DNA from: Adineta vaga
Taxonomy: Eukaryota; Animalia; Rotifera
Assembly (NCBI GenBank): GCA_021613535.1
Contig: CP075495.1
Coordinates: 4,278,001 to 4,342,000 of the forward strand
Direction of reading: 5' to 3'
DNA: 64,000 nt
Below are positions 1 to 64,000 of the stretch, piece by piece. Positions within the stretch are counted from its first letter, which is position 1; the number at the start of each line of letters is the position of its first letter. Both the position numbers and the translations under genes were made by a program. The notes beneath the pieces are model-generated. The model ran no database searches. It was not told the origin of the DNA and saw only the letters and a list, made by a program, of their open reading frames with translations.

Positions 1-12
1 ATATATAGATAA

Positions 13-775
13 TTAAAAATATCCATCGGCGATTTTATAGGATCCTATTTGTACTGAATATGTATCGTTACTTAGATCTCTCATTTGATTATTTATATAG
101 TACTGAGCAACAACTGTCCAATTTCCTGCTTGTATTATACTTCCATTAATGAGTTCGAAAGTGTAAACGACTTGTGTACTTGTAGTATTGATAGTATTTA
201 ACATAAATGCACCTCCAATATTAACATAAGAATGTGGACCAGTCAGAGTTGGTGTTTTTTGTACAGTTATAATAATTTTCAACTCAGTCAATGTAACTAT
301 ATTTTCGAATTGTACGGCTTCTTCTTGATAAAATCGACTACCTGATGATGTCGTAGAGATATAATTAAAGAATGAAATTATCTGTGAAGAAGATGGTATC
401 ACTGATGTACTCGTATACGACTACAAAAGAAAGACTTCATATCAAAACTGTTCACTTTATATGAAAATATCTTACTAATGATGATGATTGATTGATAAAG
501 CAAACTCGAGAATTAATTTTCACATGAAGATCAGATATTGAGACGTTACTATCAAATATGTAACAGGAATTCGTAGATTTATCATATTGAAAACCATACA
601 CAAGACTTTGCTGAATGCTTAAACATTGACATGATTTGATTGTTATATTATCATAGAGAACCGCGTCCGATGGCAGAGTAAGATTCGCATTTGCATAACA
701 ACTTAGACGAATACTAACAATACAGTGTGCAAGAGAAGCTAGAAAAATGAGAAAGTTGACGATCAAGTAACACAT
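13..775 (-). CDS. Secreted protein with N-terminal PAN/Apple-like Cys domain (2 exons, intron 421-475)
   Basis: Signal-peptide-like MCYLIVNFLIFLASLAHC, then a C..CQC..FQY..SCY..C pattern typical of PAN/Apple modules. A gtaag...tag intron joins ORFs 452-775 and 13-402. Confidence 0.6.
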
Positions 776-1300
776 CGTTTGACTGTTTAGTTCAATACAT
801 GACTTTCATTTATACAAAGTTCGTTAATTATACTAAGAAATTCTTTTTGATTAGCTCACATGCAATCATTTTTCATTAAAATAATTTGAGATTCTTTTGA
901 TGAATATTAACTAATGTCAACAATCGTTAAAAATACTTTTAAATACACAGTAATCGAAGAAAAAGAAGTTTTTCGCTATAATTATAATTCAGTCTTTCTA
1001 CTGCTTAACATCGGTATTGATTTTGAAAATCTATTTATTCTATTGCATATAGATTTTTTGATCGTTGACGTAGTCACCTTTTCGGACAAACTAAAAGAAG
1101 CTGCGCATAAACATTTGATTATAGAATAGACGATGCTATTCTTAAAAATCATATATTCTTCGACTGATTAATTTTCACTTCAAAATACAATAAATTTTCT
1201 TCTTTCTTAATTAAACGTATGCAAATACGGAATTGACTTAATAGATCGATAATAACTGAATATATATATATAAAGGATTTCGAGTACCTTCTATTTTCAT

Positions 1301-2443
1301 TTGAAAATGTTGTTTTTGAACAGGAACTATTCGGAAATTGCTAATCAATGTTTATTAGGTCTATGTATTTATCCCAGAGAATATTTTCTTAATAAATATT
1401 CTATAATTCATTCGAATACCTTAATGATTCCAATCGTTGGGGCAATTCATTATGATTTACCGTCATTACGTTATATTTATATGTGTGTTCTCATTGTTTT
1501 GGTGATAATTGGTTTGATTAATAATATCTTTTCTTTAATGACACTTCTTCGTGATCGAATTCGATCGACTATTTGTGGAATCTATTTAATTATGTATTCA
1601 ACTTGTAGTTTTATCTTAATGATTTTACTTCTGACAAATATTGGCATTGTTATGTACTATAATGAGTATTTAATACGATTATGGGCATGTCATGGTTATC
1701 CATATCTATCGTTGACAATGGTTTATACAAGTATTTTAATCAGTGTAGCCTTTGCAATCGAAGGTGTTTTAACAAAATGTTTTAAATTTGATAAATTTCG
1801 TTCTAAAAAAAGTGCGATTTTGAATTCTCTATCGTTTATATTTATCGTTTCAATATCAAATCTTGATAAAATATTTGCACGTAATTTAATTCTTGATCAA
1901 TCGGGTAATTTCCATTGTTTATATGAACAATATGCATATAAATCTTGGTCAATGATTTTATTTTTCATTTATATAATTTTACCATGTATCATTCATTTTA
2001 TATGTATTATCTGTATACTTTGTAAATCAACTGAAGAAAATTGTATACATAGAATATTTCGTCATCAACATCATCTTATACCATCATTTTTGATTATTTT
2101 ATGTTTATTTTTACATGGTTCTTATCGATATTTATTGAATTTTTCGATGATTAATTCATCGAAATATTTCATACGTTTACATATTGCTTTTATTCTTCTT
2201 CTCTATATGCCACAAATTTTGACATGTCTAATTTATATAACGACAAATGATTTTTATGTTAAAGAATTTTATCAAATATGGTTTTATCGAAAATTATGCT
2301 GCTGTTTTTATAATCGAAAACGACATGTACAAGAATTTGCTGTTATACATAATCTATGGCAACGACGAACATCATTAGAAACAATTAAAACTATATCAAA
2401 TCTCGATGATACATGTATGGAAAGTGAATTTTATAAGAAATAA
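1301..2443 (+). CDS. Orphan class-A (rhodopsin-like) GPCR
   Basis: About 7 hydrophobic helices; TM1 'IIGLINNIFSLMTL', TM3 'LISVAFAIEG' (degenerate DRY), Cys pair, TM7 'PQILTCLIY'. True start uncertain: a splice acceptor near 1323 suggests an upstream exon. Confidence 0.7.
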   Translation: MKMLFLNRNYSEIANQCLLGLCIYPREYFLNKYSIIHSNTLMIPIVGAIHYDLPSLRYIYMCVLIVLVIIGLINNIFSLMTLLRDRIRSTICGIYLIMYSTCSFILMILLLTNIGIVMYYNEYLIRLWACHGYPYLSLTMVYTSILISVAFAIEGVLTKCFKFDKFRSKKSAILNSLSFIFIVSISNLDKIFARNLILDQSGNFHCLYEQYAYKSWSMILFFIYIILPCIIHFICIICILCKSTEENCIHRIFRHQHHLIPSFLIILCLFLHGSYRYLLNFSMINSSKYFIRLHIAFILLLYMPQILTCLIYITTNDFYVKEFYQIWFYRKLCCCFYNRKRHVQEFAVIHNLWQRRTSLETIKTISNLDDTCMESEFYKK

Positions 2444-3121
2444 AACGAAGAGTTTTGTTTTCTTAATTGTTTTTAAGTTAACAGGAAAAACGTTTTATTT
2501 TATAACTTGCTTTGATCAATGAAAGTAATTTGTATATATACGAATCCTGTTACCTATTTTAACTGCGATCAGGAAAGTTACATTACGATTTTTAGAGATT
2601 AAACTCTTTTTTTATCTATGAATAGGCTAGTATTCGTGCGAAAGAAAGTCATACGGATTTTGAAAGGTTACCGTGTTGTTGATAAGAATGATGGATGATA
2701 ATAAATAAGAGAAGATAAATGTCAAACGTATCGAATTACGATATCTTGTTTTGTTCATCATCTGATCCGATGCAATTGTCAGGGGTTAATCTGTCGAATG
2801 TCATTTCAAATGATTCGAAACTTAGAAGTGGATATAGTTCTAGCTTTTCTTTTGCATATCAATTGTATTGTTTAGGTAAAATAATATTTAAACAGAAAAG
2901 AAACAAAAACCCATGATAATTAATGCATTACACCATTGGATGAATTTATGTAAAAAATAATTGGTATCGTTCATAAAGAAAGAAAATGATAAAAATTAGA
3001 TCATTGCGCTAGATAAATCACCTAATTCTCTGAAGGACATTCTAAATGATCACAGTGGACAGAAATTCTTTTACAAACTAAGAGGATTTTAGAAATACGA
3101 AAAAGTAATTCTTAATTTCAT

Positions 3122-4896
3122 TCAGATTTTCTCATTCATTGGCATAGTTTCTTCTTCATTCAATTGTTCTTCTTGTTTAGCAGTGGCATTAGCTGTTTGA
3201 ATTTTAGCCCATTTTCTTGGAACAGCAGAACCAAAAAGAACAAAAACGACACCACCAAAGACATAAACAATACCGAACATAATATATAGAATTCTCCATT
3301 GTGATAAGATTGGTTGTTTAACAATCTTGCCTGCAATTATATTTCCAATAAAACCAGCTAACGATGCAAATGTATTAGCAATGCCAAAGATAACACCTGA
3401 ATAAGCAGGAACAATATCTGCAAAATTGACGATATAACCGCTACCATAACCAAGACCTTGGAGAAATAAATAAATAAATAAATAAATAATTAAATATGAT
3501 AGATATCATAGAAATAGAGATGAAACTTTACCAGAACTAGCGAGAAATACGAGAATTGTAATAATGCCTAATAGTTGTTGTGTATGATCACAAAAATAAA
3601 GTGATAACATACATAAAGCTGGTAGAAATGATGTTAAAGAATTAAATAATTTTCTTGCACTTGTCAATGTTAATATTTTCGATCGAACAAGATGATCAGT
3701 AACAATACCTGAAATGAAAAAGGGGTTTTTTTGTCTAATAGAGAAAGAAAAAGCATTTATTTTACCTGATGTTAAACTACTTAATAATGTTAGAAAAAAT
3801 CCAAATGCTAATATATAACCAGTAGATTGTGCTGGCATTCGTAGAAGTTGATTGAGAATTTTACCGAAATTGGTTAAGAAGAAAAATAATCCGAATAAAT
3901 TAGCTATATGTGTTATCATTAGAGCAATGAGTGGTTTCGATGTAACAATATTTTTCCATGGAATTGTTGCTAATGACATTGTTCGTTTCTTTCCTGTACT
4001 ACCAGTTAAATTACATATATAATCACGTTCATGAGCACTAATAGTTTTATGATGATTGGGTGCATCTGCAGTTAAGAAGATCCATAATATGAGCCAAATA
4101 AAACCGAGAAGAGCTGAGACAGTAAATAGATACATCCATCCTGAATCTAAATATCGACAAAACAATCCTCCAATTAACATTGTTACTGATGTGCCAAGAT
4201 GTGTTCCACAGAACCCGATCGATGCCAGTGTACTTCGTTCTTGTGGCACGGCCCATAAAGACCATAGAGCAACTGTTGCTGGAAAAAGTACACCGTGCGC
4301 TAAGCCAATAATGAATCGAAGAATAAATATCAAAATAACATTTGTACTAGACATCAAATACATTGATGTTAGAGCTAAGGTAGCTAACGAACTAGTGCCA
4401 AGAGAAGTTGCATATACCCATTTAGCACCTAAAACTGTTGCTAACCAACCACCTAACCACATAAGATAACAGATAAAACATAAGGTCAAAGAAAAGAGAA
4501 ATTTTTCTATGTACCTGGCACTTGTGTAAATATATAACCAGCCCAATAACCACCTAGAAGATCTTGTTGTTGTTCTTCATTCCAGAAGAATTGTTTTTTC
4601 TCGAAAAGACCTTTACTCATAGGAGTAGTAACAGGTTCGTTTCTCCTTAATGAATCAATAGCATTATTTGGCACATTGTACGGAGATTTTCCTGTTTGCT
4701 TGAATGTTACTAAACTATGATCGGTTTGTTTCGTACGATTAACCATACATACAATAGCTATTGGTAAATTCACACGCTGAGAATATTGAACAATAAAAGC
4801 AAAAAAGACAAGTAATGCTAAAGTAAAACGTTTCGACGGGATAAAACGTGGTGGAGTTTGATCGTCCACTTGACGTACTGTTCTTTCAGTAACCAT
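3122..4896 (-). CDS. SLC17/sialin-like MFS anion transporter (multi-exon)
   Basis: Motifs QRVNLPIAIVCMVN, GYIFTQVPGGWLA, LWAVPQERSTL, ISAHERDYI, IPWKNIVTSKP, ARKLFNS and DIVPAYSGVIFGIANT, joined across short GT-AG introns. Confidence 0.9.
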
Positions 4897-7255
4897 CTTC
4901 AAATAATAACCTATAGATTTCACGAAAATACCTTGATTCTATCTATGTATCTCCATAACGTTATCTTGATACAGATATATGCACGCACGCACAGTGTAAT
5001 ATTATTTAATGGTATAAATATGAAAGAAGTATAAGACTATATATATCTTCTCTTTTTTTTCTATTTTCTTCCATTTTCACCCTTAAGATTCGCAGATCGA
5101 GAGAATGAGAGAACATTTTTTCTCTCCTGAAATGTCACGTCGCATATTACATGCTTATTCCTCTTGCTTATATCATCCTTCTCTTCACAATAAAAAAAGA
5201 CAAAAAATATATGCTATTGTTCGGCAGAAGGATCACTAAAAAATGCATCGACTATATGTTAGCGGGGATGCGACATAAGCTTTATATTTCTTTCATCAAT
5301 CTGTCTCTTTTGGTTTTACTTCTGATTATACTACTCGAGAAAAAATTAAGCTGCAGAGAGTATATAATATTCTATTCAAACATTGAGAACCTTCAAATCA
5401 CCATGTGTTGTTCCTATGATGAGAAATTTGATCAGCTCTTTTTTTTGTACTAGTCTTTAACAAACTCGATTCTCTTGTGACCGAGTAATCAAATTCATGA
5501 CACAAAATAGAAACTATGAAAGCATATATTTAATTTTCTCACTAGATTATTTGTATTATCTGAATGTTCGTCCATGAAAACTTTATTAATGTAAAAATCA
5601 AGACAAAAAACGAAATGATTAATATACATTCTAGCACGTCGCTTTTAAATGATAAGACGTATTCCTTGACATTGATTTTAGATATTTGATAAGAAAATTG
5701 ATTGAATACTTGCGGTGTTTCGGTTAAATTTGTGTGTGTGTACGTAATAAATATCACATGTCAAGTTTTATATTACTTGGAGTTTAAATATTTAAGCGAA
5801 TGCTATAAAATGATGTCGAGATTTTGTCTCTAATCCATAATCAGGTGTTATTACATCGATTAAGGTCAAAATAATAAGACATTGTTATCATTATTCGAAC
5901 TAACAAATCATTTGTAAGAATGAAAAACTAATAGCAATATGAATATTTTCTCAGTAGTATTAAATGCCGTTATCAATAGATTTGAGTAACATTTTATGAC
6001 TTTTTATTATTTTATAACAGCATAAGTCTTCCATTTGTCTCTTTCTGGACTGTTTAAACAGAAAAATCTTAACTATCCGTCTTTCTCTTCTGTAATTTGT
6101 CAATCTAATATGTGCCCATATATGAATCAATCATTTGCATATTCAAGAAATTATCGATGTACAAACCAGTATAGTATTTACACGAATGGATAGCCTGGAA
6201 AGAAACACATGAGATAGAGAAATTTTCTGGTAAATATAACATCGCTAATACTTTGTTTTGATTGTAATTATAAGAAAAACGTCTAGAATTTCATTCTGAT
6301 TAGCGTTAAAAATTGTCTTTTACAATTATATTCAGACATTCTTAAAAAATATATGAACAGGAATTATGCATTATTAATTTCATTTTATGAATGAGAACAT
6401 CAATTTAATAGAGCAGTTTCCGCTCTATATAAATATCTTTTAAAAAGCTTTTTCTCTATTTGTAGAATATAATATATGAGAAATAAAGTAAACGACTTGT
6501 TCTTCAATCAAATCATGTCGTTATCTTTTGAGATCACTTATATGAAATAGAGTTATGTATCATTTGATTTCCGATGAACGAAGTAAACATTTCTAATAAA
6601 GAATTCAAAATATGCAGAGAATATATGAACAAGTTTACTGATAATATTCAGTATTTCGTGAATCAATAACTATCTATAGATGAAAAAATATCAAATCGAT
6701 TGATCTTTGTGATCCGAATAGTTTATTTAAGTTTGTGTAATCAAGCAATCAAGTTGTATTAGAAAGACTACTAGTGATAATATGTATTTATTTGTAATCT
6801 TAATCGAAATGTTGTATAATTCAATCTCATCTTGTCTGATCAATAATGAAATTTTCAATGTCATCGTTCTTTTTCAATTTATTTAAACGAACATAGATAG
6901 TAATCTTTTAGTCTAATCTTTTTGTTATTTACAAATCGTCTACATCATTGAATGAAAAATGTAAATCTTCAATTTAATAATTCCTTGAATAGAAGAATAA
7001 CTTAGAATTGTTGTTCGAGACGGTTCCAGTTCCATATCGATAGATTGTTCACGAATATGACAGAAATCAATCGTACCATCTAATTTTTCTCGAAACGTCT
7101 AGTAAATTCATTTTTGTATATGATAGATGTCGCTATTTCATCCTTAATATTCATTTTAATGGAATATTTCGATAATAGAATAAACTGGTTTTCATTTATA
7201 TTTATTTAAAATAAATGATTTTGTATTTCTCTAGTCCAAGTTATTTGATAGGTTT

Positions 7256-7298
7256 CCACGTTAGTTTGACGTCACTCACCATGTTTTGCTGGGCCAAT
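7256..7298 (+). promoter_or_regulatory. ER-stress-type promoter cluster of BiP (CCACG, TGACGTCA, CCAAT)
   Basis: CCACG at 7256-7260, CRE/ATF palindrome TGACGTCA at 7267-7274 and CCAAT at 7294-7298, 140-180 nt upstream of the BiP ATG. Confidence 0.55.
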
Positions 7299-7435
7299 CG
7301 AATGCAGACAACATATTCATCCATCATACAAGAGAGAGAAAACGTATGTATTGCTTCAGTAACCATTATCTCACATAAATACTGCTGATTTTCATCGTTA
7401 TTCTCATTCGAAAACAAATCGTATATTCGCTAATC

Positions 7436-9728
<2,293 letters not shown>

Positions 9729-10539
9729 ACGAATTCATTTAATTATTTTAGAGAAATAGAAGAGAACGTCAGATTTGTCCATATTTTCTAGTGAATATTG
9801 TTCTGCTTGGTCCGTGCGTAAAAATATTTATACCAAACAACTAAGCATGGTAACATGCACCTTAGTTTTTTTCTGTTTTTGATTTTTTTTTATTGTTACA
9901 AATGTGTGACATGTTTTTTCCTTGAAATATATACAGATAGAAAAATAACTTTCTTCATCTCATGTGTCTCGCATGGTAAAGCATAATCTGACAAGTGTTT
10001 GCATAAATCGTTTAAATATATGATTTCATAAAGGTATTGAGATTTCTTTTTTCAGAACTTTCTTTTCCAGATAGATATATTTATTCAATTATTTAAAGAA
10101 CGAAAAGAAATGAAGAATTAGAAAATATAAAATATAGACGACAATAGATAAATAGACAACCATTCAATATACACATTCTCGATATAATTTGTGTACATGA
10201 TTATAAGCATATACACAAGACAACAAGATAAAGAAAGAAAAATAAACTTATGTGCGTATTTTCTACTACGTCTAGTGAAGAAGAGAAAAAATGATACCAA
10301 ACAAGCAAAAATTGCACGAAGAAAACAAACAAACAAACCATAATAGGCAGCAGCAGCGAAAAGAAAATGACTAGAAAACGAAGATAGGTAATAGAATAAA
10401 ATTAACTTGACAGTTAGTGGCACGCACGAAGACAAAAACAACAATTAAATGACTAGAATTTCATAAAAGAGAAAAATCGAAATAGAAGGAAAGAAAAATT
10501 TCATGACAATAAAAACGAAAATTATGCGATAAGTAATGT

Positions 10540-13500
10540 TTACATATCTGTTTGATCTGTTGTTGAACGATTCATACTAGATGATTTATTATTTATCAAT
10601 GATTTTTGTTGAGCATTTGTCGTTGATGAAGAATTCGATACAGACGATGAGGTCGATGATGGCATGGAATTTAATTGAAATGGCGTTGTAGTTGGATTAG
10701 GTTTCGTTTCCATATGTGGAATTGGTGTATGATCTGTTTTGACAACCGTTATGGTTGATGACACCGTATCATTCATTGTTGATTGATGCGATAAGATAGG
10801 TGTCATTGGTAATGGTTGTTTTAAATTAATCTGTAAATCATCACGTAATGCACGACGACCATCATTAGCATCATCTTTTGGTACTTCACCACGTTCTAGA
10901 CAACGCCAATCAGGATTTTGATATGAAAAATCTTTAAATTCATCTTGATTTATTGCTTTGATAATAACAGCTTCAATTGGTGTAAATGCTACGGGCATGT
11001 TGGTAAAATCTTTATCAAAATTACTTGTATCTCGTGGATTAACCTAATGATATAATTAATTAGAATTAAACGACAAGGAGGAAGATCAGTAACACTTACG
11101 ACTTTTGGTTTAAATGGTGGTTTTATTTGACGACGTTCTAATGCTTCCCAATCAAGTTTACCAACGAAAAATGCATGACGCTTTATAGCATCTTCACCAC
11201 CCTGTGCAGCGACACAACCAAGACGTTTAGCTGGATTTTTAGTCATGAACTAAAATATATGACAGATGATAGTTATTATTGCTAATGATATGTAGTTCTT
11301 ATTATTTTTTTTTTCTTACAGATTTAAGAATATGCACGGCTTCTTTGGATAACCAAACAGGATACAGAACTTCATCGCGTAAAATCGATTCAAATAAGCT
11401 ATCTTCATCATCCGCTTCGAATGGTGGTTGACCAGCCATCATTTCATACATTAAGACACCTAATGCCCACCAATCGACAGAAAATGAATAATCCAATTCT
11501 TGAAGAATTTCAGGTGCAATATAATCTAAAAGACAACAAAAAAAGAGTAGAAAAGTTTCGTAATAGATTATAAATATATTCATACCAGGTGTACCACAAA
11601 ATGTTGATGTAAGTTTACCATCGAATATACCTTCTTTGCACATGCCAAAACTTGAACAAAGCAAAAGATATCGATTTATAATTTCATGTATTCTGATGTA
11701 TCGTTGAAAAATCAATTAAATCACTAGTCTTCTTACATCATGCATACTGATTTCAGACTTGTTATAGAAACGAATGATGTTTTTATTTTTATTAAAAAGG
11801 TAATTTCTTGGATATGTTTTCATGTCTGGAAAAGAAACTTCCAATTTCGAGAAGAAAATACTTTTATTTTCCATTAACAATTATTACAACCTATCACTCA
11901 TTATAGGTTATCTTTCAGCATGATTAATCTCGACCTATTAAAATGAAATTGTCCTTTTAATAACAAAAAAAGTACGTCTATCTCTTTGAGTCAATGTAGA
12001 TTTCTTATCAATTTGATATTCTAAAACAAAATACGTACTCAGCAATTTTACAATGTCCTTCGGCATCAAGTAGAATGTTGTCAAGTTTGAGATCACTAAT
12101 CAGAAGAGAAAAAACAAGAGATTAATATTTACAACAAAAAATGAGAATTATTTTCATACCGATAAATAACACCATGTCGATGTAAAAACATTAATGCTAA
12201 TGTCACTTCCGATGCATAAAATCGTGCACGAGCTTCATCAAATTTTCGTGAACGTTGAATTTGAAACATTAAATCTCCACCATTGACATATTCCATAATT
12301 AAAAATAAACGTTCCTGTTAAAGAAAACGTTCCATTCAAATCTTTCTTTTGTCACAAGAAAAAACTAACCTTTGTTTGAAAACTACAATAGAGTCCAGTT
12401 AAAAATGGATGTCGTGTTGCTAAAGCTAATATTCGTCGTTCGGTCATTGTACATTCAACATCATCATTTTGAATAATCGCATCTTTATTGAGCACTTTAA
12501 TAGCAAAAACTTCACCAGTTGGTTTATGTTCACCTAACATTACCTTTAATATAAAGAAGAAAAAAACAATCACATTAATTATTCATCAATCTAACATCGA
12601 AAGAAATCATACTTTTCCAAACGATCCTTTTCCTAACATTTTCATAAAATTAAAATCATCAATTGTATAATGATGTTTTCGTTTTGTTGCTATATCTTCG
12701 AATGATGCTGGCGGAGGTGTTGTATGTTTTGTTGTTGTTGACGAAGCTTGATTAGCAGATGATGCTAAAGAAAGAAAATCTCAGATTTCATTTACATTCT
12801 TTTGTAATTTAATACATACTATCTACTTCACTTGGTGGATTAGCCTAAATATAGATTCCGAGAGAGAGAGAAAAGTAGAAAAATTTTAGATAAAACATAA
12901 TAGAAAATGATATCTTTACCATCTTTTGTGGTTCAGTATTTATATTAAGATCGGCAAGAACTGATGCAAGTTTTTTTTTATCTAAACCACAATCATTGGC
13001 TACATTTCGTGTACAACGTTTATGGACATTGAGTTTGCATTCTAAATATATAGAAAAGATTCAGTTTTATAAATAAAATCAAAAGTTTTGACATTCTTCA
13101 TATAAGAATTTATCTAATTGTCAAAACAAACGAACAAGAATCTTTCAAATTGTTACGTCACTTTCGAAATTATCAACTCAAAATTTAAGTATCATATAGC
13201 ATCGTCGATGGGACGATTATAAAGATATCGATACTTTCTCGAATTGCAATTATATTAACATTGCAATGTATTAGGACAACTGATATGGAAATACAAAACG
13301 TTAGTTTGACAGTATATCGAAAATATTCGATAGCGAGATATTTCTTATGAAAATTACCTCTACATTGCATTCCTTGATTCCAAGCTCCCCATAAAAGTGA
13401 TCCACAATGATCACAAAAAGTAAATAATCGATATGTATGTGCAACAAATCGATGTGGAACATTAATCTTAAAACGTTTTTCACGATACTAGAATATATTA

Positions 13501-14560
13501 AAGAAAAAATCTCATCAATAAATAAAGAAGAAACGTTTTCTATTTCTAATATCTCGTACTTCAAAACATGTTCGAATTCCTGGACAAGTTGTCACGACCG
13601 ATGCCTTACAACGTTTATGTATCACACATGTGCATACTAAAAAAGAAAAGTAAATAAAAGATAGTTCATATTTGATATCGAAAACTTTAACATGCACCAC
13701 AAACAACGGTTTCTTTTATATAACCGTAATTTACAACACAAGCGCAAGTGATTCACTTGAAGAATACAAAAGTGATTGCAAAGCAACATCCATTCTTACC
13801 TTGACATTGATAACCTTGTGTACGAAAGATACCCCTGGAAAGATGTGATTATTTAATCTCATTTATTCATTTGATTTCTCAGAAGAAGTTTCTACTTGTC
13901 TTTTTCTTTTCATCTCTCTAGTTTTTTCAAATCGAAATCTTACCAGATAAATTCAGAACATATTGAGCAGAATGTTGGTTGCCGAAAAAATGTGGCCATA
14001 AATTTATGTCCATTGATTTCGTAAACACGACGTACAACGGCAAAACGTCGTTGGGCAAAAGCTCGTTTGTTTTGTTTGAAATGTCGTTCATTACTTACAG
14101 CTAAAAACAAAAGATGTTCTTTTCGATAAAGAAAAAAGAAACACATTCATTTAAACTCACAATCAGTAAATTGCCCTTGTAATTCAATTGCAATATGAAC
14201 TCGTCCAGATGGTTCAAGGTCAACCCAAATGTCACTTTTTTTATCATGAATATTTTCAAATTTTACCGTACAATCTGCAACATATTCATCCGGTGGTAAT
14301 GCAGCATCATGAAAAACAGTAAAATGTAATTGTTGACCATTATGGACATCACTGTTAAATTCTTCATTGAATGTTGGTGAAATTGTTTTCTCTTTCGTAT
14401 GAGTACGACCTAATGGTAAATCATCAATATCAATTGAGATATATGGACTAAGGAAAGCTGTTGAAGGATTTTGAGGAAAATAACGTGTTGAATGTTGTGT
14501 TGCACGAAGATCATCAGCTTCGATAAGTTTTAAAAGCATTTTACCATTGAAAACAACCAT
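10540..14560 (-). CDS. PRKCE: Novel protein kinase C, epsilon/eta type (C2-C1a-C1b-kinase, multi-exon)
   Basis: N-terminal MVVFNG C2 domain, pseudosubstrate [10 protein letters not shown]1 domains [17 protein letters not shown] and [35 protein letters not shown] split by intron 11651-12038, TFCGTPDYIAPE, hydrophobic motif FKDFSY. Confidence 0.93.
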
Positions 14561-15487
14561 TTTCGTCTTTTCATGAGCTTTTGGAATAATTAAGAGAATA
14601 CGAACATTTTTTCAGCTGTTATTGACAAGAGGAAAGAAAATAAACAGCAAGAATGCAATGAAAATAGAATACTGGCAGCCATTTTATTTTACTCATGGGA
14701 ATACTCAAGACACGATAGTAAATGATTCTTCCGGTTGTGAATTTATAGATTAATTATGGAATTATTTCATAAAAATGAAGAATTTTCAATAAAAAATTAT
14801 TCTATTATTATTGAACTTTAATAAATAATCAATTTCAAATAATCCACATAGATGTCGCCAGTTTGTTGATAATTACAATGTTAATACTTTTTATTTAACA
14901 CACATACCTATATTAATCGCTTGAAAAGATCGATCTTATGTTTAGCTATAATGCATTTGAGTCTCAAACAATTATTAAACATTATTCAAAATAGTGTATT
15001 TAGATTTCCTCTTTCATATGGCATTTAGAAACAATTTCGCTTCTCGTGCTGATTTAAATTCGAGATTCAGAAAGACATTACATAATGACATTATTCTAAT
15101 CTAAATTTATCAACAGAAAATAAATAATTATTCATTCCGATGATATGACAAAAAGTCTAACATAAGCATGAGCATTTTCATCAAAGAAAAATCACTATAA
15201 AAGAGATAATTTCATTGAAAAATAAATTACTTTCATCAACGTTAGAATATATATAGTTCTAACATATTTTGTCTCCTATTTATGACTACACTGTCAACAG
15301 GAAGGAAGCAACATGCTTAAGTCTAGTAATGAATAGTTGCTCTCCTATATTATTAAAATCGAGACACTATAATTTCAGTTCAATAATTGACACGTATGAC
15401 TTCACAAGATATTTTCTTCGTCAACAATTCCATCATATATATCATACTCTAATTCATATTTGAAGATAAAAAAAGAAAGAAATAATT

Positions 15488-16408
15488 ATGAATGAAGAAA
15501 TATTTTTCATATCAATTGCTAGTATTTTTAGTTTATTCAATATTATTACAATTATCTTTTCATTGATTATTTTTTGTACGATTATTTTCAATTGGCATCG
15601 ACATTTTCGTTCCGTTTCAAATCTACTCGTTTGTAATTCATCATTCGTGTTTATTCTATATACAATTAGTTGTTTTATTCAAACACCATTAATGCTTTCG
15701 AAAATGTATATTAATTCAACATTTTGTCAATTCTATGGATTTTTTACATTATATACTGCTGGAACACATATCTTTACATATCTTGCTCAAGCTATATTTC
15801 GATATTTTTCAACGGTTCTTTATCGACGAAAAATTCTTTTAACATTTCGTTTAAATATTATCATTATTCTTTTAGGATGGATTATTCCTTTCAATGTTAC
15901 AGGTAGTCTATTAGCATTATCATCAACTTATCAATATGAACCTGAATCACGTATATGTTTTAGTTCAACAAAACAATTTCTTCCTTCTGTCATAATCAGT
16001 TCCATTATTTTCTTCATGCCCTTACTTACTATCGTTGCTTTATATGGATTAATTCTTTGGAATTTAACTCAATATAATCGAGATCAAACAACTAGTATCA
16101 ATCATATTCGTTATAAACGAAATATGAAAGTATTTCATAATATACTTATTAGTGTGTGTATAATACTTGTTTGTGGAATACCATATATTCTTTCTGTAAT
16201 TACAAATGCTATAGGTCAATCACCATGGATATTATATTCAATGACAATTTTATCAATTTCATTAGCTACGACATTAGATTCGATCGTATTATTCTTTACA
16301 ACGGATAAAATTAGAGAAATATTTAATGAAAAAATCAGTTTTTATCAATTTGAAATTCCTGGAATACAATTTCGAAGAACAAATCAAATAGCACCAGTTA
16401 TTAGTTAA
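15488..16408 (+). CDS. Orphan class-A GPCR, tandem copy 1 (intronless)
   Basis: 7TM pattern; NLLVCN in TM2, FCQ at TM3, QAIFRY (DRY equivalent), YEPESRIC in ECL2, CGIPY in TM6. Confidence 0.85.
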   Translation: MNEEIFFISIASIFSLFNIITIIFSLIIFCTIIFNWHRHFRSVSNLLVCNSSFVFILYTISCFIQTPLMLSKMYINSTFCQFYGFFTLYTAGTHIFTYLAQAIFRYFSTVLYRRKILLTFRLNIIIILLGWIIPFNVTGSLLALSSTYQYEPESRICFSSTKQFLPSVIISSIIFFMPLLTIVALYGLILWNLTQYNRDQTTSINHIRYKRNMKVFHNILISVCIILVCGIPYILSVITNAIGQSPWILYSMTILSISLATTLDSIVLFFTTDKIREIFNEKISFYQFEIPGIQFRRTNQIAPVIS

Positions 16409-16885
16409 ATATATCGGAAAAGAAATCAACTATGAACTATAGAAATGATTAAAAACTGTAGTACCTTTTCTTTCTTATATTTATATTTTACAAACATTGA
16501 ACTTTTTTCATCATGGATTCAAATATTTTTACTCTTACAATCTCATTAAAAACATAGCAATCTTTTTTCTTCCTAACATTAGAATGTTTTTTAGACAAAA
16601 GAAGATAATATCGTTATTAAAAGGAAATGAAATTTCATAGCAGTCTACTTCTGAATTTTTCATTTAGTTCTTTACTCTATGAACGTACTTAAAATCATGC
16701 ATATTCAAGTTCCAATCATGACAAATTTAATTGTTTGAAAGTTTTCTGTAATTCAACCAAGCTTGTTAAAAAAAACAGATTTTGTCATACTTAAACAGAG
16801 TCATTTTACTCATAAGTCAGCAGTAATAATAATAATAACAATTTCTTTTAAATGAAAGACAAATTGTTCATTAAATTGTGATATT

Positions 16886-17824
16886 ATGATCAGTGTAGAT
16901 GTTTTCTTTTCAATTGTAACAATAATCTTTATTATATTTACATTGATAACACTTAGTTTTTCATCAATCACTATTTTTACAATACTTTCACATTGGAATT
17001 CACAATTTCGATCAATTACATATCTTTTAATTTGTAATTCTTGTTTTACTCTTCTTTATTATACTGTAACAGTCATTATTCAAATATTATTTCTTTCAAA
17101 AACAAATTATCCTTCATTTTTTTGTCAATTTCGTGCTGCACTTTATTTTAGTTCATGTGTAAGTTCAGCTTTATCATATCTTATTCAAGCTATTTCACGT
17201 TATTTTATTACAATTCTATATAAACATCGAATACTTCTTACATTTCATATTAATTCAGTGTTAATCATTCTTAGTTGGATAATTAGTTTCATATTACCTG
17301 CATTAATGTTCATTTCACCTGTAGCCTATCAATACGAATACGAATCTCGAATGTGTATATTAACGACGAAAGTTTTTCATACATCATTTCCTGCAGTTAT
17401 CATAGTTTTTGTTATTCCATTGAACATAATTATTATTCTCTACATTTTAATTCTTCGTCAATCATCACAACACAATCACACATTTCCAGATACATTTACA
17501 AGATTACGAATGAAACGAAATCTGAAAGTATTTCGAAATATTCTCATTTCAATTATTATACTCACGATTGGTGGTACACCGTTTTTTCTTTGTATTATTT
17601 TCAATGAAATAGTAGATATTCCATGGCAACTACATTCATTATCATTACTATTCATATCTTTTTCTGCAACACTCAATTCATTGGCACTCTTCTTTATCAA
17701 TAACCCAATACGAAAATTATTTTTCAAAAAAATTAATTGTCAACAAAATGCAAATAGAACTAGAACGATACAGATTGGTCAAGTACTATCAGAATCGATG
17801 CAAATGTCACCTATTCTTGGATAA
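16886..17824 (+). CDS. Orphan class-A GPCR, tandem copy 2 (intronless)
   Basis: Clear paralog of 15488-16408: YLLICN, FCQ, QAISRY, YEYESRMC, GGTPF. Confidence 0.85.
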   Translation: MISVDVFFSIVTIIFIIFTLITLSFSSITIFTILSHWNSQFRSITYLLICNSCFTLLYYTVTVIIQILFLSKTNYPSFFCQFRAALYFSSCVSSALSYLIQAISRYFITILYKHRILLTFHINSVLIILSWIISFILPALMFISPVAYQYEYESRMCILTTKVFHTSFPAVIIVFVIPLNIIIILYILILRQSSQHNHTFPDTFTRLRMKRNLKVFRNILISIIILTIGGTPFFLCIIFNEIVDIPWQLHSLSLLFISFSATLNSLALFFINNPIRKLFFKKINCQQNANRTRTIQIGQVLSESMQMSPILG

Positions 17825-18437
17825 TTGAATACTCATAATCTTATAATGAATGAAATACTGATATTTTATGCATACGTTATCAATGTTTCCTTGAAGTATA
17901 ATATTTGAAATAGGAAAATATGTTATAATACAACTCACTACCCTCAAACATACAAAAATATGCTGTCTTTCGTTCTTTCTTTGTCTGATTTACATAGACT
18001 CACAACTTTTAATAAACTAGTGAAATAAATTTTCGATATATTCACAATGAGATCCATAGATCATCGATAAATATACGTGATTCTAACTAACATCTATGGA
18101 CAATACAATGTATAGAAGAGAGAAATTACATTTTGGTAATTTAAGTTACATCACAATTGAATGTGTTAAGACGCATTATGTCATGTGTATTATCGAGTAG
18201 CAATTACCTGTTTACATCAAATAAATCTTTCTCTCTCAATTACTCTCTATGTATTACGGTTATCTTTTATACAATGCTCACTTGTTTCATTTCTATACAG
18301 TCATTAATATGCGTATCTGATACAGTTATTAACAAAAAAAGAAACAAACTAGCTTGAGGAGAAATCTAAATCGTTTATTTGTTTGTTGATGTGTAAAAGA
18401 GATTAATCTACAAAGTCTTCTAAAGTTCGAAACATAT

Positions 18438-19154
18438 TTAACCCATTAATAATTCCCGTACATAACCACATTTGACAAACTCACTAAATTCTAAAATGCA
18501 ACGAATATTGATTTTCAATGAGCAACAACTTCTTGTTACCTTGAAATGAAATATGATTATTTTGATGAGCAAATGTTTGTCGAAGTGTTTCATAGAGATA
18601 GAAATTCTTTTCTAAATCATTTTGATTACGATTAAATGCTTTTAGTAATTTTAAAAGTGATTGAAATTCTTCTTGATCAATTGTTCCATTCGATTTTTGA
18701 TCAAATAAACGATCATAAGTTGAACGTAAAGTAAAATCATTGATATCTTCAGCATTATTAGCAAAAACAGGAGCAATTAAATCGGTAAATTGTTCAAATT
18801 TCATATTAAGTAGTTCTAAAACAATTGATAAGATTTAAGTTTTAATCTTTGAAAGAATGTCTTTGATTTTTAAAATTATACTTTTAGAACGAATATGTTT
18901 TTGTGCCTCAAGAAATTGTTTTTCAGTCATGCGTAATCGAAAACTTTGACATGGATTAGCTTGAAACCAACAGAATTCAACTGAAATCAAATTCTAAACT
19001 TTCTAAACAATATGTGATATTCTAAAGTCAAACCTTCGACAACTTGTTTACCAATTGTTTTTACATATTTTGAATATTTATTGATCAATTCGGCATTAAA
19101 TAATGGAGTAATTTGTCGTAATTGTTGTTGTTCAGCAAGTATTTCCAAACTCAT
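18438..19154 (-). CDS. Small EF-hand calcium-binding protein (4 exons)
   Basis: EF loop 'LFDQKSNGTIDQEEF' and a second degenerate loop 'FAHQNNHISFQEFSEF' after splicing; ends ELLMG*. Confidence 0.7.
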
Positions 19155-20225
19155 ATTTTTCTTCAAATAATAGTAATGAAAAACAATATTCACAGAATTC
19201 TTCTCTTTCACACCTAGTCCAATGATGAAACTATTGACATAAAATCGTTTAAATGCTCACGTAAATGTGTCATACGATTAGAAAGAAAGAGCGAGAGAGA
19301 AAGAAAAACAGTAAATGTCAAAAAGCCTAATGAATATACGGATAGAATGACTATATTGAAACGGATCTATCGACGTAAGGGACCATTTTTATATTTATCA
19401 AAATGAAACAAAAGAGTCAAACATGCTTATGACGCTACAATGAGAGTAAATATACTTTTATACTTATTTATTGACTTCTCTAGTTCACTAGTCTTTATCC
19501 AGAAGCAAAAAAAAAGTGATGACTTTCTTTCTCCTTTTTGCTTGACTGTCTGAATTTCGTTACATATTGAACGTTCATACTCATTCATGGATGCATATTA
19601 TGTTCAATAGCCTAAATATAAAATCAATCAACATTCTTTTGTTATTAAGAAAAAAGTAATTGAAAAAAAATTGGCTGTCTGAACGGTTGGTAAAATGGCG
19701 AGTATATTTTCTTTTCTCCCTACTACTGTCCTTTTATGTTGCCGTACGTCAGAATACTGAATCGATATTAGATTGAATGAAATAGCTTTGAACGATTATT
19801 GATATACATTCGTTGTTATGAATGAAGTGCATCATTTATAATTCTCATGCCTCTCAATTGGAAATGTTTTATATTCATGTGGTAATATCATACTTCAGTT
19901 ATGTAGATATAGAATAATATGAAAAGCATTTCAAGCTCATATTTTATCAACTGTCTCATTATACACTATAATAAATGAATATAATTATATATAGACACAA
20001 AATAATGTCTAGTTTAGAATTCACTCAACTTCAGATGTTATTTTATCTTTCATCGTTGATGAATAAGAAGTCAAACAAACGAATTTTATTCTTAGCTTCT
20101 TTGTTGTTGAATTTTTCATACAAACAACAACAACAACAAGAACAACAACAACAAGGACAACAAATAAGCACAGGAGAAAAACAAAGAAGAAAAAAACGAG
20201 CACACATATAAAGAGAAATGTTTAT

Positions 20226-21152
20226 TCATTTGGATTCACTTGAACTTGATCGTGAATATCGACGTTCTTTTTTCTTGGGTGATTCAGCAGTATTTCCACT
20301 TGCACCTGCACGTCGACTAGATGCTGGTGGTGATTGTCCACGTCGATAATTTCTTGATGGTGGTGAATATCCACCTCGTCGATCATTGTATCTACCACGA
20401 TCACGATCTCGGTCACGATCGCCTCCTCCTCGTCGTGATGACGGATAATGACGTGATGGTGGTGGCAATGGCGAACGTCGACGTCTTCCATATGGTGATC
20501 GTTCTCGACGATTTCTATCCGAAGATAAATGTGATGGTTGTCCATGAACAAGAACGCAAACAATTTCTTTTCCATCTATTTGTCCACCTTCCATATATTT
20601 ACATGCTTGTTCAGCACCATTTGCTGTCACATATTCAACATGAGCGTAACCACGATGAAGATGCGAATGAATACGATGTGATGGTAATTCAATCTCTTTG
20701 ATTTCGCCAAATGTTCCGAAAATCTCTGTTAAATGATCTTTATTAACATTGAAAGATAATTTACCAATATAAATTTTTGTTGCTTCTTTTTCTTGTCGAT
20801 GTGATGACGGACTAGCACTATGACTGCGACGTGTTTGATTATTTGATTGAGTATTCTTTTTACCATCGGTTATATCTCGTTCTACGGATTTTTTATTCGA
20901 TGCTTTGTTATTATTATTAACTTTTGTCGAACTATCTTTTTTCTTTTCTGGTGATGATGCAGCTGATGATGAACGACTAGTCGATGATGATGAATTCGAC
21001 GAAGATGATGAAGATGAACGACTCGATGCTGATGAAGAACTTGTTGAACCTGATGAACTAGAACCACTGGAGCTTGAACGTGATGCACGTTTGCGTTTTG
21101 TTTTCGATGGTGATTCTTTTGAATTTTTTATCGTATCCGTTTCAACTGTCAT
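20226..21152 (-). CDS. RNPS1: RNA-binding protein with serine-rich domain 1 (EJC/ASAP component)
   Basis: Ser-rich N-terminus, RRM 'KIYIGKLSFNVNKDHLTEIF...RGYAHVEY...KYMEGGQIDG', RS/P-rich C-terminus. Confidence 0.92.
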   Translation of the reverse strand: MTVETDTIKNSKESPSKTKRKRASRSSSSGSSSSGSTSSSSASSRSSSSSSSNSSSSTSRSSSAASSPEKKKDSSTKVNNNNKASNKKSVERDITDGKKNTQSNNQTRRSHSASPSSHRQEKEATKIYIGKLSFNVNKDHLTEIFGTFGEIKEIELPSHRIHSHLHRGYAHVEYVTANGAEQACKYMEGGQIDGKEIVCVLVHGQPSHLSSDRNRRERSPYGRRRRSPLPPPSRHYPSSRRGGGDRDRDRDRGRYNDRRGGYSPPSRNYRRGQSPPASSRRAGASGNTAESPKKKERRYSRSSSSESK

Positions 21153-21895
21153 TCTTCCTAAATAGAATTCAAAGCATGATATTTACAAAGAAAAAGAAAT
21201 ATGTATTCATCTGTACTTTTTCAGTTAATTAAAACTAGAACAATTATCTGGAATGATAAATAAGATTTGGATTAGTAATGAATATAATTTTTACGAAATG
21301 TTAGATAGTTGAGAAAGGGTGTTGACTATATGCGCATTATAGCAACGACCATCTTTGTGTAGATGAAGGTTTTTAATAGCCAATAAAATTTGGAATGCAA
21401 ACCTCTTTAGTTTGAAATATATAAAAATGAATAGAATTCGAAAATAAAAAAAACAAAATTGAGTAATAAAACAGAATTAAAAGAAAGCATTATAATGTAT
21501 ATAGATGTCGCTAGAAAGAGAATGATATGAAAAACTAAATATTTTCTGACGTCTATTCTATTCTATTAAATCTTTATAAATAGAGATTACATTACAATTT
21601 ACAAATTTACATTTTCTTATATTTAATAAATATAAAGCAATAAAGAAACAAATGTGATAAGGCTAAAACAAAAATATTCGAATCGAATCGACATTATTTT
21701 TACCCGCATGGCAGGCAGCAGCAGCAGCAGAGAATGTCACCCTCGAGAAAAAGTATTTTATTTCATACGTTTCGAAACAAAGTTTACTCGAGTGCTGTTA
21801 ACCATGCATTGAAGTTATTTTTCCATATGGCATGAAATGTCTCTTGTCATATTTAAAAAAAAAGATTATTATTTGCACCAATTATTGTTTACAGT

Positions 21896-23376
21896 CTATC
21901 GAGTCGCTTTTCGTTTATTTGAACCTGTCGTTTGAACCACAGTATACGTATCATTATCATCTTCATTGTCAACTTCAGTTTGATTTTGAAAACTATGATT
22001 ACATCTTGGACAAGTAACTGCTCTTCGTTTGTAACTTTCTGGTTGAGCTTCTACAAAAAAAAACAGGAAACAAAAGACAGAACTGATGAAATGGAATACT
22101 ATTTTTTTACGTTACCAGTTAGTACTGACGAATAAACTGTTGTGTTCCACTCAGGAATACAAGATTGTCTATCTGAACTTATTGAACAAAATGTGATTGC
22201 TAACTGTGATTTTTCTAATTGATATTTTTGAATTAATTGTTTAGGATTTAATCTAACATATTTTTGAACGTCTGTTTTACTTGGATTGTCGATAGCATCT
22301 CGATATGGTTGAAATGGTATTAATGGTTGAAGTGATTTTAATGCATCTTGTTTTGATTTAATCAAAACCAAATATAATCTAAAATGTAATTATTTATATG
22401 TAAAAATATTTGTTAAGAAAGAAAAATTTATTTATTTACTTCATTTTGCCAAATTGATCACCCTTGACATCGAGAAATAATGGATTGCAATCTGGTATAT
22501 CTCCTCGTTCATTATCTTGTTGAAACATATATGGCATCAGATAACGATTACCAAATTCATCAGGTATGGTTAACCAATCGATTCGAAGAATACCGGGGAC
22601 ATTCACTGGAACCTAAGAAATTATTTAAATAGTTTAGAAGATTGATTTAGATTTCTATAATACCTGAACTGTCACAAAATGATTGCCTAATGCGTCCATT
22701 ATATATCGTGGTTTTCGTTTTCTTCCATTCTGAGCGAAATAATCACTTTTATAACGTGCTCGAAAGCATTCTTCTAAGTCATGAACGATAGCAATTGCAT
22801 GGGATTGTTCTTTCATATTTATTTGTGGTTGACCAACATCAACACATTGTGATAATAGTATTTGAACAGGACTTGATTGATGTTTTTTCTCTTTTACTAA
22901 ATAAAATGATCAAAAGTAAAATAATCATATGTTTTATTGACTCAATCACTTACTGGTATAATTTACAGGAAAATTATCCATCAATGCATGGTACTGATCT
23001 TGATCGACACAGGGATCTGAATATAGGAAACTGATTTTAAAAAAAATATTGATTTTTCACCATTTTTTACTTTGTTCATTCATTATATCAACATATGAAT
23101 GCGACTCAATTAACTCTTCAGATTGAATATATGAATCTACATAGATAGAAATTGGATCGTATTTTACTTCGTGCAATATGGTGTGGTATGCTTACCAAAT
23201 AATACATCTATGTCATCTAAATTGTCAGTTCCAAGACCAACTGGATTCGTGTTTATTCCTAGATCACTCAAGCCTAGTTCTGCTAAAACGTCAGCCTCAG
23301 TTATTGGGTGCGCAGTAAAACCACTAAATGCTTCTTCAGATACACGATCTAGAGGATGATAATTTTGATCAGCCAT
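21896..23376 (-). CDS. R1: divergent Rel-homology-domain protein, subfamily A (acidic N-term, RHD-N, CxxC, NLS; no IPT)
   Basis: Spliced exons give IAIVHDLEECFRARYKSDYFAQNGRKRKPRY...FVTVQ|VP...RIDWLT...YLMPY...YQLEKSQLAITFC...VTCPRCNHSF...NKRKATR*. Confidence 0.75.
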
Positions 23377-24202
23377 CAATTGAATAATTTATTCGATGTA
23401 CTTTTTATTTATAGATAACTAATATGCAGGAACAAATATCGATGATGAAGTATCAAAGTAAGTCTTTCTCACTTATGTTTTATTTAAAATAACTGATAGT
23501 ATGCATGGGATTCTTGTTGCAGTATTTATAAACGGGAAAAAACCAATTTTTTGTAGGTTTTTTCCACACGTATTTACTTCGGAAGAAACAGAACGAGAAA
23601 AAATGCATCGGATGACTAAGCGATGATGACGATGTGCCGTTCGCCGAAATGTAATGCAACATATTTCGACCAGTGTGAAAAAAAAATATATAAACTGAGT
23701 ACTATTTGATAAAGAAAAATGTCAGGATCATGATTGAACAGTATCATTATTCACTATTAAAACATTGTTGTTTTCATCATATATGTTACACGAGTCAGAA
23801 CAAAATAAGTGTAACTTAGGGTTATAGAAAAAATTAAAAACGGAGGTAATATTTTCATCAGTATTTCATCACTATTCGGTTGAAGTATATCAAACGAGAT
23901 TTCTTTTATCACTGTTTGAGTATACCATTGTTTCATCATTCGATACGATAACAACATCATTTTTATGATTTAGATACATGCAAGAATGTTATCTTTTCTC
24001 TCAAGATTTATTTATAATAAAAAATGAAAAAAGTTTGTTACATTGTCGAATTAAAATAAACTGAAAATAAATATAATGAACAGAAGAACTGTCATTACTA
24101 CATGTTTTTTTGGCTAAAATAGAAAAAAATCATGGATATTTATAAAATAACAATGTACACAAAAATGTAATCCTACTTTTTTTTCTTTTTTTTCACGACG
24201 AA

Positions 24203-25632
24203 TTATTTTTTTCGTTTTTTCACCACTTTTTCATGTCCAATATCATCTGTTGAATCTTGTTTTGGTTCAAACGAATGCGAACACTTTGGACAAGTAACTG
24301 ATCGTTTTTTCGAAGCGTTAGACGGTTCCTCTGAAAAATATTTAGAAAAAGAGAACATAAAGAAACATTTTGATTTATTTCTTACCAGTCATCACTGTCG
24401 AATAGACCGTTGTATTCCATGCGGGCCTGTACGATTTCCTATCTGGACCCAACGAGCACAATGTAAATGCTAGTTGTGATTTATCCAAATCATAATACTC
24501 AATTAATTGTTTTGGCGGCATTTTAGGAATTTGTAAAAAGTTTGAAGATTGCTCGACTGGTGGAAATGGTTGCAGTGGTTGAGCAGATATCACTTCACTC
24601 TGTTTTGGTTTAATCAAAACCACTTGTAATCTATATGAGAAAACAAAAGAATAGCATGCACATCAAAATGTAATTGAAAGATGTAATTTACCTTATAAAG
24701 CCTAAATCATCAGCTTCGATTTCTTTTACAATAGGATTACGATCTTCTACAGCATTTGATTTATTGTTCTCCTGAAATTTACCGGGCATCGAAAATCGAA
24801 TATTTCCAAATTTTTCGATTGTCACCCAATCGATCCGTAGAAGAATTTTAGCACTGGGTGCAACCTATTGATTATAAACATATGATTATGAATTAAAGAA
24901 AAATTACACGTTGTAAATATTACTTTCAGTGTAACGAAATGATTTTCATATTCATCAGAGACATATCGTGGAGGATGCACATTTCCATTTGACGAAAAAT
25001 AATCACTTTTATATCGTGGCTTATAAGTTGGTTCTAATTTATTGACAACTTGAATTTCGCACGATGAAGTTTTCGATTGTGTCACTGTTTTGGTCTTGAC
25101 GGAATTTGAAAGTGGAACACCGGTAGATTGCGATGCTACTTGTTCACTTTGAACTAGAATCATATTAAGTATCTCGATTAGATAGAAAACATATATATAT
25201 ATATAAAGCATTCTTACCAGCAAGTTGACCGGTCCAATATGAATTAGTATCATCAATAAGTTGCTGATTAATATAATTATTACCATCATCTATTTCGGAA
25301 AAAAAATGAAAACAAGAAACACTTTATTCATATACTCTTTACCATTCGATTCAGTCGATGCAGGAAGGTATTGATCGAATTCGCTTTTGTCAAAACCACC
25401 ATCTGGAAGACCTATAAATAGAAGAAAAAATGGCTCTGGAATTCAAGAGCAAATATTTATTTCATATCTTACCAATAAAAGTAATCAAATCTCGCAAATT
25501 GAGATTATTCGTGAAAGAATCATCACTCGTTGTATTCAATCCTATTTCACTCACTGCAATTAATTCTTGAATTTCATCACCAACTGGATTAGTTCGAAGG
25601 AATTCTTCTACTGATATCACTTCCATTGTCAT
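24203..25632 (-). CDS. R2: divergent RHD protein, subfamily A
   Basis: IQVVNKLEPTYKPRYKSDYFSSNGNVHPPRY...FVTLK; YDLDKSQLAFTLC; VTCPKCSHSF; ends VVKKRKK*. Paralog of R1. Confidence 0.75.
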
Positions 25633-26485
25633 ATTGATCAGTATAAAAATAAAAAATAATCTAAAAGAAACTCTTTCAATATATATATACTAATGAAAGT
25701 AATGATGCTATTGCGTATATTTAAAAAAAAACACTTGTTTTTCCCTACTCACTGCTTCACTACGAAGAGCTTAGTCATAACAGAAGAAGAACAAGAAAAA
25801 AATAGTTGAAGTAAAAGAATCGTGATATACTTCATTTAACTTATCTCAGATTTTTGAAATACTTATTAATACTAATGTCATTCATATTATGAATGATTGA
25901 TAATATCTGATTAAATGCTTAAGAATATATACTTTTCATAACCGACTCGTAAAACTCCAACTGGATGATTCACAAAATAAGCACTGTTTACACTATAGAG
26001 AATAATTTACCCATTAGTAGTTGTAGACATTCTTTTTCTTTACTTTTTTCTATTGATTTCATTCTAACATTACTTATGTAATAAAAGTAGTTTCGTTGTA
26101 GAAAAGAATGACGGCGAACTGTGAGTTATTGCGTTTTCTTTCAATGATATCTTACGAAATGATTCGATATTAATAAGAACTATTAGCATTATTTTTATTG
26201 CCCCTTCTTTTCGTCTGTGCATAGAAATGTCATCATATTAGAAAAAATGAAGTAAATGGATGTTGCTTTTTAAGTTGATTATTTATTACTTTTTATTTAA
26301 TAAGTAGTTGTAGAGAATATGATTAAATAGTTGGAAAAAAGAGAAAGCAATATCAAAAAGAGACAACGATGATATAACGTTGAAGGTCAATAAAGTGATA
26401 ATCGGATGTGTATATGTATACAGTATATGTGGACGAAGACAACGAAAGCTATTGGCATGAATCAATAATAGTAGAAATCTTTTTT

Positions 26486-28437
26486 TTAAGTACTTTTTTT
26501 CTTTTTATTCGTTTGGTTGTTTGTTTTCGCCTAGAAATATTTCAAAAAATAGAACTTTTTAAACGAAAAAAAAAGTCGTTTTGATATACTTTTGTAACGA
26601 TTCGGGATGACTGATTTGATGTTTTCCGTTTAGTCCCCTTTTCTGTAGCGGAAATATTATTTGGATCAAAACAATGTTGACAATTTGGACAGCTGATTGT
26701 CTTAACTGAAATCGTCGTTGCTGGAACTAAAAATTAAAAAAACAAAGGGTTTATCTTTAAATAATAAAGAAACAATTATCTATACTTGATTTCGTATTTG
26801 ATACAGCTGATGATTTAGTTGGTATTTCAGTAATTACAGATGAAATAATCGTTGTTTCTGAATGAATATCAAACGAACCATCTGGTAATTTTGTACATAA
26901 TGTAAACGCTATATGTGATTTATCGAGTTGATGTTTGTTAATTAAATCTTTTGATGGTAATTTTTCATCACTGATAATATCTATATAAAAAAAACAAGAA
27001 TAGATTTGTATCTGAAAACAAACGTTCTTTTACTCTGTATAGAACCAACTGTATCGGAAAAAGGTTTTAATGGCTGAGCATCATAAAGTTGATCTAATTT
27101 TGATTTAATTAACACGAGCAGAAGTCTGAAAGAAATTAATTAGAACGATTGAATTCTTTGTCGAAGTATTTTAAAGTAAAAATTTACTTCATTGAATCAC
27201 ATCCTTCGGATATTTGAACAGGTAAATAAATCGGATTTTGATCAGGAACTTTTATATCATCATGATTCGTTTGAAATTTATATGGACTATAATAATGTTT
27301 GTGATCATCGGTCGCTATGGTAAGTAATGCAACACGAATATATTTATTTTTTAAATCACGACTATATCCGATTGGTATCTACAATGAAGATTTATCATTA
27401 CAATATTTGAAGTTCAATATTTTCGTACTTTTAACGTAACGAAATGATTTCCATGATCATCGGCAACATAACGTGGTCGACGAACATTACCATTCTGTGG
27501 AAAATAATCACTTTTATATCGTGCTCTATATGTTGTTTCTAATGGAAAATGAAGTTGTAATTGATTACGTGTGGAATCTGTTACTGCTACAGACTGCGAT
27601 AATAATATAGACTGATCCGATGGTCCTTTTGCTGCTAGAAAAATGACACAAATAAATTCTCTAAAATGATTTCAAATCTCTTTTTGTTTTTAGGACAAAC
27701 ATTTTTCAACATGTGAACGAAGAACGGGTAATACAGAATTACTTGTTTTAATCATTACTGAGCATTCTTCAGAACTTTGAATCACTAAAAATAAATTAAT
27801 CAAATCAATCGTAGAAATTTATATACATTTGAAATTTTACGTTTAGTCATATCATTCGACTCCGTTGAATTGAATGAATTACCATCATCATTAAAACAAC
27901 CGAACAAAGGATTCGTTACTGAAGAAAAATGAACGATTAATTCTTATCCAATCGTATATCTAATACTTACTAGAAAATGACTCCGTGTCTCTTAAACATT
28001 CAAGTAAATCATTAAACGATTGACTTGAATCCGATATCATATTGTAGTCTAAAGAAAAATTATACAGATGAATTTCATATTTTTCTACGGTATATTTATT
28101 AACCTGTCACATTAATTTCACGGAATGCATCCGCATTATCAAAATCATAGTGACCAGGTGAACCTATATGATATAAATATTAAATGATTTAATTAGAATT
28201 TGTTTTATTTATATACGAATTTCTGCACTTGGTAGTGACGCCTGTATGGAACCTTTGATAAAAGAAGAAAAAACAAATACGAATTCATAAATAATCAAAT
28301 AAATTAATGTGATACGTACAAATTGAAAAAAGGAAGTCGGAATTATCCATCGAAAGATAATTATTTTCAATATCTAAAATAAATTCTCCATGAAAATTTA
28401 TCTACAAAATACATTCATACTCACTCTGTTCTGCCAT
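26486..28437 (-). CDS. R3: divergent RHD protein, subfamily A (many micro-exons; essentially absent from the ORF track)
   Basis: LQLHFPLETTYRARYKSDYFPQNGNVRRPRYVADDHGNHFVTLK (about 27430-27570); HYYSPYKFQ; HQLDKSHIAFTLC; ISCPNCQHCF...TKRK. Both ends approximate. Confidence 0.75.
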
Positions 28438-29267
28438 GCTTTAATTTCTATTAGAAAATAATGGAGTGAACAAAATCATGTCGTACACCACGATTAGTGG
28501 TGACGATTAACAAAAAAATAATTTATATATCTGAAGAAATCAAAAGAAGTAAGGTCAATTCAATTCACCACGCGCTGAATTTTTACTCCGCAATAAGATC
28601 ATATTGTATATATTTACAAATGGTACTTGTTTTTTTCTTACAGCATGCATTGAAAAAAAAACAGAACACATTCATTTTATTATGAGTGTTTCTTTTTTTC
28701 TCTTATTCTGTTCTTGGTTTTTTCCCACCAATACTCTTATCCTACTGTTCTTCGCTTGATTCTTCTTGTGTTTTTCTCTTTCTACAAGGTTATTTTGTTT
28801 TATGATATTCTCTATCTATGACTCAAATGTAACATTGACGTCACCATGTTGGCATTATAAAAGAAAAAGCGAATTACAAATCAAATCAAATATTGAGAAC
28901 GAAAAGAGATATATTTATGATTTATTTGAGGTGAAAATAAAAAAGAAATAAGACATATGATTGGAAATAAATAGTGAATGAAAAAAATACAAGAAGAAAA
29001 ATATGATGAGTAACGTGTACCTGATAAGATGAAGAATATACGCTACTGCGAATAAGGCCCTTCTGCAACGATAATTACGAACTATCGATGTACGATTTTT
29101 TGAATTGTTTTGTTTTCTGACTCGAAGTATGAGTAGTCTAAAATGAAATGAACTATTAATTATGAGTATAAAGTACTTTTGTATTATTCATTGATAGATA
29201 AAGTTTCTCATCTCTATCGAATGATACTTTCTTTTCTACTAATGTAAATATGAGTATACGTAAGAGC

Positions 29268-30812
29268 TTATACCGATGATCTAGTTTTCTTTAATGGACG
29301 AGTCATTGGCGTATTTATGCTGTCCACGTCTTCATCAGATTTCTGATCATTTGGCGAAACTTTTCGTTTGACATCTTTTATTGATGTTTTTTCTAAAAAA
29401 TGAGATATACTCATTGATATAGATTGATGTATATATATACATATATATCATTATTTTTCTGTACTTACGTTCACCAATAAGATTCGTTTCACATTTAATA
29501 TCTAAAATATGAAATGTATTCTCTTGTTTGACGGCTAATTGAAAGATAATTTTATAACAATTTAAATCATAATCATTGGTAAATTGTTTTCCTTTGGCTG
29601 TTTTACTAATACGTTCTTCATTGGGTATTGTATCTAAAGCGAAGAAAACAAAAGTGATATTTTAAGTAGAAATAATAGATATACATTTTTCTGTCATTCG
29701 TTCGTAGATTGATGTATCAAATGATGTTAAATTGAACGTATATTGATCAAATTTTTGACAAATAATAGATAAACGAGGAAATCTAATCCAGAAAAAGAAT
29801 TTTTGTTCGATTCAACATCATGTAAATTCTCATGATACTCACGATTTTTCACACATTTCAATATCTGATTGAGTTAATGGAACAAAAATGCTTCCATGAT
29901 CTAATTCAATGGCATCAGCTGTACGATATTTGATATCATTTACATGTACAAATGTTTTATGACTTGGATTGTTTGTTGAAGTTACCATAGTAATAACAAT
30001 ACCAAAGGTTGCATTTCTAATCATTGATGCAGCTGTTAAATCCGGTAACTATTTATAAAATTTAAGATAAAATCAAAGTGAGAAACTAAGTTTAGCACTA
30101 ACCTGAATAGTTACGGGATGCTTTTTCGAATCTGGTAAAAATCTTGCACCATCACTTGCATAACGTATACGTTGATCAGGTTTAGGTTGTTCCTTAACGA
30201 TCATCATACCATCTATAGTCACATCAACGTCGAGTTTTGTTGTTGTTTCATTATTATGATTAGACGATATAATCTAATATAACATAAAAAAGTATTTTTT
30301 TTGTGAGATGATAGATAACGTACTATTTCTTCTTGTAAAGTATAATTCAAATTCTGACTGAATTCATTTTCTACTAAATGTTGATTCGTCATAATATCAT
30401 CATTTTCTATTCATACATTTATGATAATATTCAAAATCAACTTTAGATATATCAGAACTGATTTACCTAGGATAGAATCTAATTCTAAAGAAATGAGAAA
30501 ATATTTCATTGAAAATACTTAATTCAAAACATACGTGAATGTGTATTCAGAGATTCTTCGAATATCAATGGTATATCGAAACTGAGATCAGTCAATATAT
30601 TTGATTCGAGACCTTGATAATTTTCATCAACAAATTGTGTAAAGTTATTCGACATATCTTCCTCTTGAAGTAATTCTTTTGTATAGAATAGAAAATCGCC
30701 ATCTGTATTTATTTGATCGACTAGAATTCATGAGAAGTAAAAATTCAGAATAACCTTGAATTTATATTCATTTTAATCTTTTTAACATACATGCATCCAT
30801 TTCTGACAACAT
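29268..30812 (-). CDS. R4: divergent RHD protein, subfamily B (RHD-N only)
   Basis: GMMIVKEQPKPDQRIRYASDGARFLPDSKKHPVTIQ (about 30103-30210); FVHVNDI; FPRLSIICQK; YDLNCYKIIFQLAV; tail KRKVS...RPLKKTRSSV*. Confidence 0.78.
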
Positions 30813-31377
30813 CGTATTTATTCTTATGTAGAGATAGAAATGATTTGAGCTGCTGTTTAATTCGCTTTTCGATTGTAAAATGATTGCTCAGAAAGCAGCT
30901 GTTTGTATACATTTTCATTTTTACCCAGTTTGTGTAAAAAGTTTGTGATGCGAGTGACTAACGGATGAAAATTGTTGTTCTATGAGTCAAGAAGAAAAAA
31001 ACTATTGGTGATAAGAAGAAAGTAATCACAAAGCAAGTACATACGAATAGATGACGACAGTTTGTCGAGAGAAGAAAGAGTATTTTTTCTATTGATAAAC
31101 TATAACTATACATGGAGACGTTGTTCTCTTCTTCAAATAACTTTCTTCTCAACATGGGAAAAATTGTTGATGTACTGAAAGACTCTGTAAATAGACTTGT
31201 CCTTTTATTTTCATGAATAAATAAAAAGAAAAAGAAAAACTAATTCAAATGAAAACTGTATGCGGATGAGGGCCTTAGCAAGAATGAATTAGTTTGACTT
31301 CATTCATAGCTGATCCTTTGAATCATAGCCTCTTGATTATTATTTAAAAAAGAAAACTAAGTAACAATCATGAAAAT

Positions 31378-33016
31378 TTAGTTGTCTGAAACAACATGTG
31401 TTCGGCAGGAAACACCGGTTGTAGACCATCGATCATTTTGTTTAATCATTAATTCACAAGCAATTTGATATTGATCGGTGTGATATTCACGATCGAATTG
31501 TTTTGCTTTTTTCATTTTGGATAGCTTGTGTTCATTTGGAATTGTGTCTGAAAAAGAATACGTATCATTGTTAATATATAGCAATAGAAATAATTGAAAA
31601 ACATACATTGATAAGCATGATCAACGCCAATTAGAGTATCATACGGTGTTAGTTCATAGACGTAATTATTGAGCAATGCTTTAATAATAGATAAATGTCG
31701 AAATCTAAATTCATTAGAATAGATAATTTATAGTTTATATCTTTTTTCTCCTACATTTTTCTTCGATTACGAATATCTTCTTCTGTCAATGGGATACGGA
31801 AAGAATGTAGTCCATTTTGTACAGCATCTTGTCCATTGTAAGATATTTCGTGTTGATGAACATAGACTTTGTGTTGAGGATTGGAATGTGTCGTTAATAT
31901 TGTACATTCAATCCAAAATGATTGATTCGATTTTGTCAAACAGTCTGTTAAAACCGGTAACTGAAACGAAAAAGAAGAAAATAGTTGGAAATAAAAGTAA
32001 TTTCGATAAATACTAACCTCAATTGTCATCGGACGTTTTCGCGATTCTTCTAAATAACGAATTCCATCAGAACGATAACGAAAGCGATGACTAGCTTTCG
32101 GCTGTCGATGCATTCGCATAATTGGATCACCATTACGATGCATTGCTTCGATGATCGCTGCAAGATCAACAGTTTCAGAAAACTGATTCACCGAACTTTG
32201 TAACTACAACAGAAAATTTATCCATCGTTTCTATTCCGAAATAGAAAAAGATCGCAGTCATTTAGTTTACATAATTAGCAATTGTTGTAATCGCTTGTAG
32301 ATGATCATTGTCTGTAGTTGCATTGTCAATTGCTTGTATGTCTATAAAAAAAAATTCTATTCTATTCAATCCGACGTGATCACAAACCTGTTGTTGATTG
32401 TAGAAAATCTTCTTCTAGATTTGTCGATGATGCTGGTAATTCTAAAATGATTCGTACGTGCAGTGAAAGAAAAGCATCGTGACTATCTCATCAGCCATGA
32501 ATATTTCCACTGACAATAGCATAAAGAAGGGGCAACTGATTTTAATTTTTCGAACAAAAAAAGAAAAAAATTGATTCGCCATTCAAGTACGTACCTAGTT
32601 CTTTAGCCATTGAGAATAAGTCCGATAAAACAGATGTATCTACACAAATTGATTATTAAATTGAAATTTAATTTCGAAAAATATCTACCATCTAGTTTTT
32701 GATAGTCGATCGTGGGTATTGATGGACTCGGCGAATTTTTCGTTGGTAATGTTGCAGGATTTGACATTCCAAGTTCTATGAAGATTCTATTACTTAATTT
32801 AGAATAGATTGCAATACTGATATTTACCTGTACTAAATAGTAATTGATCAATAGCACCATGAGAAGTATCGAATAAAAACAGATCTTTATCCTCAAGCAC
32901 CATATTTGAATTGTTTGATAGTTCATATTCCCAAGCTAAACACAAAAACAAGATAAATCACATAGAAAACAATTGGATAAATAGAGAAGCTCACGTTCAA
33001 ACTGTTCCAAATCCAT
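31378..33016 (-). CDS. R5: divergent RHD protein, subfamily B
   Basis: PIMRMHRQPKASHRFRYRSDGIRYLEESRKRPMTIE (RFRY as in NF-kB); VYVHQHEI; FRHLSIIK; YHTDQYQIACEL. Confidence 0.78.
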
Positions 33017-33459
33017 ATTAGTTGTGTTTATATGTAATAATTATAATCTAAAACAGAATCGAAATGTTTTTCATGAATTATGTATAATATACGATGGATC
33101 AAGATGAAAATATTCTTATGAGTGTCAGTTGAGTAACATTAAGAATCTTAGAATAAAATTCACAGTAACTGCATTCCTACTTATCAAGCTCAGGTAGGAA
33201 GTAAAGAATGTAAAAGAATGAAATCCAGTTAAAAACATCGTTTGTAGATAGATGTCTCCTTTTCCATACAAAAATTCTTATTTTATCGATGACAAACTCA
33301 TCAGATCCATCTAATTTGTATAGCGCTTTAGAAATAATCGAATAGATTAACATTTGAAGAATGGTTAAAATCATGGTTATTATTAAGAGAAAAAAAATCT
33401 GCTTCGCTTGAAGTGAAGAACAAACGAGACGTGAATAAGTTTTATTTATCGAAATTTCA

Positions 33460-35129
33460 TTATTTTGATTGAGTTCGAATTATCTAGAAAACAAAATGTT
33501 TTGAAGAAAATATATTATGTTAAACGAAAGAAATAAAAGAACCTGCTTACCGGAAGGCTCGTTGATAATGAGGAGGATTTTTTGATTTTCTTAGTTGATT
33601 TTTGACGTGGTCTTTCATATTCTTCATCAGTATCATCAAAATTATCTGTTGTGACTGATCGTTTCAATGATGTCTTTGGACTGGTTTGATTTTCTTCTAA
33701 AATAAAAAAAATATCAAATCAATTTTATAACAAAAAGTAACTTATGGTTTGAGCTACTAACTTTCATCCATAAGATTTGTTTCACAGGCTATATTGGTAG
33801 GATACCAAGTGTTACCTTGCTTAATCAGTAATTGACAAGCGATTCGGCTTGATTTTAGATGATATATATCACGAAACGCTTTTGCTTTAGCCACTATACC
33901 TTTCGCATTTTTATTCTCATCTAATAAAACTTCAAAGTCGCAATGTATTCAATTGTTATTTAGAAGACAAATTACATACAAGCTTCAGATTGATTACTTG
34001 TTGACAATGGATCATATGGTTTTAATTCGAATTTGTATGCATCCAATTTTGATTTTATGATAGATATACGAGCCAGTCTAAAAATAATTGTGCAAGTCAA
34101 TGAATGAAAGAAAGAAACGAAGTCCTACTGCTTGTATCCTGCTTGTATATCTGCTGGCGCTAACGGAATACGTACAAATCCATGATCACATTCAGGTAAA
34201 TCATCTGCATGATATTCTAGTTTATCTATATGGATATATGCTTTGCCTGTCGGATTATTATTTGATGTTATCAAAATTAATTGCAGCCAAAATGATTGGT
34301 TCAAATTCATTTGACAGTTTCTTAAATTTGGCAACTATAAAAAATGAACTAAAATTGATTGACAATATTCTGTAAGATCATACTTTGATGGACATAGGTT
34401 TTGATCGCGATTTTTCAATGTGACGTTTACCATCACTTTGATAACGTCGACGAATGTCTGTTGGCGGTTGTATCTCCACAGACATAATTCGATCCTGAAC
34501 ACTTCTATCTAGTTTTTGTACATCAAGTTTATCCAACTCTTCTACGATCCATTCATTTGACATATCGCATGACTTCAAAGAGAAATTCCCACTAAGTTTC
34601 ATCAAAAAAAAAATATCAAGTGAAGTACGAACTGGATTTTCAAAAGCGAATTTATCATCATCCAGCATTTCATTAACTTTACTTTCCACATCTAAAAACA
34701 AACATTTTACATTGTTCAGAATATTATGACATAAGAATTTCAACTGACCATATGGAATTATAATGCTTTCTTCACTACAATTGGATTCTATATAGAAGGG
34801 AGAATAAAATAAGGTACGCAAAAATCTATAATAGATATACCCTCGTTATAGAATGGTAAAGATGATACCACCGATCGCTCGTCACAAATATCTGTTACTT
34901 TAAAAAATATTGAATTTAATAAAAAACTATATTGATGAAAAAATGAAATTATTTACTTTTGCTGAATGAAAATCCACTCTTGAGATGTTGAGTAATACTG
35001 TGTAAGTCCTGGGCCGATTTTAAATTAATATCATTATTGTCATTATTGTTTTCTTCTAAAAAACAGGATATTATACGAAATAATAGAAATTTATAAGTCG
35101 AATTTACCATTCCATGGTTGAGAAGCCAT
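33460..35129 (-). CDS. R6: divergent RHD protein, subfamily B
   Basis: IMSVEIQPPTDIRRRYQSDGKRHIEKSRSKPMSIK; AYIHIDKL; RISIIKSK; YHLKSSRIACQL; acidic/basic tail DDTDEEYERPRQKSTKKIKK. Ends approximate. Confidence 0.75.
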
Positions 35130-36845
35130 GTATTCACAAATCTGAAATCTTTATTTTTTTGCAATTCTGAGCAAACTTGTATACGACAAAACTGAAATTG
35201 CAACAAGGAAACTTTGGTTTTTCATCTAAAAAGAAATGAAAAAATCTGATTGGCGAATAATAATCTCATATTCTTGTTTGACGGGCGTTTGAAAATAGGT
35301 GTCTCAATTTCTCGAAAAATAATATTTGATCGGAAACTTGTTATCTTTTCCAACTTGATTTTGATATTATAACCAAACAATTGGATTTATCAAGATGAAC
35401 GAGAAAGGAAATTGTGAGTTTTTCCAGTTGGAAAATTCCAGCTGGAATAAAAAAACATTTACCACATAGTACACAACAATGACTCATGTCTTTGAAACGT
35501 CATTTCTATATATATTTTTCTTTTTTTTTCCTTTTCTACTTAGTTATTGTGATTTGTAACAAATTCAATCCTGTTAATGAATAAATATGTAAGTTATAAA
35601 ACCCACTTGAAATTTCTATGAGAGATTAAGTATATCTAGAAGCGAATCGTTGACTTATGAATCTAATAATTATAATGTATTCATTCGATGAAAAGATTGA
35701 TACGAAATTTTGATCCTTTCGGCTATATCAATCTCGTACTTATATAATGGATATTAGAATATTTTGTTTAAAATAAATTCATGACAAACGCAGAGAAAAA
35801 TGTTATAGACAGAATGCATCGATCTCGTGATTTCTTCTAAAATCGATTGAATTTATTGATACTTTCATCAATAATTTGGTTCTTCATTCTCATTCAGAAC
35901 CGACCTTGAAATTTGCAGAATAAATTTCAAAACCATGAATACTGAGAAAGTAACCACATGGGAAAATAATTTTTTCAAATAAAATTCATTTTTGTCCATA
36001 GAAAATACCAACACGTCCTTTCGAAACTTTCTGAAAATATTCAAAGTAATTTCCATACTTTATTAAGGTTGAAAAATCTTTCAACACATATGTCAATTAT
36101 CGATCAACAATGTTTTCGAGAGAAAGAAAAACGGTAAAATCCATGATTATTAATGCATATAGGTTTTTTCAAAAAAGAACATATTACATTAGAAAGAAAA
36201 TTTTTTTTATAAATTATTGAATCATGCTTTCAATTGTTAAATGCGGTTTTTTGAAATCATGCTCATAATAGAAAATTTTTCTTCCATTTTACACTTGTTG
36301 TCTACTTCAGACAGATTCTATTGACATTTAGATAGGCAGAAAAACAATCAACATCATAATAACCTATGAAAAAAAACCAGACATTCCTCAAATAATGACT
36401 CAACATAAATACATCGTATTTTTTATTTTGATTTACAACTGCACTCAGTAGAGAACATTTTCGTTGTGTTGATGGTCATTGATGAATATTAGAACTGAAC
36501 GTATATCTTTACATTGATCATTTCGATTTGAATTGAGAAAAAATCAATTCTATTCATTACCGTTAGTCAGTACGAAATGAAAAAAATGATGACTTATGTC
36601 ACGTTTACTTTCTTTTTGCATATATTTACTATTCAAGGTCATCGAAGAACTAGTAAAATAATAGGCGTTCTCTATTGATCATTACGAAGAAGAAAGACAT
36701 TTGTTTATTTATTCATACGAATAAAATAGAAAGAATATTTTGTACTCAATACAAAAAGATTTGAACACATTTTTCATTCCATTAGCTCTTTATTTGATTA
36801 AAAAAATATCGATACAAATAATTTTGAGTAAAATATTCCTAGTCT

Positions 36846-38972
36846 TCACATGAATCTATTCGTTGTTATTAATATCTGCTGAGATAATAGATTAGCACAT
36901 AGTGTATTATAATGATTTTCTGCTACTTGTTTTGCTGTTTGTTTATCATTATTCAATTGTTCAATGAGAAAATGTTTTGCTTCAGTATCCAATTTTGTCA
37001 AAATATCTTCCAGTGTCTTTTTCGCTTGATCATGGGTTATTTGAGCAAGTATATGAAAAATATTATTGCCTAATGTATCAGTTTGTTTGATAAGTTCTGG
37101 TCGTTTTTGTAAGATTCTTTCGATTAATTTCGTACGATTAAATTTTGCTGCAAGTATCAATGGTGTTTCTCCCTGAAAATTCATTTGTTCAAGATAACTA
37201 TTTGTATTCTCAATAAGTTGTAAGGCAAGATCGATATTTCCTTGTCTTATAGCATTATCTAATACCAAAATTTTATCTTCAAATTGACTTGTTGATATAG
37301 TTTCAACATTTCTTTCGGTCTGATTTGATGATAAATTAAAAAAATGAATTTGATCGTCTTCATCATCTTGAAAACTAGTCAGTGATCGTTTTTTCGTAGT
37401 TGATAGTGAAAGATTTACAGATGTTAAGTCCGAATTGCAAACAAGACATGTATCTACTGAATACAAGAAGAAGAAGAAGCATAGTTTAGTATAAGATAAA
37501 TCAGTACAAACATGATAGATAAGTAAATTGAACTCGAATAAGTTCTTTATCATTTAGAGTAATAACAATTGGTATAGAGAATCTTGGATGATTTCTTGTT
37601 AATTGTACTGGACATGGTGGTGTTGAGAAGGAGATAGTTTTTTCATCAACATAATCTCGATGAATCGATGCTTTTGGATCAAATGTATGATGTTCGAAAC
37701 GAATATTCAATTCTAAAAGAAAATATAATAAAGAAAAATGTTCATATATGTAGTAGATATAGGGTTCAATCTTATTTTCTGATATAAAGAACATTATATA
37801 TTTTAAGTGCATACTCAAAAATAAGATTGCTTTTTACGATTTTAGACATCGTTATTCATACATTTACTTAATTTTACGCTCTAACATTAAATACAAAGTC
37901 CTTCTGTTATAGATACGTTTTCATACTTTCTATCTTTATGATTTGTTATGTCATATAGATAAGACAACTCAACTACCAGACGACGAGATATATGAAATAA
38001 AATATTTTTAACCTCGATAGATTTTTGTATATTTTCATCATTTCATTACAGAAATTAAAATTGAAAAATGAATTACTTTTTCGTTTATCAAGTTGTGGAA
38101 TAAACATTAATATTTCATCACCACCTTTACAATCTCCTATTTGAGGTGCATATCGAAAACATGTATCATTGTCATTTGATGGTGTTGTCGTGCCAGTTAT
38201 GACTTGTGAAGAAACTGTTGAAACATAATATGTCACTGGTAATTCAGTTTGACGTTCGATTTCAAAAGCAGCTAATGAAAAAACGAGTTGAGATTGGTAT
38301 AATTGATAATATTCAATCGTTTTTCTAGCATCTGATAAATCGATTCCAGTCGGTCGATGATATTCTTCTTTGAAATATTGAAAAGAGAAACATTTCAATA
38401 TCAAACATACGAAAGGAATATTCTGTTTTACCAGCATTGAGAATTCTCAATGGTCCATGATCTTTTAATTCACGATGAGTTAACTTTTGTAGACAAAAAT
38501 GAAAACTGAAAAAAAAAGTAATTCCTCAATTAAACTTTTATTCAATTGAAAATTCCAACCTTTTTCGACCAGTTTGAAGTTCGATATCTGATATAGGAAA
38601 ATATAATGAATTGGTAATTTTATGACGAATAACATCATCTTCTTCTGTAGCGAGTATATATGGATGTACACAAATTAAATTAACCCGTTCATTAGGTACA
38701 GTAACAAGTCCCAAACGAATATAATAACGTCGTATATTTACAAGCCATTCTTTTGGAATCTATATATAGGAATTGAAAAAAAAATAAAAGATAAATTCTT
38801 ATTTGCTTCTGCTTACCTCGACTGTTGGATACACAGTATTATGTGTATTCGTTTCTCCATGAATAAAACGTTGAGCTCGATTTTGTTGACGATTGATTTC
38901 ACGTATATATCGTTCTCGGTAGAATGCTTTCGGCTGTACCAAGATCCGAAGTCGTGGCATTGGTTCTGCCAT
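36846..38972 (-). CDS. R7: NF-kB p105/p100-like protein, subfamily C (RHD-IPT-CxxC-NLS-ankyrins, no acidic N-term)
   Basis: MAEPMPRLRILVQPKAFYRERYIRE...YPTVE; CVHPY; IPT 'RYAPQIGDCKGGDEILMF...ISFSTPPCP'; CLVC; KKR; ankyrins GETPLILAAKFN and GNNIFHILAQ. Confidence 0.85.
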
Positions 38973-40497
38973 TAATAAAAAAATAATCTCTAAATAAAAT
39001 CAAAATGGATAGGTGATAGAGGAAGTATACATATATATATATATATAATTGTTAAAAATGAATAATGCTTTTCAATTTACTTTCACCGGGGTGGGATTTT
39101 TTTCATCATAATTATACAAAAAAAGAAATGAAAGGAAAAAACATTATATACTACGTTTTTTTCCCTTCCTTTCCTTCTATGCAGAAGATAACAGTAAGAC
39201 AAAAAAGTTGTCTGATGCTTTAATCTATCAGTATACATCATAGTATATATATATATATTAACTTGATTTAAAATACTTACTGAGTTGAATTATCTTGCTC
39301 AAAAGTTTGTTATAATGTACATGTTTATTTGAAATCTTGACTTACTTTCAAAAATTTGTTTTTTTGTAAATGACATTAAAGTTAAAGATAAAACGTCTAC
39401 AAGCAGTTAGCTCTCTTTTTTATGCTTGTCAGTAAGGTAGTGTGATGAAAGACAAAATGATTTTTTATTTCAAATATTATTCATACGATATAGATATGCT
39501 GATTCAGATATGAGTTAGTCATATTCATATAAGGAATATGCCAATGAATGTTGAAGTAAAAAAATACGTATGTAAATGCTCTTATAATAAACGACACATA
39601 TGCTTGTAGCAATAAAAAAAATGTCCGAAAAGTCTTCTATTAACACTTCGATTTATAGAAAAATGGTACTAAGTTTTTTTCGACTTTACACATAATTCTC
39701 AATATTTAAAGAACTTCTTCTATAGACAACGTTTAGAAAAGTGATATCAATAATTAATCTGATAATCTATAGTTCCAGTCTAGAATTATAATAGATTTTC
39801 TACGATCTCGATCGAGCAAAGGAAATTCTCAAAAGAATATCCGATTAAAACAAGATGTTTGCTACCTACAATACTTTATAATGAAATAAAAGTAGGTATT
39901 TCGAGGGGTGGTATTACGTTCCGCGAAAATTCACAGATGCTTTCAAAGTACAAATTCATGCAAATAAATATTTTTTGTCTCTTTTCCCAATGTTATTTTA
40001 CGATGAATAAACTGATTTGTACATGCCTTACATATGCAACATTTTTTTTTCGGCGATTTTATTCAACCTCTAACTTCAAGGTCATTCTGTTGTTTTTTAT
40101 CATATTAATGTTTTAACATATGTTCAATACATTTCATATGTCTGTTGTTTGATTAAAATGATCATTTATTGCTATATCACTTCATACTCATGGGATATCA
40201 ACTTTTGTGAATTCTATTAGAATATCAGTCCTTAACGTTGAACAAAAGTGTACGGTGATTCTTTTAGAATTACATGTTTAATTCGTTATTTTACATAAAA
40301 AATAAAAACGAAAATTTTCATAAGCGAATGAGACTGTTCATAAATGTACATATTCTTTCAGTTATGTCTGTCAAATTAACTTAAATGATAACAATTCATT
40401 TTATATGAATATTTGACTAATTTATAGTTTTATGAAAAGAAAAATACGCACAACTTTTGTTTCTTCTTGTAACCATAGTGATACATGAGATTCTAAT

Positions 40498-40848
40498 ACA
40501 AATATAGTAATATGAAGCATTAGAACGAAACAAAATTTTAATTAAATATATGGGAAGATCTTTTATTAATCAGGAATTTTCGATCATTATCAGCTGTACC
40601 GCGAATATGAACATTCAAGAAAAAGAAAGATGTTACACAAGAAATTAAAACAAATATGAAATTTGATATTAATAACTTCATTTTGATCTAATTTAGTTTA
40701 GTTTCTTGTATAATATCTTTCTTCTTCCTGAATGTTCATGTTCGTGGTACAGTTGATAATGATCGAAAATTTCTGATTAATACAAGATCTTCTCATATAG
40801 TCAACTAAAATTTTATTTCGTTCTAATGCTTCATATTATTATATTTGT
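40498..40848. repeat. Long imperfect inverted repeat (fold-back), arms ~155 bp, loop ~35 bp
   Basis: 40498-~40655 (acaaatatagtaatatgaagcattagaacgaaa...cgatcattatcagctgtaccgcgaatatgaacattca...) is the reverse complement of ~40691-40848, with differences that are mostly transitions. Confidence 0.92.
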
Positions 40849-40976
40849 TTCTTCTTGTTTATGTTTAATCGAACATTTTCAAATACAATCAGTTGATGGT
40901 AATGATATTGACCTAACGATCATATTCCAAAAATAGATAGATTCTTTTCATTCATGATAAATATTTGAAAATATCT

Positions 40977-41330
40977 TTATTTGATGATAGATCTTGTTAC
41001 TGGAATAAACAATGAACGATGCTGTACTCTGGCATGGTTATTGTTAATAAAAATTGAACACGAATGAAGAAGTAAAAGTTGCTTATCACTATGTGAAAGC
41101 CTTGTAAGTGTTATACGCATCCATAATGATATGTCAGATCTAAAATGACTTCGAATATCAGACGTCAAGTTCTCATAAATGAATTCGAGATTATCAAAAC
41201 AAAATATAACTATTCACTTTGATAGTAATTGATTGTCTATTTGGTACAGTGACGTGTTTTATTCCATCCATTTTCATATCGAGCATATTGTTACAAAAAA
41301 TGAAGATATCAAAAAGACTAATGAATTAAG
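40977..41330 (-). pseudogene. Degenerate RHD pseudogene of subfamily B
   Basis: YARYE followed by a +1 frameshift, then DGIKHVTVPNRQSITIK|gt (cf. R5 RFRYRSDGIRY...PMTIE|gt), with an in-frame TAA just upstream. The next exon LWMRITLT...LLLHSCSI...HRSLFIPVT matches the equivalent R4-R6 exon and ends in a stop. Confidence 0.6.
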
Positions 41331-42516
41331 AGTTCGAATGAATTGTATTCTAGTACTGAAATTTATCATATCGTTGATATTCTACTTAGAAAATGAGATA
41401 ATATCGAACAATATTCACGGATGATTTGATAATGGATGGCATCTTTGATGTTTGCTTCTTTTATTTGTTAGTTTCATCAAATGGAAATATCATAAATCAA
41501 TTGCTGTTGCACTGCAGCAAGATCTACGAAATGTAAACGAATGCTACATAATAATGAGTTATATAAATATACATCTATTGGAATGTAGTGCCTTCATTCC
41601 GATTGTTTTTCGATAATGATGCCAAATAGTTAATAATCTTGTGTGAATCATCATCAAATATTTTATTGTAGTGAGTATTCAGTATCTAACAAAGTTTGAT
41701 TAAGATCGATCTTTTGTACTATCGAGTGTGTATAAAATTGGTTCTTCAGTCAATAGATTGAGCGAATTATTACACAATAAAATTATTAAGTAAGATTTAG
41801 ATCTTATTTATTTGCTGAAACTATTCAAAAGTAACAGATCCGTTGACGTTGCTACAAGAAATGCATTTTATCGGAATCATCAAAAATTCTAAATGGAGCT
41901 GCATAGTTATCGTTTTTAGGCTAATAATTCATGCTAAATGAAGATTTTCTTATATGAATAGCGATTTAATTGAATTATACAATTACTTATTGAGCTATTG
42001 ATGCTTTGTTGTGTACTGATTGTAAATAGTTAGACTCAAGAGGACGCTATCATTTGAATCGAGTGCATAGATACAACAGACAGAAGCAGGTGACACCACA
42101 ATTTACATGGTTTTTCTAGCTTTACTTCTTTCTCTTTTATCTATTCATTGCTTTGCTTTGTTCTCTTGTACTGTGTCATTCTCAAACCTTTGCATTACTC
42201 ACGAGTTGTAAAAGAAAAGATAAAATCTAGATTTTTGAAATAAATTCATATCATTATGAATCAAATGAATGTGTCATAGAAACTAATGTTACACACTTAA
42301 AAAAGAACGTATGAAAGTATACCTTTTGTTACACGCAATTGCCATAATATGAGTTTATTGTTTATTTCTTTATTATATATGATTATTTAAGAACAAAATA
42401 TGAGAAAAGCCATTTCATTTTCATTAAAATCAGAAGAAAGTAAGATATTTCGAATAAGATAAAATCTAACTACAAAAAAAATAGAAATTAAACAAACAGT
42501 ATGACATATCATTTTG

Positions 42517-45329
42517 TTAAGCATTCTGCTGATTATTCGTTAAAAGTTCAAAACAACGTGTATTTCCATGCAATTGTGCTGATTGAGCCGGTGTTTCATT
42601 CATTTTGTTCTCCTGTTTCAATAGATTGTTTTTCAATTTTTCAGACAGAATTGCTAAGATACTTTCAATTGCTTCAGCACCTGCATCTTCTTTCACATTT
42701 GCAAGTAAATGTAACATATTGTTACCATCATTATCTTTCGCTTCAATCACATCTTCTCGTTCCTTCACAATCAACTCAATCACTTGCCATTCATTACATC
42801 TTGCACCAACTAATAATACTGTTTCGCCATTTCCATTTCTTTTCTCTAACAGATTATTTGGTTCACGCATATTAGCCACTTGTTGAATTATCGTCGATAC
42901 TAATGGAATATATCCATGTTCAATAGCATCATGTAATGGTGGTGGATTTTCGTCACAGGTTGATAATAGAACACGAGTTCGCCGAAATAGTTTTGATGGA
43001 TCATTTGTTCGAACAAATGCGACTAATGCTTCTTGTAATTGATTGAGATATTTATCGAACTTAGCAGAACTATCTATCAGTTGAGAGAAGAGAAAGAGTG
43101 AGATGAAGTATTGTGAATAGGATGCAATGTGTCACAAACCATCGGTTGTTGTTGTTGTTGCCATTCTTGCTCTTGTTGTCGACGCAAATGATGGTTCTTT
43201 GTTTTTCTGATGAAAAAAATAAAAAGTATAGGCGAACATGATGGACAATAAAGAGAGAAGAGAACAAACCTCGTCAAGTGTGAGTTTACTCATGTTTTGA
43301 ATGATATCACCACCAGAGTCATCCTCACAGAAAAGGTCGGACCCACATCGTCTTTTATTGCTATTGTACAGCTGATTTGACACCGTTCTCTGTCGACAAT
43401 TTGGACACTCATACATGATTATTTTCCTCGCTAAAACACATATTGGTTAAAGCAGATCGATAGATCCACATACTAAAATGACATACGTGTCACATATGTA
43501 AAATCAATGGGAGCCAAATCGAAACCATCTTCATTAATGATCATTTCCACTTTAATATCTTGATCTCCAATAGGAAGTGAACATGGTGGTGCCAAAAACG
43601 AGAATGTTTTCTGATCCACAACAGAGATCTTATCGACACGTATTAATCGATTTAAACCAAAATTAAATAAAATATAATAGCCTTCAAAAATAATCAAGAA
43701 ACTTATTTGAGTATGAGAAAAATACAAACCAACTAACTTATCTTTTTGATGAGGTGTGGCATAACAACTAATATTTCATCGCCACCTCGATAATCAGCTT
43801 TTTTTGGTACACATTTGATTGAAGTAGACGTTATGTGATCAGGACAATTCGTATTTGATCCTTAAGAAAGGAAAAGAAAAACTCTATCACCATCTTCGCA
43901 CATTTATACGTACTTGCTCTATCTGTTGTTATATCAGTCATAACGTCAGATTCAATCGATGTGTGCCATTGTGGAGTTGGATACGGTTCACAATCTAATC
44001 GTTCAGCAATTGTAAAGAAAAGTTGAGACTTTCCCAACTGATATGTCTCAATAGTTTGTTTAACATTTTGTGAATTTTCAATACGTTGTTCATTCGATGA
44101 ACCTAAATATACGAAATTAGTATCGTATATTGTATCAATATAATATCTTAGTTGTTCCTACGATTGAATAGTATCATAGATCGATACGATCGTAATTCTT
44201 CTTGTCTCTTTTTAATTATAGTCAGTCGAAAACTAAACATATATATATAAGCATATGTCAAAACTAACGAGAAACAAAATCATAAATGTAACCATTACCT
44301 TTTTTCACCGGACTTCATCTCCTTGTCATTGACACGAAAATAGAGAGTATTTTGTTGAGATGCATGTTCAAAAGTATCATTATCTATTGAACTAAGCTCA
44401 TATGGATGAATATAATGATTATGTACTGTATCACTAGTTACAGTAACAAGATTAACTTGAATATATATTTTCCGATCTAAAGAACGCCACGCGTCTGGAA
44501 TCTAGTTTTTACAAAGAAAAAAGATTTGATTAGTTATGAAATTGTATAAGATACGATAAATAGTAAATTTATATTATTTCAAATTAAACTTTGAAATAAA
44601 TACTTTATTATTGTTCCATGTATTTTGAGGAAAACTACACATACCCTAATAGTTGGATATTGATGCATTCTGCTTCTTTGTCCTGTACGAATAAAACGAT
44701 TTGGTTGACTATTTTGATTGCCTTGTTCGCAAACATAACGTCCACGATAAAGTGGTTTTGGTTGAGCTATTACTTTAAGTTGTTCATTGTTGGATCGATC
44801 GAATGCGTTTTGTAAAGGAGCCATAATTAAAGGACTCGTTTGCGGTTGCTGATTATTCAAATCAGAAAGTAAATCATTGAAACTATCATCAATACCTTCT
44901 AATCCTTCTGCAGAAACAGCATCGGAAGCAAAGCCTGATGAACTTGAAGAACTTTGACTGTCTGAGATAGGAAATTCGAGACTATTCGTATTTGTAGTAT
45001 CGTTATCTAAAATGTGTATATAGATTATTTAAATAACAAAAAAAAATTAATGAATTATTGCACGTACTCGTATTATTATTATTATTATAAAAAAATGCAT
45101 CTAAATCTTAAAATAGAATTTAAAAATCAATTTTTTTAATATCAATCAAATCTACTTTCTAATTCGGTAAAATGCTCTGGTTCCACGTTTAATAAATCTG
45201 GTTCTAGTAGAAGTATGCTATCGGCTATATCTTGATACAGTAACAAATCTGTTTCTATCGAAAGAAAGATTATACAATAAATTAACTCTACTTGAATGAA
45301 TAAATACCCGAATAGTTTAAGCCAGCCAT
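42517..45329 (-). CDS. R8: NF-kB p105/p100-like protein, subfamily C
   Basis: LKVIAQPKPLYRGRYVCEQG...YPTIR; HYIHPYEL; IPT KCVPKKADYRGGDEILV...FSFLAPPC; CPNC; NKRR; pre-ankyrin helix; ankyrins GETVLLVGARCN, GNNMLHLLA and NETPAQSA. Confidence 0.87.
42673..43280. repeat. Near-identical dispersed duplicate, copy 1 (partner 49834-50440)
   Basis: Nucleotide-level near identity with 49834-50440, including introns. Confidence 0.93.
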
Positions 45330-46366
45330 TTTGTTCGTTGTGCAATTTTGATAAACAATTTTTGATGGTATGTTAGAGCGAATAATGTTCCTTCCGCTTT
45401 TATACGAGGAAGATTTAGATAAACGTAATTGCAAGCAGTATTTCTTTTTAGCTCATGACGTGCTGGAACTTTCCCCAGACAGAACGAAAGAAAAACAATA
45501 CAATGCGATACATGCGAAATAACAAAATATAGGTCTCTCTCGATAAGATAAGAACATTAGTAGAGAGACGTCCGAGCAGCATACAAAACACGATGGTATA
45601 CATTACTGAATAGATTCAGGTCATGCTTGTAATCAAAGAAAAGGATAAAGTTTAAGATAGTATTAAGTATATCAAGTACTTTTTACAATAACGGGAAATA
45701 AGATTAGAATAGAAGTAATGAACAATTCAGTGATGTTTCGTTGTTATTTAGCTCTGCTGAATACTGATGAGTACGATAAGTAGCTGAATATAGTGTTTAA
45801 TCTTTTTACAATTTGAATCATACATAAGAAATTTAATATAGATCGATCGATGCATTTGATATTTGTCAGTAGACTATGAACTTTGAAAGATCAATATATA
45901 TTTGGCACATTTCATATGAAAAACATGATTACTGAAGATAATATTATAATAAAAGAGAAAGTATCAGCTAGAGATGTGCTTCTGATTGAGAGAAACACAT
46001 TGGTAAATATTTGATTCATTCATTTATATCATATTAGAATATTAGACAAGAAAACCTTTTCATGTTGTCTATTGGAATTATATACTTATTTCCAGCATGT
46101 TCTTACATATAAAATTGTTTTTTTATTTTCTCTTTTTGTTTCATATGACTATTTTGATGAGAAACTTGATAAGGATCACTTTTTTTCATGCAATTTTATT
46201 GGTTCGTATCAATTTAAATGCCATCATTTAATCACATAAAATCAAAATACATAAACATAGATGGAAAAGTTGGGAGAAGAGTAGGATTACAAAACATCAA
46301 AGCATCATATTCCTGAATAAAATAAAGAAAGACCGGGTTCAGACAAAACAATCTTGTGAAAGAACA

Positions 46367-49362
46367 TTATTCATTCTCTGCATCATCATCATCATCATCA
46401 TCCGACGAACTTGTATCGTCGGAAATGTGTTGTAGAGGATAAATTGTTTGTAAATATTCCGTTATATCATCAAGATGTAGTGATTGCGCTAATTCCATTG
46501 GTGTCATAGTTAAATTACTTTGATTACCAATTTGATCTAATTTTCCGTCTTCAATTAAATATTTAATCATTTCTAAATCACTGTAACGAACAGCAAGATG
46601 AATGAGATTATCACCAGTTTGATTCTTTAATTCCTGTACATTGTTTTTGAAATATTTCAGAATATTTTTTGTAACTAATAGATTATTCTTTGAAATACTT
46701 AATTGTAATGGAGTTCGATGATCTTGATTTGGATGATCGAATTTTTCTTGAATTGAAAATGATTTTTTCAAACAATAATCAACTATTAAATCAATTATTT
46801 CAGTTGATATTGAATATAATGCCATGATATGAAAAATATTATTTTCCTTTTCATCTGTACAGTTCATCAATTCTTCCGAATCTATTTTCTCTAATAATAA
46901 TTTAACTATTTCTACATGATTGAGTCGAACAGCATGTAAAAGTGTATTTTCGCCCATATTGTTTTGGTTTTGAAGAATATCAATAGAAGCAATAGGAATA
47001 AATTTGGATAAAATATCAATATGATTTTTACTAATAGCAACATGTAATGATTGAGGTTGTTTTTTGATAAAAGTACGAGATAAACGAAGAAGTGGACCAT
47101 CATCATTATTTATAAATAATGACTCCACAACTTTAGAAAGTATTTGCATAATTCCATCCTTAGGATTTTCATTGACTTGAGTAGTTTGTATTGGTGAGAC
47201 AGGAGCTGAAATAATAATACAAATGAAAAGTATATCTTGACATTTATTCTCTGGAAGTATATTCGAATGAAGAATAAGACAGCGCTGCTTACCAGAGTTT
47301 GAAACTGTTCCTGCCGCTGCTGCTGCTGTTGTTGTTGTTGATGATGATTCAGGTAACTATGCGAAATATATAGTTTTTTCGAATGCATTGTGAAAAATGG
47401 AGATGTAACTTACAGGTTCAGATAATGATTCATGAAGTTTAGGAGAATTACCATCATTAGGTACAACACCATCATCCATATAAAACATATCAGACGCCAT
47501 ACGTTTATTTGGTCTGTTTGGTGTTGCATTATTTTGATTTATGATAGCATTCAATTGACAATTTGAACATTGATTTACTAGTAAAGCGAAACAAAAGACG
47601 AATATTTTATTTGAAGGAAAAATATTGACATTATTCCTTAAATTACCTGTTGGCATATAAAAATATGATATAGTTCCTATTTCACGAGTATCTTGTCGAA
47701 GGATAATATTCACCGGAATGATTTCATTGAATTGAAAAGGAAATATAGGTATTTTAAATGAGACAATTTGATCTTTGATAGTCAGATCGTTAACTGGTTG
47801 TGACCAATGTGGATTGACAGTATCACATTCGAATATCACTTTTAATACTGTAAAATGTAGTTTAAAAATAATAATTTCAAATCATAATCAATTCTATTTT
47901 ACTCACCTCCATATTTTTTTGGTTCAAGTTTTTTATCCGTCAAGATAATAATCATCTCTTCGGAATGTGTATTTAGACTGTACCGAGGTGCATACTTATA
48001 CACACGACAAAGAGGGACAGATGTATTTGTTCTATTGTTTACTGGTTGAGTATTATTTTCCGAATCTTTTCCTTTCGAATCAATTTCTATCATAATTTCA
48101 GAGAAAGCAGTAGTTTCTAGAAATGGAGTTATACATAATGTTTGATCTTGATCGACTTCTTTTTTAACAATAGTAAATGCTAGTTGACTTTTTTCAAGAC
48201 TATATCCTTTCTTCAATTGTTTTGGCGGGAGTTGTTGTGATTGAGCATTATCTTGTACATTTGAATCTAAATTCCAACAACAAGATAATTAATTCTTTCT
48301 TTTTGTCATTCAGTTTTCATATTTACAAACCATAACAATCGAATATTCGTAAATCTCCATACGCTTTCAATTCATTCTGTAATTTCTTTACAATTCGTAT
48401 TGATGGAAAGCTACAATATAAAGTTGAATAACTTTAACAATTGATAGAATTCTTCCGTACCTTTTAGTACCAGTTATATAATCTTCTTTCTGAATAGGAA
48501 CATAAACTGAATTATAATATAAATCATTTAATTGATCGTCAGTCGTATGCTCGAGTGAATACGGATGGATATAACGTAGATTAGTTTTATCGTTGATGAC
48601 TGTTACAAGACATACACGAACGTGATATGCTTGATTAGGATCAAGATATTTTTGTGGAATCTAAACAAATAATAGCAAAAGTTAATTCAAATCACACGTT
48701 AAACATACTCGAATAGCTGGTCCATTGTAATTTGAATTTTTAGTACGATTTTTTAATACACCTTGACGTTGATCGTTGTTGTTATAATCAGTTCGATAGC
48801 GTAGTTTTTTTCCATAATATGGTTCAGCAATGATTTCTATTTGTTCAGAATATGATTGCGTTAAAGCAAAGTCTTGAACACCAGCTAAATGAAAAGAAAA
48901 ATTCGTTATGAGAAATTGATTTATTCTAATATACTATTTGATATTTCTTGTTGATTTGAATTCGAGTTATTATCTGGAGAATAACCCGCTGGAGTTTGTG
49001 CATCTAAACCTAGGCTACTAAATCCTGGTGTTAACGGATCGAGATTGAGAAAGTTCTCTAAATCTAAAATAAAAACTTAATCTTAAAGAGATTTTTCTTT
49101 CATTTCCAAACCAGCATTGGTAGTGAAGTCAGAATATTGTCCTATAATGAGAAAAGATTATTAATATAATATTTTTTATTGATATTTCCATACAAAAAAC
49201 TATATTACCTATTGAATCTTCGAAGAATGAGAGCGATGTACTATCGAGAAAATTGGAATCTAGTTCAACAAACCAACAAAACTAAATAGATTATATTCAT
49301 ATATTCTTCTTATTATTACCAGTAGATAAATGGGTACTGCTTTGATTATTTGAACTTGTCAT
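46367..49362 (-). CDS. R9: NF-kB p105/Relish-like protein with full IkB-like tail, subfamily C
   Basis: IEIIAEPYYGKKLRYRTD...GPAIR; RYIHPYSL; YSLEKSQLAFTI; IPT RVYKYAPRYS...EEMIIIL...VSFKIPIFP; CSNC; RPNKR; polyQ; about 6 ankyrins (GENTLLHAV, ENNIFHIMA, HRTPLQLSI, GDNLIHLAV, TMTPMELA); acidic PEST-like end SDDTSSSDDDDDD. Confidence 0.87.
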
Positions 49363-49650
49363 AATGCTGTTTCAATAAATGTAATCTACAATGAAAAATC
49401 TATTTCGATATGAGAATATATATCTCTTTTTTTTCTTTTTATTATTTATACCGAATATATATATACATATATATACATACTGACTTTTTTGAAACAGGGA
49501 AAAAACAAGCTTTGATTTGTTAACACATTTGAGTCATAGAAACAACAGTATTTTCGATAGGTTGATGATTATCGAATGATTTTATTTGAAAAAAATTGAC
49601 AGAAAAACAGAATATGAACATGAAAGAGACACACATAGATTATATTTATC

Positions 49651-52648
49651 TTACAGACTAACTAAATAATTATTGATTTCATTCGAATTTGCCGCTTTGC
49701 TTAATAAACTCAAACATTGGGTATTTTCATGGGATTGTGCAATGTCTTTTGCGACTTGGCTTTTTTTATTTTCTTCTTTTAAAAGTCGCATTTTCACATC
49801 AATAGGTAAAATCTCGAGGAGATTCTTAAGTGTTTCAGCACCTGCATCTTCTTTCACATTTGCAAGTAAATGTAACATATTGTTACCATCATTATCTTTC
49901 GCTTCAATCACATCTTCTCGTTCCTTCACAATCAACTCAATCACTTTCCATTCATTACATCTTGCACCAACTAATAATACTGTTTCGCCATTTTCATTTC
50001 TTTTCTCTAACAGATTATTTGGTTCACGCATATTAGCCACTTGTTGAATTATCGTCGATACTAATGGAATATATCCATGTTCAATAGCATCATGTAATGG
50101 TGGTGGATTTTCGTCACAGGTTGATAATAGAACACGAGTTCGACGAAATAGTTTCGATGGATCATTTGTTCGAACAAATGCGACTAATGCTTCTTGTAAT
50201 TGATTGAGATATTTATCGAACTTAGCAGAACTATCTATCAGTTGAGAGAAGAGAAAGAGTGAGATGAAGTATTGTGAATATGATGCAATGTGTTACATAC
50301 CATCGGTTGTTGTTGTTGTTGCCATTCTTGCTCTTGTTGTCGACGCAAGTGATGGTTCACTTTCCTTCTAATGATAAAAATAAAGAAGATAGGCGAACAT
50401 GATGGACAATAAGGAGAGAAGAGAACAAACCTCGTCAAGTATGATTTCTCTCATCCCTGAAACGATAGCTTCAACAACGGGGATGACGTCATTAGATTCC
50501 CGTGGTCTTTTATTGCTATTGTCTGTTTCTCTTGCCATCATACTTGGCTGACAATTTGGACACGCAATCATAGTAACTTTCACCGCTAAACATAGAAACA
50601 AAATAGAAAGATGAAAGAGTCCTATGTTCGATGAGACGTACGTCTAATATATATGAAGTCGATATAACCTAAGTCAATATCATTCTCATTGATCACCATT
50701 CGTACTGTTAAATCGTGATTACCGACGGGAAATGGACATGCTGGTGCGAAAAAACAGAATGTTTTTTGATCAATAGGTGTGATATTTGTCACTACTATTG
50801 GTTCAGTTAAAGGAAAATCAAATATAATGCTATACGCTGCAAGAATGAAAAGAAATTATTGATAAGTGAAAAAATGAAGTACAACGCACTTTTGTTTTTG
50901 ATTGAATGTGCCATGGTGATTGCTATCTCTTCACCATCTTGCCATTGAGCTTTGCGTGGAATACATTTGATTAAGTTGAGAGCTGTATGATTAGCATGAT
51001 TCCTTGCTAATTCTTAAAGAAGAAAAAGTAGTAATACATTATACCTAAAAGGAAAACTAACGTTTTTTGTCAGCTTCTTCACCAACCATAATTTTAGATT
51101 CAATGGCGGTATGCGGTATGGTAATAGGAATTGGTTGCGAATAAGTTCGTTCAGCAATAGCGAATATAAATTGAAATTTGTGTAATTGATATGTAGCAAT
51201 TATCTCTTTCGGGTTTCCTATGTCTGGAACATGTTGATTGCCAAACAGATCTAAATTTACGACTCTGAATAAGATGATCCCACATTATCTTATAGAATTT
51301 TTCTTGGTTCTCAGAAATCCTATGTAATTGAATGCACTATCTATCTATCAGGTTTTCATATTGCGTCATTCAATCAAAGGAAAGAAGGATTGTGCACGAA
51401 AATCTTTTTTATTGAAGTATATTATGCACATCCTTATCATGAAATTCAATGCATTTTATTATAGAAAGTGGATAACCAATATATATATATCAATTGATAA
51501 AATTCCGAAGAAAATTTCTATCAAGGATATTGCACTGTTGAATTTTATGAAAACGTAGTTGATTCTCATCGCATTTTAGTCTACGCGTAACTTCAATATG
51601 ATTGTGATTGACTATATACTTACTTGTTTCATATTTTCGTAATGGTCCGTATTCTTTCAAATTTTTTTGAAGCATTACTGTTTGAGTTATTTGGAATCTA
51701 AATAGATAGATTTTAGAACAGGTTTAAATCAATATGTATCACTTTACTTTTTCTCACAGGTATTGAATTCTTCCGGTTGAATAGGAAAATACAAAGAATT
51801 GTTACCATCGTCAATGAAGTCATTTCCTTCGGCACCAATTTTATAAGGATGTATATAATGTTCTCGTATTTTATCTGTTGTAATTGTCACTGGTGTGACT
51901 TTAATATATAGTTCTCGTGACAAATCACACCATTTTCGTGAAAACTGTTGAAATAAATTGTAGATATGTAGAAGAACTACTCGCTATTTACCTGAACAGT
52001 TGGATATTCGTATCTAGGATCTGCAAGACCAGTTCGAATAAAACGATGACCTTGCCCATTAGCTGTTTTTGAATCAGTAGCATATCTTAGACGATAAGAT
52101 TCATTTGGTTGTGCGATTATTTTAAGTCGATCACCATTTTCTGCGTCAGATATATTAGGCAAGATGTTTATATTCGAAATTGCGCTTCCTTCATTATGAT
52201 ACGCGGGTGGTGTATCAACATTGTCAAGTTGAGGTAAAGTACCCCCAGGATAATTCTGCAGAAATTCTGTAAAATCGACAGGATATTCAAAATCTTCAAG
52301 AAAAAGTGTTTCTGTAATCGTCGATTGCTGTGGAGAATTGGAACTACTACCATTAGATGTTCCAACACCTTGTGGAGTTAATATTGAATCTACACATAAA
52401 AATATTTTTATGGAAACAAAATTACTTTTGATAAAGTCTTGCATACTTTGCGAATCTAAACAATAATTAAGATTACAAAAAACTTGAATCTTTGTGAAAA
52501 ATACATTTACCAAGAAGCTGGTTTACTGCTTCCATAATTGGCGAAGGTATATCAAGATCCAGGCCTAGTAACAAAAGATAAAAAGATGTATTGTGAAAGA
52601 TTTTTTCGTCAGTGAACAAAATTTACTATCAAGAATATTGTGCGGCAT
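49651..52648 (-). CDS. R10: NF-kB p105/p100-like protein, subfamily C
   Basis: RLKIIAQPNESYRLRYATD...RYEYPTVQ; HYIHPYKI; IPT KCIPRKAQWQDGEEIAI...FCFFAPACP; CPNC; NKRPR; ankyrin exon shared with R8. Confidence 0.85.
49834..50440. repeat. Near-identical dispersed duplicate, copy 2 (partner 42673-43280)
   Basis: Same sequence as 42673-43280 apart from a few substitutions. Confidence 0.93.
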
Positions 52649-54239
52649 TGGTGTAATTGATTGACAGCGTTTTTACGAATAAGGAATACTGAAATAAAAA
52701 AATGTTTGGTAGTCTTCGTATTTAATCTATGTCTGCAAATAGACAAACGAGGTAAGTAGCTTCTTTTTGTAAGATCGACAAAAGCGGAAAGAAAAAAAAC
52801 AACTAAGCATGTGACGAAGAATATTCAGACGAACGAGAAAAAAACAAGACCAAAAGCGTGAGTATAATGTCCGTGGACTTTGAACGCATAGCGAATTGTA
52901 TATGAAAACACAGAATAATTACGTTCCCTAAATGATTTAACAAATGCGCCTATTTTTTTTTCATCATGCAGTATTTTCTTCTATACAAGTTGAAACTCTA
53001 ACATATTAGTTCTTTGTTATACTGTCCAATTGTTAATATGTTTGGCTTACGTTATTAGTTTCTGATTATTTCTCATTTGTAAATCAATAACAAATACAGA
53101 CGTGACGATTTATATTGAGAGAGTAAAGACGGCTTATTCAGAAAGGTGAACGATGAGTAAAATAGGAATTTTTACTTGGTTTACGATTTTCATCTAATAT
53201 GAGTCATTCAATGCACATATGTTGACATAGTATAAAGTCTAATGTAATGTGATTTGAGCGAAGTGATTATTCATTGTGCTAATAACAGAAAAGACAATAT
53301 GTATGTCACAATCGTTTGGAAATCAAATCAAAACTCTAAGTGAGTCACTAAATAGCGTGTAACCTTTTCAACCAATCATATATGTGCAAATATGCAAGGG
53401 AAATAATAATTTTTTCCCGCGAAAATATGCTGATAGTCAAAGGTTACATATTTCATCTTTGATACTTTCATCGTAGTATGAAAATAGATTGAAACACATT
53501 GGACTGAAAGAATAACTAAACATTTAGATTTTTTGAAAAATCAGAGTCATGTGTGAGTTAACTAATAATTCATTATAAATACATTGTTTTTCATTTGATT
53601 AGAGTGAATATTCTCACTTTGATTATGTTAGTTTTTTTTATTGCGTATGTTCTAATACGCAAATATTTACAGAATATACATGTGATCAGATGCACTACTC
53701 CTTCTACGACGTACTTGCTGATATGTTGACTACGAAAAAAAAACATAAGTTTCTCATACATTATCATGTGCTCTATTTTAACATTGAGAATATCTCTGAT
53801 GATAGTTTTATCAGTAAGTAATCTTCTCGAAACAGAAATATAAAATAATTTCAAAGAAATACTAAAATTGATCGAAAAGACTCGATATTTATGGACATTC
53901 AGAAAAAAAAATAGATACGATTTAATTATAACATACTTCGACAAATTGTTATAAATTGATGGGAAATACCAGCTGGATAAATTGATCGTTTAAGTTTACC
54001 TGAAGAACAAAATAAATGAACAATACGAGACAGAAAAGAAAAATAGAAATCGGTTTGTTTTTACTCAGAATTAAACACACCAGTAAGCTTTGAGTAAATA
54101 GACATGAATCAAAAACGAAACGACAAAAAAAATGAAAACAATCAGCTGCAATGAAATATGGAAAATCTTAGGAAACACACGCACACACACACATCTGTTC
54201 GACTAGTGAGTGATATCACAAAAATCGAAACGTTTTGTT

Positions 54240-55160
54240 TTACATCAGACAACATTCGGTTTCATTTGGTCCTGTTTTATTTGGGTCTATAAAAGCATCA
54301 TCAAATAGATTTTGTTCACCACCAGCAAATCCACCTAGACCTGGTAAACCAGGAAAAAATAGAAGTTCTTTCGGTGGATCACCATGACTTTGTAATTGTT
54401 GAAATTTTTGTAAAACACGTTGAATTTGTTGACCATCATTGGATGTACCTTCATATTCTCGACAGATTTCTTTTACACATTGATGTTGTTTAGTATATCG
54501 TTGAAATTCTTCATCCGTTAAACCTTCTTTATTCTTAACTAACCATTCTTCATAAGATTCATCAACAGCTTGACATGCTGGTAACATAACATCTTTCGAT
54601 AAAATACTTGACATAAATAAATTTAATTGTTCAACATGTGGTTCGTTTGTTGTATTAGTTGTTGTTGTATTTGATGCTGATGCAGTAGTATCAGGTTGAT
54701 CAGCTAATTTTTCTAATGCTTTTTCAATATCTTCATCTTTGATTTTTTGTAATAAATCAGCATGTTTACCCAATTGAGAAAATAAATTAAATATACCAGC
54801 ATTATCAGGATCATTTTCATTAGCAGCACCTTCTCCTAAACCAAATGGAAAATTTGATAGAAAGTTTGGTAATGAATCAAGTTCATTAAGAAACTTTTCA
54901 TCATTGAAACACATAGCTTCAAATGTTGTTTGTAAAGGATCAGATGGTGGTGGAGCAGTTTCAGATGAACTAATGACAGTGTCTTTCTTTACCGCTGAAG
55001 CGGATGATGCTGTTGTTGTTGCCGTCGTCGTCGTCGTCGTTTCTTTGAAATCTGTCAAAGCGTCATCTAATAAATTATCAAGTGCTTTGGATTCATCATT
55101 TGATTTTGATGCCGATGATGTTGGCAATGATAAATCAGACATATCTATAAAATCAGACAT
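54240..55160 (-). CDS. PEX19: Peroxisomal biogenesis factor 19 (intronless CDS)
   Basis: PEX3-binding LDNLLDDALTDF, C-terminal domain MSSILSKDVM...YEEWL...RYTKQ...LQSHGDPPKEL, and CaaX box CCLM*. Confidence 0.9.
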   Translation of the reverse strand: MSDFIDMSDLSLPTSSASKSNDESKALDNLLDDALTDFKETTTTTTATTTASSASAVKKDTVISSSETAPPPSDPLQTTFEAMCFNDEKFLNELDSLPNFLSNFPFGLGEGAANENDPDNAGIFNLFSQLGKHADLLQKIKDEDIEKALEKLADQPDTTASASNTTTTNTTNEPHVEQLNLFMSSILSKDVMLPACQAVDESYEEWLVKNKEGLTDEEFQRYTKQHQCVKEICREYEGTSNDGQQIQRVLQKFQQLQSHGDPPKELLFFPGLPGLGGFAGGEQNLFDDAFIDPNKTGPNETECCLM

Positions 55161-55592
55161 CTTTCGATTATTCTTTCTTGTCAAATATTATCATTATTAT
55201 TGTTATCGTAAACGAACAAAAACATTATTGACTGTTGTGTTTTGTCGATAAACAAAAAAAAAGGCTGACATTTAATTTCTTTTGTACAATCGAAAAAAAA
55301 TGAAACGAAGAGATTCGTAAAACACAAATTTGTAGTGCTGGGGAATAAAAGCATAAATCATCGTTTTGTGTTTTCTCGTGTGAAAGACAGACAAACAAAA
55401 CACAAAAAAAAAGAATCGTTCTGATTATTTCAATTGAAGCACATTTAATTAAATAAAACATGTACATAAAAAGAAAACAATATTTTGAGAAGACACCGGC
55501 ACAGGATTGGGCAAATTGAAAAAAAAGGACGAGAGAGAGAGAGAAACTGATACGTAGGCGAAAGCCATTGAATGAGAATAATGAAAGATAAA

Positions 55593-58500
55593 TTAGTTTT
55601 GTCCAGCACCAAGTACTTCAGCACGTTCTTCTTCATTTAAGCCAAGATGCAGTGTTCGACGTACTAATTGAGACAAAATAAAGATTTATTTTTTTAGATA
55701 TGAGACAAAAAAGAAATAAGAATAACATACACGAACGTCGTTGAGCACCATATCGAGCTGTTTTGCGTTGTTTAAGAGCATCTCGTGATGCTGTTAATGT
55801 CGCATTTTTAACTAAATCATCAAGTAATTCATCACTTGTATCAAATGCATCTGTTTCATTCGGATTAGCAGATTGTTTAACACTTAATGATGATGGGGAT
55901 TGTACTGCGGGTTTTTTCAATGGATTACCTTAACAAACAAAGTCAAACAGAAAATCATCAACCATATGTAGAAATAGATAAACTATGTCCTGCTAATATA
56001 AATTAAGTATTAACCTTGAGTGTAAATTACACTAGTTTGTTCTCTCATCGAAGCATACAAATTATTATCTTAGTAACCTTGGGTTTGTTTATATAAACTT
56101 CAAGCTTTATTTTTTGATAAGCATGATCTCCAGCCTTCATAAAGATCAGTCTTAAATGTTACTTTCACGACTAGTCAAAATAAACATGTGTACGAACTTT
56201 CTGTTCATATATATATATGTTTTTTACTTTTCTTTTTTGAACATACCCGTCGCTTTTTCGCGTAATCTATGGCCAGGCATCATTGTTTCTTGTCTTGATG
56301 CACTATGTACTGCAGCTGCTAAACCACCTGCTACACCCGTTTGATTTGGCGGTTGTTTCATTCCAGTAGATGGTCTACGAGTTGGATCATTATTCATTCG
56401 ATTATTTGTTGGATTGGTTTTTTCAGCTGCACGTTGATAAATAAATTCGGCTTCGTCATCCGTTCGAGAATCATTAGGTATTGCATGTTTAAGTAGGCCA
56501 CTCTTTTCTGGAATAATCTATAAAAAAAAAAGTGAATTCAATTAGATGAACCGATAGCAAATGAATTTATTCACAAAAACAAGTTATACTTACTTCAGTA
56601 ATCAATTTACCACTTGTTTTATTTCGTTCAGCTCGCGTTTGTTTCTTTTGTTTTTGTGTAGTTATACGATCACGTGTCGTACGATATTCAAGTGCAAATT
56701 CACTGAGTATTTTACAAAATGGAGTTATTTTAGTATTTTGTATCAATCCACGAGGATAACCAAGCCAAAGAAGAAATTTTTGAAAACGATTAATAACACG
56801 ACGATGAATAAGTTTCAATAGACAAATACGTTCAGCACAATCAGCTAAAAATTCGGTCATTCTAAATTAGAAAAAAAGAAAAAGAAATTAATACTAAGTC
56901 ATATAAAATCAATGAATCAAATCTATCTCGAAGAATAAGCAAGATTTGTTTGTAATATTGTGAAGCAAAACCCCATTGACTGAAGTGTATTATTATGATT
57001 GTACAAGAAAAAAAGCAAGTGAATTGATTATATACATACGTGACAAATGACATTTTACCATGTACTTCTCTGAAAATGGTTTTTTTTACTGACTATTAAT
57101 TTATTTTTATGAATACTTTATTTTTTTCTATCAATAATCTATACTCAATTTCAATTGATCATTGTATTACGTACTTTGTTTTCACTTGTGGTGTTTCATG
57201 TTTACTAATTGCTCGTAAATGATCAAATGCTGCTCGACAATCATTTTCAACTTTATTTAATTTTTGTTCAAGTTCATCAAAATCAACCTGAAAACAACCG
57301 AATATTTCGTATAGTTTCAAATCAAAACTAGATAGCTGTTTTTCGTATTACTTTTGAACATCTTGTTATATGTCCAATATCGGAATAGAGATCACCTGTT
57401 TCCGGATATCTTTCACAAACGATATTGCACACATGATAAAGTAATGAATGTTTGTGAGTTGTATCTTTAACTTCAACAACTTTTGAAAGATAATCAAGTT
57501 GAAAACCAATTGACTATAGAACAGAAAAGAAATACAATGAAGAAAGTTTTTCATTTGTAATGCTTTACTTCAGCTCCATTAAGATAATTGCCAATTGCAA
57601 GAAGAACTTCTAATATACGACGAAGTGTAGTATTATCTTTCAAATTTTTTATTCCATTCTTTATATCCAGCAATGGTTCAGCGATTTCCTAAAACGAATC
57701 CATATCTTAAATATCGTCTACTATATTTTAGTTGTTTAACGAACCAATTCAACATTGTCAAAATCAAGTTTAAATAACCATAATTTAAGTCGAGCTTCAA
57801 GCTCAACAATAGATGCAAGTGTAAGTAAAAATTGTTCTGCATTGCCTAGTGGAATATCTGAATTGGCCATTTGGGCTTCAATAATTTGATTCTTTTCTTC
57901 TTCAGTTGGAAGCATCGTTAATATTTTCTTGAAAAAATTGAATGAAAAAAAAACAATGAAATATATGTAAAGTAAGTACAGTTATTCAAAGTATTTTACC
58001 TCAATGCCTTCTTTATTAATGACACTACTATCCATTTTTAGGATAGCAGCTTTGATTGTTCGAGCTGTTGGTAAAACAGTTAAACCAATATTGATTGCAT
58101 TCGAACGTTTTGTATCAAGTACAGTTATTTCTTTTTTCACTTCGTTACCTTTCTATATAACAAAAGAAGGAAAATCACAAATAGATTCATTTTTCACAAA
58201 TATTCAGAACAAATGTTCGCCCCGAAGAAATATAAGAAGAATATATACACAAAGCACACTTAGGGAAAGAAAACAACAGATTTATAATCACAATAAATTT
58301 ACTATGTCAAAGGAAAATCCCAATGTTAGTTATTTTTTTTAGATAAATAGATAAAGAAAGACAAGTAAGATCATCCCCGAAAGATGTTTTGTTTCATTTG
58401 AGTATATAATATGAGACAACATTTGAACAGTGTTATTTATACAGGACAAAATGAAGAAGAATTAAAGCTGTCAAGAAGGACACACATATATAGAGAAGTA

Positions 58501-61500
58501 CTTACTGTTTCCTATACAAAATGAAAGTTAAATAGTGAATTTTTTTATTCTGTTGAAAAACGCAAATAAACTTTTTTCTAAAATATCTTATGATAATTAC
58601 CTTGATTTTAACTTCAGTTTGTTTGACTTCGAATAATTGTGCTAAGCTTTCGGTATCTATTTTCACTTTATTTAGTGATGTCCAAAGACAATCATCGGTT
58701 CCCGATGTAGTTGACATCGTATTTGGAGCTGCTTCACGCCAGTGTAAACGTATCGTTTTGACAGATTTATCGATCGCTTGTGCTTTTGGTACTGGTGGTG
58801 GAGGTGGTCCACCGTTGCTCATGCCCATCGGTGGTGGTGGTGGTGGTGGTGCCATACCTCTAGGCATAAATGGAGGTGGAGGTGGTGCACCACCCATCAT
58901 TGGTGGTGGTGGTGGTGGAGGAGGAGGTGCTCCACCCATTGGAGGAGGAGGAGGAGGTGGAGGCGGTGGACCACCACCTCCCATCATCGGTGGTGGTGGA
59001 GGTGGACCAGCACCACCTCCCATCATCGGTGGTGGTGGAGGAAAACCTGGTCGAGCACCTACAGTAAAACCCATAATATTTGCATCATCTCGTTCATCTA
59101 ATTCTTCAAAATTAAGATCTTGAACAATTAGTTTCCTTGAAAGAACTTTTCCAACAACAGTTTCCCATTGAAGTTCATTATCAGTACGAGGTTTTGATAG
59201 TAATGCATCAGGCATTTGAGCAGATAAACCAACACCGGGTATTCCAGGTATTGGTGGTTTTGTTGTTGCTTGTGACAAACCTATAGAATATTACATATTA
59301 AATCATATTAAAAACGTATTCTGCACGTAAAACGTACTATCTTTAGCTCGTGTGACAGTACCCATGAGTTCTGATGCTGGTGTTACTTTTGTATCTTTGA
59401 CTACAACATTTGGCTGACCATTGATTGCTGATGTTTCATTTCCACCCATGGATGTTAAACTCATTTGACGTGTTACTGCTTCAATACCACTGCTACTGGT
59501 TGAACTTTTCTGATGAGCCAATGGTGGCCGTGAAAATACTTTTGGTTCATTCGTATGAGGACTCTGTGATTGTTGTTGTTGCTGCTGTTGGAACGATGAT
59601 TGTGAAGCTGAAGTTGCATCGACAGTGGCTGATGGACGTGTAAAACGAGTGGACGGAACAGTTTGACTATCAACAGTCGGTGGTGACTTAAGTTCTAGAA
59701 AAATATGAAAGATTTTTATTTAGATCAAATAGTCAAGAAGTTGATTTATTTACGTGATTGTTGTTGATTTTGTCGATTCGTATCTGTTGATGGCGTTGTT
59801 GGAGCATCATTTGTTGCTGCTGCTGCTCCCCAACGATCACGACCAGTACGTCCTGGTGCTGTAGCTTTTGGTACTTGAGCTTTGGCTGCCGCAGCTTCAC
59901 GCTGTTGAGTTTCTGCTTCCCATCGATTTTGCATTCGACGTATGGCACTACTATCAGGTGGTGGAGCTGCTACTTTCGGTCTAAAAAATGATTTATTTCC
60001 ATAGAAAATAACCTTTCTATTTTCTCTTACACTTCTTGTTCTCTCTTCTGAGGTAATGGAGGTGCTCCCAACGAACTACGTCGCATACTTTGTCGATCAT
60101 TTGTAATACTTTTCACTCGTGTTTTTCGTCTACGATAAATTTGTTAAATTCATTAAAAGTAGACAACAAATTTCAAGAAGCAATATTCAAAGAAAGCAAA
60201 AGAAAATTGTGCAAGGAGAAATGAAAAATGTGTTTTGTAAAAAAAAGCAAAGCATACTCATCACTGTTATGTTCGTCATCGTGTGACGTAGATGAAATAT
60301 CGCATCCATTCGATGAATTCGTCATATCATCATCACCATCATCATCATCATTATGATTATTTTGTAGTAACATTGTAGGAATTAAGTTAAAATGATTTCC
60401 ATCAGAATGACCATTATGATGATTATCAATCATCATACTTTCTTGTGGACTATCATAGTAACCAGTGGAATCATAATCAAACGATGAATATCGACGTGAT
60501 GAAGTTCGTTCGAAAGTTGATTTTGTACGTGGCACACGTCTATTTAAAGCGATAAGCATGGGGTTTTTCGTGGAAGGAATACAAACATGCTGGTCCAAGA
60601 TAATTAATCACAAATCGATAAAGCTGCTCTAGCAGAATTTAGGAAGGGATATTTGAAAGAATTTATTTTGAAGAAGAAAAGATAAACCCAAATGAAAGAT
60701 CTAGATACCTTTTTTATGGACGATTATCCTCAGAAATTTTGCTCTCAGAAAATTTTTAGAAGAAGGAAAAGCTTTCGCCAAAACGTCATCATGCATAGAA
60801 AATAAGCGTATATATCAGTAATCATACCTTATTGATTGAACAACTATTGCTTCGTCATCACCATCTTCATGTCGAAGAGCAGCCTAAAGTAAATTACAAA
60901 TTACAATACATCATTTTTAAAGAATAATATAATAGATCTTTCTCTGCTTTTGATCACTTTGAAGAAAATATCTACTCATGATGAGTTCACGAAATCTCGA
61001 TTATAGATAGTGAGACAAAGCTTTAAAGTTCGAATAACGAATTTCGATTTGAACTGTCCTTATCAATTCTAGAAAAGATAGTTTTCACAAAAAGAAACAC
61101 TTACATCATATATATTAAACTGTTCAACGAGATCTGGTTCAGGTGGTTTTCGATTAAGGAAAAATTGTGTACATCGTTGCATTCCTTGCTTTTCTAATGC
61201 ATCTGTCATATCATAAAATGTATCTTGATCAGGTATGGCTGATAAGACTGTATTAAACAATGTGATTATTAATAGAACAACTTCTGATGCTGAATTATCC
61301 ATTTCATTTAAAATTTTCATAGTATTTGACCATAATAAACGTTTTGCTGCTCGATCGACATGTGTTACAGCTGATAGTATTAATAAAGCATTCGTTTCTG
61401 TATATTCAGCAAAGACAATTAAAAGTTTTAAACTCGTTTTAACAACTAATCGAAACTAGAAAGAAAATAAATGAATGGATCCTATTTCATATCATCTTCA

Positions 61501-62601
61501 ATCACATACACTTGATTCAACCAATGAATAAAGCCATTGAACAACTTCATTCTGATTCATCACAGCATTCATTCCATCAACATAAAGCATCAATTGACCA
61601 AGGGCTAATAAATGAAAACAAGAAAAGAACAAACCATTGTATTCATTCGGTTGAATGAAATATCAATCTACCTCGTAAAATGTAATTTTGATAGTTTTGA
61701 TCAGCTGCTCCACCTATCTTTACTAGACATTGTAAACCTTGATTGTTAACAAATTCATGTACAAGATCTTTATCATCCTTAATCACACAAAATAAAACGA
61801 AACAAATATTCAAAAAATTCAATTCTATTGTTTGTTTGTTTTTTACTTGAAAAATTTGTTTTAATGAAAATAATGATCGTCGTAATTCTCGTCCATCGGA
61901 ATTTAGTAATTTATCTACCAAACGAATAATGTAAAAGATTCGCTATTCGTTTGTTTTTGTTTTCTTACCTATACAAGCATGGACACGTACACTTAATTGA
62001 GTCCGAAGGACAATTGACCATTTACGTCTAAAATTCAAAAGAATCAAAGAAATGCAATATGGTGATTAACACAGTAAGACAAGAAAAACGAAAGGGCACA
62101 TATTATGATTGATTGATAATAATAATAATATAGGAAGAAAGAAATATCTAATGAACCCATGTGGACCTATATAAACATGAATATAACTAACCCTTCTGTG
62201 AAAGCTTCAATATCTTCTCGTTGTTCATCAAGTGCTTGATCAAGATCAAGATAAGGTCCAAGTTCAGTTCGACTTCCATCTTGACGACATAGTTGAAGTG
62301 TACAATCAGCAACCTATCAAATGTACATATGTCATTCTATATTTGATTTTAATAAATCAAAATTTACTTGATGTGGCGCATTGAGAACTTTATGTATGCT
62401 ACTTAATTGATTGCTTAAAACAGTTGATTTAAGAAATGTAAATGTCGGTGGTCGAGCTGGTTCAGGTAGATTAACACTTGAAAATGGATCAGTATCATCA
62501 AGATATTGTACACGACATTGTAATGTTGATGAGTTACCATTTAATCCATTACTTTCACTATAAGTATTCGTTGTTGATGAAGCTAATGATGAACTCGACA
62601 T
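55593..62601 (-). CDS. FHOD: FHOD-family formin (GBD/FH3, FH1, FH2, DAD; multi-exon)
   Basis: [49 protein letters not shown], polyproline FH1, [32 protein letters not shown] and C-terminal LRRTL. Confidence 0.95.
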
Positions 62602-63339
62602 TATGTTCGATATTCGAACAGATTCATTTCAATTGAATTTTTTTAAATGACTCGTCCTACATTATCTAAAAGAAAACTAATGTATAACTATGCTTATTTT
62701 TTTCCTATATCTCTCTCTTTCTCGTTTATTATAGTGTCGAAGTAGATTAATTCTTTAGTGCTATTTTTTTCTGAAAAGGTCAAGTAGAAAAAAACAAGTT
62801 GAGTAAAAAAATAGATACACTGAATGAAACTCATTTCATCGAGATATCTCCCGTCAGAGGCGTATTCTCCTTTTTTTTTATGAAACTCGAAGGACTTTTT
62901 TCTTCTTTGTATGCATAAAAATGGACGTCAATATAAATATATCAGCGAGGGAAAGGCGAAAAAAATTGTTCTCCTAAGCGGGCGTAAACAGTCTATCTTG
63001 ATGATCAAATGAATATCAGCAGTATAACAACAAACTAGAAGAGAAAAACCAGTAGGTATCCTCATAACTTCTTTTTCTTTTTCCTGTTCTGCGTTCTTCC
63101 CGGACAAAAAAAAATACGAGAAAATTATGCAACGGAAGGGTACGTACAGAAGATTCTTCGTTGTATACATGTATATGTATATGTATATAACACTCAACAG
63201 AACAATGGAACCCAAAAGAAGAAAAGGAAAATGACGGCGTTTTGTACATATTTGCCAATGAGTATAGAGGGAGAAGAAAAAGAAAAGCTTATCTTTCTCC
63301 ACGCTTCCACTCTACGAACATCTCTCATCTTACCTCCTC

Positions 63340-63400
63340 CATATATATATATATATGTGTGTATGTGTATGTGTATGTGCATGTATATGTACATGCATAT
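63340..63400. repeat. (AT)n/(ATGTGT)n microsatellite
   Basis: atatatatat atatatgtgt gtatgtgtat gtgtatgtgc atgtatatgt. Confidence 0.8.
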
Positions 63401-64000
63401 ACGAAGGAGTTAAACATTGAAGAACTTGCTTTCTTTTCTCTTTCTTTTCTCGGTCTAATAACAGTAGTAAAGAGGCGAGAAAGATGTTGTTGTCTGCATA
63501 TTATTAGTATAGGCTAGTACAAGAAGAATAGAACAATATCAGTTTCTGACTTTTTTTTGTCTAACATGATGATTGATATTAATGAACAACGAGGCGAATG
63601 GAGTCATCGAGTCAAATATAGAGTTAGTGTTGACGATTAAGTATTTTTAATCGATCAAAAATAATTCTCCGAAAAAAACAAATCTTCGTACAATAGATTA
63701 GAACAAAAACAGAAACAAAACACTTCTCCTATACATTCTTACAAGAAGAAAGAAGAAAGAAAACAGCAGACGATGTCAAACAGTGTTCATATGTAAATGA
63801 CTCTCTATCAATCGGGTATAATTGCCTTTGTCTAATAATAGTCTGTCGTTTATAATCTCTCTTACCATCGATCGATGATCACCTTTTGAACAAAAGAATT
63901 CAATTGAATTTATATATTTATACATGTCTCAGAATGAGTTCGGTCATCGGGAGTAAAATTTCTTCTTCTTCTTCTCTACTTAATATAAAACTTAGAATAT

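Follow-up and report, generated by a model that had tools for sequence, protein, structure and literature searches.

Genomic context and composition of the array

The window analysed here is a 64,000-nucleotide stretch of DNA of the bdelloid rotifer Adineta vaga. Over 31 kb of it, between positions 21896 and 52648, DNA-binding exons of the Rel homology domain (RHD) are present in ten intact genes and in one relic, all situated on the minus strand and arranged by type: type 1 (genes A, B, C and E), then type 2 (F–H), then type 3 (I–K). Ten same-strand RHD-type genes and a pseudogene had been proposed at this locus in a sequence-only reading, and alignment together with genome-wide profile scans recovered all of them. 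The same reading placed the array between RNPS1 and PEX19. PEX19 is identified by Pfam (54240..55184, minus strand; Pex19, E 7.1e-24). The gene at the other flank (20226..21152, minus strand) encodes a protein with an RRM and a serine-rich tail; as Pfam confirms only RRM_1 there (E 4.8e-13), RNPS1 is a plausible name for it. One gene model of A. steineri (P0223) fuses a type-3 gene with an RRM gene.

The recognition exon is present in all ten genes, with an invariant R-Y, a conserved (R/K)xRYxx(D/E) motif and an intron directly after it. Within the aligned loop, all ten genes share the second R and the Y, nine have R or K at the first position, and the acidic residue is D except in genes C and E, where it is E. 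The loop aligns with ‘HRARYLTE’ in NFAT5 and with ‘MRFRYKCE’ in c-Rel. Every gene likewise has a homologous ‘HPY/VH’ strand exon, followed by the ‘hSIIK/LVLIK’ and ‘SQLxF’ segments. The claim of a common exon architecture thus holds for the recognition, ‘HPY/VH’, ‘hSIIK’ and ‘SQLxF’ parts in all ten genes, but not for separate last exons, since ‘LVLIK’ and ‘SQLxF’ are joined in one exon in J and K. Extra 5′ exons are present in every gene, giving totals of 13 exons in I, 11 in F and 7 in J. When two exon profiles were used for whole-genome scans, the cluster members scored between E 4e-19 and 1e-10 with one and between E 4e-23 and 1e-14 with the other, a signal that lies far above chance.

Relish/p105-like genes and a relic

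Genes A (49651..52648), B (46367..48933), C (42517..44995) and E (36846..38972), all on the minus strand, were delineated from exon pieces and a local profile map, the 5′ ends of A, B and C being approximate. They demonstrate the NF-kB class-I/Relish layout, composed of RHD-N, RHD-C/IPT, a CxxC motif with a basic stretch, and ankyrin repeats, and thus carry IPT and ankyrin exons beyond the common RHD-N set. In the local profile map, RHD-C was matched in these four genes only, as was the ankyrin module within the polypeptide (profile positions 437-616); gene A, for example, matches positions 50-376 (RHD-N, RHD-C) and 437-613 (ankyrin). Pfam ankyrin families were detected on the last exons of A (Ank_2/Ank, 49654-50232), B (46367-47149, E 2.7e-19) and E (36849-37454). 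A paralogue of gene B on contig C5 matches Pfam RHD_dimer over positions 2-100 of 103 (E 4.4e-4). Exon 1 of gene C matches RHD_DNA_bind over positions 1-45 (E 0.036), and its recognition loop (RGRYVCE) contains the Rel-type cysteine, found in no other member.

A comparison of genes A and C by blastn revealed a common tract on the minus strand (49820..50454 and 42657-43293) of approximately 637 bp (638 alignment columns) with 95.8% identity, the rest of both genes having diverged; to judge from the sequence, this tract probably reflects gene conversion of the ankyrin module. Relic D (40980..41213, minus strand) is a degraded, lone piece resembling the type-2 exon 2 (65.3 bits, one in-frame TAA), and no further exon was found at its locus.

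RHD-N-only genes

NF-kB/Rel factors are usually few in an invertebrate genome, and their domain consists of two parts, the second of which serves dimerisation. Genes F–K form two well-separated subfamilies (F–H, type 2; I–K, type 3) and encode RHD-N alone, preceded by a disordered N-terminus and followed by a short basic tail, which is absent in G. Gene F (33460..35129, minus strand; 368 aa) was placed by exact exon mapping of database protein P0203 (I4U23_007139), and its AF2 model is confident at residues 100-315. Gene G (31378..32343, minus strand), assembled from exon pieces and RNA blocks, stops immediately past RHD-N, and gene H (29268..30720, minus strand) was assembled from exon pieces and RNA joints; both 5′ ends are approximate. 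Among the type-3 genes, gene I (26486..28437, minus strand) has a 422-aa ORF, read from RNA joints, with a net acidic N-terminus, a CPNCQHC motif and a basic tail. Gene J (24203..25632, minus strand; 358 aa) maps exactly, exon by exon, to P0052 (I4U23_007135), whose AF2 model covers residues 131-320 with a pLDDT of about 90, and gene K (21896..23379, minus strand) was reconstructed from exon pieces and has a partial database model, P0028.

Basic runs past the domain (KKRKK, KRKTS...KKKK, KKIKK, KKTR) occur in all genes except G and represent putative nuclear localisation signals. In F, H, J and K, in-frame stop codons lie just past these tails. Across 21000-36800, the local profile map contained no IPT or ankyrin match, RHD-C positions 285-375 included, even with search filters off.

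RNA contigs back the spliced models on G, H and I, so that splicing is demonstrated for three of the ten genes. Joints of the CT..AC type, 50-67 nt long and equivalent to GT..AG on the minus strand, coincide with exon borders predicted for I and H. In gene G, the contigs form separate exon blocks (31288-31545, 31755-31960, 32019-32203); in gene H, joints are seen at 29633/29685 and 29782/29843, with contig blocks parted at 30048/30103 and extending to 30720. Twelve joints in four runs define gene I, whose contigs lead from the ATG to a stop within the last exon, giving the complete ORF with no IPT. They also directly support the phase-0 intron that had been predicted after the recognition exon, here following ‘...VTLK’.

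Assignment to the Rel homology family

The exon-1 profile was compared with the PDB, and 31 of 35 matches were RHD proteins aligned at the recognition loop, with NFAT5 (E 0.0017), NFATc1 (E 0.0069) and p65 (E 0.04) as the best. An RHD profile of type 1, derived from bdelloid homologues, matched c-Rel (E 4.6e-9; profile 2-312, chain residues 3-274) and the RelB dimerisation domain (E 7.7e-6), 12 of its 13 matches belonging to the Rel family. The type-2 and type-3 profiles on their own found no RHD in the PDB by sequence; therefore, their membership rests on profile–profile comparison and predicted structure. Hhalign linked type 3 (probability 99.8%, E 3.4e-29) and type 2 (probability 98.7%, E 1.7e-16) to type 1, covering RHD-N only in both cases. 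AF2 models of J and F, built on shallow alignments of 15-18 sequences, were searched against the PDB with Foldseek, and the top 44 matches were all Rel/NF-kB/NFAT. In VIA, comparison with c-Rel over 159 residues gave Z 13.3 for J and Z 12.6 for F, the crystal structures among 32-33 Rel/NF-kB/NFAT entries scored Z 11.4-13.3, and the next fold reached 6.5-8.7. One member of each short subfamily is thus predicted to fold as RHD-N.

The Pfam search suggested in the sequence-only reading gave a different outcome: the highest score of a window exon was 14.5 bits, short of the cut-off of 27 (PF00554, PF16179), and the full-length short proteins P0052 and P0203 had no Pfam match, although such a cut-off limits detection and does not describe structure. 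Among the homologues, the distant P0110 alone passes (RHD_dimer, 31.7 bits versus a cut-off of 28.3), while P0080 matches RHD_DNA_bind with E 1.3e-4. Predicted structure, best profile matches and transcripts, the points on which that reading was to be checked, came out in favour of the RHD assignment, which is supported.

Wider family and relatives

Genome-wide scans identified at least 23 such RHD genes in A. vaga. An eight-gene collinear cluster on another chromosome (C5) repeats the order type 1, type 2, type 3, so the array predates that duplication. The haploid genome contains at least ten type-1 loci, of which four lie in this array, four belong to the C5 cluster and two are dispersed. 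The idea of a family kept as one physical cluster is therefore correct as regards the tandem array, but this array is only a part of the family. In the tree, type 2 (100/97) and type 3 (99/98) are supported, as are the cross-cluster pairs F/C5_5 (98/96), H/C5_6 (95/92) and B/(C5_2,C5_3) (99/99). Tandem copies were also found in A. ricciae and Didymodactylos (D. carnosus), and orthologues of the short genes, similar in length and with 40-63% identity, are present in Adineta, Rotaria and Didymodactylos. Every named homologue comes from one of these three bdelloid genera, which bears out a lineage-specific family within the sampling. The family had also been called undescribed; this applies to the short forms, which are unnamed and for which no paper describing RHD-N-only proteins was found, but not to the long ones, some orthologues of which UniProt automatically names ‘Relish’ or ‘RHD domain-containing protein’.

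Comparison with known systems

Drosophila Relish and p105/p100 have the same domain order as A, B, C and E, namely RHD-N, RHD-C/IPT, a basic stretch and C-terminal ankyrin repeats; this likeness extends to the c-Rel and RelB matches of the type-1 homologue profile and to the automatic name ‘Relish’ of bdelloid orthologues. Unlike these proteins, the four genes are very divergent, with window exons below the Pfam RHD cut-offs, type 1 has a conserved CxxC ahead of the basic stretch, and the recognition-loop cysteine survives in gene C alone. No death domain was detected by Pfam on the type-1 ankyrin exons or in homologues, in contrast to Relish/p105/p100. Most animals possess one or two such loci, whereas A. 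vaga has the ten or more type-1 loci counted above.

NFAT and NFAT5 provide the best single matches of the recognition exon and structural Z values of 11.2-12.5, and NFAT is a precedent for a monomeric RHD on DNA with partner factors (PDB 1owr, 1a02). However, NFATs retain the IPT and an N-terminal calcineurin-regulated region, while F–K lack the IPT and possess N-termini that are unrelated to those of NFAT, predicted to be disordered and without a Pfam match; an NFAT identity of the short genes was rejected on these grounds. In architecture, the array genes are nearer to NF-kB/Relish than to NFAT. The velvet proteins (VeA, VelB, VosA) resemble the short genes in having a stand-alone RHD-N-like DNA-binding domain without IPT. 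Velvet is a fungal family that dimerises via the velvet domain itself, and it is the next-best fold for gene F. Its Z of 8.3-8.7 for this gene is far below the 11.4-12.6 of Rel/NFAT, and with neither a sequence link nor a velvet Pfam match, a velvet identity was likewise rejected.

Alternative explanations

Overall, we consider it likely that the ten intact genes, arrayed in tandem with one relic, are RHD transcription-factor genes acting by the mechanism proposed below. The absence of IPT and ankyrin parts from the six short genes, the true relic inside the array and the high divergence (over exons 1-2, identity with the type-1 gene that heads the alignments is 15-36%) would fit decaying truncated duplicates of Relish-like genes, expressed yet functionless. 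This is very unlikely, considering that their ORFs are intact over 7-13 exons with correct GT..AG splicing, that the tree supports both subfamilies as clades, each of them matched by a counterpart in the second cluster and by similar-length orthologues in three genera, that R and Y of the recognition loop are invariant, and that AF2 folds the domain confidently. It is scarcely credible that the short architecture is a gene-model artefact, with RHD-N exons belonging to longer transcripts that reach a neighbour’s IPT/ankyrin exons: same-strand genes are indeed densely packed and fused database models exist (P0213-P0215, P0152, P0223), but the gene I RNA ends without IPT, the basic tails of F, H, J and K run into in-frame stops, the region 21000-36800 has no IPT or ankyrin match, and the nearest downstream genes are RHD-N genes too.

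The short proteins could also have another p53-like/Ig-like DNA-binding fold (velvet, STAT, MYRF/NDT80 or p53) that only resembles the RHD. Velvet, STAT, p53 and MYRF do appear further down the structure lists and Pfam finds no RHD in these proteins, yet the gap in Z (11.4-13.3 for Rel/NF-kB/NFAT crystal structures versus no more than 8.7 in velvet and 6.5 in MYRF), the alignment of the recognition exon with the RxRYxxE loop of NFAT5, NFATc1 and p65, and the hhalign link to proteins aligning with c-Rel from end to end make this highly improbable. Rel factors pattern insect embryos, and a developmental patterning or housekeeping set (Dorsal-like use), as opposed to an immune/stress system, is conceivable but rather unlikely. 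In arthropods, the Relish-type architecture is tied to immunity, and large, fast-diverging tandem families are presumably more typical of defence genes. On the other hand, NF-kB was not mentioned among the responders in a study of the A. vaga response to fungal infection.

Proposed mechanism and implications

For the preferred reading of an array of RHD transcription factors, we propose that the long forms would dimerise via IPT and be kept inactive by the ankyrin repeats of the same polypeptide until the repeats have been cleaved or degraded; once freed, they would move into the nucleus and read kappaB-like sites via the conserved RxRYxxE loop. The short forms appear to retain the RxRYxxD loop that reads the bases and the strand ‘IKxK’ that contacts the backbone, but the canonical dimer interface would be unusable and masking by an IkappaB module would not occur. 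They would most likely be monomeric or partner-dependent half-site binders, as NFAT with AP-1, and may either activate through the N-terminus or compete with the long forms. Proteins consisting of the DNA-reading half only could be monomeric half-site readers, partners of other factors, or dimers bridged by zinc at the conserved CPxCxH motif.

Tentatively, we hypothesize that bdelloids may have evolved two stable RHD subfamilies reduced to the DNA-reading half, free of IPT dimerisation and IkappaB control, which enlarge the NF-kB layer. If this is true, the short forms and about ten Relish-like paralogues would constitute a much enlarged NF-kB-type regulatory layer. Of the at least 23 RHD genes, more than half have dropped the dimerisation half and kept the base-reading loop, and the two collinear clusters predate a chromosome-scale duplication. 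A. vaga has been reported to lack canonical TLRs (PMC8609888), and according to a 2018 review no immune pathway had been reported for bdelloids (PMC6043800). Pfam misses the family, and so does the present annotation of A. vaga, where its genes appear as ‘hypothetical protein’; it would offer a natural test case for what RHD-N does alone, and its named members are candidates for regulators of immunity or stress tolerance in bdelloids.

Materials and Methods

In the A. vaga assembly (100.8 Mb in six contigs, about 30% G+C), the window corresponds to positions 4278001-4342000 of contig C2. The features of its array of Rel homology domain (RHD) genes were lettered A to K in 5' to 3' order on the minus strand. 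Window genes were searched and aligned exon by exon, and full-length analyses were performed via database proteins. Two of these proteins are identical to window genes, namely P0052 (UJR25782.1, I4U23_007135), which is gene J, and P0203 (I4U23_007139), which is gene F; the other database proteins used are bdelloid homologues. Two exon-wise alignments were concatenated as input for the tree, and the architecture map was obtained by searching a profile of full-length bdelloid homologues against the six window frames with search filters off. For the PDB search, the profile of the long, Relish/p105-like genes (type 1) was restricted to the RHD region, because the full-length type-1 profile was swamped by ankyrin proteins.

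Exon Organization and Splicing of the Array

The array (window 21896-52648, minus strand) comprises ten recognition exons carrying the (R/K)xRYxx(D/E) loop, ten matching second exons, and one degraded copy, relic D (40980-41213), as the sequence-only reading had proposed with its ten genes and one pseudogene. R-Y is invariant within the loop motif, a Rel-type cysteine occurs in the loop of gene C only (RGRYVCE), and the intron starts just after the exon end. In whole-genome six-frame scans, all cluster members were recovered both by the exon-1 profile (E 4e-19 to 1e-10) and by the exon-2 profile (E 4e-23 to 1e-14).

Genes G, H and I are spliced. RNA-derived contigs from four public runs cover them as separate exon blocks, and the listed RNA joints of I and H span 50-67 nt with CT..AC ends, i.e., GT..AG on the minus strand, so that transcripts back the spliced models. 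Twelve RNA joints give gene I a 13-exon transcript whose 422-aa ORF extends from 28437 to 26486, the RNA-defined exons having been joined solely for frame and length. The window sequence reproduces the annotated proteins of J and F exactly, in 7 and 11 exons, respectively. Between 26500 and 32400, approximately 30 single-base differences separate the RNA contigs from the window, and runs from several studies show the same ones; these probably represent allelic or strain variation rather than editing.

Assignment to the RHD Family

AF2 models of J and F are confident over the domain (pLDDT ~85-95), and the top 44 Foldseek matches of each model in the PDB are all RelA, p50, p52, c-Rel, RelB, Gambif1, TonEBP or NFAT. 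VIA-align superposes the models on c-Rel over 159 residues with Z scores of 13.3 (J) and 12.6 (F); the next unrelated folds are MYRF for J (Z 6.5) and velvet for F (Z 8.7), a gap that identifies both predicted folds as RHD.

Profile searches place the genes in the same Rel/NF-kB/NFAT group rather than in another family. Against the PDB, 31 of 35 matches of the exon-1 profile are RHD chains, all aligned at the recognition loop, with the best scores for NFAT5 (E 0.0017), NFATc1 (E 0.0069) and p65 (E ~0.04). The RHD-region profile, built from thirteen type-1-like proteins, aligns with c-Rel along its entire length (E 4.6e-9; profile positions 2-312 on chain residues 3-274) and also with the RelB dimerization domain (E 7.7e-6); Rel proteins make up 12 of its 13 matches. 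Among 1.84 billion representative proteins the exon-2 profile finds 166 matches, the long ones of which bear ankyrin repeats as well as Pfam RHD matches that range from weak to significant, e.g., RHD_dimer in the homologue P0110 (31.7 bits, over the cut-off) and RHD_DNA_bind in P0080 (E 1.3e-4).

Searched against Pfam, single exons give only one weak RHD_DNA_bind match, and the short subfamilies (type 2, F-H; type 3, I-K), represented by the full-length proteins of F and J, have no Pfam match. Neither the exon-2 profile nor the full type-2 and type-3 profiles match an RHD among PDB sequences; a match of the profiles to Cif in the same search was dismissed as chance. Profile-profile comparison links type 3 (probability 99.8%, E 3.4e-29) and type 2 (probability 98.7%, E 1.7e-16) to type-1 RHD-N. 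Since the tests of fold, closest family and splicing came out in favor of the sequence-only reading, the interpretation of the array as RHD genes is supported.

Three Gene Architectures

In A, B, C and E, the homologue profile matches RHD-N (positions 50-273), RHD-C/IPT (278-377) and an ankyrin module (437-616), and in A, B and E the last exon also gives a Pfam ankyrin-repeat match. Matches in H-K are confined to RHD-N positions. F and G show no match of this profile at the listed threshold of E below 0.01, and no match to the IPT/ankyrin part is found in window 21000-36800 (six frames, filters off in both cases). In the tree, type 2 (F, G, H) and type 3 (I, J, K) each form a strongly supported clade (100/97 and 99/98, respectively).

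The N-terminal part of the short proteins is disordered (AF2 pLDDT below 50 in J and F) and, in gene I, net acidic (24 acidic and 9 basic residues in 165). The recognition-loop residues and the 'IKxK' strand are conserved, and a basic tail ends every short gene except G. In type 3, a conserved CPxCxHxF motif follows the RHD and directly precedes this tail (window ~26600-26700 in I, 24260-24300 in J and 21980-22010 in K); in a profile search against PDB sequences it bears only a weak resemblance to one half of a C2H2 finger. Type 1 has CxxC at the equivalent site (~50540-50560 in A, 47550-47570 in B, 43390-43410 in C and 37440-37450 in E); the motif is absent from type 2. A homodimer prediction for gene F residues 95-316, in which the conserved helix preceding the domain might take the place of the IPT interface, gave no answer, neither for nor against.

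Genes A and C share a ~637 bp tract of the ankyrin module (49820-50454 in A and 42657-43293 in C) with 95.8% identity (638 alignment columns), and outside it they show no DNA-level alignment. The shared tract is probably the product of recent gene conversion.

Further Copies and Distribution among Bdelloids

Eight further RHD genes form a collinear second cluster on the plus strand of contig C5 at 13.10-13.12 Mb (L025, L034, L026 and L035; G000:C5:13099000-13130000), with four type-1, two type-2 and two type-3 genes in the same type order. Its flanks appear to be an FAD-linked lactate dehydrogenase-like gene upstream and a phosducin-like gene downstream. In one of its genes, C5_2, the recognition loop no longer contains the RY (LRTRDE). 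The tree recovers the cross-cluster sister pairs F/C5_5, H/C5_6 and B/(C5_2,C5_3); the three-type array is therefore older than the duplication behind the two clusters, which we infer to be the known bdelloid paleotetraploidy.

Together with dispersed copies on C1, C3 and C6, the haploid assembly holds at least 23 intact-looking loci. Two dispersed type-3 copies, L029 (C3:3.37 Mb) and L031 (C6:0.945 Mb), each adjoin a large single-exon gene that appears to encode RNI-type leucine-rich repeats, with more repeats of this kind after them, and look like a gene pair duplicated on two chromosomes. L032 (C1:16.70 Mb) and L033 (C3:6.695 Mb) are more divergent RHD-N-like genes with the loops PYQRVRYDGE and FYHVRYLSE, and may constitute a fourth subfamily. 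L027 (C1:13.328 Mb) resembles gene E, has RHD-N exons with no visible IPT/ankyrin exon within ~4 kb after them, and may have arisen when a type-1 gene was truncated independently.

Tandem RHD genes also occur beyond A. vaga: four to five lie within 11.8 kb in A. ricciae, and two share a contig in Didymodactylos carnosus. In A. steineri, a type-3 gene and an RRM gene are joined in a single gene model, which recalls the flank of the window array. All of the named homologues sampled by similarity searches belong to Adineta, Rotaria or Didymodactylos, consistent with the proposed lineage restriction; as such searches need detectable sequence similarity, distant relatives may exist in other rotifers.

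Novelty and Proposed Function

The array had also been proposed to be undescribed. This holds for the short subfamilies, which are 'uncharacterized' or 'hypothetical' across all records found, but not for the long genes: UniProt automatically labels some of their orthologues 'Relish' or 'RHD domain-containing protein', and the long genes are thus further members of an already known kind. A literature search found no paper on NF-kB, Rel or Relish genes in rotifers, bdelloids or Adineta. According to reviews, canonical TLRs are absent from A. vaga (PMC8609888) and rotifers have no reported immune pathway (PMC6043800). A preprint on how bdelloids respond to fungi puts the number of TIR-domain proteins in A. 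vaga at ~120 and leaves NF-kB unmentioned.

By analogy with established NF-kB biology, we hypothesize that the long forms would dimerize through the IPT domain and would be inhibited by their own ankyrin repeats until these are processed. For the short forms, the same analogy suggests that a canonical dimer and IkappaB-type masking would be impossible; they would probably read half-sites, alone as monomers or together with partners, and act either as activators or as competitors.

Follow-up and report, generated by a model that had tools for sequence, protein, structure and literature searches.

To our knowledge, Rel/NF-kB proteins are thought to dimerise solely via the IPT domain and to be regulated by masking of the nuclear localisation signal (NLS). 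In canonical p105 and p100, the NLS directly follows the IPT domain and is itself followed by a glycine-rich region. In the Rad50 zinc hook, two chains each contribute one CxxC to a Zn(Cys)4 site; the hook caps a long antiparallel coiled coil, which provides additional interface. A four-residue C-P-V-C peptide suffices to form Zn(peptide)2, which is stabilised by the proline and by a hydrophobic residue four positions after the second cysteine (PMC5093744). The CD4/CD8-Lck zinc clasp is heterotypic, combining CxC with CxxC, and its short tails are reportedly ordered only when zinc bridges the two proteins (PMC12198760).

The window, a stretch of 64,000 nucleotides from Adineta vaga chromosome 2, carries on its minus strand ten tandem, highly divergent Rel-homology genes (R1-R10). 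R1-R3 form subfamily A, subfamily B includes R4 and R6, and R7-R10 form subfamily C. Seven of these genes encode a CxxC between the DNA-binding domain and a basic patch that resembles a nuclear-import signal (Table 1). Subfamily C shares with p105/p100 and Relish the layout of RHD-N, IPT and ankyrin repeats, with a basic patch after the IPT domain, but differs from them in having a CxxC knuckle between the end of the IPT domain and that patch. With the Rad50 hook, the rotifer proteins share one CxxC per chain without a cis partner pair, and subfamily A carries both stabilising features, namely proline after the first cysteine and a hydrophobic residue four positions after the second (PMC5093744). 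Nevertheless, the Rad50 site is an established Zn(Cys)4 site whereas the rotifer site is a predicted one, the flanks of the rotifer motif are predicted to be disordered, and the two systems are not homologous. The CD4/CD8-Lck clasp, too, reportedly relies on short pairs of cysteines within tails that are otherwise unstructured. However, CD4/CD8 and Lck are membrane-proximal signalling proteins, whereas the rotifer Rel proteins are transcription factors whose candidate clasp is known from one side's pair alone. A literature search returned no report on bdelloid Rel proteins or on a CxxC after the RHD.

Full-length analyses were based on database proteins, while the window genes were used exon by exon; R2 corresponds to GenBank protein UJR25782.1 (P0060). 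In the AlphaFold2 model of R2, the immunoglobulin-like fold of the N-terminal RHD domain spans residues 131-320 with a pLDDT of about 90. The best 43 matches of this model in a Foldseek search of the PDB were all Rel, NFAT or TonEBP structures (best E 2e-6), including the N-domain of p65 (6ggr_A, TM 0.63). The model of P0067, an ortholog of subfamily C, comprised RHD-N, IPT (strands at 305-396) and ankyrin repeats, and it matched RelA, p50, c-Rel and p52 with E of about 4e-13 over about 330 aligned columns, covering two domains (RelA/p50). The recognition loop R-x-R-Y-x-C-E reads R-G-R-Y-V-C-E in R8 and R-x-R-Y-K-S-D in R1-R3, where Arg and Tyr are kept and Cys and Glu are replaced. The Pfam cut-off for RHD_DNA_bind (27 bits) was not reached by any sequence, the best being P0067 with 22.4 bits, and the R8 exon gave E 0.096. 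Scanning the genome in six frames with PF00554 and PF16179 gave no matches, which is not evidence of absence because the family is too divergent and is split into exons. The probable membership of these genes in the Rel/NF-kB family rests on fold and motif rather than on a Pfam threshold. A word search with P0067 matched only P0067 itself and one paralog. Subfamily A has no IPT domain, the C-terminus of R2 lying 38 residues past RHD-N. Subfamily B has been described as IPT-less.

The seven CxxC peptides quoted in the original prediction were all recovered on the minus strand where it had placed them. The corresponding exons are homologous tail exons, each starting at an AG acceptor in an identical codon phase (1|2 split). 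The first cysteine lies 3 residues into this exon in R7 and R9, 8 residues in R8 and R10, and 12-13 residues in R1-R3. In all seven, as had been claimed, a K/R patch comes after the CxxC, at a distance of 13-31 residues; it is reduced to N/S-K-R in the R9-like clade, and we regard it as a putative NLS. The tail exons are further supported by the agreement of the R2 exon with an independent GenBank model and by short contigs of relatives in which the frame is uninterrupted (e.g., L012). The motif had also been reported as absent from R4-R6. This holds for R4 and R6, whose homologous tail exons are without cysteine, while a tail exon of R5 was looked for and none was found.

Table 1 Tail exons of the Rel-homology genes in the window, with the positions of the Cys-x-x-Cys codons.
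Exon	Subfamily	Positions	Strand	CxxC codons	Features in order	Support
R1, last	A	21896..22050	-	22001-22012	basic patch, C-P-R-C then x-H-x-F, acidic stretch, K/R patch, stop	AG acceptor, frame open to stop
R2, last	A	24203..24330	-	24281-24292	K-K-R, C-P-K-C, acidic stretch, K-K-R-K-K, stop	matches UJR25782.1 (P0060)
R3, penultimate	A	26590..26726	-	26680-26691	C-P-N-C, K-R-K patch	AG acceptor and GT donor
R3, final mini-exon	A	26486..26530	-		second basic patch (four Lys), stop	spliced C-terminus resembles that of transcript-like ortholog P0102
R4, homologous tail	B	29268..29392	-		no Cys; basic-acidic-basic layout	same intron phase; comparison
R6, homologous tail	B	33551..33696	-		no knuckle; start like R2 tail (K-R-S-V-T), basic-acidic-basic layout	same intron phase; comparison
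R7, last	C	36846..37456	-	37437-37448	C-L-V-C, K-K-R patch, ankyrin repeats, stop	Ank families in Pfam
R8, after IPT	C	43270..43430	-	43396-43407	C-P-N-C, N-K-R-R patch	sequence
R9, after IPT	C	47414..47577	-	47558-47569	C-S-N-C, N-K-R patch	sequence
R10, after IPT	C	50431..50585	-	50551-50562	C-P-N-C, N-K-R-P-R patch	sequence

The profile used in the analysis was one of exon 3 (A3). The CxxC was also present in the chromosome 5 ohnologs, a cluster of proteins with an identity of no more than about 40-60%, as well as in Adineta ricciae, A. steineri, Rotaria species and Didymodactylos. Conservation in orthologs, which had been set as a test of the proposed hook, was thus found both in the ohnologs and in other bdelloid genera, and the motif is probably ancestral to bdelloids. 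Among tails picked for carrying the motif, the two cysteines were the only invariant columns in subfamily A (n = 22; mean column identity 31%; Pro in at least 90%) and likewise in subfamily C (n = 17; mean identity 26%). Since the two cysteines are the sole invariant tail columns at such identities, the CxxC is a real motif and not a chance occurrence, and its persistence despite extreme divergence is borne out. The consensus is [V/I]-[T/S]-C-P-x-C-x-H-x-F in subfamily A and, in subfamily C, C-x-x-C followed at +4 by a residue that is mostly hydrophobic; most subfamily C motifs have neither Pro nor His. In an unselected alignment of subfamily A (n = 28), both cysteines were present in 24 sequences, one in 1 and none in 3; they are therefore mostly kept or lost together. 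No CxxC was found among the subfamily B members examined. Some members of subfamily A (P0081, P0082, P0069 and the L008/L009 genes) and of subfamily C (P0022, which is gene b of chromosome 5, P0077, P0108 and P0110) have lost the CxxC yet keep the K/R patch, so the motif is dispensable.

Repeated loss of the pair without loss of the gene, its absence throughout the subfamily B members examined and the retention of the K/R patch by subfamily C members devoid of it would fit a segment with neither a metal nor a redox role. Such a segment might be a structural or docking hairpin, packing on RHD-N, importin or an ankyrin domain, or a slowly decaying zinc-finger relic. We consider this rather unlikely: without some role for thiol chemistry, it is difficult to account for two cysteines that stay invariant from Didymodactylos to Adineta while their surroundings diverged, and a relic would be expected to leave single-cysteine intermediates often, of which one was seen.

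Several comparisons point to a sequence context of the zinc-knuckle type. All Pfam matches of the 22 subfamily A tails were sub-threshold, and the repeated ones were to zinc-knuckle families only, namely Zn_ribbon_4 (14/22), Zn_ribbon_Brz (6/22), and CpXC, UBZ and Rad50_zn_hook (two to four tails each, Rad50_zn_hook being matched by 2/22). In a comparison with the PDB, the tails matched the Cys half of C2H2 fingers. The pattern C-P-x-C-x-x-x-F can be aligned to the finger consensus, to the UBZ fingers of TAX1BP1 and FAAP20 and to the second knuckle of Zn_ribbon_4. By this sequence resemblance, C-P-x-C followed at +4 by an aromatic residue is a generic zinc-knuckle hairpin context. However, zinc ribbons, C2H2 fingers and UBZ fingers need four ligands per chain, whereas the rotifer Rel chain is without a second pair (His/His, His/Cys or CxxC). 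The pair had been described as standing alone, and a second Cys/His pair in the same chain had been named as the observation that would speak against an intermolecular site; the alignments of subfamilies A and C contained no conserved or co-varying columns of this kind. Conserved His columns were confined to the H-P-Y motif of RHD-N and to positions in the ankyrin region, and they were present with or without the CxxC. P0060 has four cysteines in the whole protein. A degenerate full zinc finger was considered for an R3-like tail of R. magnacalcarata, which fits C-x2-C-x12-H-x4-C, and was rejected as a conserved feature because the His is Pro in a close R. socialis protein and is absent in Adineta and Didymodactylos.

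If the motif bound a metal or cofactor within a single protein, the site could take the form of zinc bound in cis with the help of non-conserved ligands (the His two positions after the second Cys, or acidic residues), of two-coordinate Cu(I), or of a Cys-Pro heme-regulatory motif. The His is retained in most subfamily A sequences and is once replaced by Cys; in the same subfamily, the first Cys stands between Thr/Ser and Pro. Cys-Pro with a nearby His recalls heme-regulatory motifs, and T-C-x-x-C copper-chaperone sites. Nevertheless, Cys-Pro occurs in at least 90% of subfamily A tails with CxxC whereas most subfamily C motifs have neither this Pro nor the His, and in several members of subfamily A the His has become Asn, Thr, Lys, Leu or Arg. 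The C2HC pattern of R. magnacalcarata likewise does not extend to its close relative, and conservation is equally strong at both Cys, although a heme-regulatory motif would not need the second one. We regard a site within one chain as quite improbable.

AlphaFold2 modelled the CxxC block of R2 with a pLDDT of 77 as a short strand pair between disordered flanks, and we are moderately confident of the predicted hairpin at the CxxC in subfamily A. In subfamily C, the CxxC fell within a segment of pLDDT <50. The flanks of the motif were of low complexity with pLDDT <50, and neither model contained helices, a coiled coil or another interface there. For P0060 residues 314-358 modelled as a dimer with zinc, ESMFold2 gave a score of 0.20, the mark being 0.32; this prediction counts neither for nor against zinc-bridged pairing.

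The flexible, solvent-exposed setting of the motif could also suit a metal-free redox switch, in which an intramolecular (or intermolecular) disulfide formed under oxidative stress would alter how the neighbouring basic patches are presented to importin or DNA. Desiccation exposes bdelloids to strong oxidative stress, and Rel DNA binding is redox-sensitive. Moreover, the two-residue spacing is strict, both cysteines are lost together, and in subfamily A a basic cluster lies on either side of the motif, both clusters being retained by subfamily B, which has no knuckle. On the other hand, metal knuckles are typically marked by features seen here, namely a hydrophobic residue at -2, a Pro that is nearly invariant and an aromatic residue at +4, whereas redox CxxC sites usually lie at the N-terminus of a helix. 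A thioredoxin-like context is also absent. We therefore hold a switch of this type to be quite unlikely.

We tentatively prefer the reading that the CxxC, next to the putative NLS, provides one half of a metal site which another chain completes in trans, a reading to which we assign a probability of roughly 35%. According to this reading, a lone zinc-knuckle-type beta-hairpin would open the tail exon bearing the NLS-like patch, right after the last folded Rel-homology domain. Its two thiolates, half of a tetrahedral site, would bind Zn(II) only jointly with two ligands of another chain, which might be another Rel paralog, in a homo- or heterotypic pair, or a different partner. The result would be a metal-sensitive, and therefore redox-sensitive, clasp adjoining the import signal. 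The motif, its position, its solitary occurrence in the chain and its conservation are observed, whereas the binding of a metal, the contribution of a second chain and any consequence for dimerisation or nuclear import are inferred.

A zinc hook between Rel proteins is one version of this half-site. The original prediction proposed such a clasp, in which a Zn(Cys)4 bridge like that of Rad50 would join proteins of the IPT-less subfamily A to one another or to those of the ankyrin-bearing subfamily C. Its premises (single CxxC, conservation and adjacency to the patch) stood up, as did the knuckle context, and two of the three refuting observations that it had named were looked for and did not appear, while the mechanism found no direct support. 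Counted against it are the absence of the motif from the IPT-less subfamily B, whereas subfamily C has both IPT and motif, the loss of the CxxC in several lineages that kept the K/R patch, and the lack of a coiled coil like that of Rad50; we judge this version unlikely. If it were true, dimer composition and exposure of the import signal would depend on zinc and redox state, with a plausible link to bdelloid desiccation and oxidative stress, and a rare further inter-protein zinc site would be added to those of Rad50 and CD4/Lck.

In the sampled bdelloid genera, most members of a fast-evolving, lineage-specific and partly IPT-less radiation of Rel genes keep a lone cysteine knuckle beside the putative NLS. 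This would suggest that control has an additional layer, dependent on metal or redox state. These genes also evade Pfam-based annotation, and the Rel repertoire of bdelloids is therefore probably under-counted.

The window lies on chromosome 2 (G000:C2:4278001-4342000). In stop-to-stop translation, its ten tandem minus-strand genes (R1-R10) share two exons, one containing R-x-R-Y and the other H-P-Y, and R2 matches the Adineta vaga protein UJR25782.1 (P0060) exon by exon. The Pfam Rel homology domain scored at most 22.4 bits (cut-off 27), and a six-frame scan of the whole genome (100.8 Mb, six chromosomes) with RHD_DNA_bind and RHD_dimer gave zero matches versus at least 25 Rel-like loci present, so the family will be under-counted by standard annotation. 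Predicted structures settle its Rel identity. In the AlphaFold2 model of R2, core residues 131-320 are confident, and the top 43 PDB matches are all N-terminal domains of RelA, p50, c-Rel, p52, NFAT or TonEBP. The model of P0067, an A. ricciae relative of R8 and R10, comprises an N-terminal Rel homology domain (RHD-N), an IPT dimerisation domain and ankyrin repeats, and aligns with two-domain Rel structures over ~330 columns (E about 4e-13). R2 ends 38 residues past RHD-N, so an IPT domain is missing from subfamily A. In R8 and R10 the ankyrin exons have near-identical translations, while the remainder of both genes has diverged.

All seven CxxC peptides listed in the original prediction are present in the window, their Cys codons verified by translation. 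Every CxxC exon follows an AG acceptor in an identical split-codon phase, with the first Cys 3 to 13 residues in. This exon is the last in R1 and R2, finishing with the basic K/R patch and a stop; in R7-R10 it comes after the IPT domain and runs into the ankyrin region. Judging from its splice signals, R3 appears to have an extra last exon of 45 nt bringing a second basic patch, which would restore poly-Lys at the C-terminus, as in its ortholog P0102; a read-through gene model would miss this mini-exon. The motif had been described as absent from R4-R6, and this was borne out for R4 and R6, whose homologous tail exons keep the same phase, contain zero cysteines and have a basic-acidic-basic layout. 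In subfamily A, a first basic cluster is followed by the knuckle and then an acidic stretch. The nuclear localisation label of the K/R patch is our inference, made solely on its composition and position. The R9-like clade has no more than N/S-K-R there, an island retained even in subfamily C proteins without CxxC; being too short in this clade for a classical signal, it may function differently, for instance in ankyrin docking or in processing.

Coordinates of Rel-like genes, tail features and neighbouring genes
Feature	Members	Position	Strand	Remark
Subfamily A	R1-R3	21.9-28.1 kb	minus	
Subfamily B	R4-R6	29.3-34.9 kb	minus	
Subfamily C	R7-R10	36.8-52.5 kb	minus	with ankyrin repeats
Putative final 45-nt exon	R3	26486-26530	minus	GT donor at 26589, AG acceptor before 26530
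N/S-K-R island (examples)	subfamily C tails	43330-43345, 47500-47515, 50490-50505	minus	13-17 residues past CxxC
Ankyrin exons	R8, R10	42520-43131, 49654-50292	minus	
Chaperone-like neighbour		7538-9725	plus	
Kinase-like neighbour		10543-14611	minus	
Formin-like neighbour		56200-62600	minus	
Chromosome-5 cluster	L001-L004	G000:C5:13,102,000-13,124,500		eight genes
Chromosome-5 gene g	P0038	L003:7430-7680	plus	
Dispersed A-like gene	L009 (P0027)	G000:C6:940501-950500	minus	
Dispersed A-like gene	L008 (P0020)	G000:C3:3366001-3376000	plus	

The H-P-Y exon profile found 25 copies in the A. vaga genome. Eight form a chromosome-5 cluster that is inverted, collinear and ohnologous to the window (order C,C,C,C,B,B,A,A), and identity between its proteins and their counterparts in the window is only about 40-60%, indicating that the family is evolving very fast. 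CxxC stands at the homologous site in three of four C-type, both A-type and neither of the two B-type genes of this cluster. It is also present in L006 and L007, dispersed copies located on chromosomes 3 and 6, and absent from two dispersed A-like RHD-N genes (L008, L009), whose database models continue from RHD-N into a long C-terminal region, by eye resembling leucine-rich repeats.

Against 1.84 billion representative proteins, the same profile gave 183 matches; the named clusters looked up were all bdelloid (Adineta vaga, A. ricciae, A. steineri, several Rotaria species and Didymodactylos carnosus), "bdelloid-specific" here meaning within the detection reach of this divergent profile. The persistence of the pair despite extreme divergence, noted for the window, extends to these relatives. 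Subfamily A relatives read [V/I]-[T/S]-C-P-x-C-x-H-x-F, then an acidic run and the K/R patch, and 24 of 28 aligned sequences have both Cys (one has a single Cys, three have none). When only CxxC-bearing tails are aligned, no column other than those of the two Cys is invariant, either in subfamily A (mean identity 31%) or in subfamily C (26%). A disulfide switch is one rival to the metal reading given below. B-like proteins examined had no CxxC, with the sole exception of P0063, probably a chimeric model. Some absences are only apparent; P0168, P0176 and P0038, for example, are truncated models halting at the preceding intron. The P0038 model reads through a GT donor at which splicing would add an exon bearing C-C-P-H-C, and the protein as annotated is therefore probably missing its real tail. 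True losses occur in the R9-like clade, including P0022 (A. vaga chromosome-5 gene b), with the N-K-R patch retained. Three Rotaria magnacalcarata models of 730-780 residues (P0008, P0196, P0202) contain two Rel-like stretches each; gene prediction has probably fused tandem neighbours here.

The proposal of a single CxxC per chain stands: no second conserved Cys/His pair was found in subfamily A or C. Two of the three outcomes named as refuting the zinc hook, a partner pair in cis and a lack of conservation among orthologs, were looked for and not seen. In subfamily A, the sole further fairly conserved Cys (core strand) and the sole such His (G-N-H-F strand) form no pair, and R2 has four Cys in total. 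In subfamily C, the conserved Cys/His columns comprise the histidine of H-P-Y and positions in the ankyrin region, present with or without CxxC. In R. magnacalcarata, one R3-like tail matches the pattern of a complete C2HC finger, but the His is missing in a close R. socialis protein, so this pattern is not a conserved feature. Our best, still tentative reading (probability about 0.35) is that of a lone metal half-site requiring ligands in trans, beside an import-like patch; a monomeric metal or heme site competes with it.

Isolated tails gave only sub-threshold Pfam matches, every one to a zinc-knuckle family: Zn_ribbon_4 (second knuckle; 14 of 22 tails, best E 0.0014), Zn_ribbon_Brz (6 tails), and CpXC, CPXCG, ZNF512 C2HC, UBZ and Rad50_zn_hook (2-4 tails each). 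Against the PDB, the tail profile aligned with the Cys half of consensus C2H2 fingers and with UBZ fingers at ~10-12 bits per match. Because several families are matched, each weakly, the knuckle reads as a generic hairpin assignable to none of them; a non-metal docking element or relic is a further rival to the half-site. AlphaFold2 models the R2 block around CxxC at pLDDT 77, with a short strand pair, and leaves the P0067 motif in a segment with pLDDT <50. In the Rad50 hook, a C-P-V-C tetrapeptide suffices for Zn(peptide)2, and stability is raised by the Pro and by a hydrophobic residue four past the second Cys (PMC5093744); both are found in subfamily A.

The trans half-site could take the form of a Rel-Rel bridge, a version that we consider rather improbable. 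Four points weigh against the simple account in which such a hook replaces the IPT domain: by sequence, subfamily B also ends soon after its RHD-N-like exons, yet without a knuckle; subfamily C keeps the knuckle despite having an IPT domain; the knuckle was lost several times; and it is flanked by neither a coiled coil nor any other interface. By eye, translations of the neighbouring genes resemble a chaperone of the Hsp70/BiP type, a protein kinase C-like product carrying C1 and C2 regions, and a formin whose FH1 region is poly-Pro.

Follow-up and report, generated by a model that had tools for sequence, protein, structure and literature searches.

Four neighbouring genes on the minus strand of the bdelloid rotifer Adineta vaga (here R7, R8, R9 and R10) are very divergent members of the Rel/NF-kB family, in which a Rel-homology domain (RHD) and an IPT domain are joined to ankyrin repeats. 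They lie co-linearly within the window that we analysed (64,000 nucleotides of contig CP075495.1) and have a common layout, in the order RHD, IPT, an invariant CxxC motif, a Lys/Arg pair, a disordered Ser/Thr-rich linker and ankyrin repeats. We interpret all four as bdelloid-specific paralogues that encode NF-kB precursors of the self-inhibited type, with the architecture of p105, p100 and Relish, and give this reading a probability of roughly 0.6. A preliminary description of this DNA had proposed four RHD-IPT-ankyrin genes of NF-kB-family identity; the gene count is upheld by the domain layout, the splice models and an exact NCBI match for R9, and the family identity by profile scores against the PDB and the fold match of R9, both given below.

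Each gene model (Table 1) connects stop-free segments across GT-AG introns of 47-361 nt. R8, R9 and R10 agree in exon plan and in intron phase, and the recognition-loop exon has the same intron position and phase in all four genes. The exon junctions of R9 are identical between our splice model and the NCBI protein P0094 (I4U23_007143, Adineta vaga, 778 aa), and for each gene every exon is covered by co-linear alignments with database proteins of other bdelloids: the Rotaria protein P0022 (485 aa) is co-linear with R7 from 38972 to 36966, the A. ricciae protein P0016 aligns to R8 from 44935 to 42538, and P0001, P0016 and P0093 are co-linear with R10.

Table 1 Positions, within the window, of the four genes and of the features discussed in the text
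Feature	R7	R8	R9	R10	Strand	Remarks
R7 gene	36846..38972				-	MAEPMP start directly before RHD; RHD-N, IPT, CxxC, KKR pair, ~4 ankyrin repeats
R8 gene		42517..45028			-	5' end uncertain; RHD-N, IPT, CxxC/KRR exon, Ser/Thr mini-exon, ankyrin exon
R9 gene (NCBI I4U23_007143)			46367..49362		-	N-terminal low-complexity, RHD-N, IPT, CxxC/KR, disordered linker, helix pair, six ankyrins, acidic tail
R10 gene				49651..52648	-	5' end uncertain, start 52648 as placed in the preliminary description; RHD-N, IPT, CxxC/KRPR exon, Ser/Thr mini-exon, ankyrin exon
RHD recognition-loop exon	38817-38951	44645-44779	48706-48840	51992..52126	-	alignment A1
Second RHD-N exon	38559-38759	44298-44501	48460-48660	51750..51941	-	family motif YIHPY; alignment A2
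C-terminal IPT exon	37513-37710	43488-43679	47648-47845	50643..50834	-	family profile vs p65/RelB dimerisation domains
CxxC + Lys/Arg exon	37299-37454 (first part of last exon)	43270-43428	47414-47575	50431..50583	-	alignment
R7 last exon	36849..37454				-	CxxC, KKR, acidic patch and ankyrins in one unbroken frame; Pfam Ank matches
Pre-ankyrin helix pair		42958-43059	47060-47164	50119..50220	-	alignment and models
Ankyrin exon	36849-37250	42520-43071	46370-47206	49654..50232	-	alignment A9
R8-R10 identity tract		42700..43200		~49860-50360	.	flanks 52-75% identical

The RHD and IPT domains are recognised by sequence profile and by fold. Searched against the PDB, the family profile across both domains (A5) matches p65 (E = 3e-8), RelB (1e-7), p100 (1e-3) and p105 (1.4e-3), with NFAT5 only at 0.33 and a single non-Rel chain listed, at E = 2; the IPT domain is identified by profile positions 163-317, which correspond to the dimerisation domain in p65 and in RelB (E 3e-8 to 1e-7). 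A template-free model of R9 retrieves p50, p52, p65, c-Rel and NFAT in Foldseek over some 340-370 columns (E ~1e-11), and residues 325-421 of the R9 AlphaFold model form a beta sandwich, the IPT domain, with pLDDT 75-87. The recognition loops (A1) read R-G-R-Y-V-C-E in R8, R-E-R-Y-I-R-E in R7, R-L-R-Y-A-T-D in R10 and K-L-R-Y-R-T-D in R9, and align with R-F-R-Y-K-C-E of p65, so that we count the RHD pattern R-x-R-Y-x-x-E as present in the family, where the two Arg positions, the Tyr and the acidic position (Glu or Asp) are kept. Adineta proteins nevertheless fall under the Pfam RHD cut-off (PF00554; best 22.4 vs 27 bits, for P0016, and E = 0.036 on one exon), and a Didymodactylos relative with ankyrins, P0050, clears that of RHD_dimer (PF16179; 31.7 vs 28.3 bits).

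The ankyrin modules of the four genes are mutually co-linear (A9). In template-free models, that of R9 comprises a helix pair or cap, six repeats and an acidic tail, and that of R10 a cap and four repeats (pLDDT 83.5); R8 aligns with R10 as a cap and four repeats, and in R7 the alignment spans about four repeats, with no recognisable cap. These counts agree with those first proposed (about six plus an acidic tail in R9, about 3-4 in the others). R9 is the conserved, most complete member, its six repeats being co-linear with all six of IkB-alpha, and the shortened R7, R8 and R10 are derivatives in which repeats one to four are retained. The tail of R9 is conserved and contains Ser, and we take it to resemble the PEST region of IkB-alpha and to sit in the same place. 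In an exhaustive comparison of the R10 module with 48,161 representative chains, IkB-alpha ranks first (Z 18.9, rmsd 1.9, 136 residues) and IkB-beta second (Z 16.9), ahead of the best unrelated chain (15.8). In R9, residues 545-758 align to residues 70-275 of IkB-alpha (Z 19.6; 203 of 213 residues), which is again the top match but lies within 1 Z unit of many unrelated ankyrin proteins. Sequence searches with the ankyrin region match generic ankyrin proteins and not IkB, p100 or p105, and such grouping was one of the two results that the preliminary description had named as jointly contrary to its reading. Because IkB-alpha and IkB-beta are the two best structural matches to the R10 module, and from the IkB geometry and repeat number of the models, structure favours ankyrins of the IkB/NF-kB class, an assignment that the sequence searches do not confirm.

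The segment ahead of the first repeat had been taken as a p105-type helix common to all four genes, and as support for true NF-kB-class ancestry. The peptides quoted for it are all located on the minus strand, QEALVAFVRTNDPSKLF starting at 50196 in R10 and at 43035 in R8, and VVESLFINNDDGPLL at 47131 in R9. A helix does exist in R8, R9 and R10, where it is modelled as a pair (pLDDT 53-70 in R10 and ~68-73 in R9), but none is recognisable in R7 by alignment. The helices of R8 and R10 are identical because the two genes share, at 97-100% identity, a tract of ~500 bp that takes in the Ser/Thr mini-exon, one intron and the ankyrin exon up to two thirds of its length; we read it as a conversion tract, and the two helices therefore count as one observation, not two. 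Homology to the p105/p100 segment, as represented by PDB chains, is not supported by two profile searches or by structure. The PDB includes a p100 construct (4OT9), yet a profile of the helix alone (A8) retrieves neither p100 nor p105 from it at E<=10, and a profile of the helix plus first repeat (A7) reaches p100 only at E = 0.024, at about rank 40 behind some 39 generic ankyrin proteins. In the R9 model, alignments with unrelated ankyrin proteins of seven repeats (FEM1C, AnkB, gankyrin, DARPins) begin at residue ~517-524, the predicted helices superposing on the first repeat of those proteins, and the pre-ankyrin helices consequently behave as an ordinary N-terminal cap. They are uninformative as to ancestry, and more generally a helix ahead of the first ankyrin repeat should not be read as evidence of p105 descent.

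Between the IPT domain and the ankyrins, all 13 aligned linkers carry the invariant CxxC motif, and a Lys/Arg pair (KR, KRR, KRPR or KKR) follows it by 12-18 residues in all aligned members. This pair stands where NF-kB has its nuclear localisation signal, and is a putative signal of that kind. After it an acidic/aromatic Asp motif recurs across paralogues and genera, a short motif of which the MAFFT alignment is not clean. The linker measures ~60-90 residues in the family, with residues 426-516 disordered in the R9 model. There is no glycine-rich region (GRR) in any of the linker exons, which contain at most 3 Gly per 20-residue window and 1.5-5.7% Gly overall; its absence had been noted before, as had its replacement by CxxC plus a low-complexity linker, and both points stand, the two elements occupying the GRR position. 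A scan for IKK sites returned no match to DSGxxS or D[ST]Gxx[ST] in any exon of R7-R10 or in ten orthologues. No Death-domain Pfam match was found on exons or orthologues either, and the proteins stop within ~25 residues of the last ankyrin repeat.

We propose that the ankyrin domain would fold back onto the IPT dimer and keep the protein latent by masking the basic patch and blocking DNA binding. As there is neither a glycine-rich stop signal nor a DSGxxS degron, release would most likely proceed by site-specific cleavage of the linker at the Asp motif just after the Lys/Arg pair, in the manner of caspase-cut Relish. Such endoproteolysis would be compatible with the recurrence of the Asp motif and with a large caspase gene set (at least 70 caspase-domain matches in the genome, at exon level); an IKK scaffold domain was not detected in the genome, by what is a weak test. 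The full-length R9 model has no confident RHD-ankyrin contact (pTM 0.36). In a bolder and quite improbable version, bdelloids would possess an expanded set of caspase-activated NF-kB precursors, cut at the Asp motif, in which the CxxC motifs pair across the IPT dimer as a zinc or disulphide clasp. If so, dimer choice or release would become redox- or metal-dependent, and we know of no control point of this kind in any NF-kB.

The halves of these genes might instead be made as two products, at least at R8 and R10, either by retention of the intron after the IPT exon, with an early stop, or from an internal start that would yield a free, IkB-gamma-like ankyrin protein. NCBI annotates R8 43293-42520 alone as a separate 215-aa protein (I4U23_007141, P0151) whose first residue is a Met inside the CxxC exon, so at least one annotation pipeline left the halves unjoined; R10 has a Met at the equivalent position, and reading through the donor after the IPT exon leads in R7, R8 and R10 to a stop after 3-7 codons. 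However, the 45 codons 5' of that Met in R8 are open, in frame and encode the invariant CxxC and the Lys/Arg pair, and the same CxxC exon belongs both to the NCBI model of R9, which runs from RHD to ankyrins in a single reading frame as one protein, and to full-length models of four other species, predicted proteins with both halves being found in Adineta ricciae, A. steineri, Rotaria and Didymodactylos. In R7 the CxxC, KKR and ankyrins lie in a single exon, so that their join requires no splice and is independent of splice prediction, and the models of R8 and R10 place both halves in one polypeptide through in-frame GT-AG joins and full-length orthologues. We hold two products per locus to be very unlikely.

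A different origin would be a secondary fusion, in the bdelloid stem, of a Rel-type (Dorsal/p65-like) RHD-IPT gene with a free IkB gene, which would make the p105-like layout convergent. The RHD/IPT profile does not favour the NF-kB subclass, since it scores p65 and RelB (1e-7 to 3e-8) ahead of p50/p52 (p100/p105, 1e-3), and NFAT far lower, although the gap is only ~5 bits and comes from vertebrate chains alone. In structure, too, the ankyrins come closest to free IkB-alpha and IkB-beta, p100 (4OT9) falling outside the top 50 for R10 and 50th for R9, and three elements of p100/p105 are missing, namely the GRR, the death domain and the IKK serine degron at the C terminus. Relish, however, also has no GRR (PMC8677719), and inheritance needs fewer events than fusion because Capsaspora, sponges and cnidarians already possess the RHD-ankyrin arrangement (PMC8677719); we therefore consider a fusion unlikely. 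The least probable reading that we entertain is that R7, R8 and R10 are never cleaved and, by forming heterodimers through the IPT domain with R9 and further RHD-IPT partners, permanently inhibit these in a dominant, IkB-like manner or anchor them in the cytoplasm. These three keep only four repeats, without an acidic tail, carry no known processing signal, and belong to a large family with a second cluster of RHD-IPT-ankyrin genes on contig 5. Yet their recognition loops are intact, R8 having all five p65-equivalent positions, which would be unnecessary in a pure inhibitor, and the Lys/Arg pair and Asp motif are conserved in them too.

Read as self-inhibited precursors, the rotifer proteins can be set beside Drosophila Relish, which also carries RHD, IPT and C-terminal ankyrins in one polypeptide. 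The ankyrins of Relish are thought to inhibit its RHD until site-specific cleavage at an internal site removes them, without a GRR, whereas basal NF-kBs retain that region (PMC8677719). The rotifer genes differ from Relish in an RHD too divergent for the Pfam RHD cut-off (in the Adineta proteins), in the invariant CxxC after the IPT, in having four repeats in three of four genes, in forming a tandem array of paralogues where Relish is one gene, and in a cleavage that for the rotifer we only infer. With vertebrate NF-kB1 p105 and NF-kB2 p100 they have in common the order RHD, IPT, basic patch, linker and ankyrins, and R9 has a cap and six repeats, p100 (4OT9) aligning over residues 506-762 of its model (Z 17.5, rmsd 6.3); unlike p105/p100, they have no GRR, DSGxxS or death domain, their helix alone has no p100 sequence match, and p50/p52 score below p65/RelB. 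IkB-alpha and IkB-beta are the closest structural matches of the R10 module, but the rotifer ankyrins are fused to RHD-IPT, have no N-terminal DSGxxS degron, and do not single out IkB by sequence. In NF-kB of Capsaspora, sponges and cnidarians, C-terminal ankyrins inhibit DNA binding and nuclear entry; the protein of Capsaspora has five repeats and lacks serines targeted by IKK (PMC8677719). The bdelloid proteins are like these in having an RHD followed by C-terminal ankyrins, but are multi-copy and without the GRR after the RHD that basal ones keep (PMC8677719).

NF-kB evolution has been described in detail for protists, sponges, cnidarians, insects and vertebrates, and to these the present analysis adds a rotifer family. 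It would constitute a natural experiment in rebuilding the auto-inhibited precursor design, in multi-copy and extremely divergent form and without a GRR or death domain, with an invariant CxxC, ankyrin domains of two lengths, and a host that has many caspase-domain matches and belongs to a group reported to have no Toll-like receptors (PMC8609888). Our literature search found no paper on rotifer NF-kB or on these proteins, whose orthologues bear automatic database names only. A profile of the YIHPY exon (A2) gave 75 matches among 1.84 billion representative proteins, and every cluster looked up was bdelloid; from the relatives found, the family thus appears to be bdelloid-specific. Orthologues of R9 in A. 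ricciae and A. steineri, and relatives in Didymodactylos, carry the automatic UniProt name "Relish".

The genes R7, R8, R9 and R10 of the bdelloid rotifer Adineta vaga are all co-oriented and represent a lineage-specific version of an established protein type, in which a Rel-homology DNA-binding domain (RHD) is followed by the dimerisation domain (IPT) and by ankyrin repeats. They lie in DNA of approximately 30% G+C, in a host genome of 100.8 Mb contained in six contigs. R9 corresponds to the NCBI hypothetical protein I4U23_007143 [Adineta vaga] (778 aa, mapping to window 49362-46370), the sequence of which reproduces every exon junction that we derived independently from GT-AG sites, and the peptides quoted in the preliminary description are encoded on the minus strand, starting at 50196 in R10, 43035 in R8 and 47131 in R9. 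One exon plan is common to R8, R9 and R10: recognition loop, second RHD exon (YIHPY), two or three middle exons, C-terminal IPT, CxxC with Lys/Arg, Ser/Thr/Ala-rich mini-exon, and long ankyrin exon. Furthermore, all four genes have the intron that follows the recognition-loop exon at the same position and in the same phase. In R7, a single exon (37454-36849) holds the CxxC, KKR, acidic patch and ankyrins, and this arrangement, together with the shared exon plan, excludes a gene-model artefact that merges unrelated neighbours.

Table. Positions of the four RHD-IPT-ankyrin genes, of post-IPT donor read-through in three of them, and of other genes (window coordinates)
Feature	Position	Strand	Remarks
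R7	38972-36846	minus	stop-free segments and short GT-AG introns
R8	~45028-42517	minus	stop-free segments and short GT-AG introns
R9	49362-46367	minus	stop-free segments and short GT-AG introns; NCBI-annotated gene
R10	~52648-49651	minus	stop-free segments and short GT-AG introns
Post-IPT donor read-through, R7	37504-37515	minus	
Post-IPT donor read-through, R8	43476-43490	minus	
Post-IPT donor read-through, R10	50625-50645	minus	
Hsp70/BiP-type chaperone	7800-9400	plus	
C2-domain protein kinase	11300-14560	minus	
Two tandem seven-helix receptor-like ORFs	15488-17824	plus	
Arg/Ser-rich RRM protein	20226-21152	minus	
Proline-rich, formin-like protein	58502-59278	minus	

Searched exon by exon, Pfam recovers the ankyrins and barely detects the RHD (one match at E=0.036), indicating that the family is very divergent; here R7, R8 and R10 were searched as separate exons, their full lengths being represented by orthologous database proteins. 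A search of the whole genome with Pfam PF00554 gave no match, in a run that its control shows could not demonstrate absence. Against the PDB, profiles of single exons built from four sequences returned NFAT5 only (E=0.09) or no match, and RHD-IPT matches required a 12-sequence domain profile. The latter retrieves essentially Rel/NF-kB chains only (p65 3e-8, RelB 1e-7, p100 1e-3, p105 1.4e-3, NFAT5 0.33), in an alignment that takes in the recognition loop and the full length of the dimerisation domain. In a template-free AlphaFold model of R9, the N-terminal RHD (residues 100-295) and the IPT (325-421) are both predicted with confidence, and Foldseek matches this model to p50, NFAT1, p65, p52 and c-Rel at ~1e-11 over 340-370 columns. 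The RHD-IPT-ankyrin identity first proposed from the sequence is thus borne out by the PDB profile, the fold match and co-linear orthologues. The DNA-contacting loop positions of p65 are retained or conservatively substituted in the window genes. The IPT region (residues ~308-415) of P0001 and P0016, two R8/R10-type orthologues, the second from Adineta ricciae, also gives weak Pfam matches (E ~1e-3) to the DBB motif (Dof, BCAP, BANK), which we take to reflect a related TIG-like fold.

Searching 1.84 billion representative proteins with a profile built from the second RHD exon gave 75 matches, and each of the 20 clusters looked up among these comes from bdelloids (Adineta ricciae, A. steineri, A. 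vaga, Rotaria species and Didymodactylos). Full-length relatives (485-816 aa) are co-linear with the window genes across all exons, and almost every one ends in ankyrin repeats; the Pfam RHD_dimer cut-off is exceeded by one of them, while another scores 22 bits with RHD_DNA_bind. A word search with the full-length alignments returned bdelloid proteins only, and no canonical NF-kB. Within the A. vaga genome, the RHD-IPT profile detects another cluster, on contig 5 at 13.10-13.12 Mb, as well as scattered loci. The former is a tandem array (13100001-13119000) of at least three RHD-IPT-ankyrin genes and one RHD-IPT gene, sharing 25-45% protein identity with the window genes, and single family members occur on contigs 1, 3 and 6. 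Gene models from A. ricciae run an R10-like gene together with an R9-like one, showing that this adjacency is conserved. Some divergent-RHD members from Rotaria socialis (database proteins P0109, P0111, P0115 and P0117) are named 'RanBP2-type domain-containing protein' in UniProt, suggesting that fusions of an RHD with RanBP2 zinc fingers exist in Rotaria. All orthologues carry automatic database names only, and our literature searches found no paper on rotifer NF-kB.

The ankyrin modules are co-linear among R7-R10 and their orthologues, consisting of a pre-ankyrin helix pair (missing in R7) and four repeats common to all, to which R9-type proteins add two repeats as well as an acidic tail that is conserved. 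The helix pair had been proposed as a recognisable p105 feature and hence as evidence of ancestry, an argument that our comparisons do not sustain. A helix-only profile found neither p100 nor p105 at E<=10 in the PDB library, which contains the p100 C-terminal construct 4OT9, while a profile of the helices plus the first repeat (ANK1) reached p100 at E=0.024, after ~39 generic ankyrin proteins, with ANK1 supplying most of the score. In structural comparison, unrelated seven-repeat proteins (FEM1C, AnkB, gankyrin, DARPins) cover the helix pair of the R9 model from residue 517-524, and p100 aligns from residue 506 with an rmsd of 6.3. Consequently, the helix pair behaves as an ordinary N-terminal cap and provides no evidence of ancestry. 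A comparison of the helix pair with the repeats by hhalign, to see whether the pair is itself a degenerate ankyrin repeat, gave E values of 0.09-0.6, at low power, given that true repeats match one another at 8e-5 to 0.04.

Sequence comparison places the ankyrin region with generic ankyrin proteins: a word search with the ankyrin alignment returned rotifer fragments and then generic ankyrin proteins, without IkB, and in the ESM Atlas the ankyrin part of R9 falls among generic ankyrin clusters. Structure points more specifically to IkB. In an exhaustive comparison of the R10 module (pLDDT 83.5; its helix pair just 53-70) with 48,161 representative chains, IkB-alpha ranks first (Z 18.9, rmsd 1.9, 136 residues; model residues 40-182 corresponding to IkB-alpha 70-207) and IkB-beta second (Z 16.9), the best unrelated chain scoring 15.8; Foldseek lists the two in the same order. 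IkB-alpha is also first for the R9 ankyrins (Z 19.6, 203 of 213 residues, all six repeats covered), in a tie with many other chains that lie within one Z unit. These comparisons of predicted models give moderate, purely structural support for IkB-class ankyrins. The interpretation advanced in the preliminary description is thus supported in part: the architecture and the missing glycine-rich region (GRR) stand, and IkB-class ankyrins receive support of another kind, whereas the helix argument falls.

The exons of the linker between IPT and ankyrins contain at most three glycines per any 20 residues, which confirms that a GRR is missing, and a scan for the IKK motif DSGxxS, proposed earlier as a check, found none in the four genes or among ten orthologues. 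Residues 426-516 of R9 are predicted by AlphaFold to be disordered. A CxxC follows immediately after the last IPT strand in 13/13 aligned sequences (three genera, all three paralogue groups), with a Lys/Arg pair 12-18 residues beyond it and, C-terminal to that pair, an acidic/aromatic patch containing Asp; several members have x-E-aromatic-D there, with Gly or Ser next. As this Asp motif is short and loosely aligned, we treat it as a lead. The identities of the domains, their order and the missing signals are shown here; beyond these, and from what is known of the family, the ankyrins would inhibit the RHD-IPT dimer and mask its basic patch; given neither GRR nor IKK degron, release by site-specific cleavage within the disordered linker would be the most economical reading. 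Relish is reported to be released by site-specific cleavage (PMC8677719). The caspase repertoire of A. vaga is unusually large: exon-level matches to the caspase domain PF00656 that exceed the Pfam cut-off number at least 70, and several of them form small clusters (e.g. C4:9.606-9.663 Mb, C3:19.109-19.112 Mb). A genome search for the IKK scaffold domain, a weak test, gave no match, and A. vaga has been reported to be without Toll-like receptors (PMC8609888).

Approximately 500 bp are 97-100% identical between R8 (42700-43200) and R10 (49860-50360), compared with 52-75% elsewhere, which is consistent with recent gene conversion. This tract runs through the Ser/Thr mini-exon and an intron into the ankyrin exon, of which it covers two thirds, helix included, such that the helices of R8 and R10 amount to one data point. 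In R8, NCBI treats the ankyrin part as a protein of its own, 215 aa long (I4U23_007141, 43293-42520, minus strand), the model of which confirms two downstream R8 introns, and this may be either a split gene model or an IkB-gamma-like separate product. Its start is an internal Met eight codons short of the end of the CxxC exon, the 45 codons upstream of that Met form an open frame that includes the invariant CxxC and the Lys/Arg pair, and the equivalent exon lies within the full-length models of R9 and four other species. We consequently read the split as an annotation choice, the R8 halves having been left unjoined by one annotation pipeline. Reading through the post-IPT donor meets a stop in 3-7 codons in R7, R8 and R10 (Table), so a retained intron there would yield an RHD-IPT protein that lacks the CxxC, the basic patch and the ankyrins; the post-IPT intron of R9 is 69 nt, open and in frame. 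The remaining genes of the window (Table) look ordinary.
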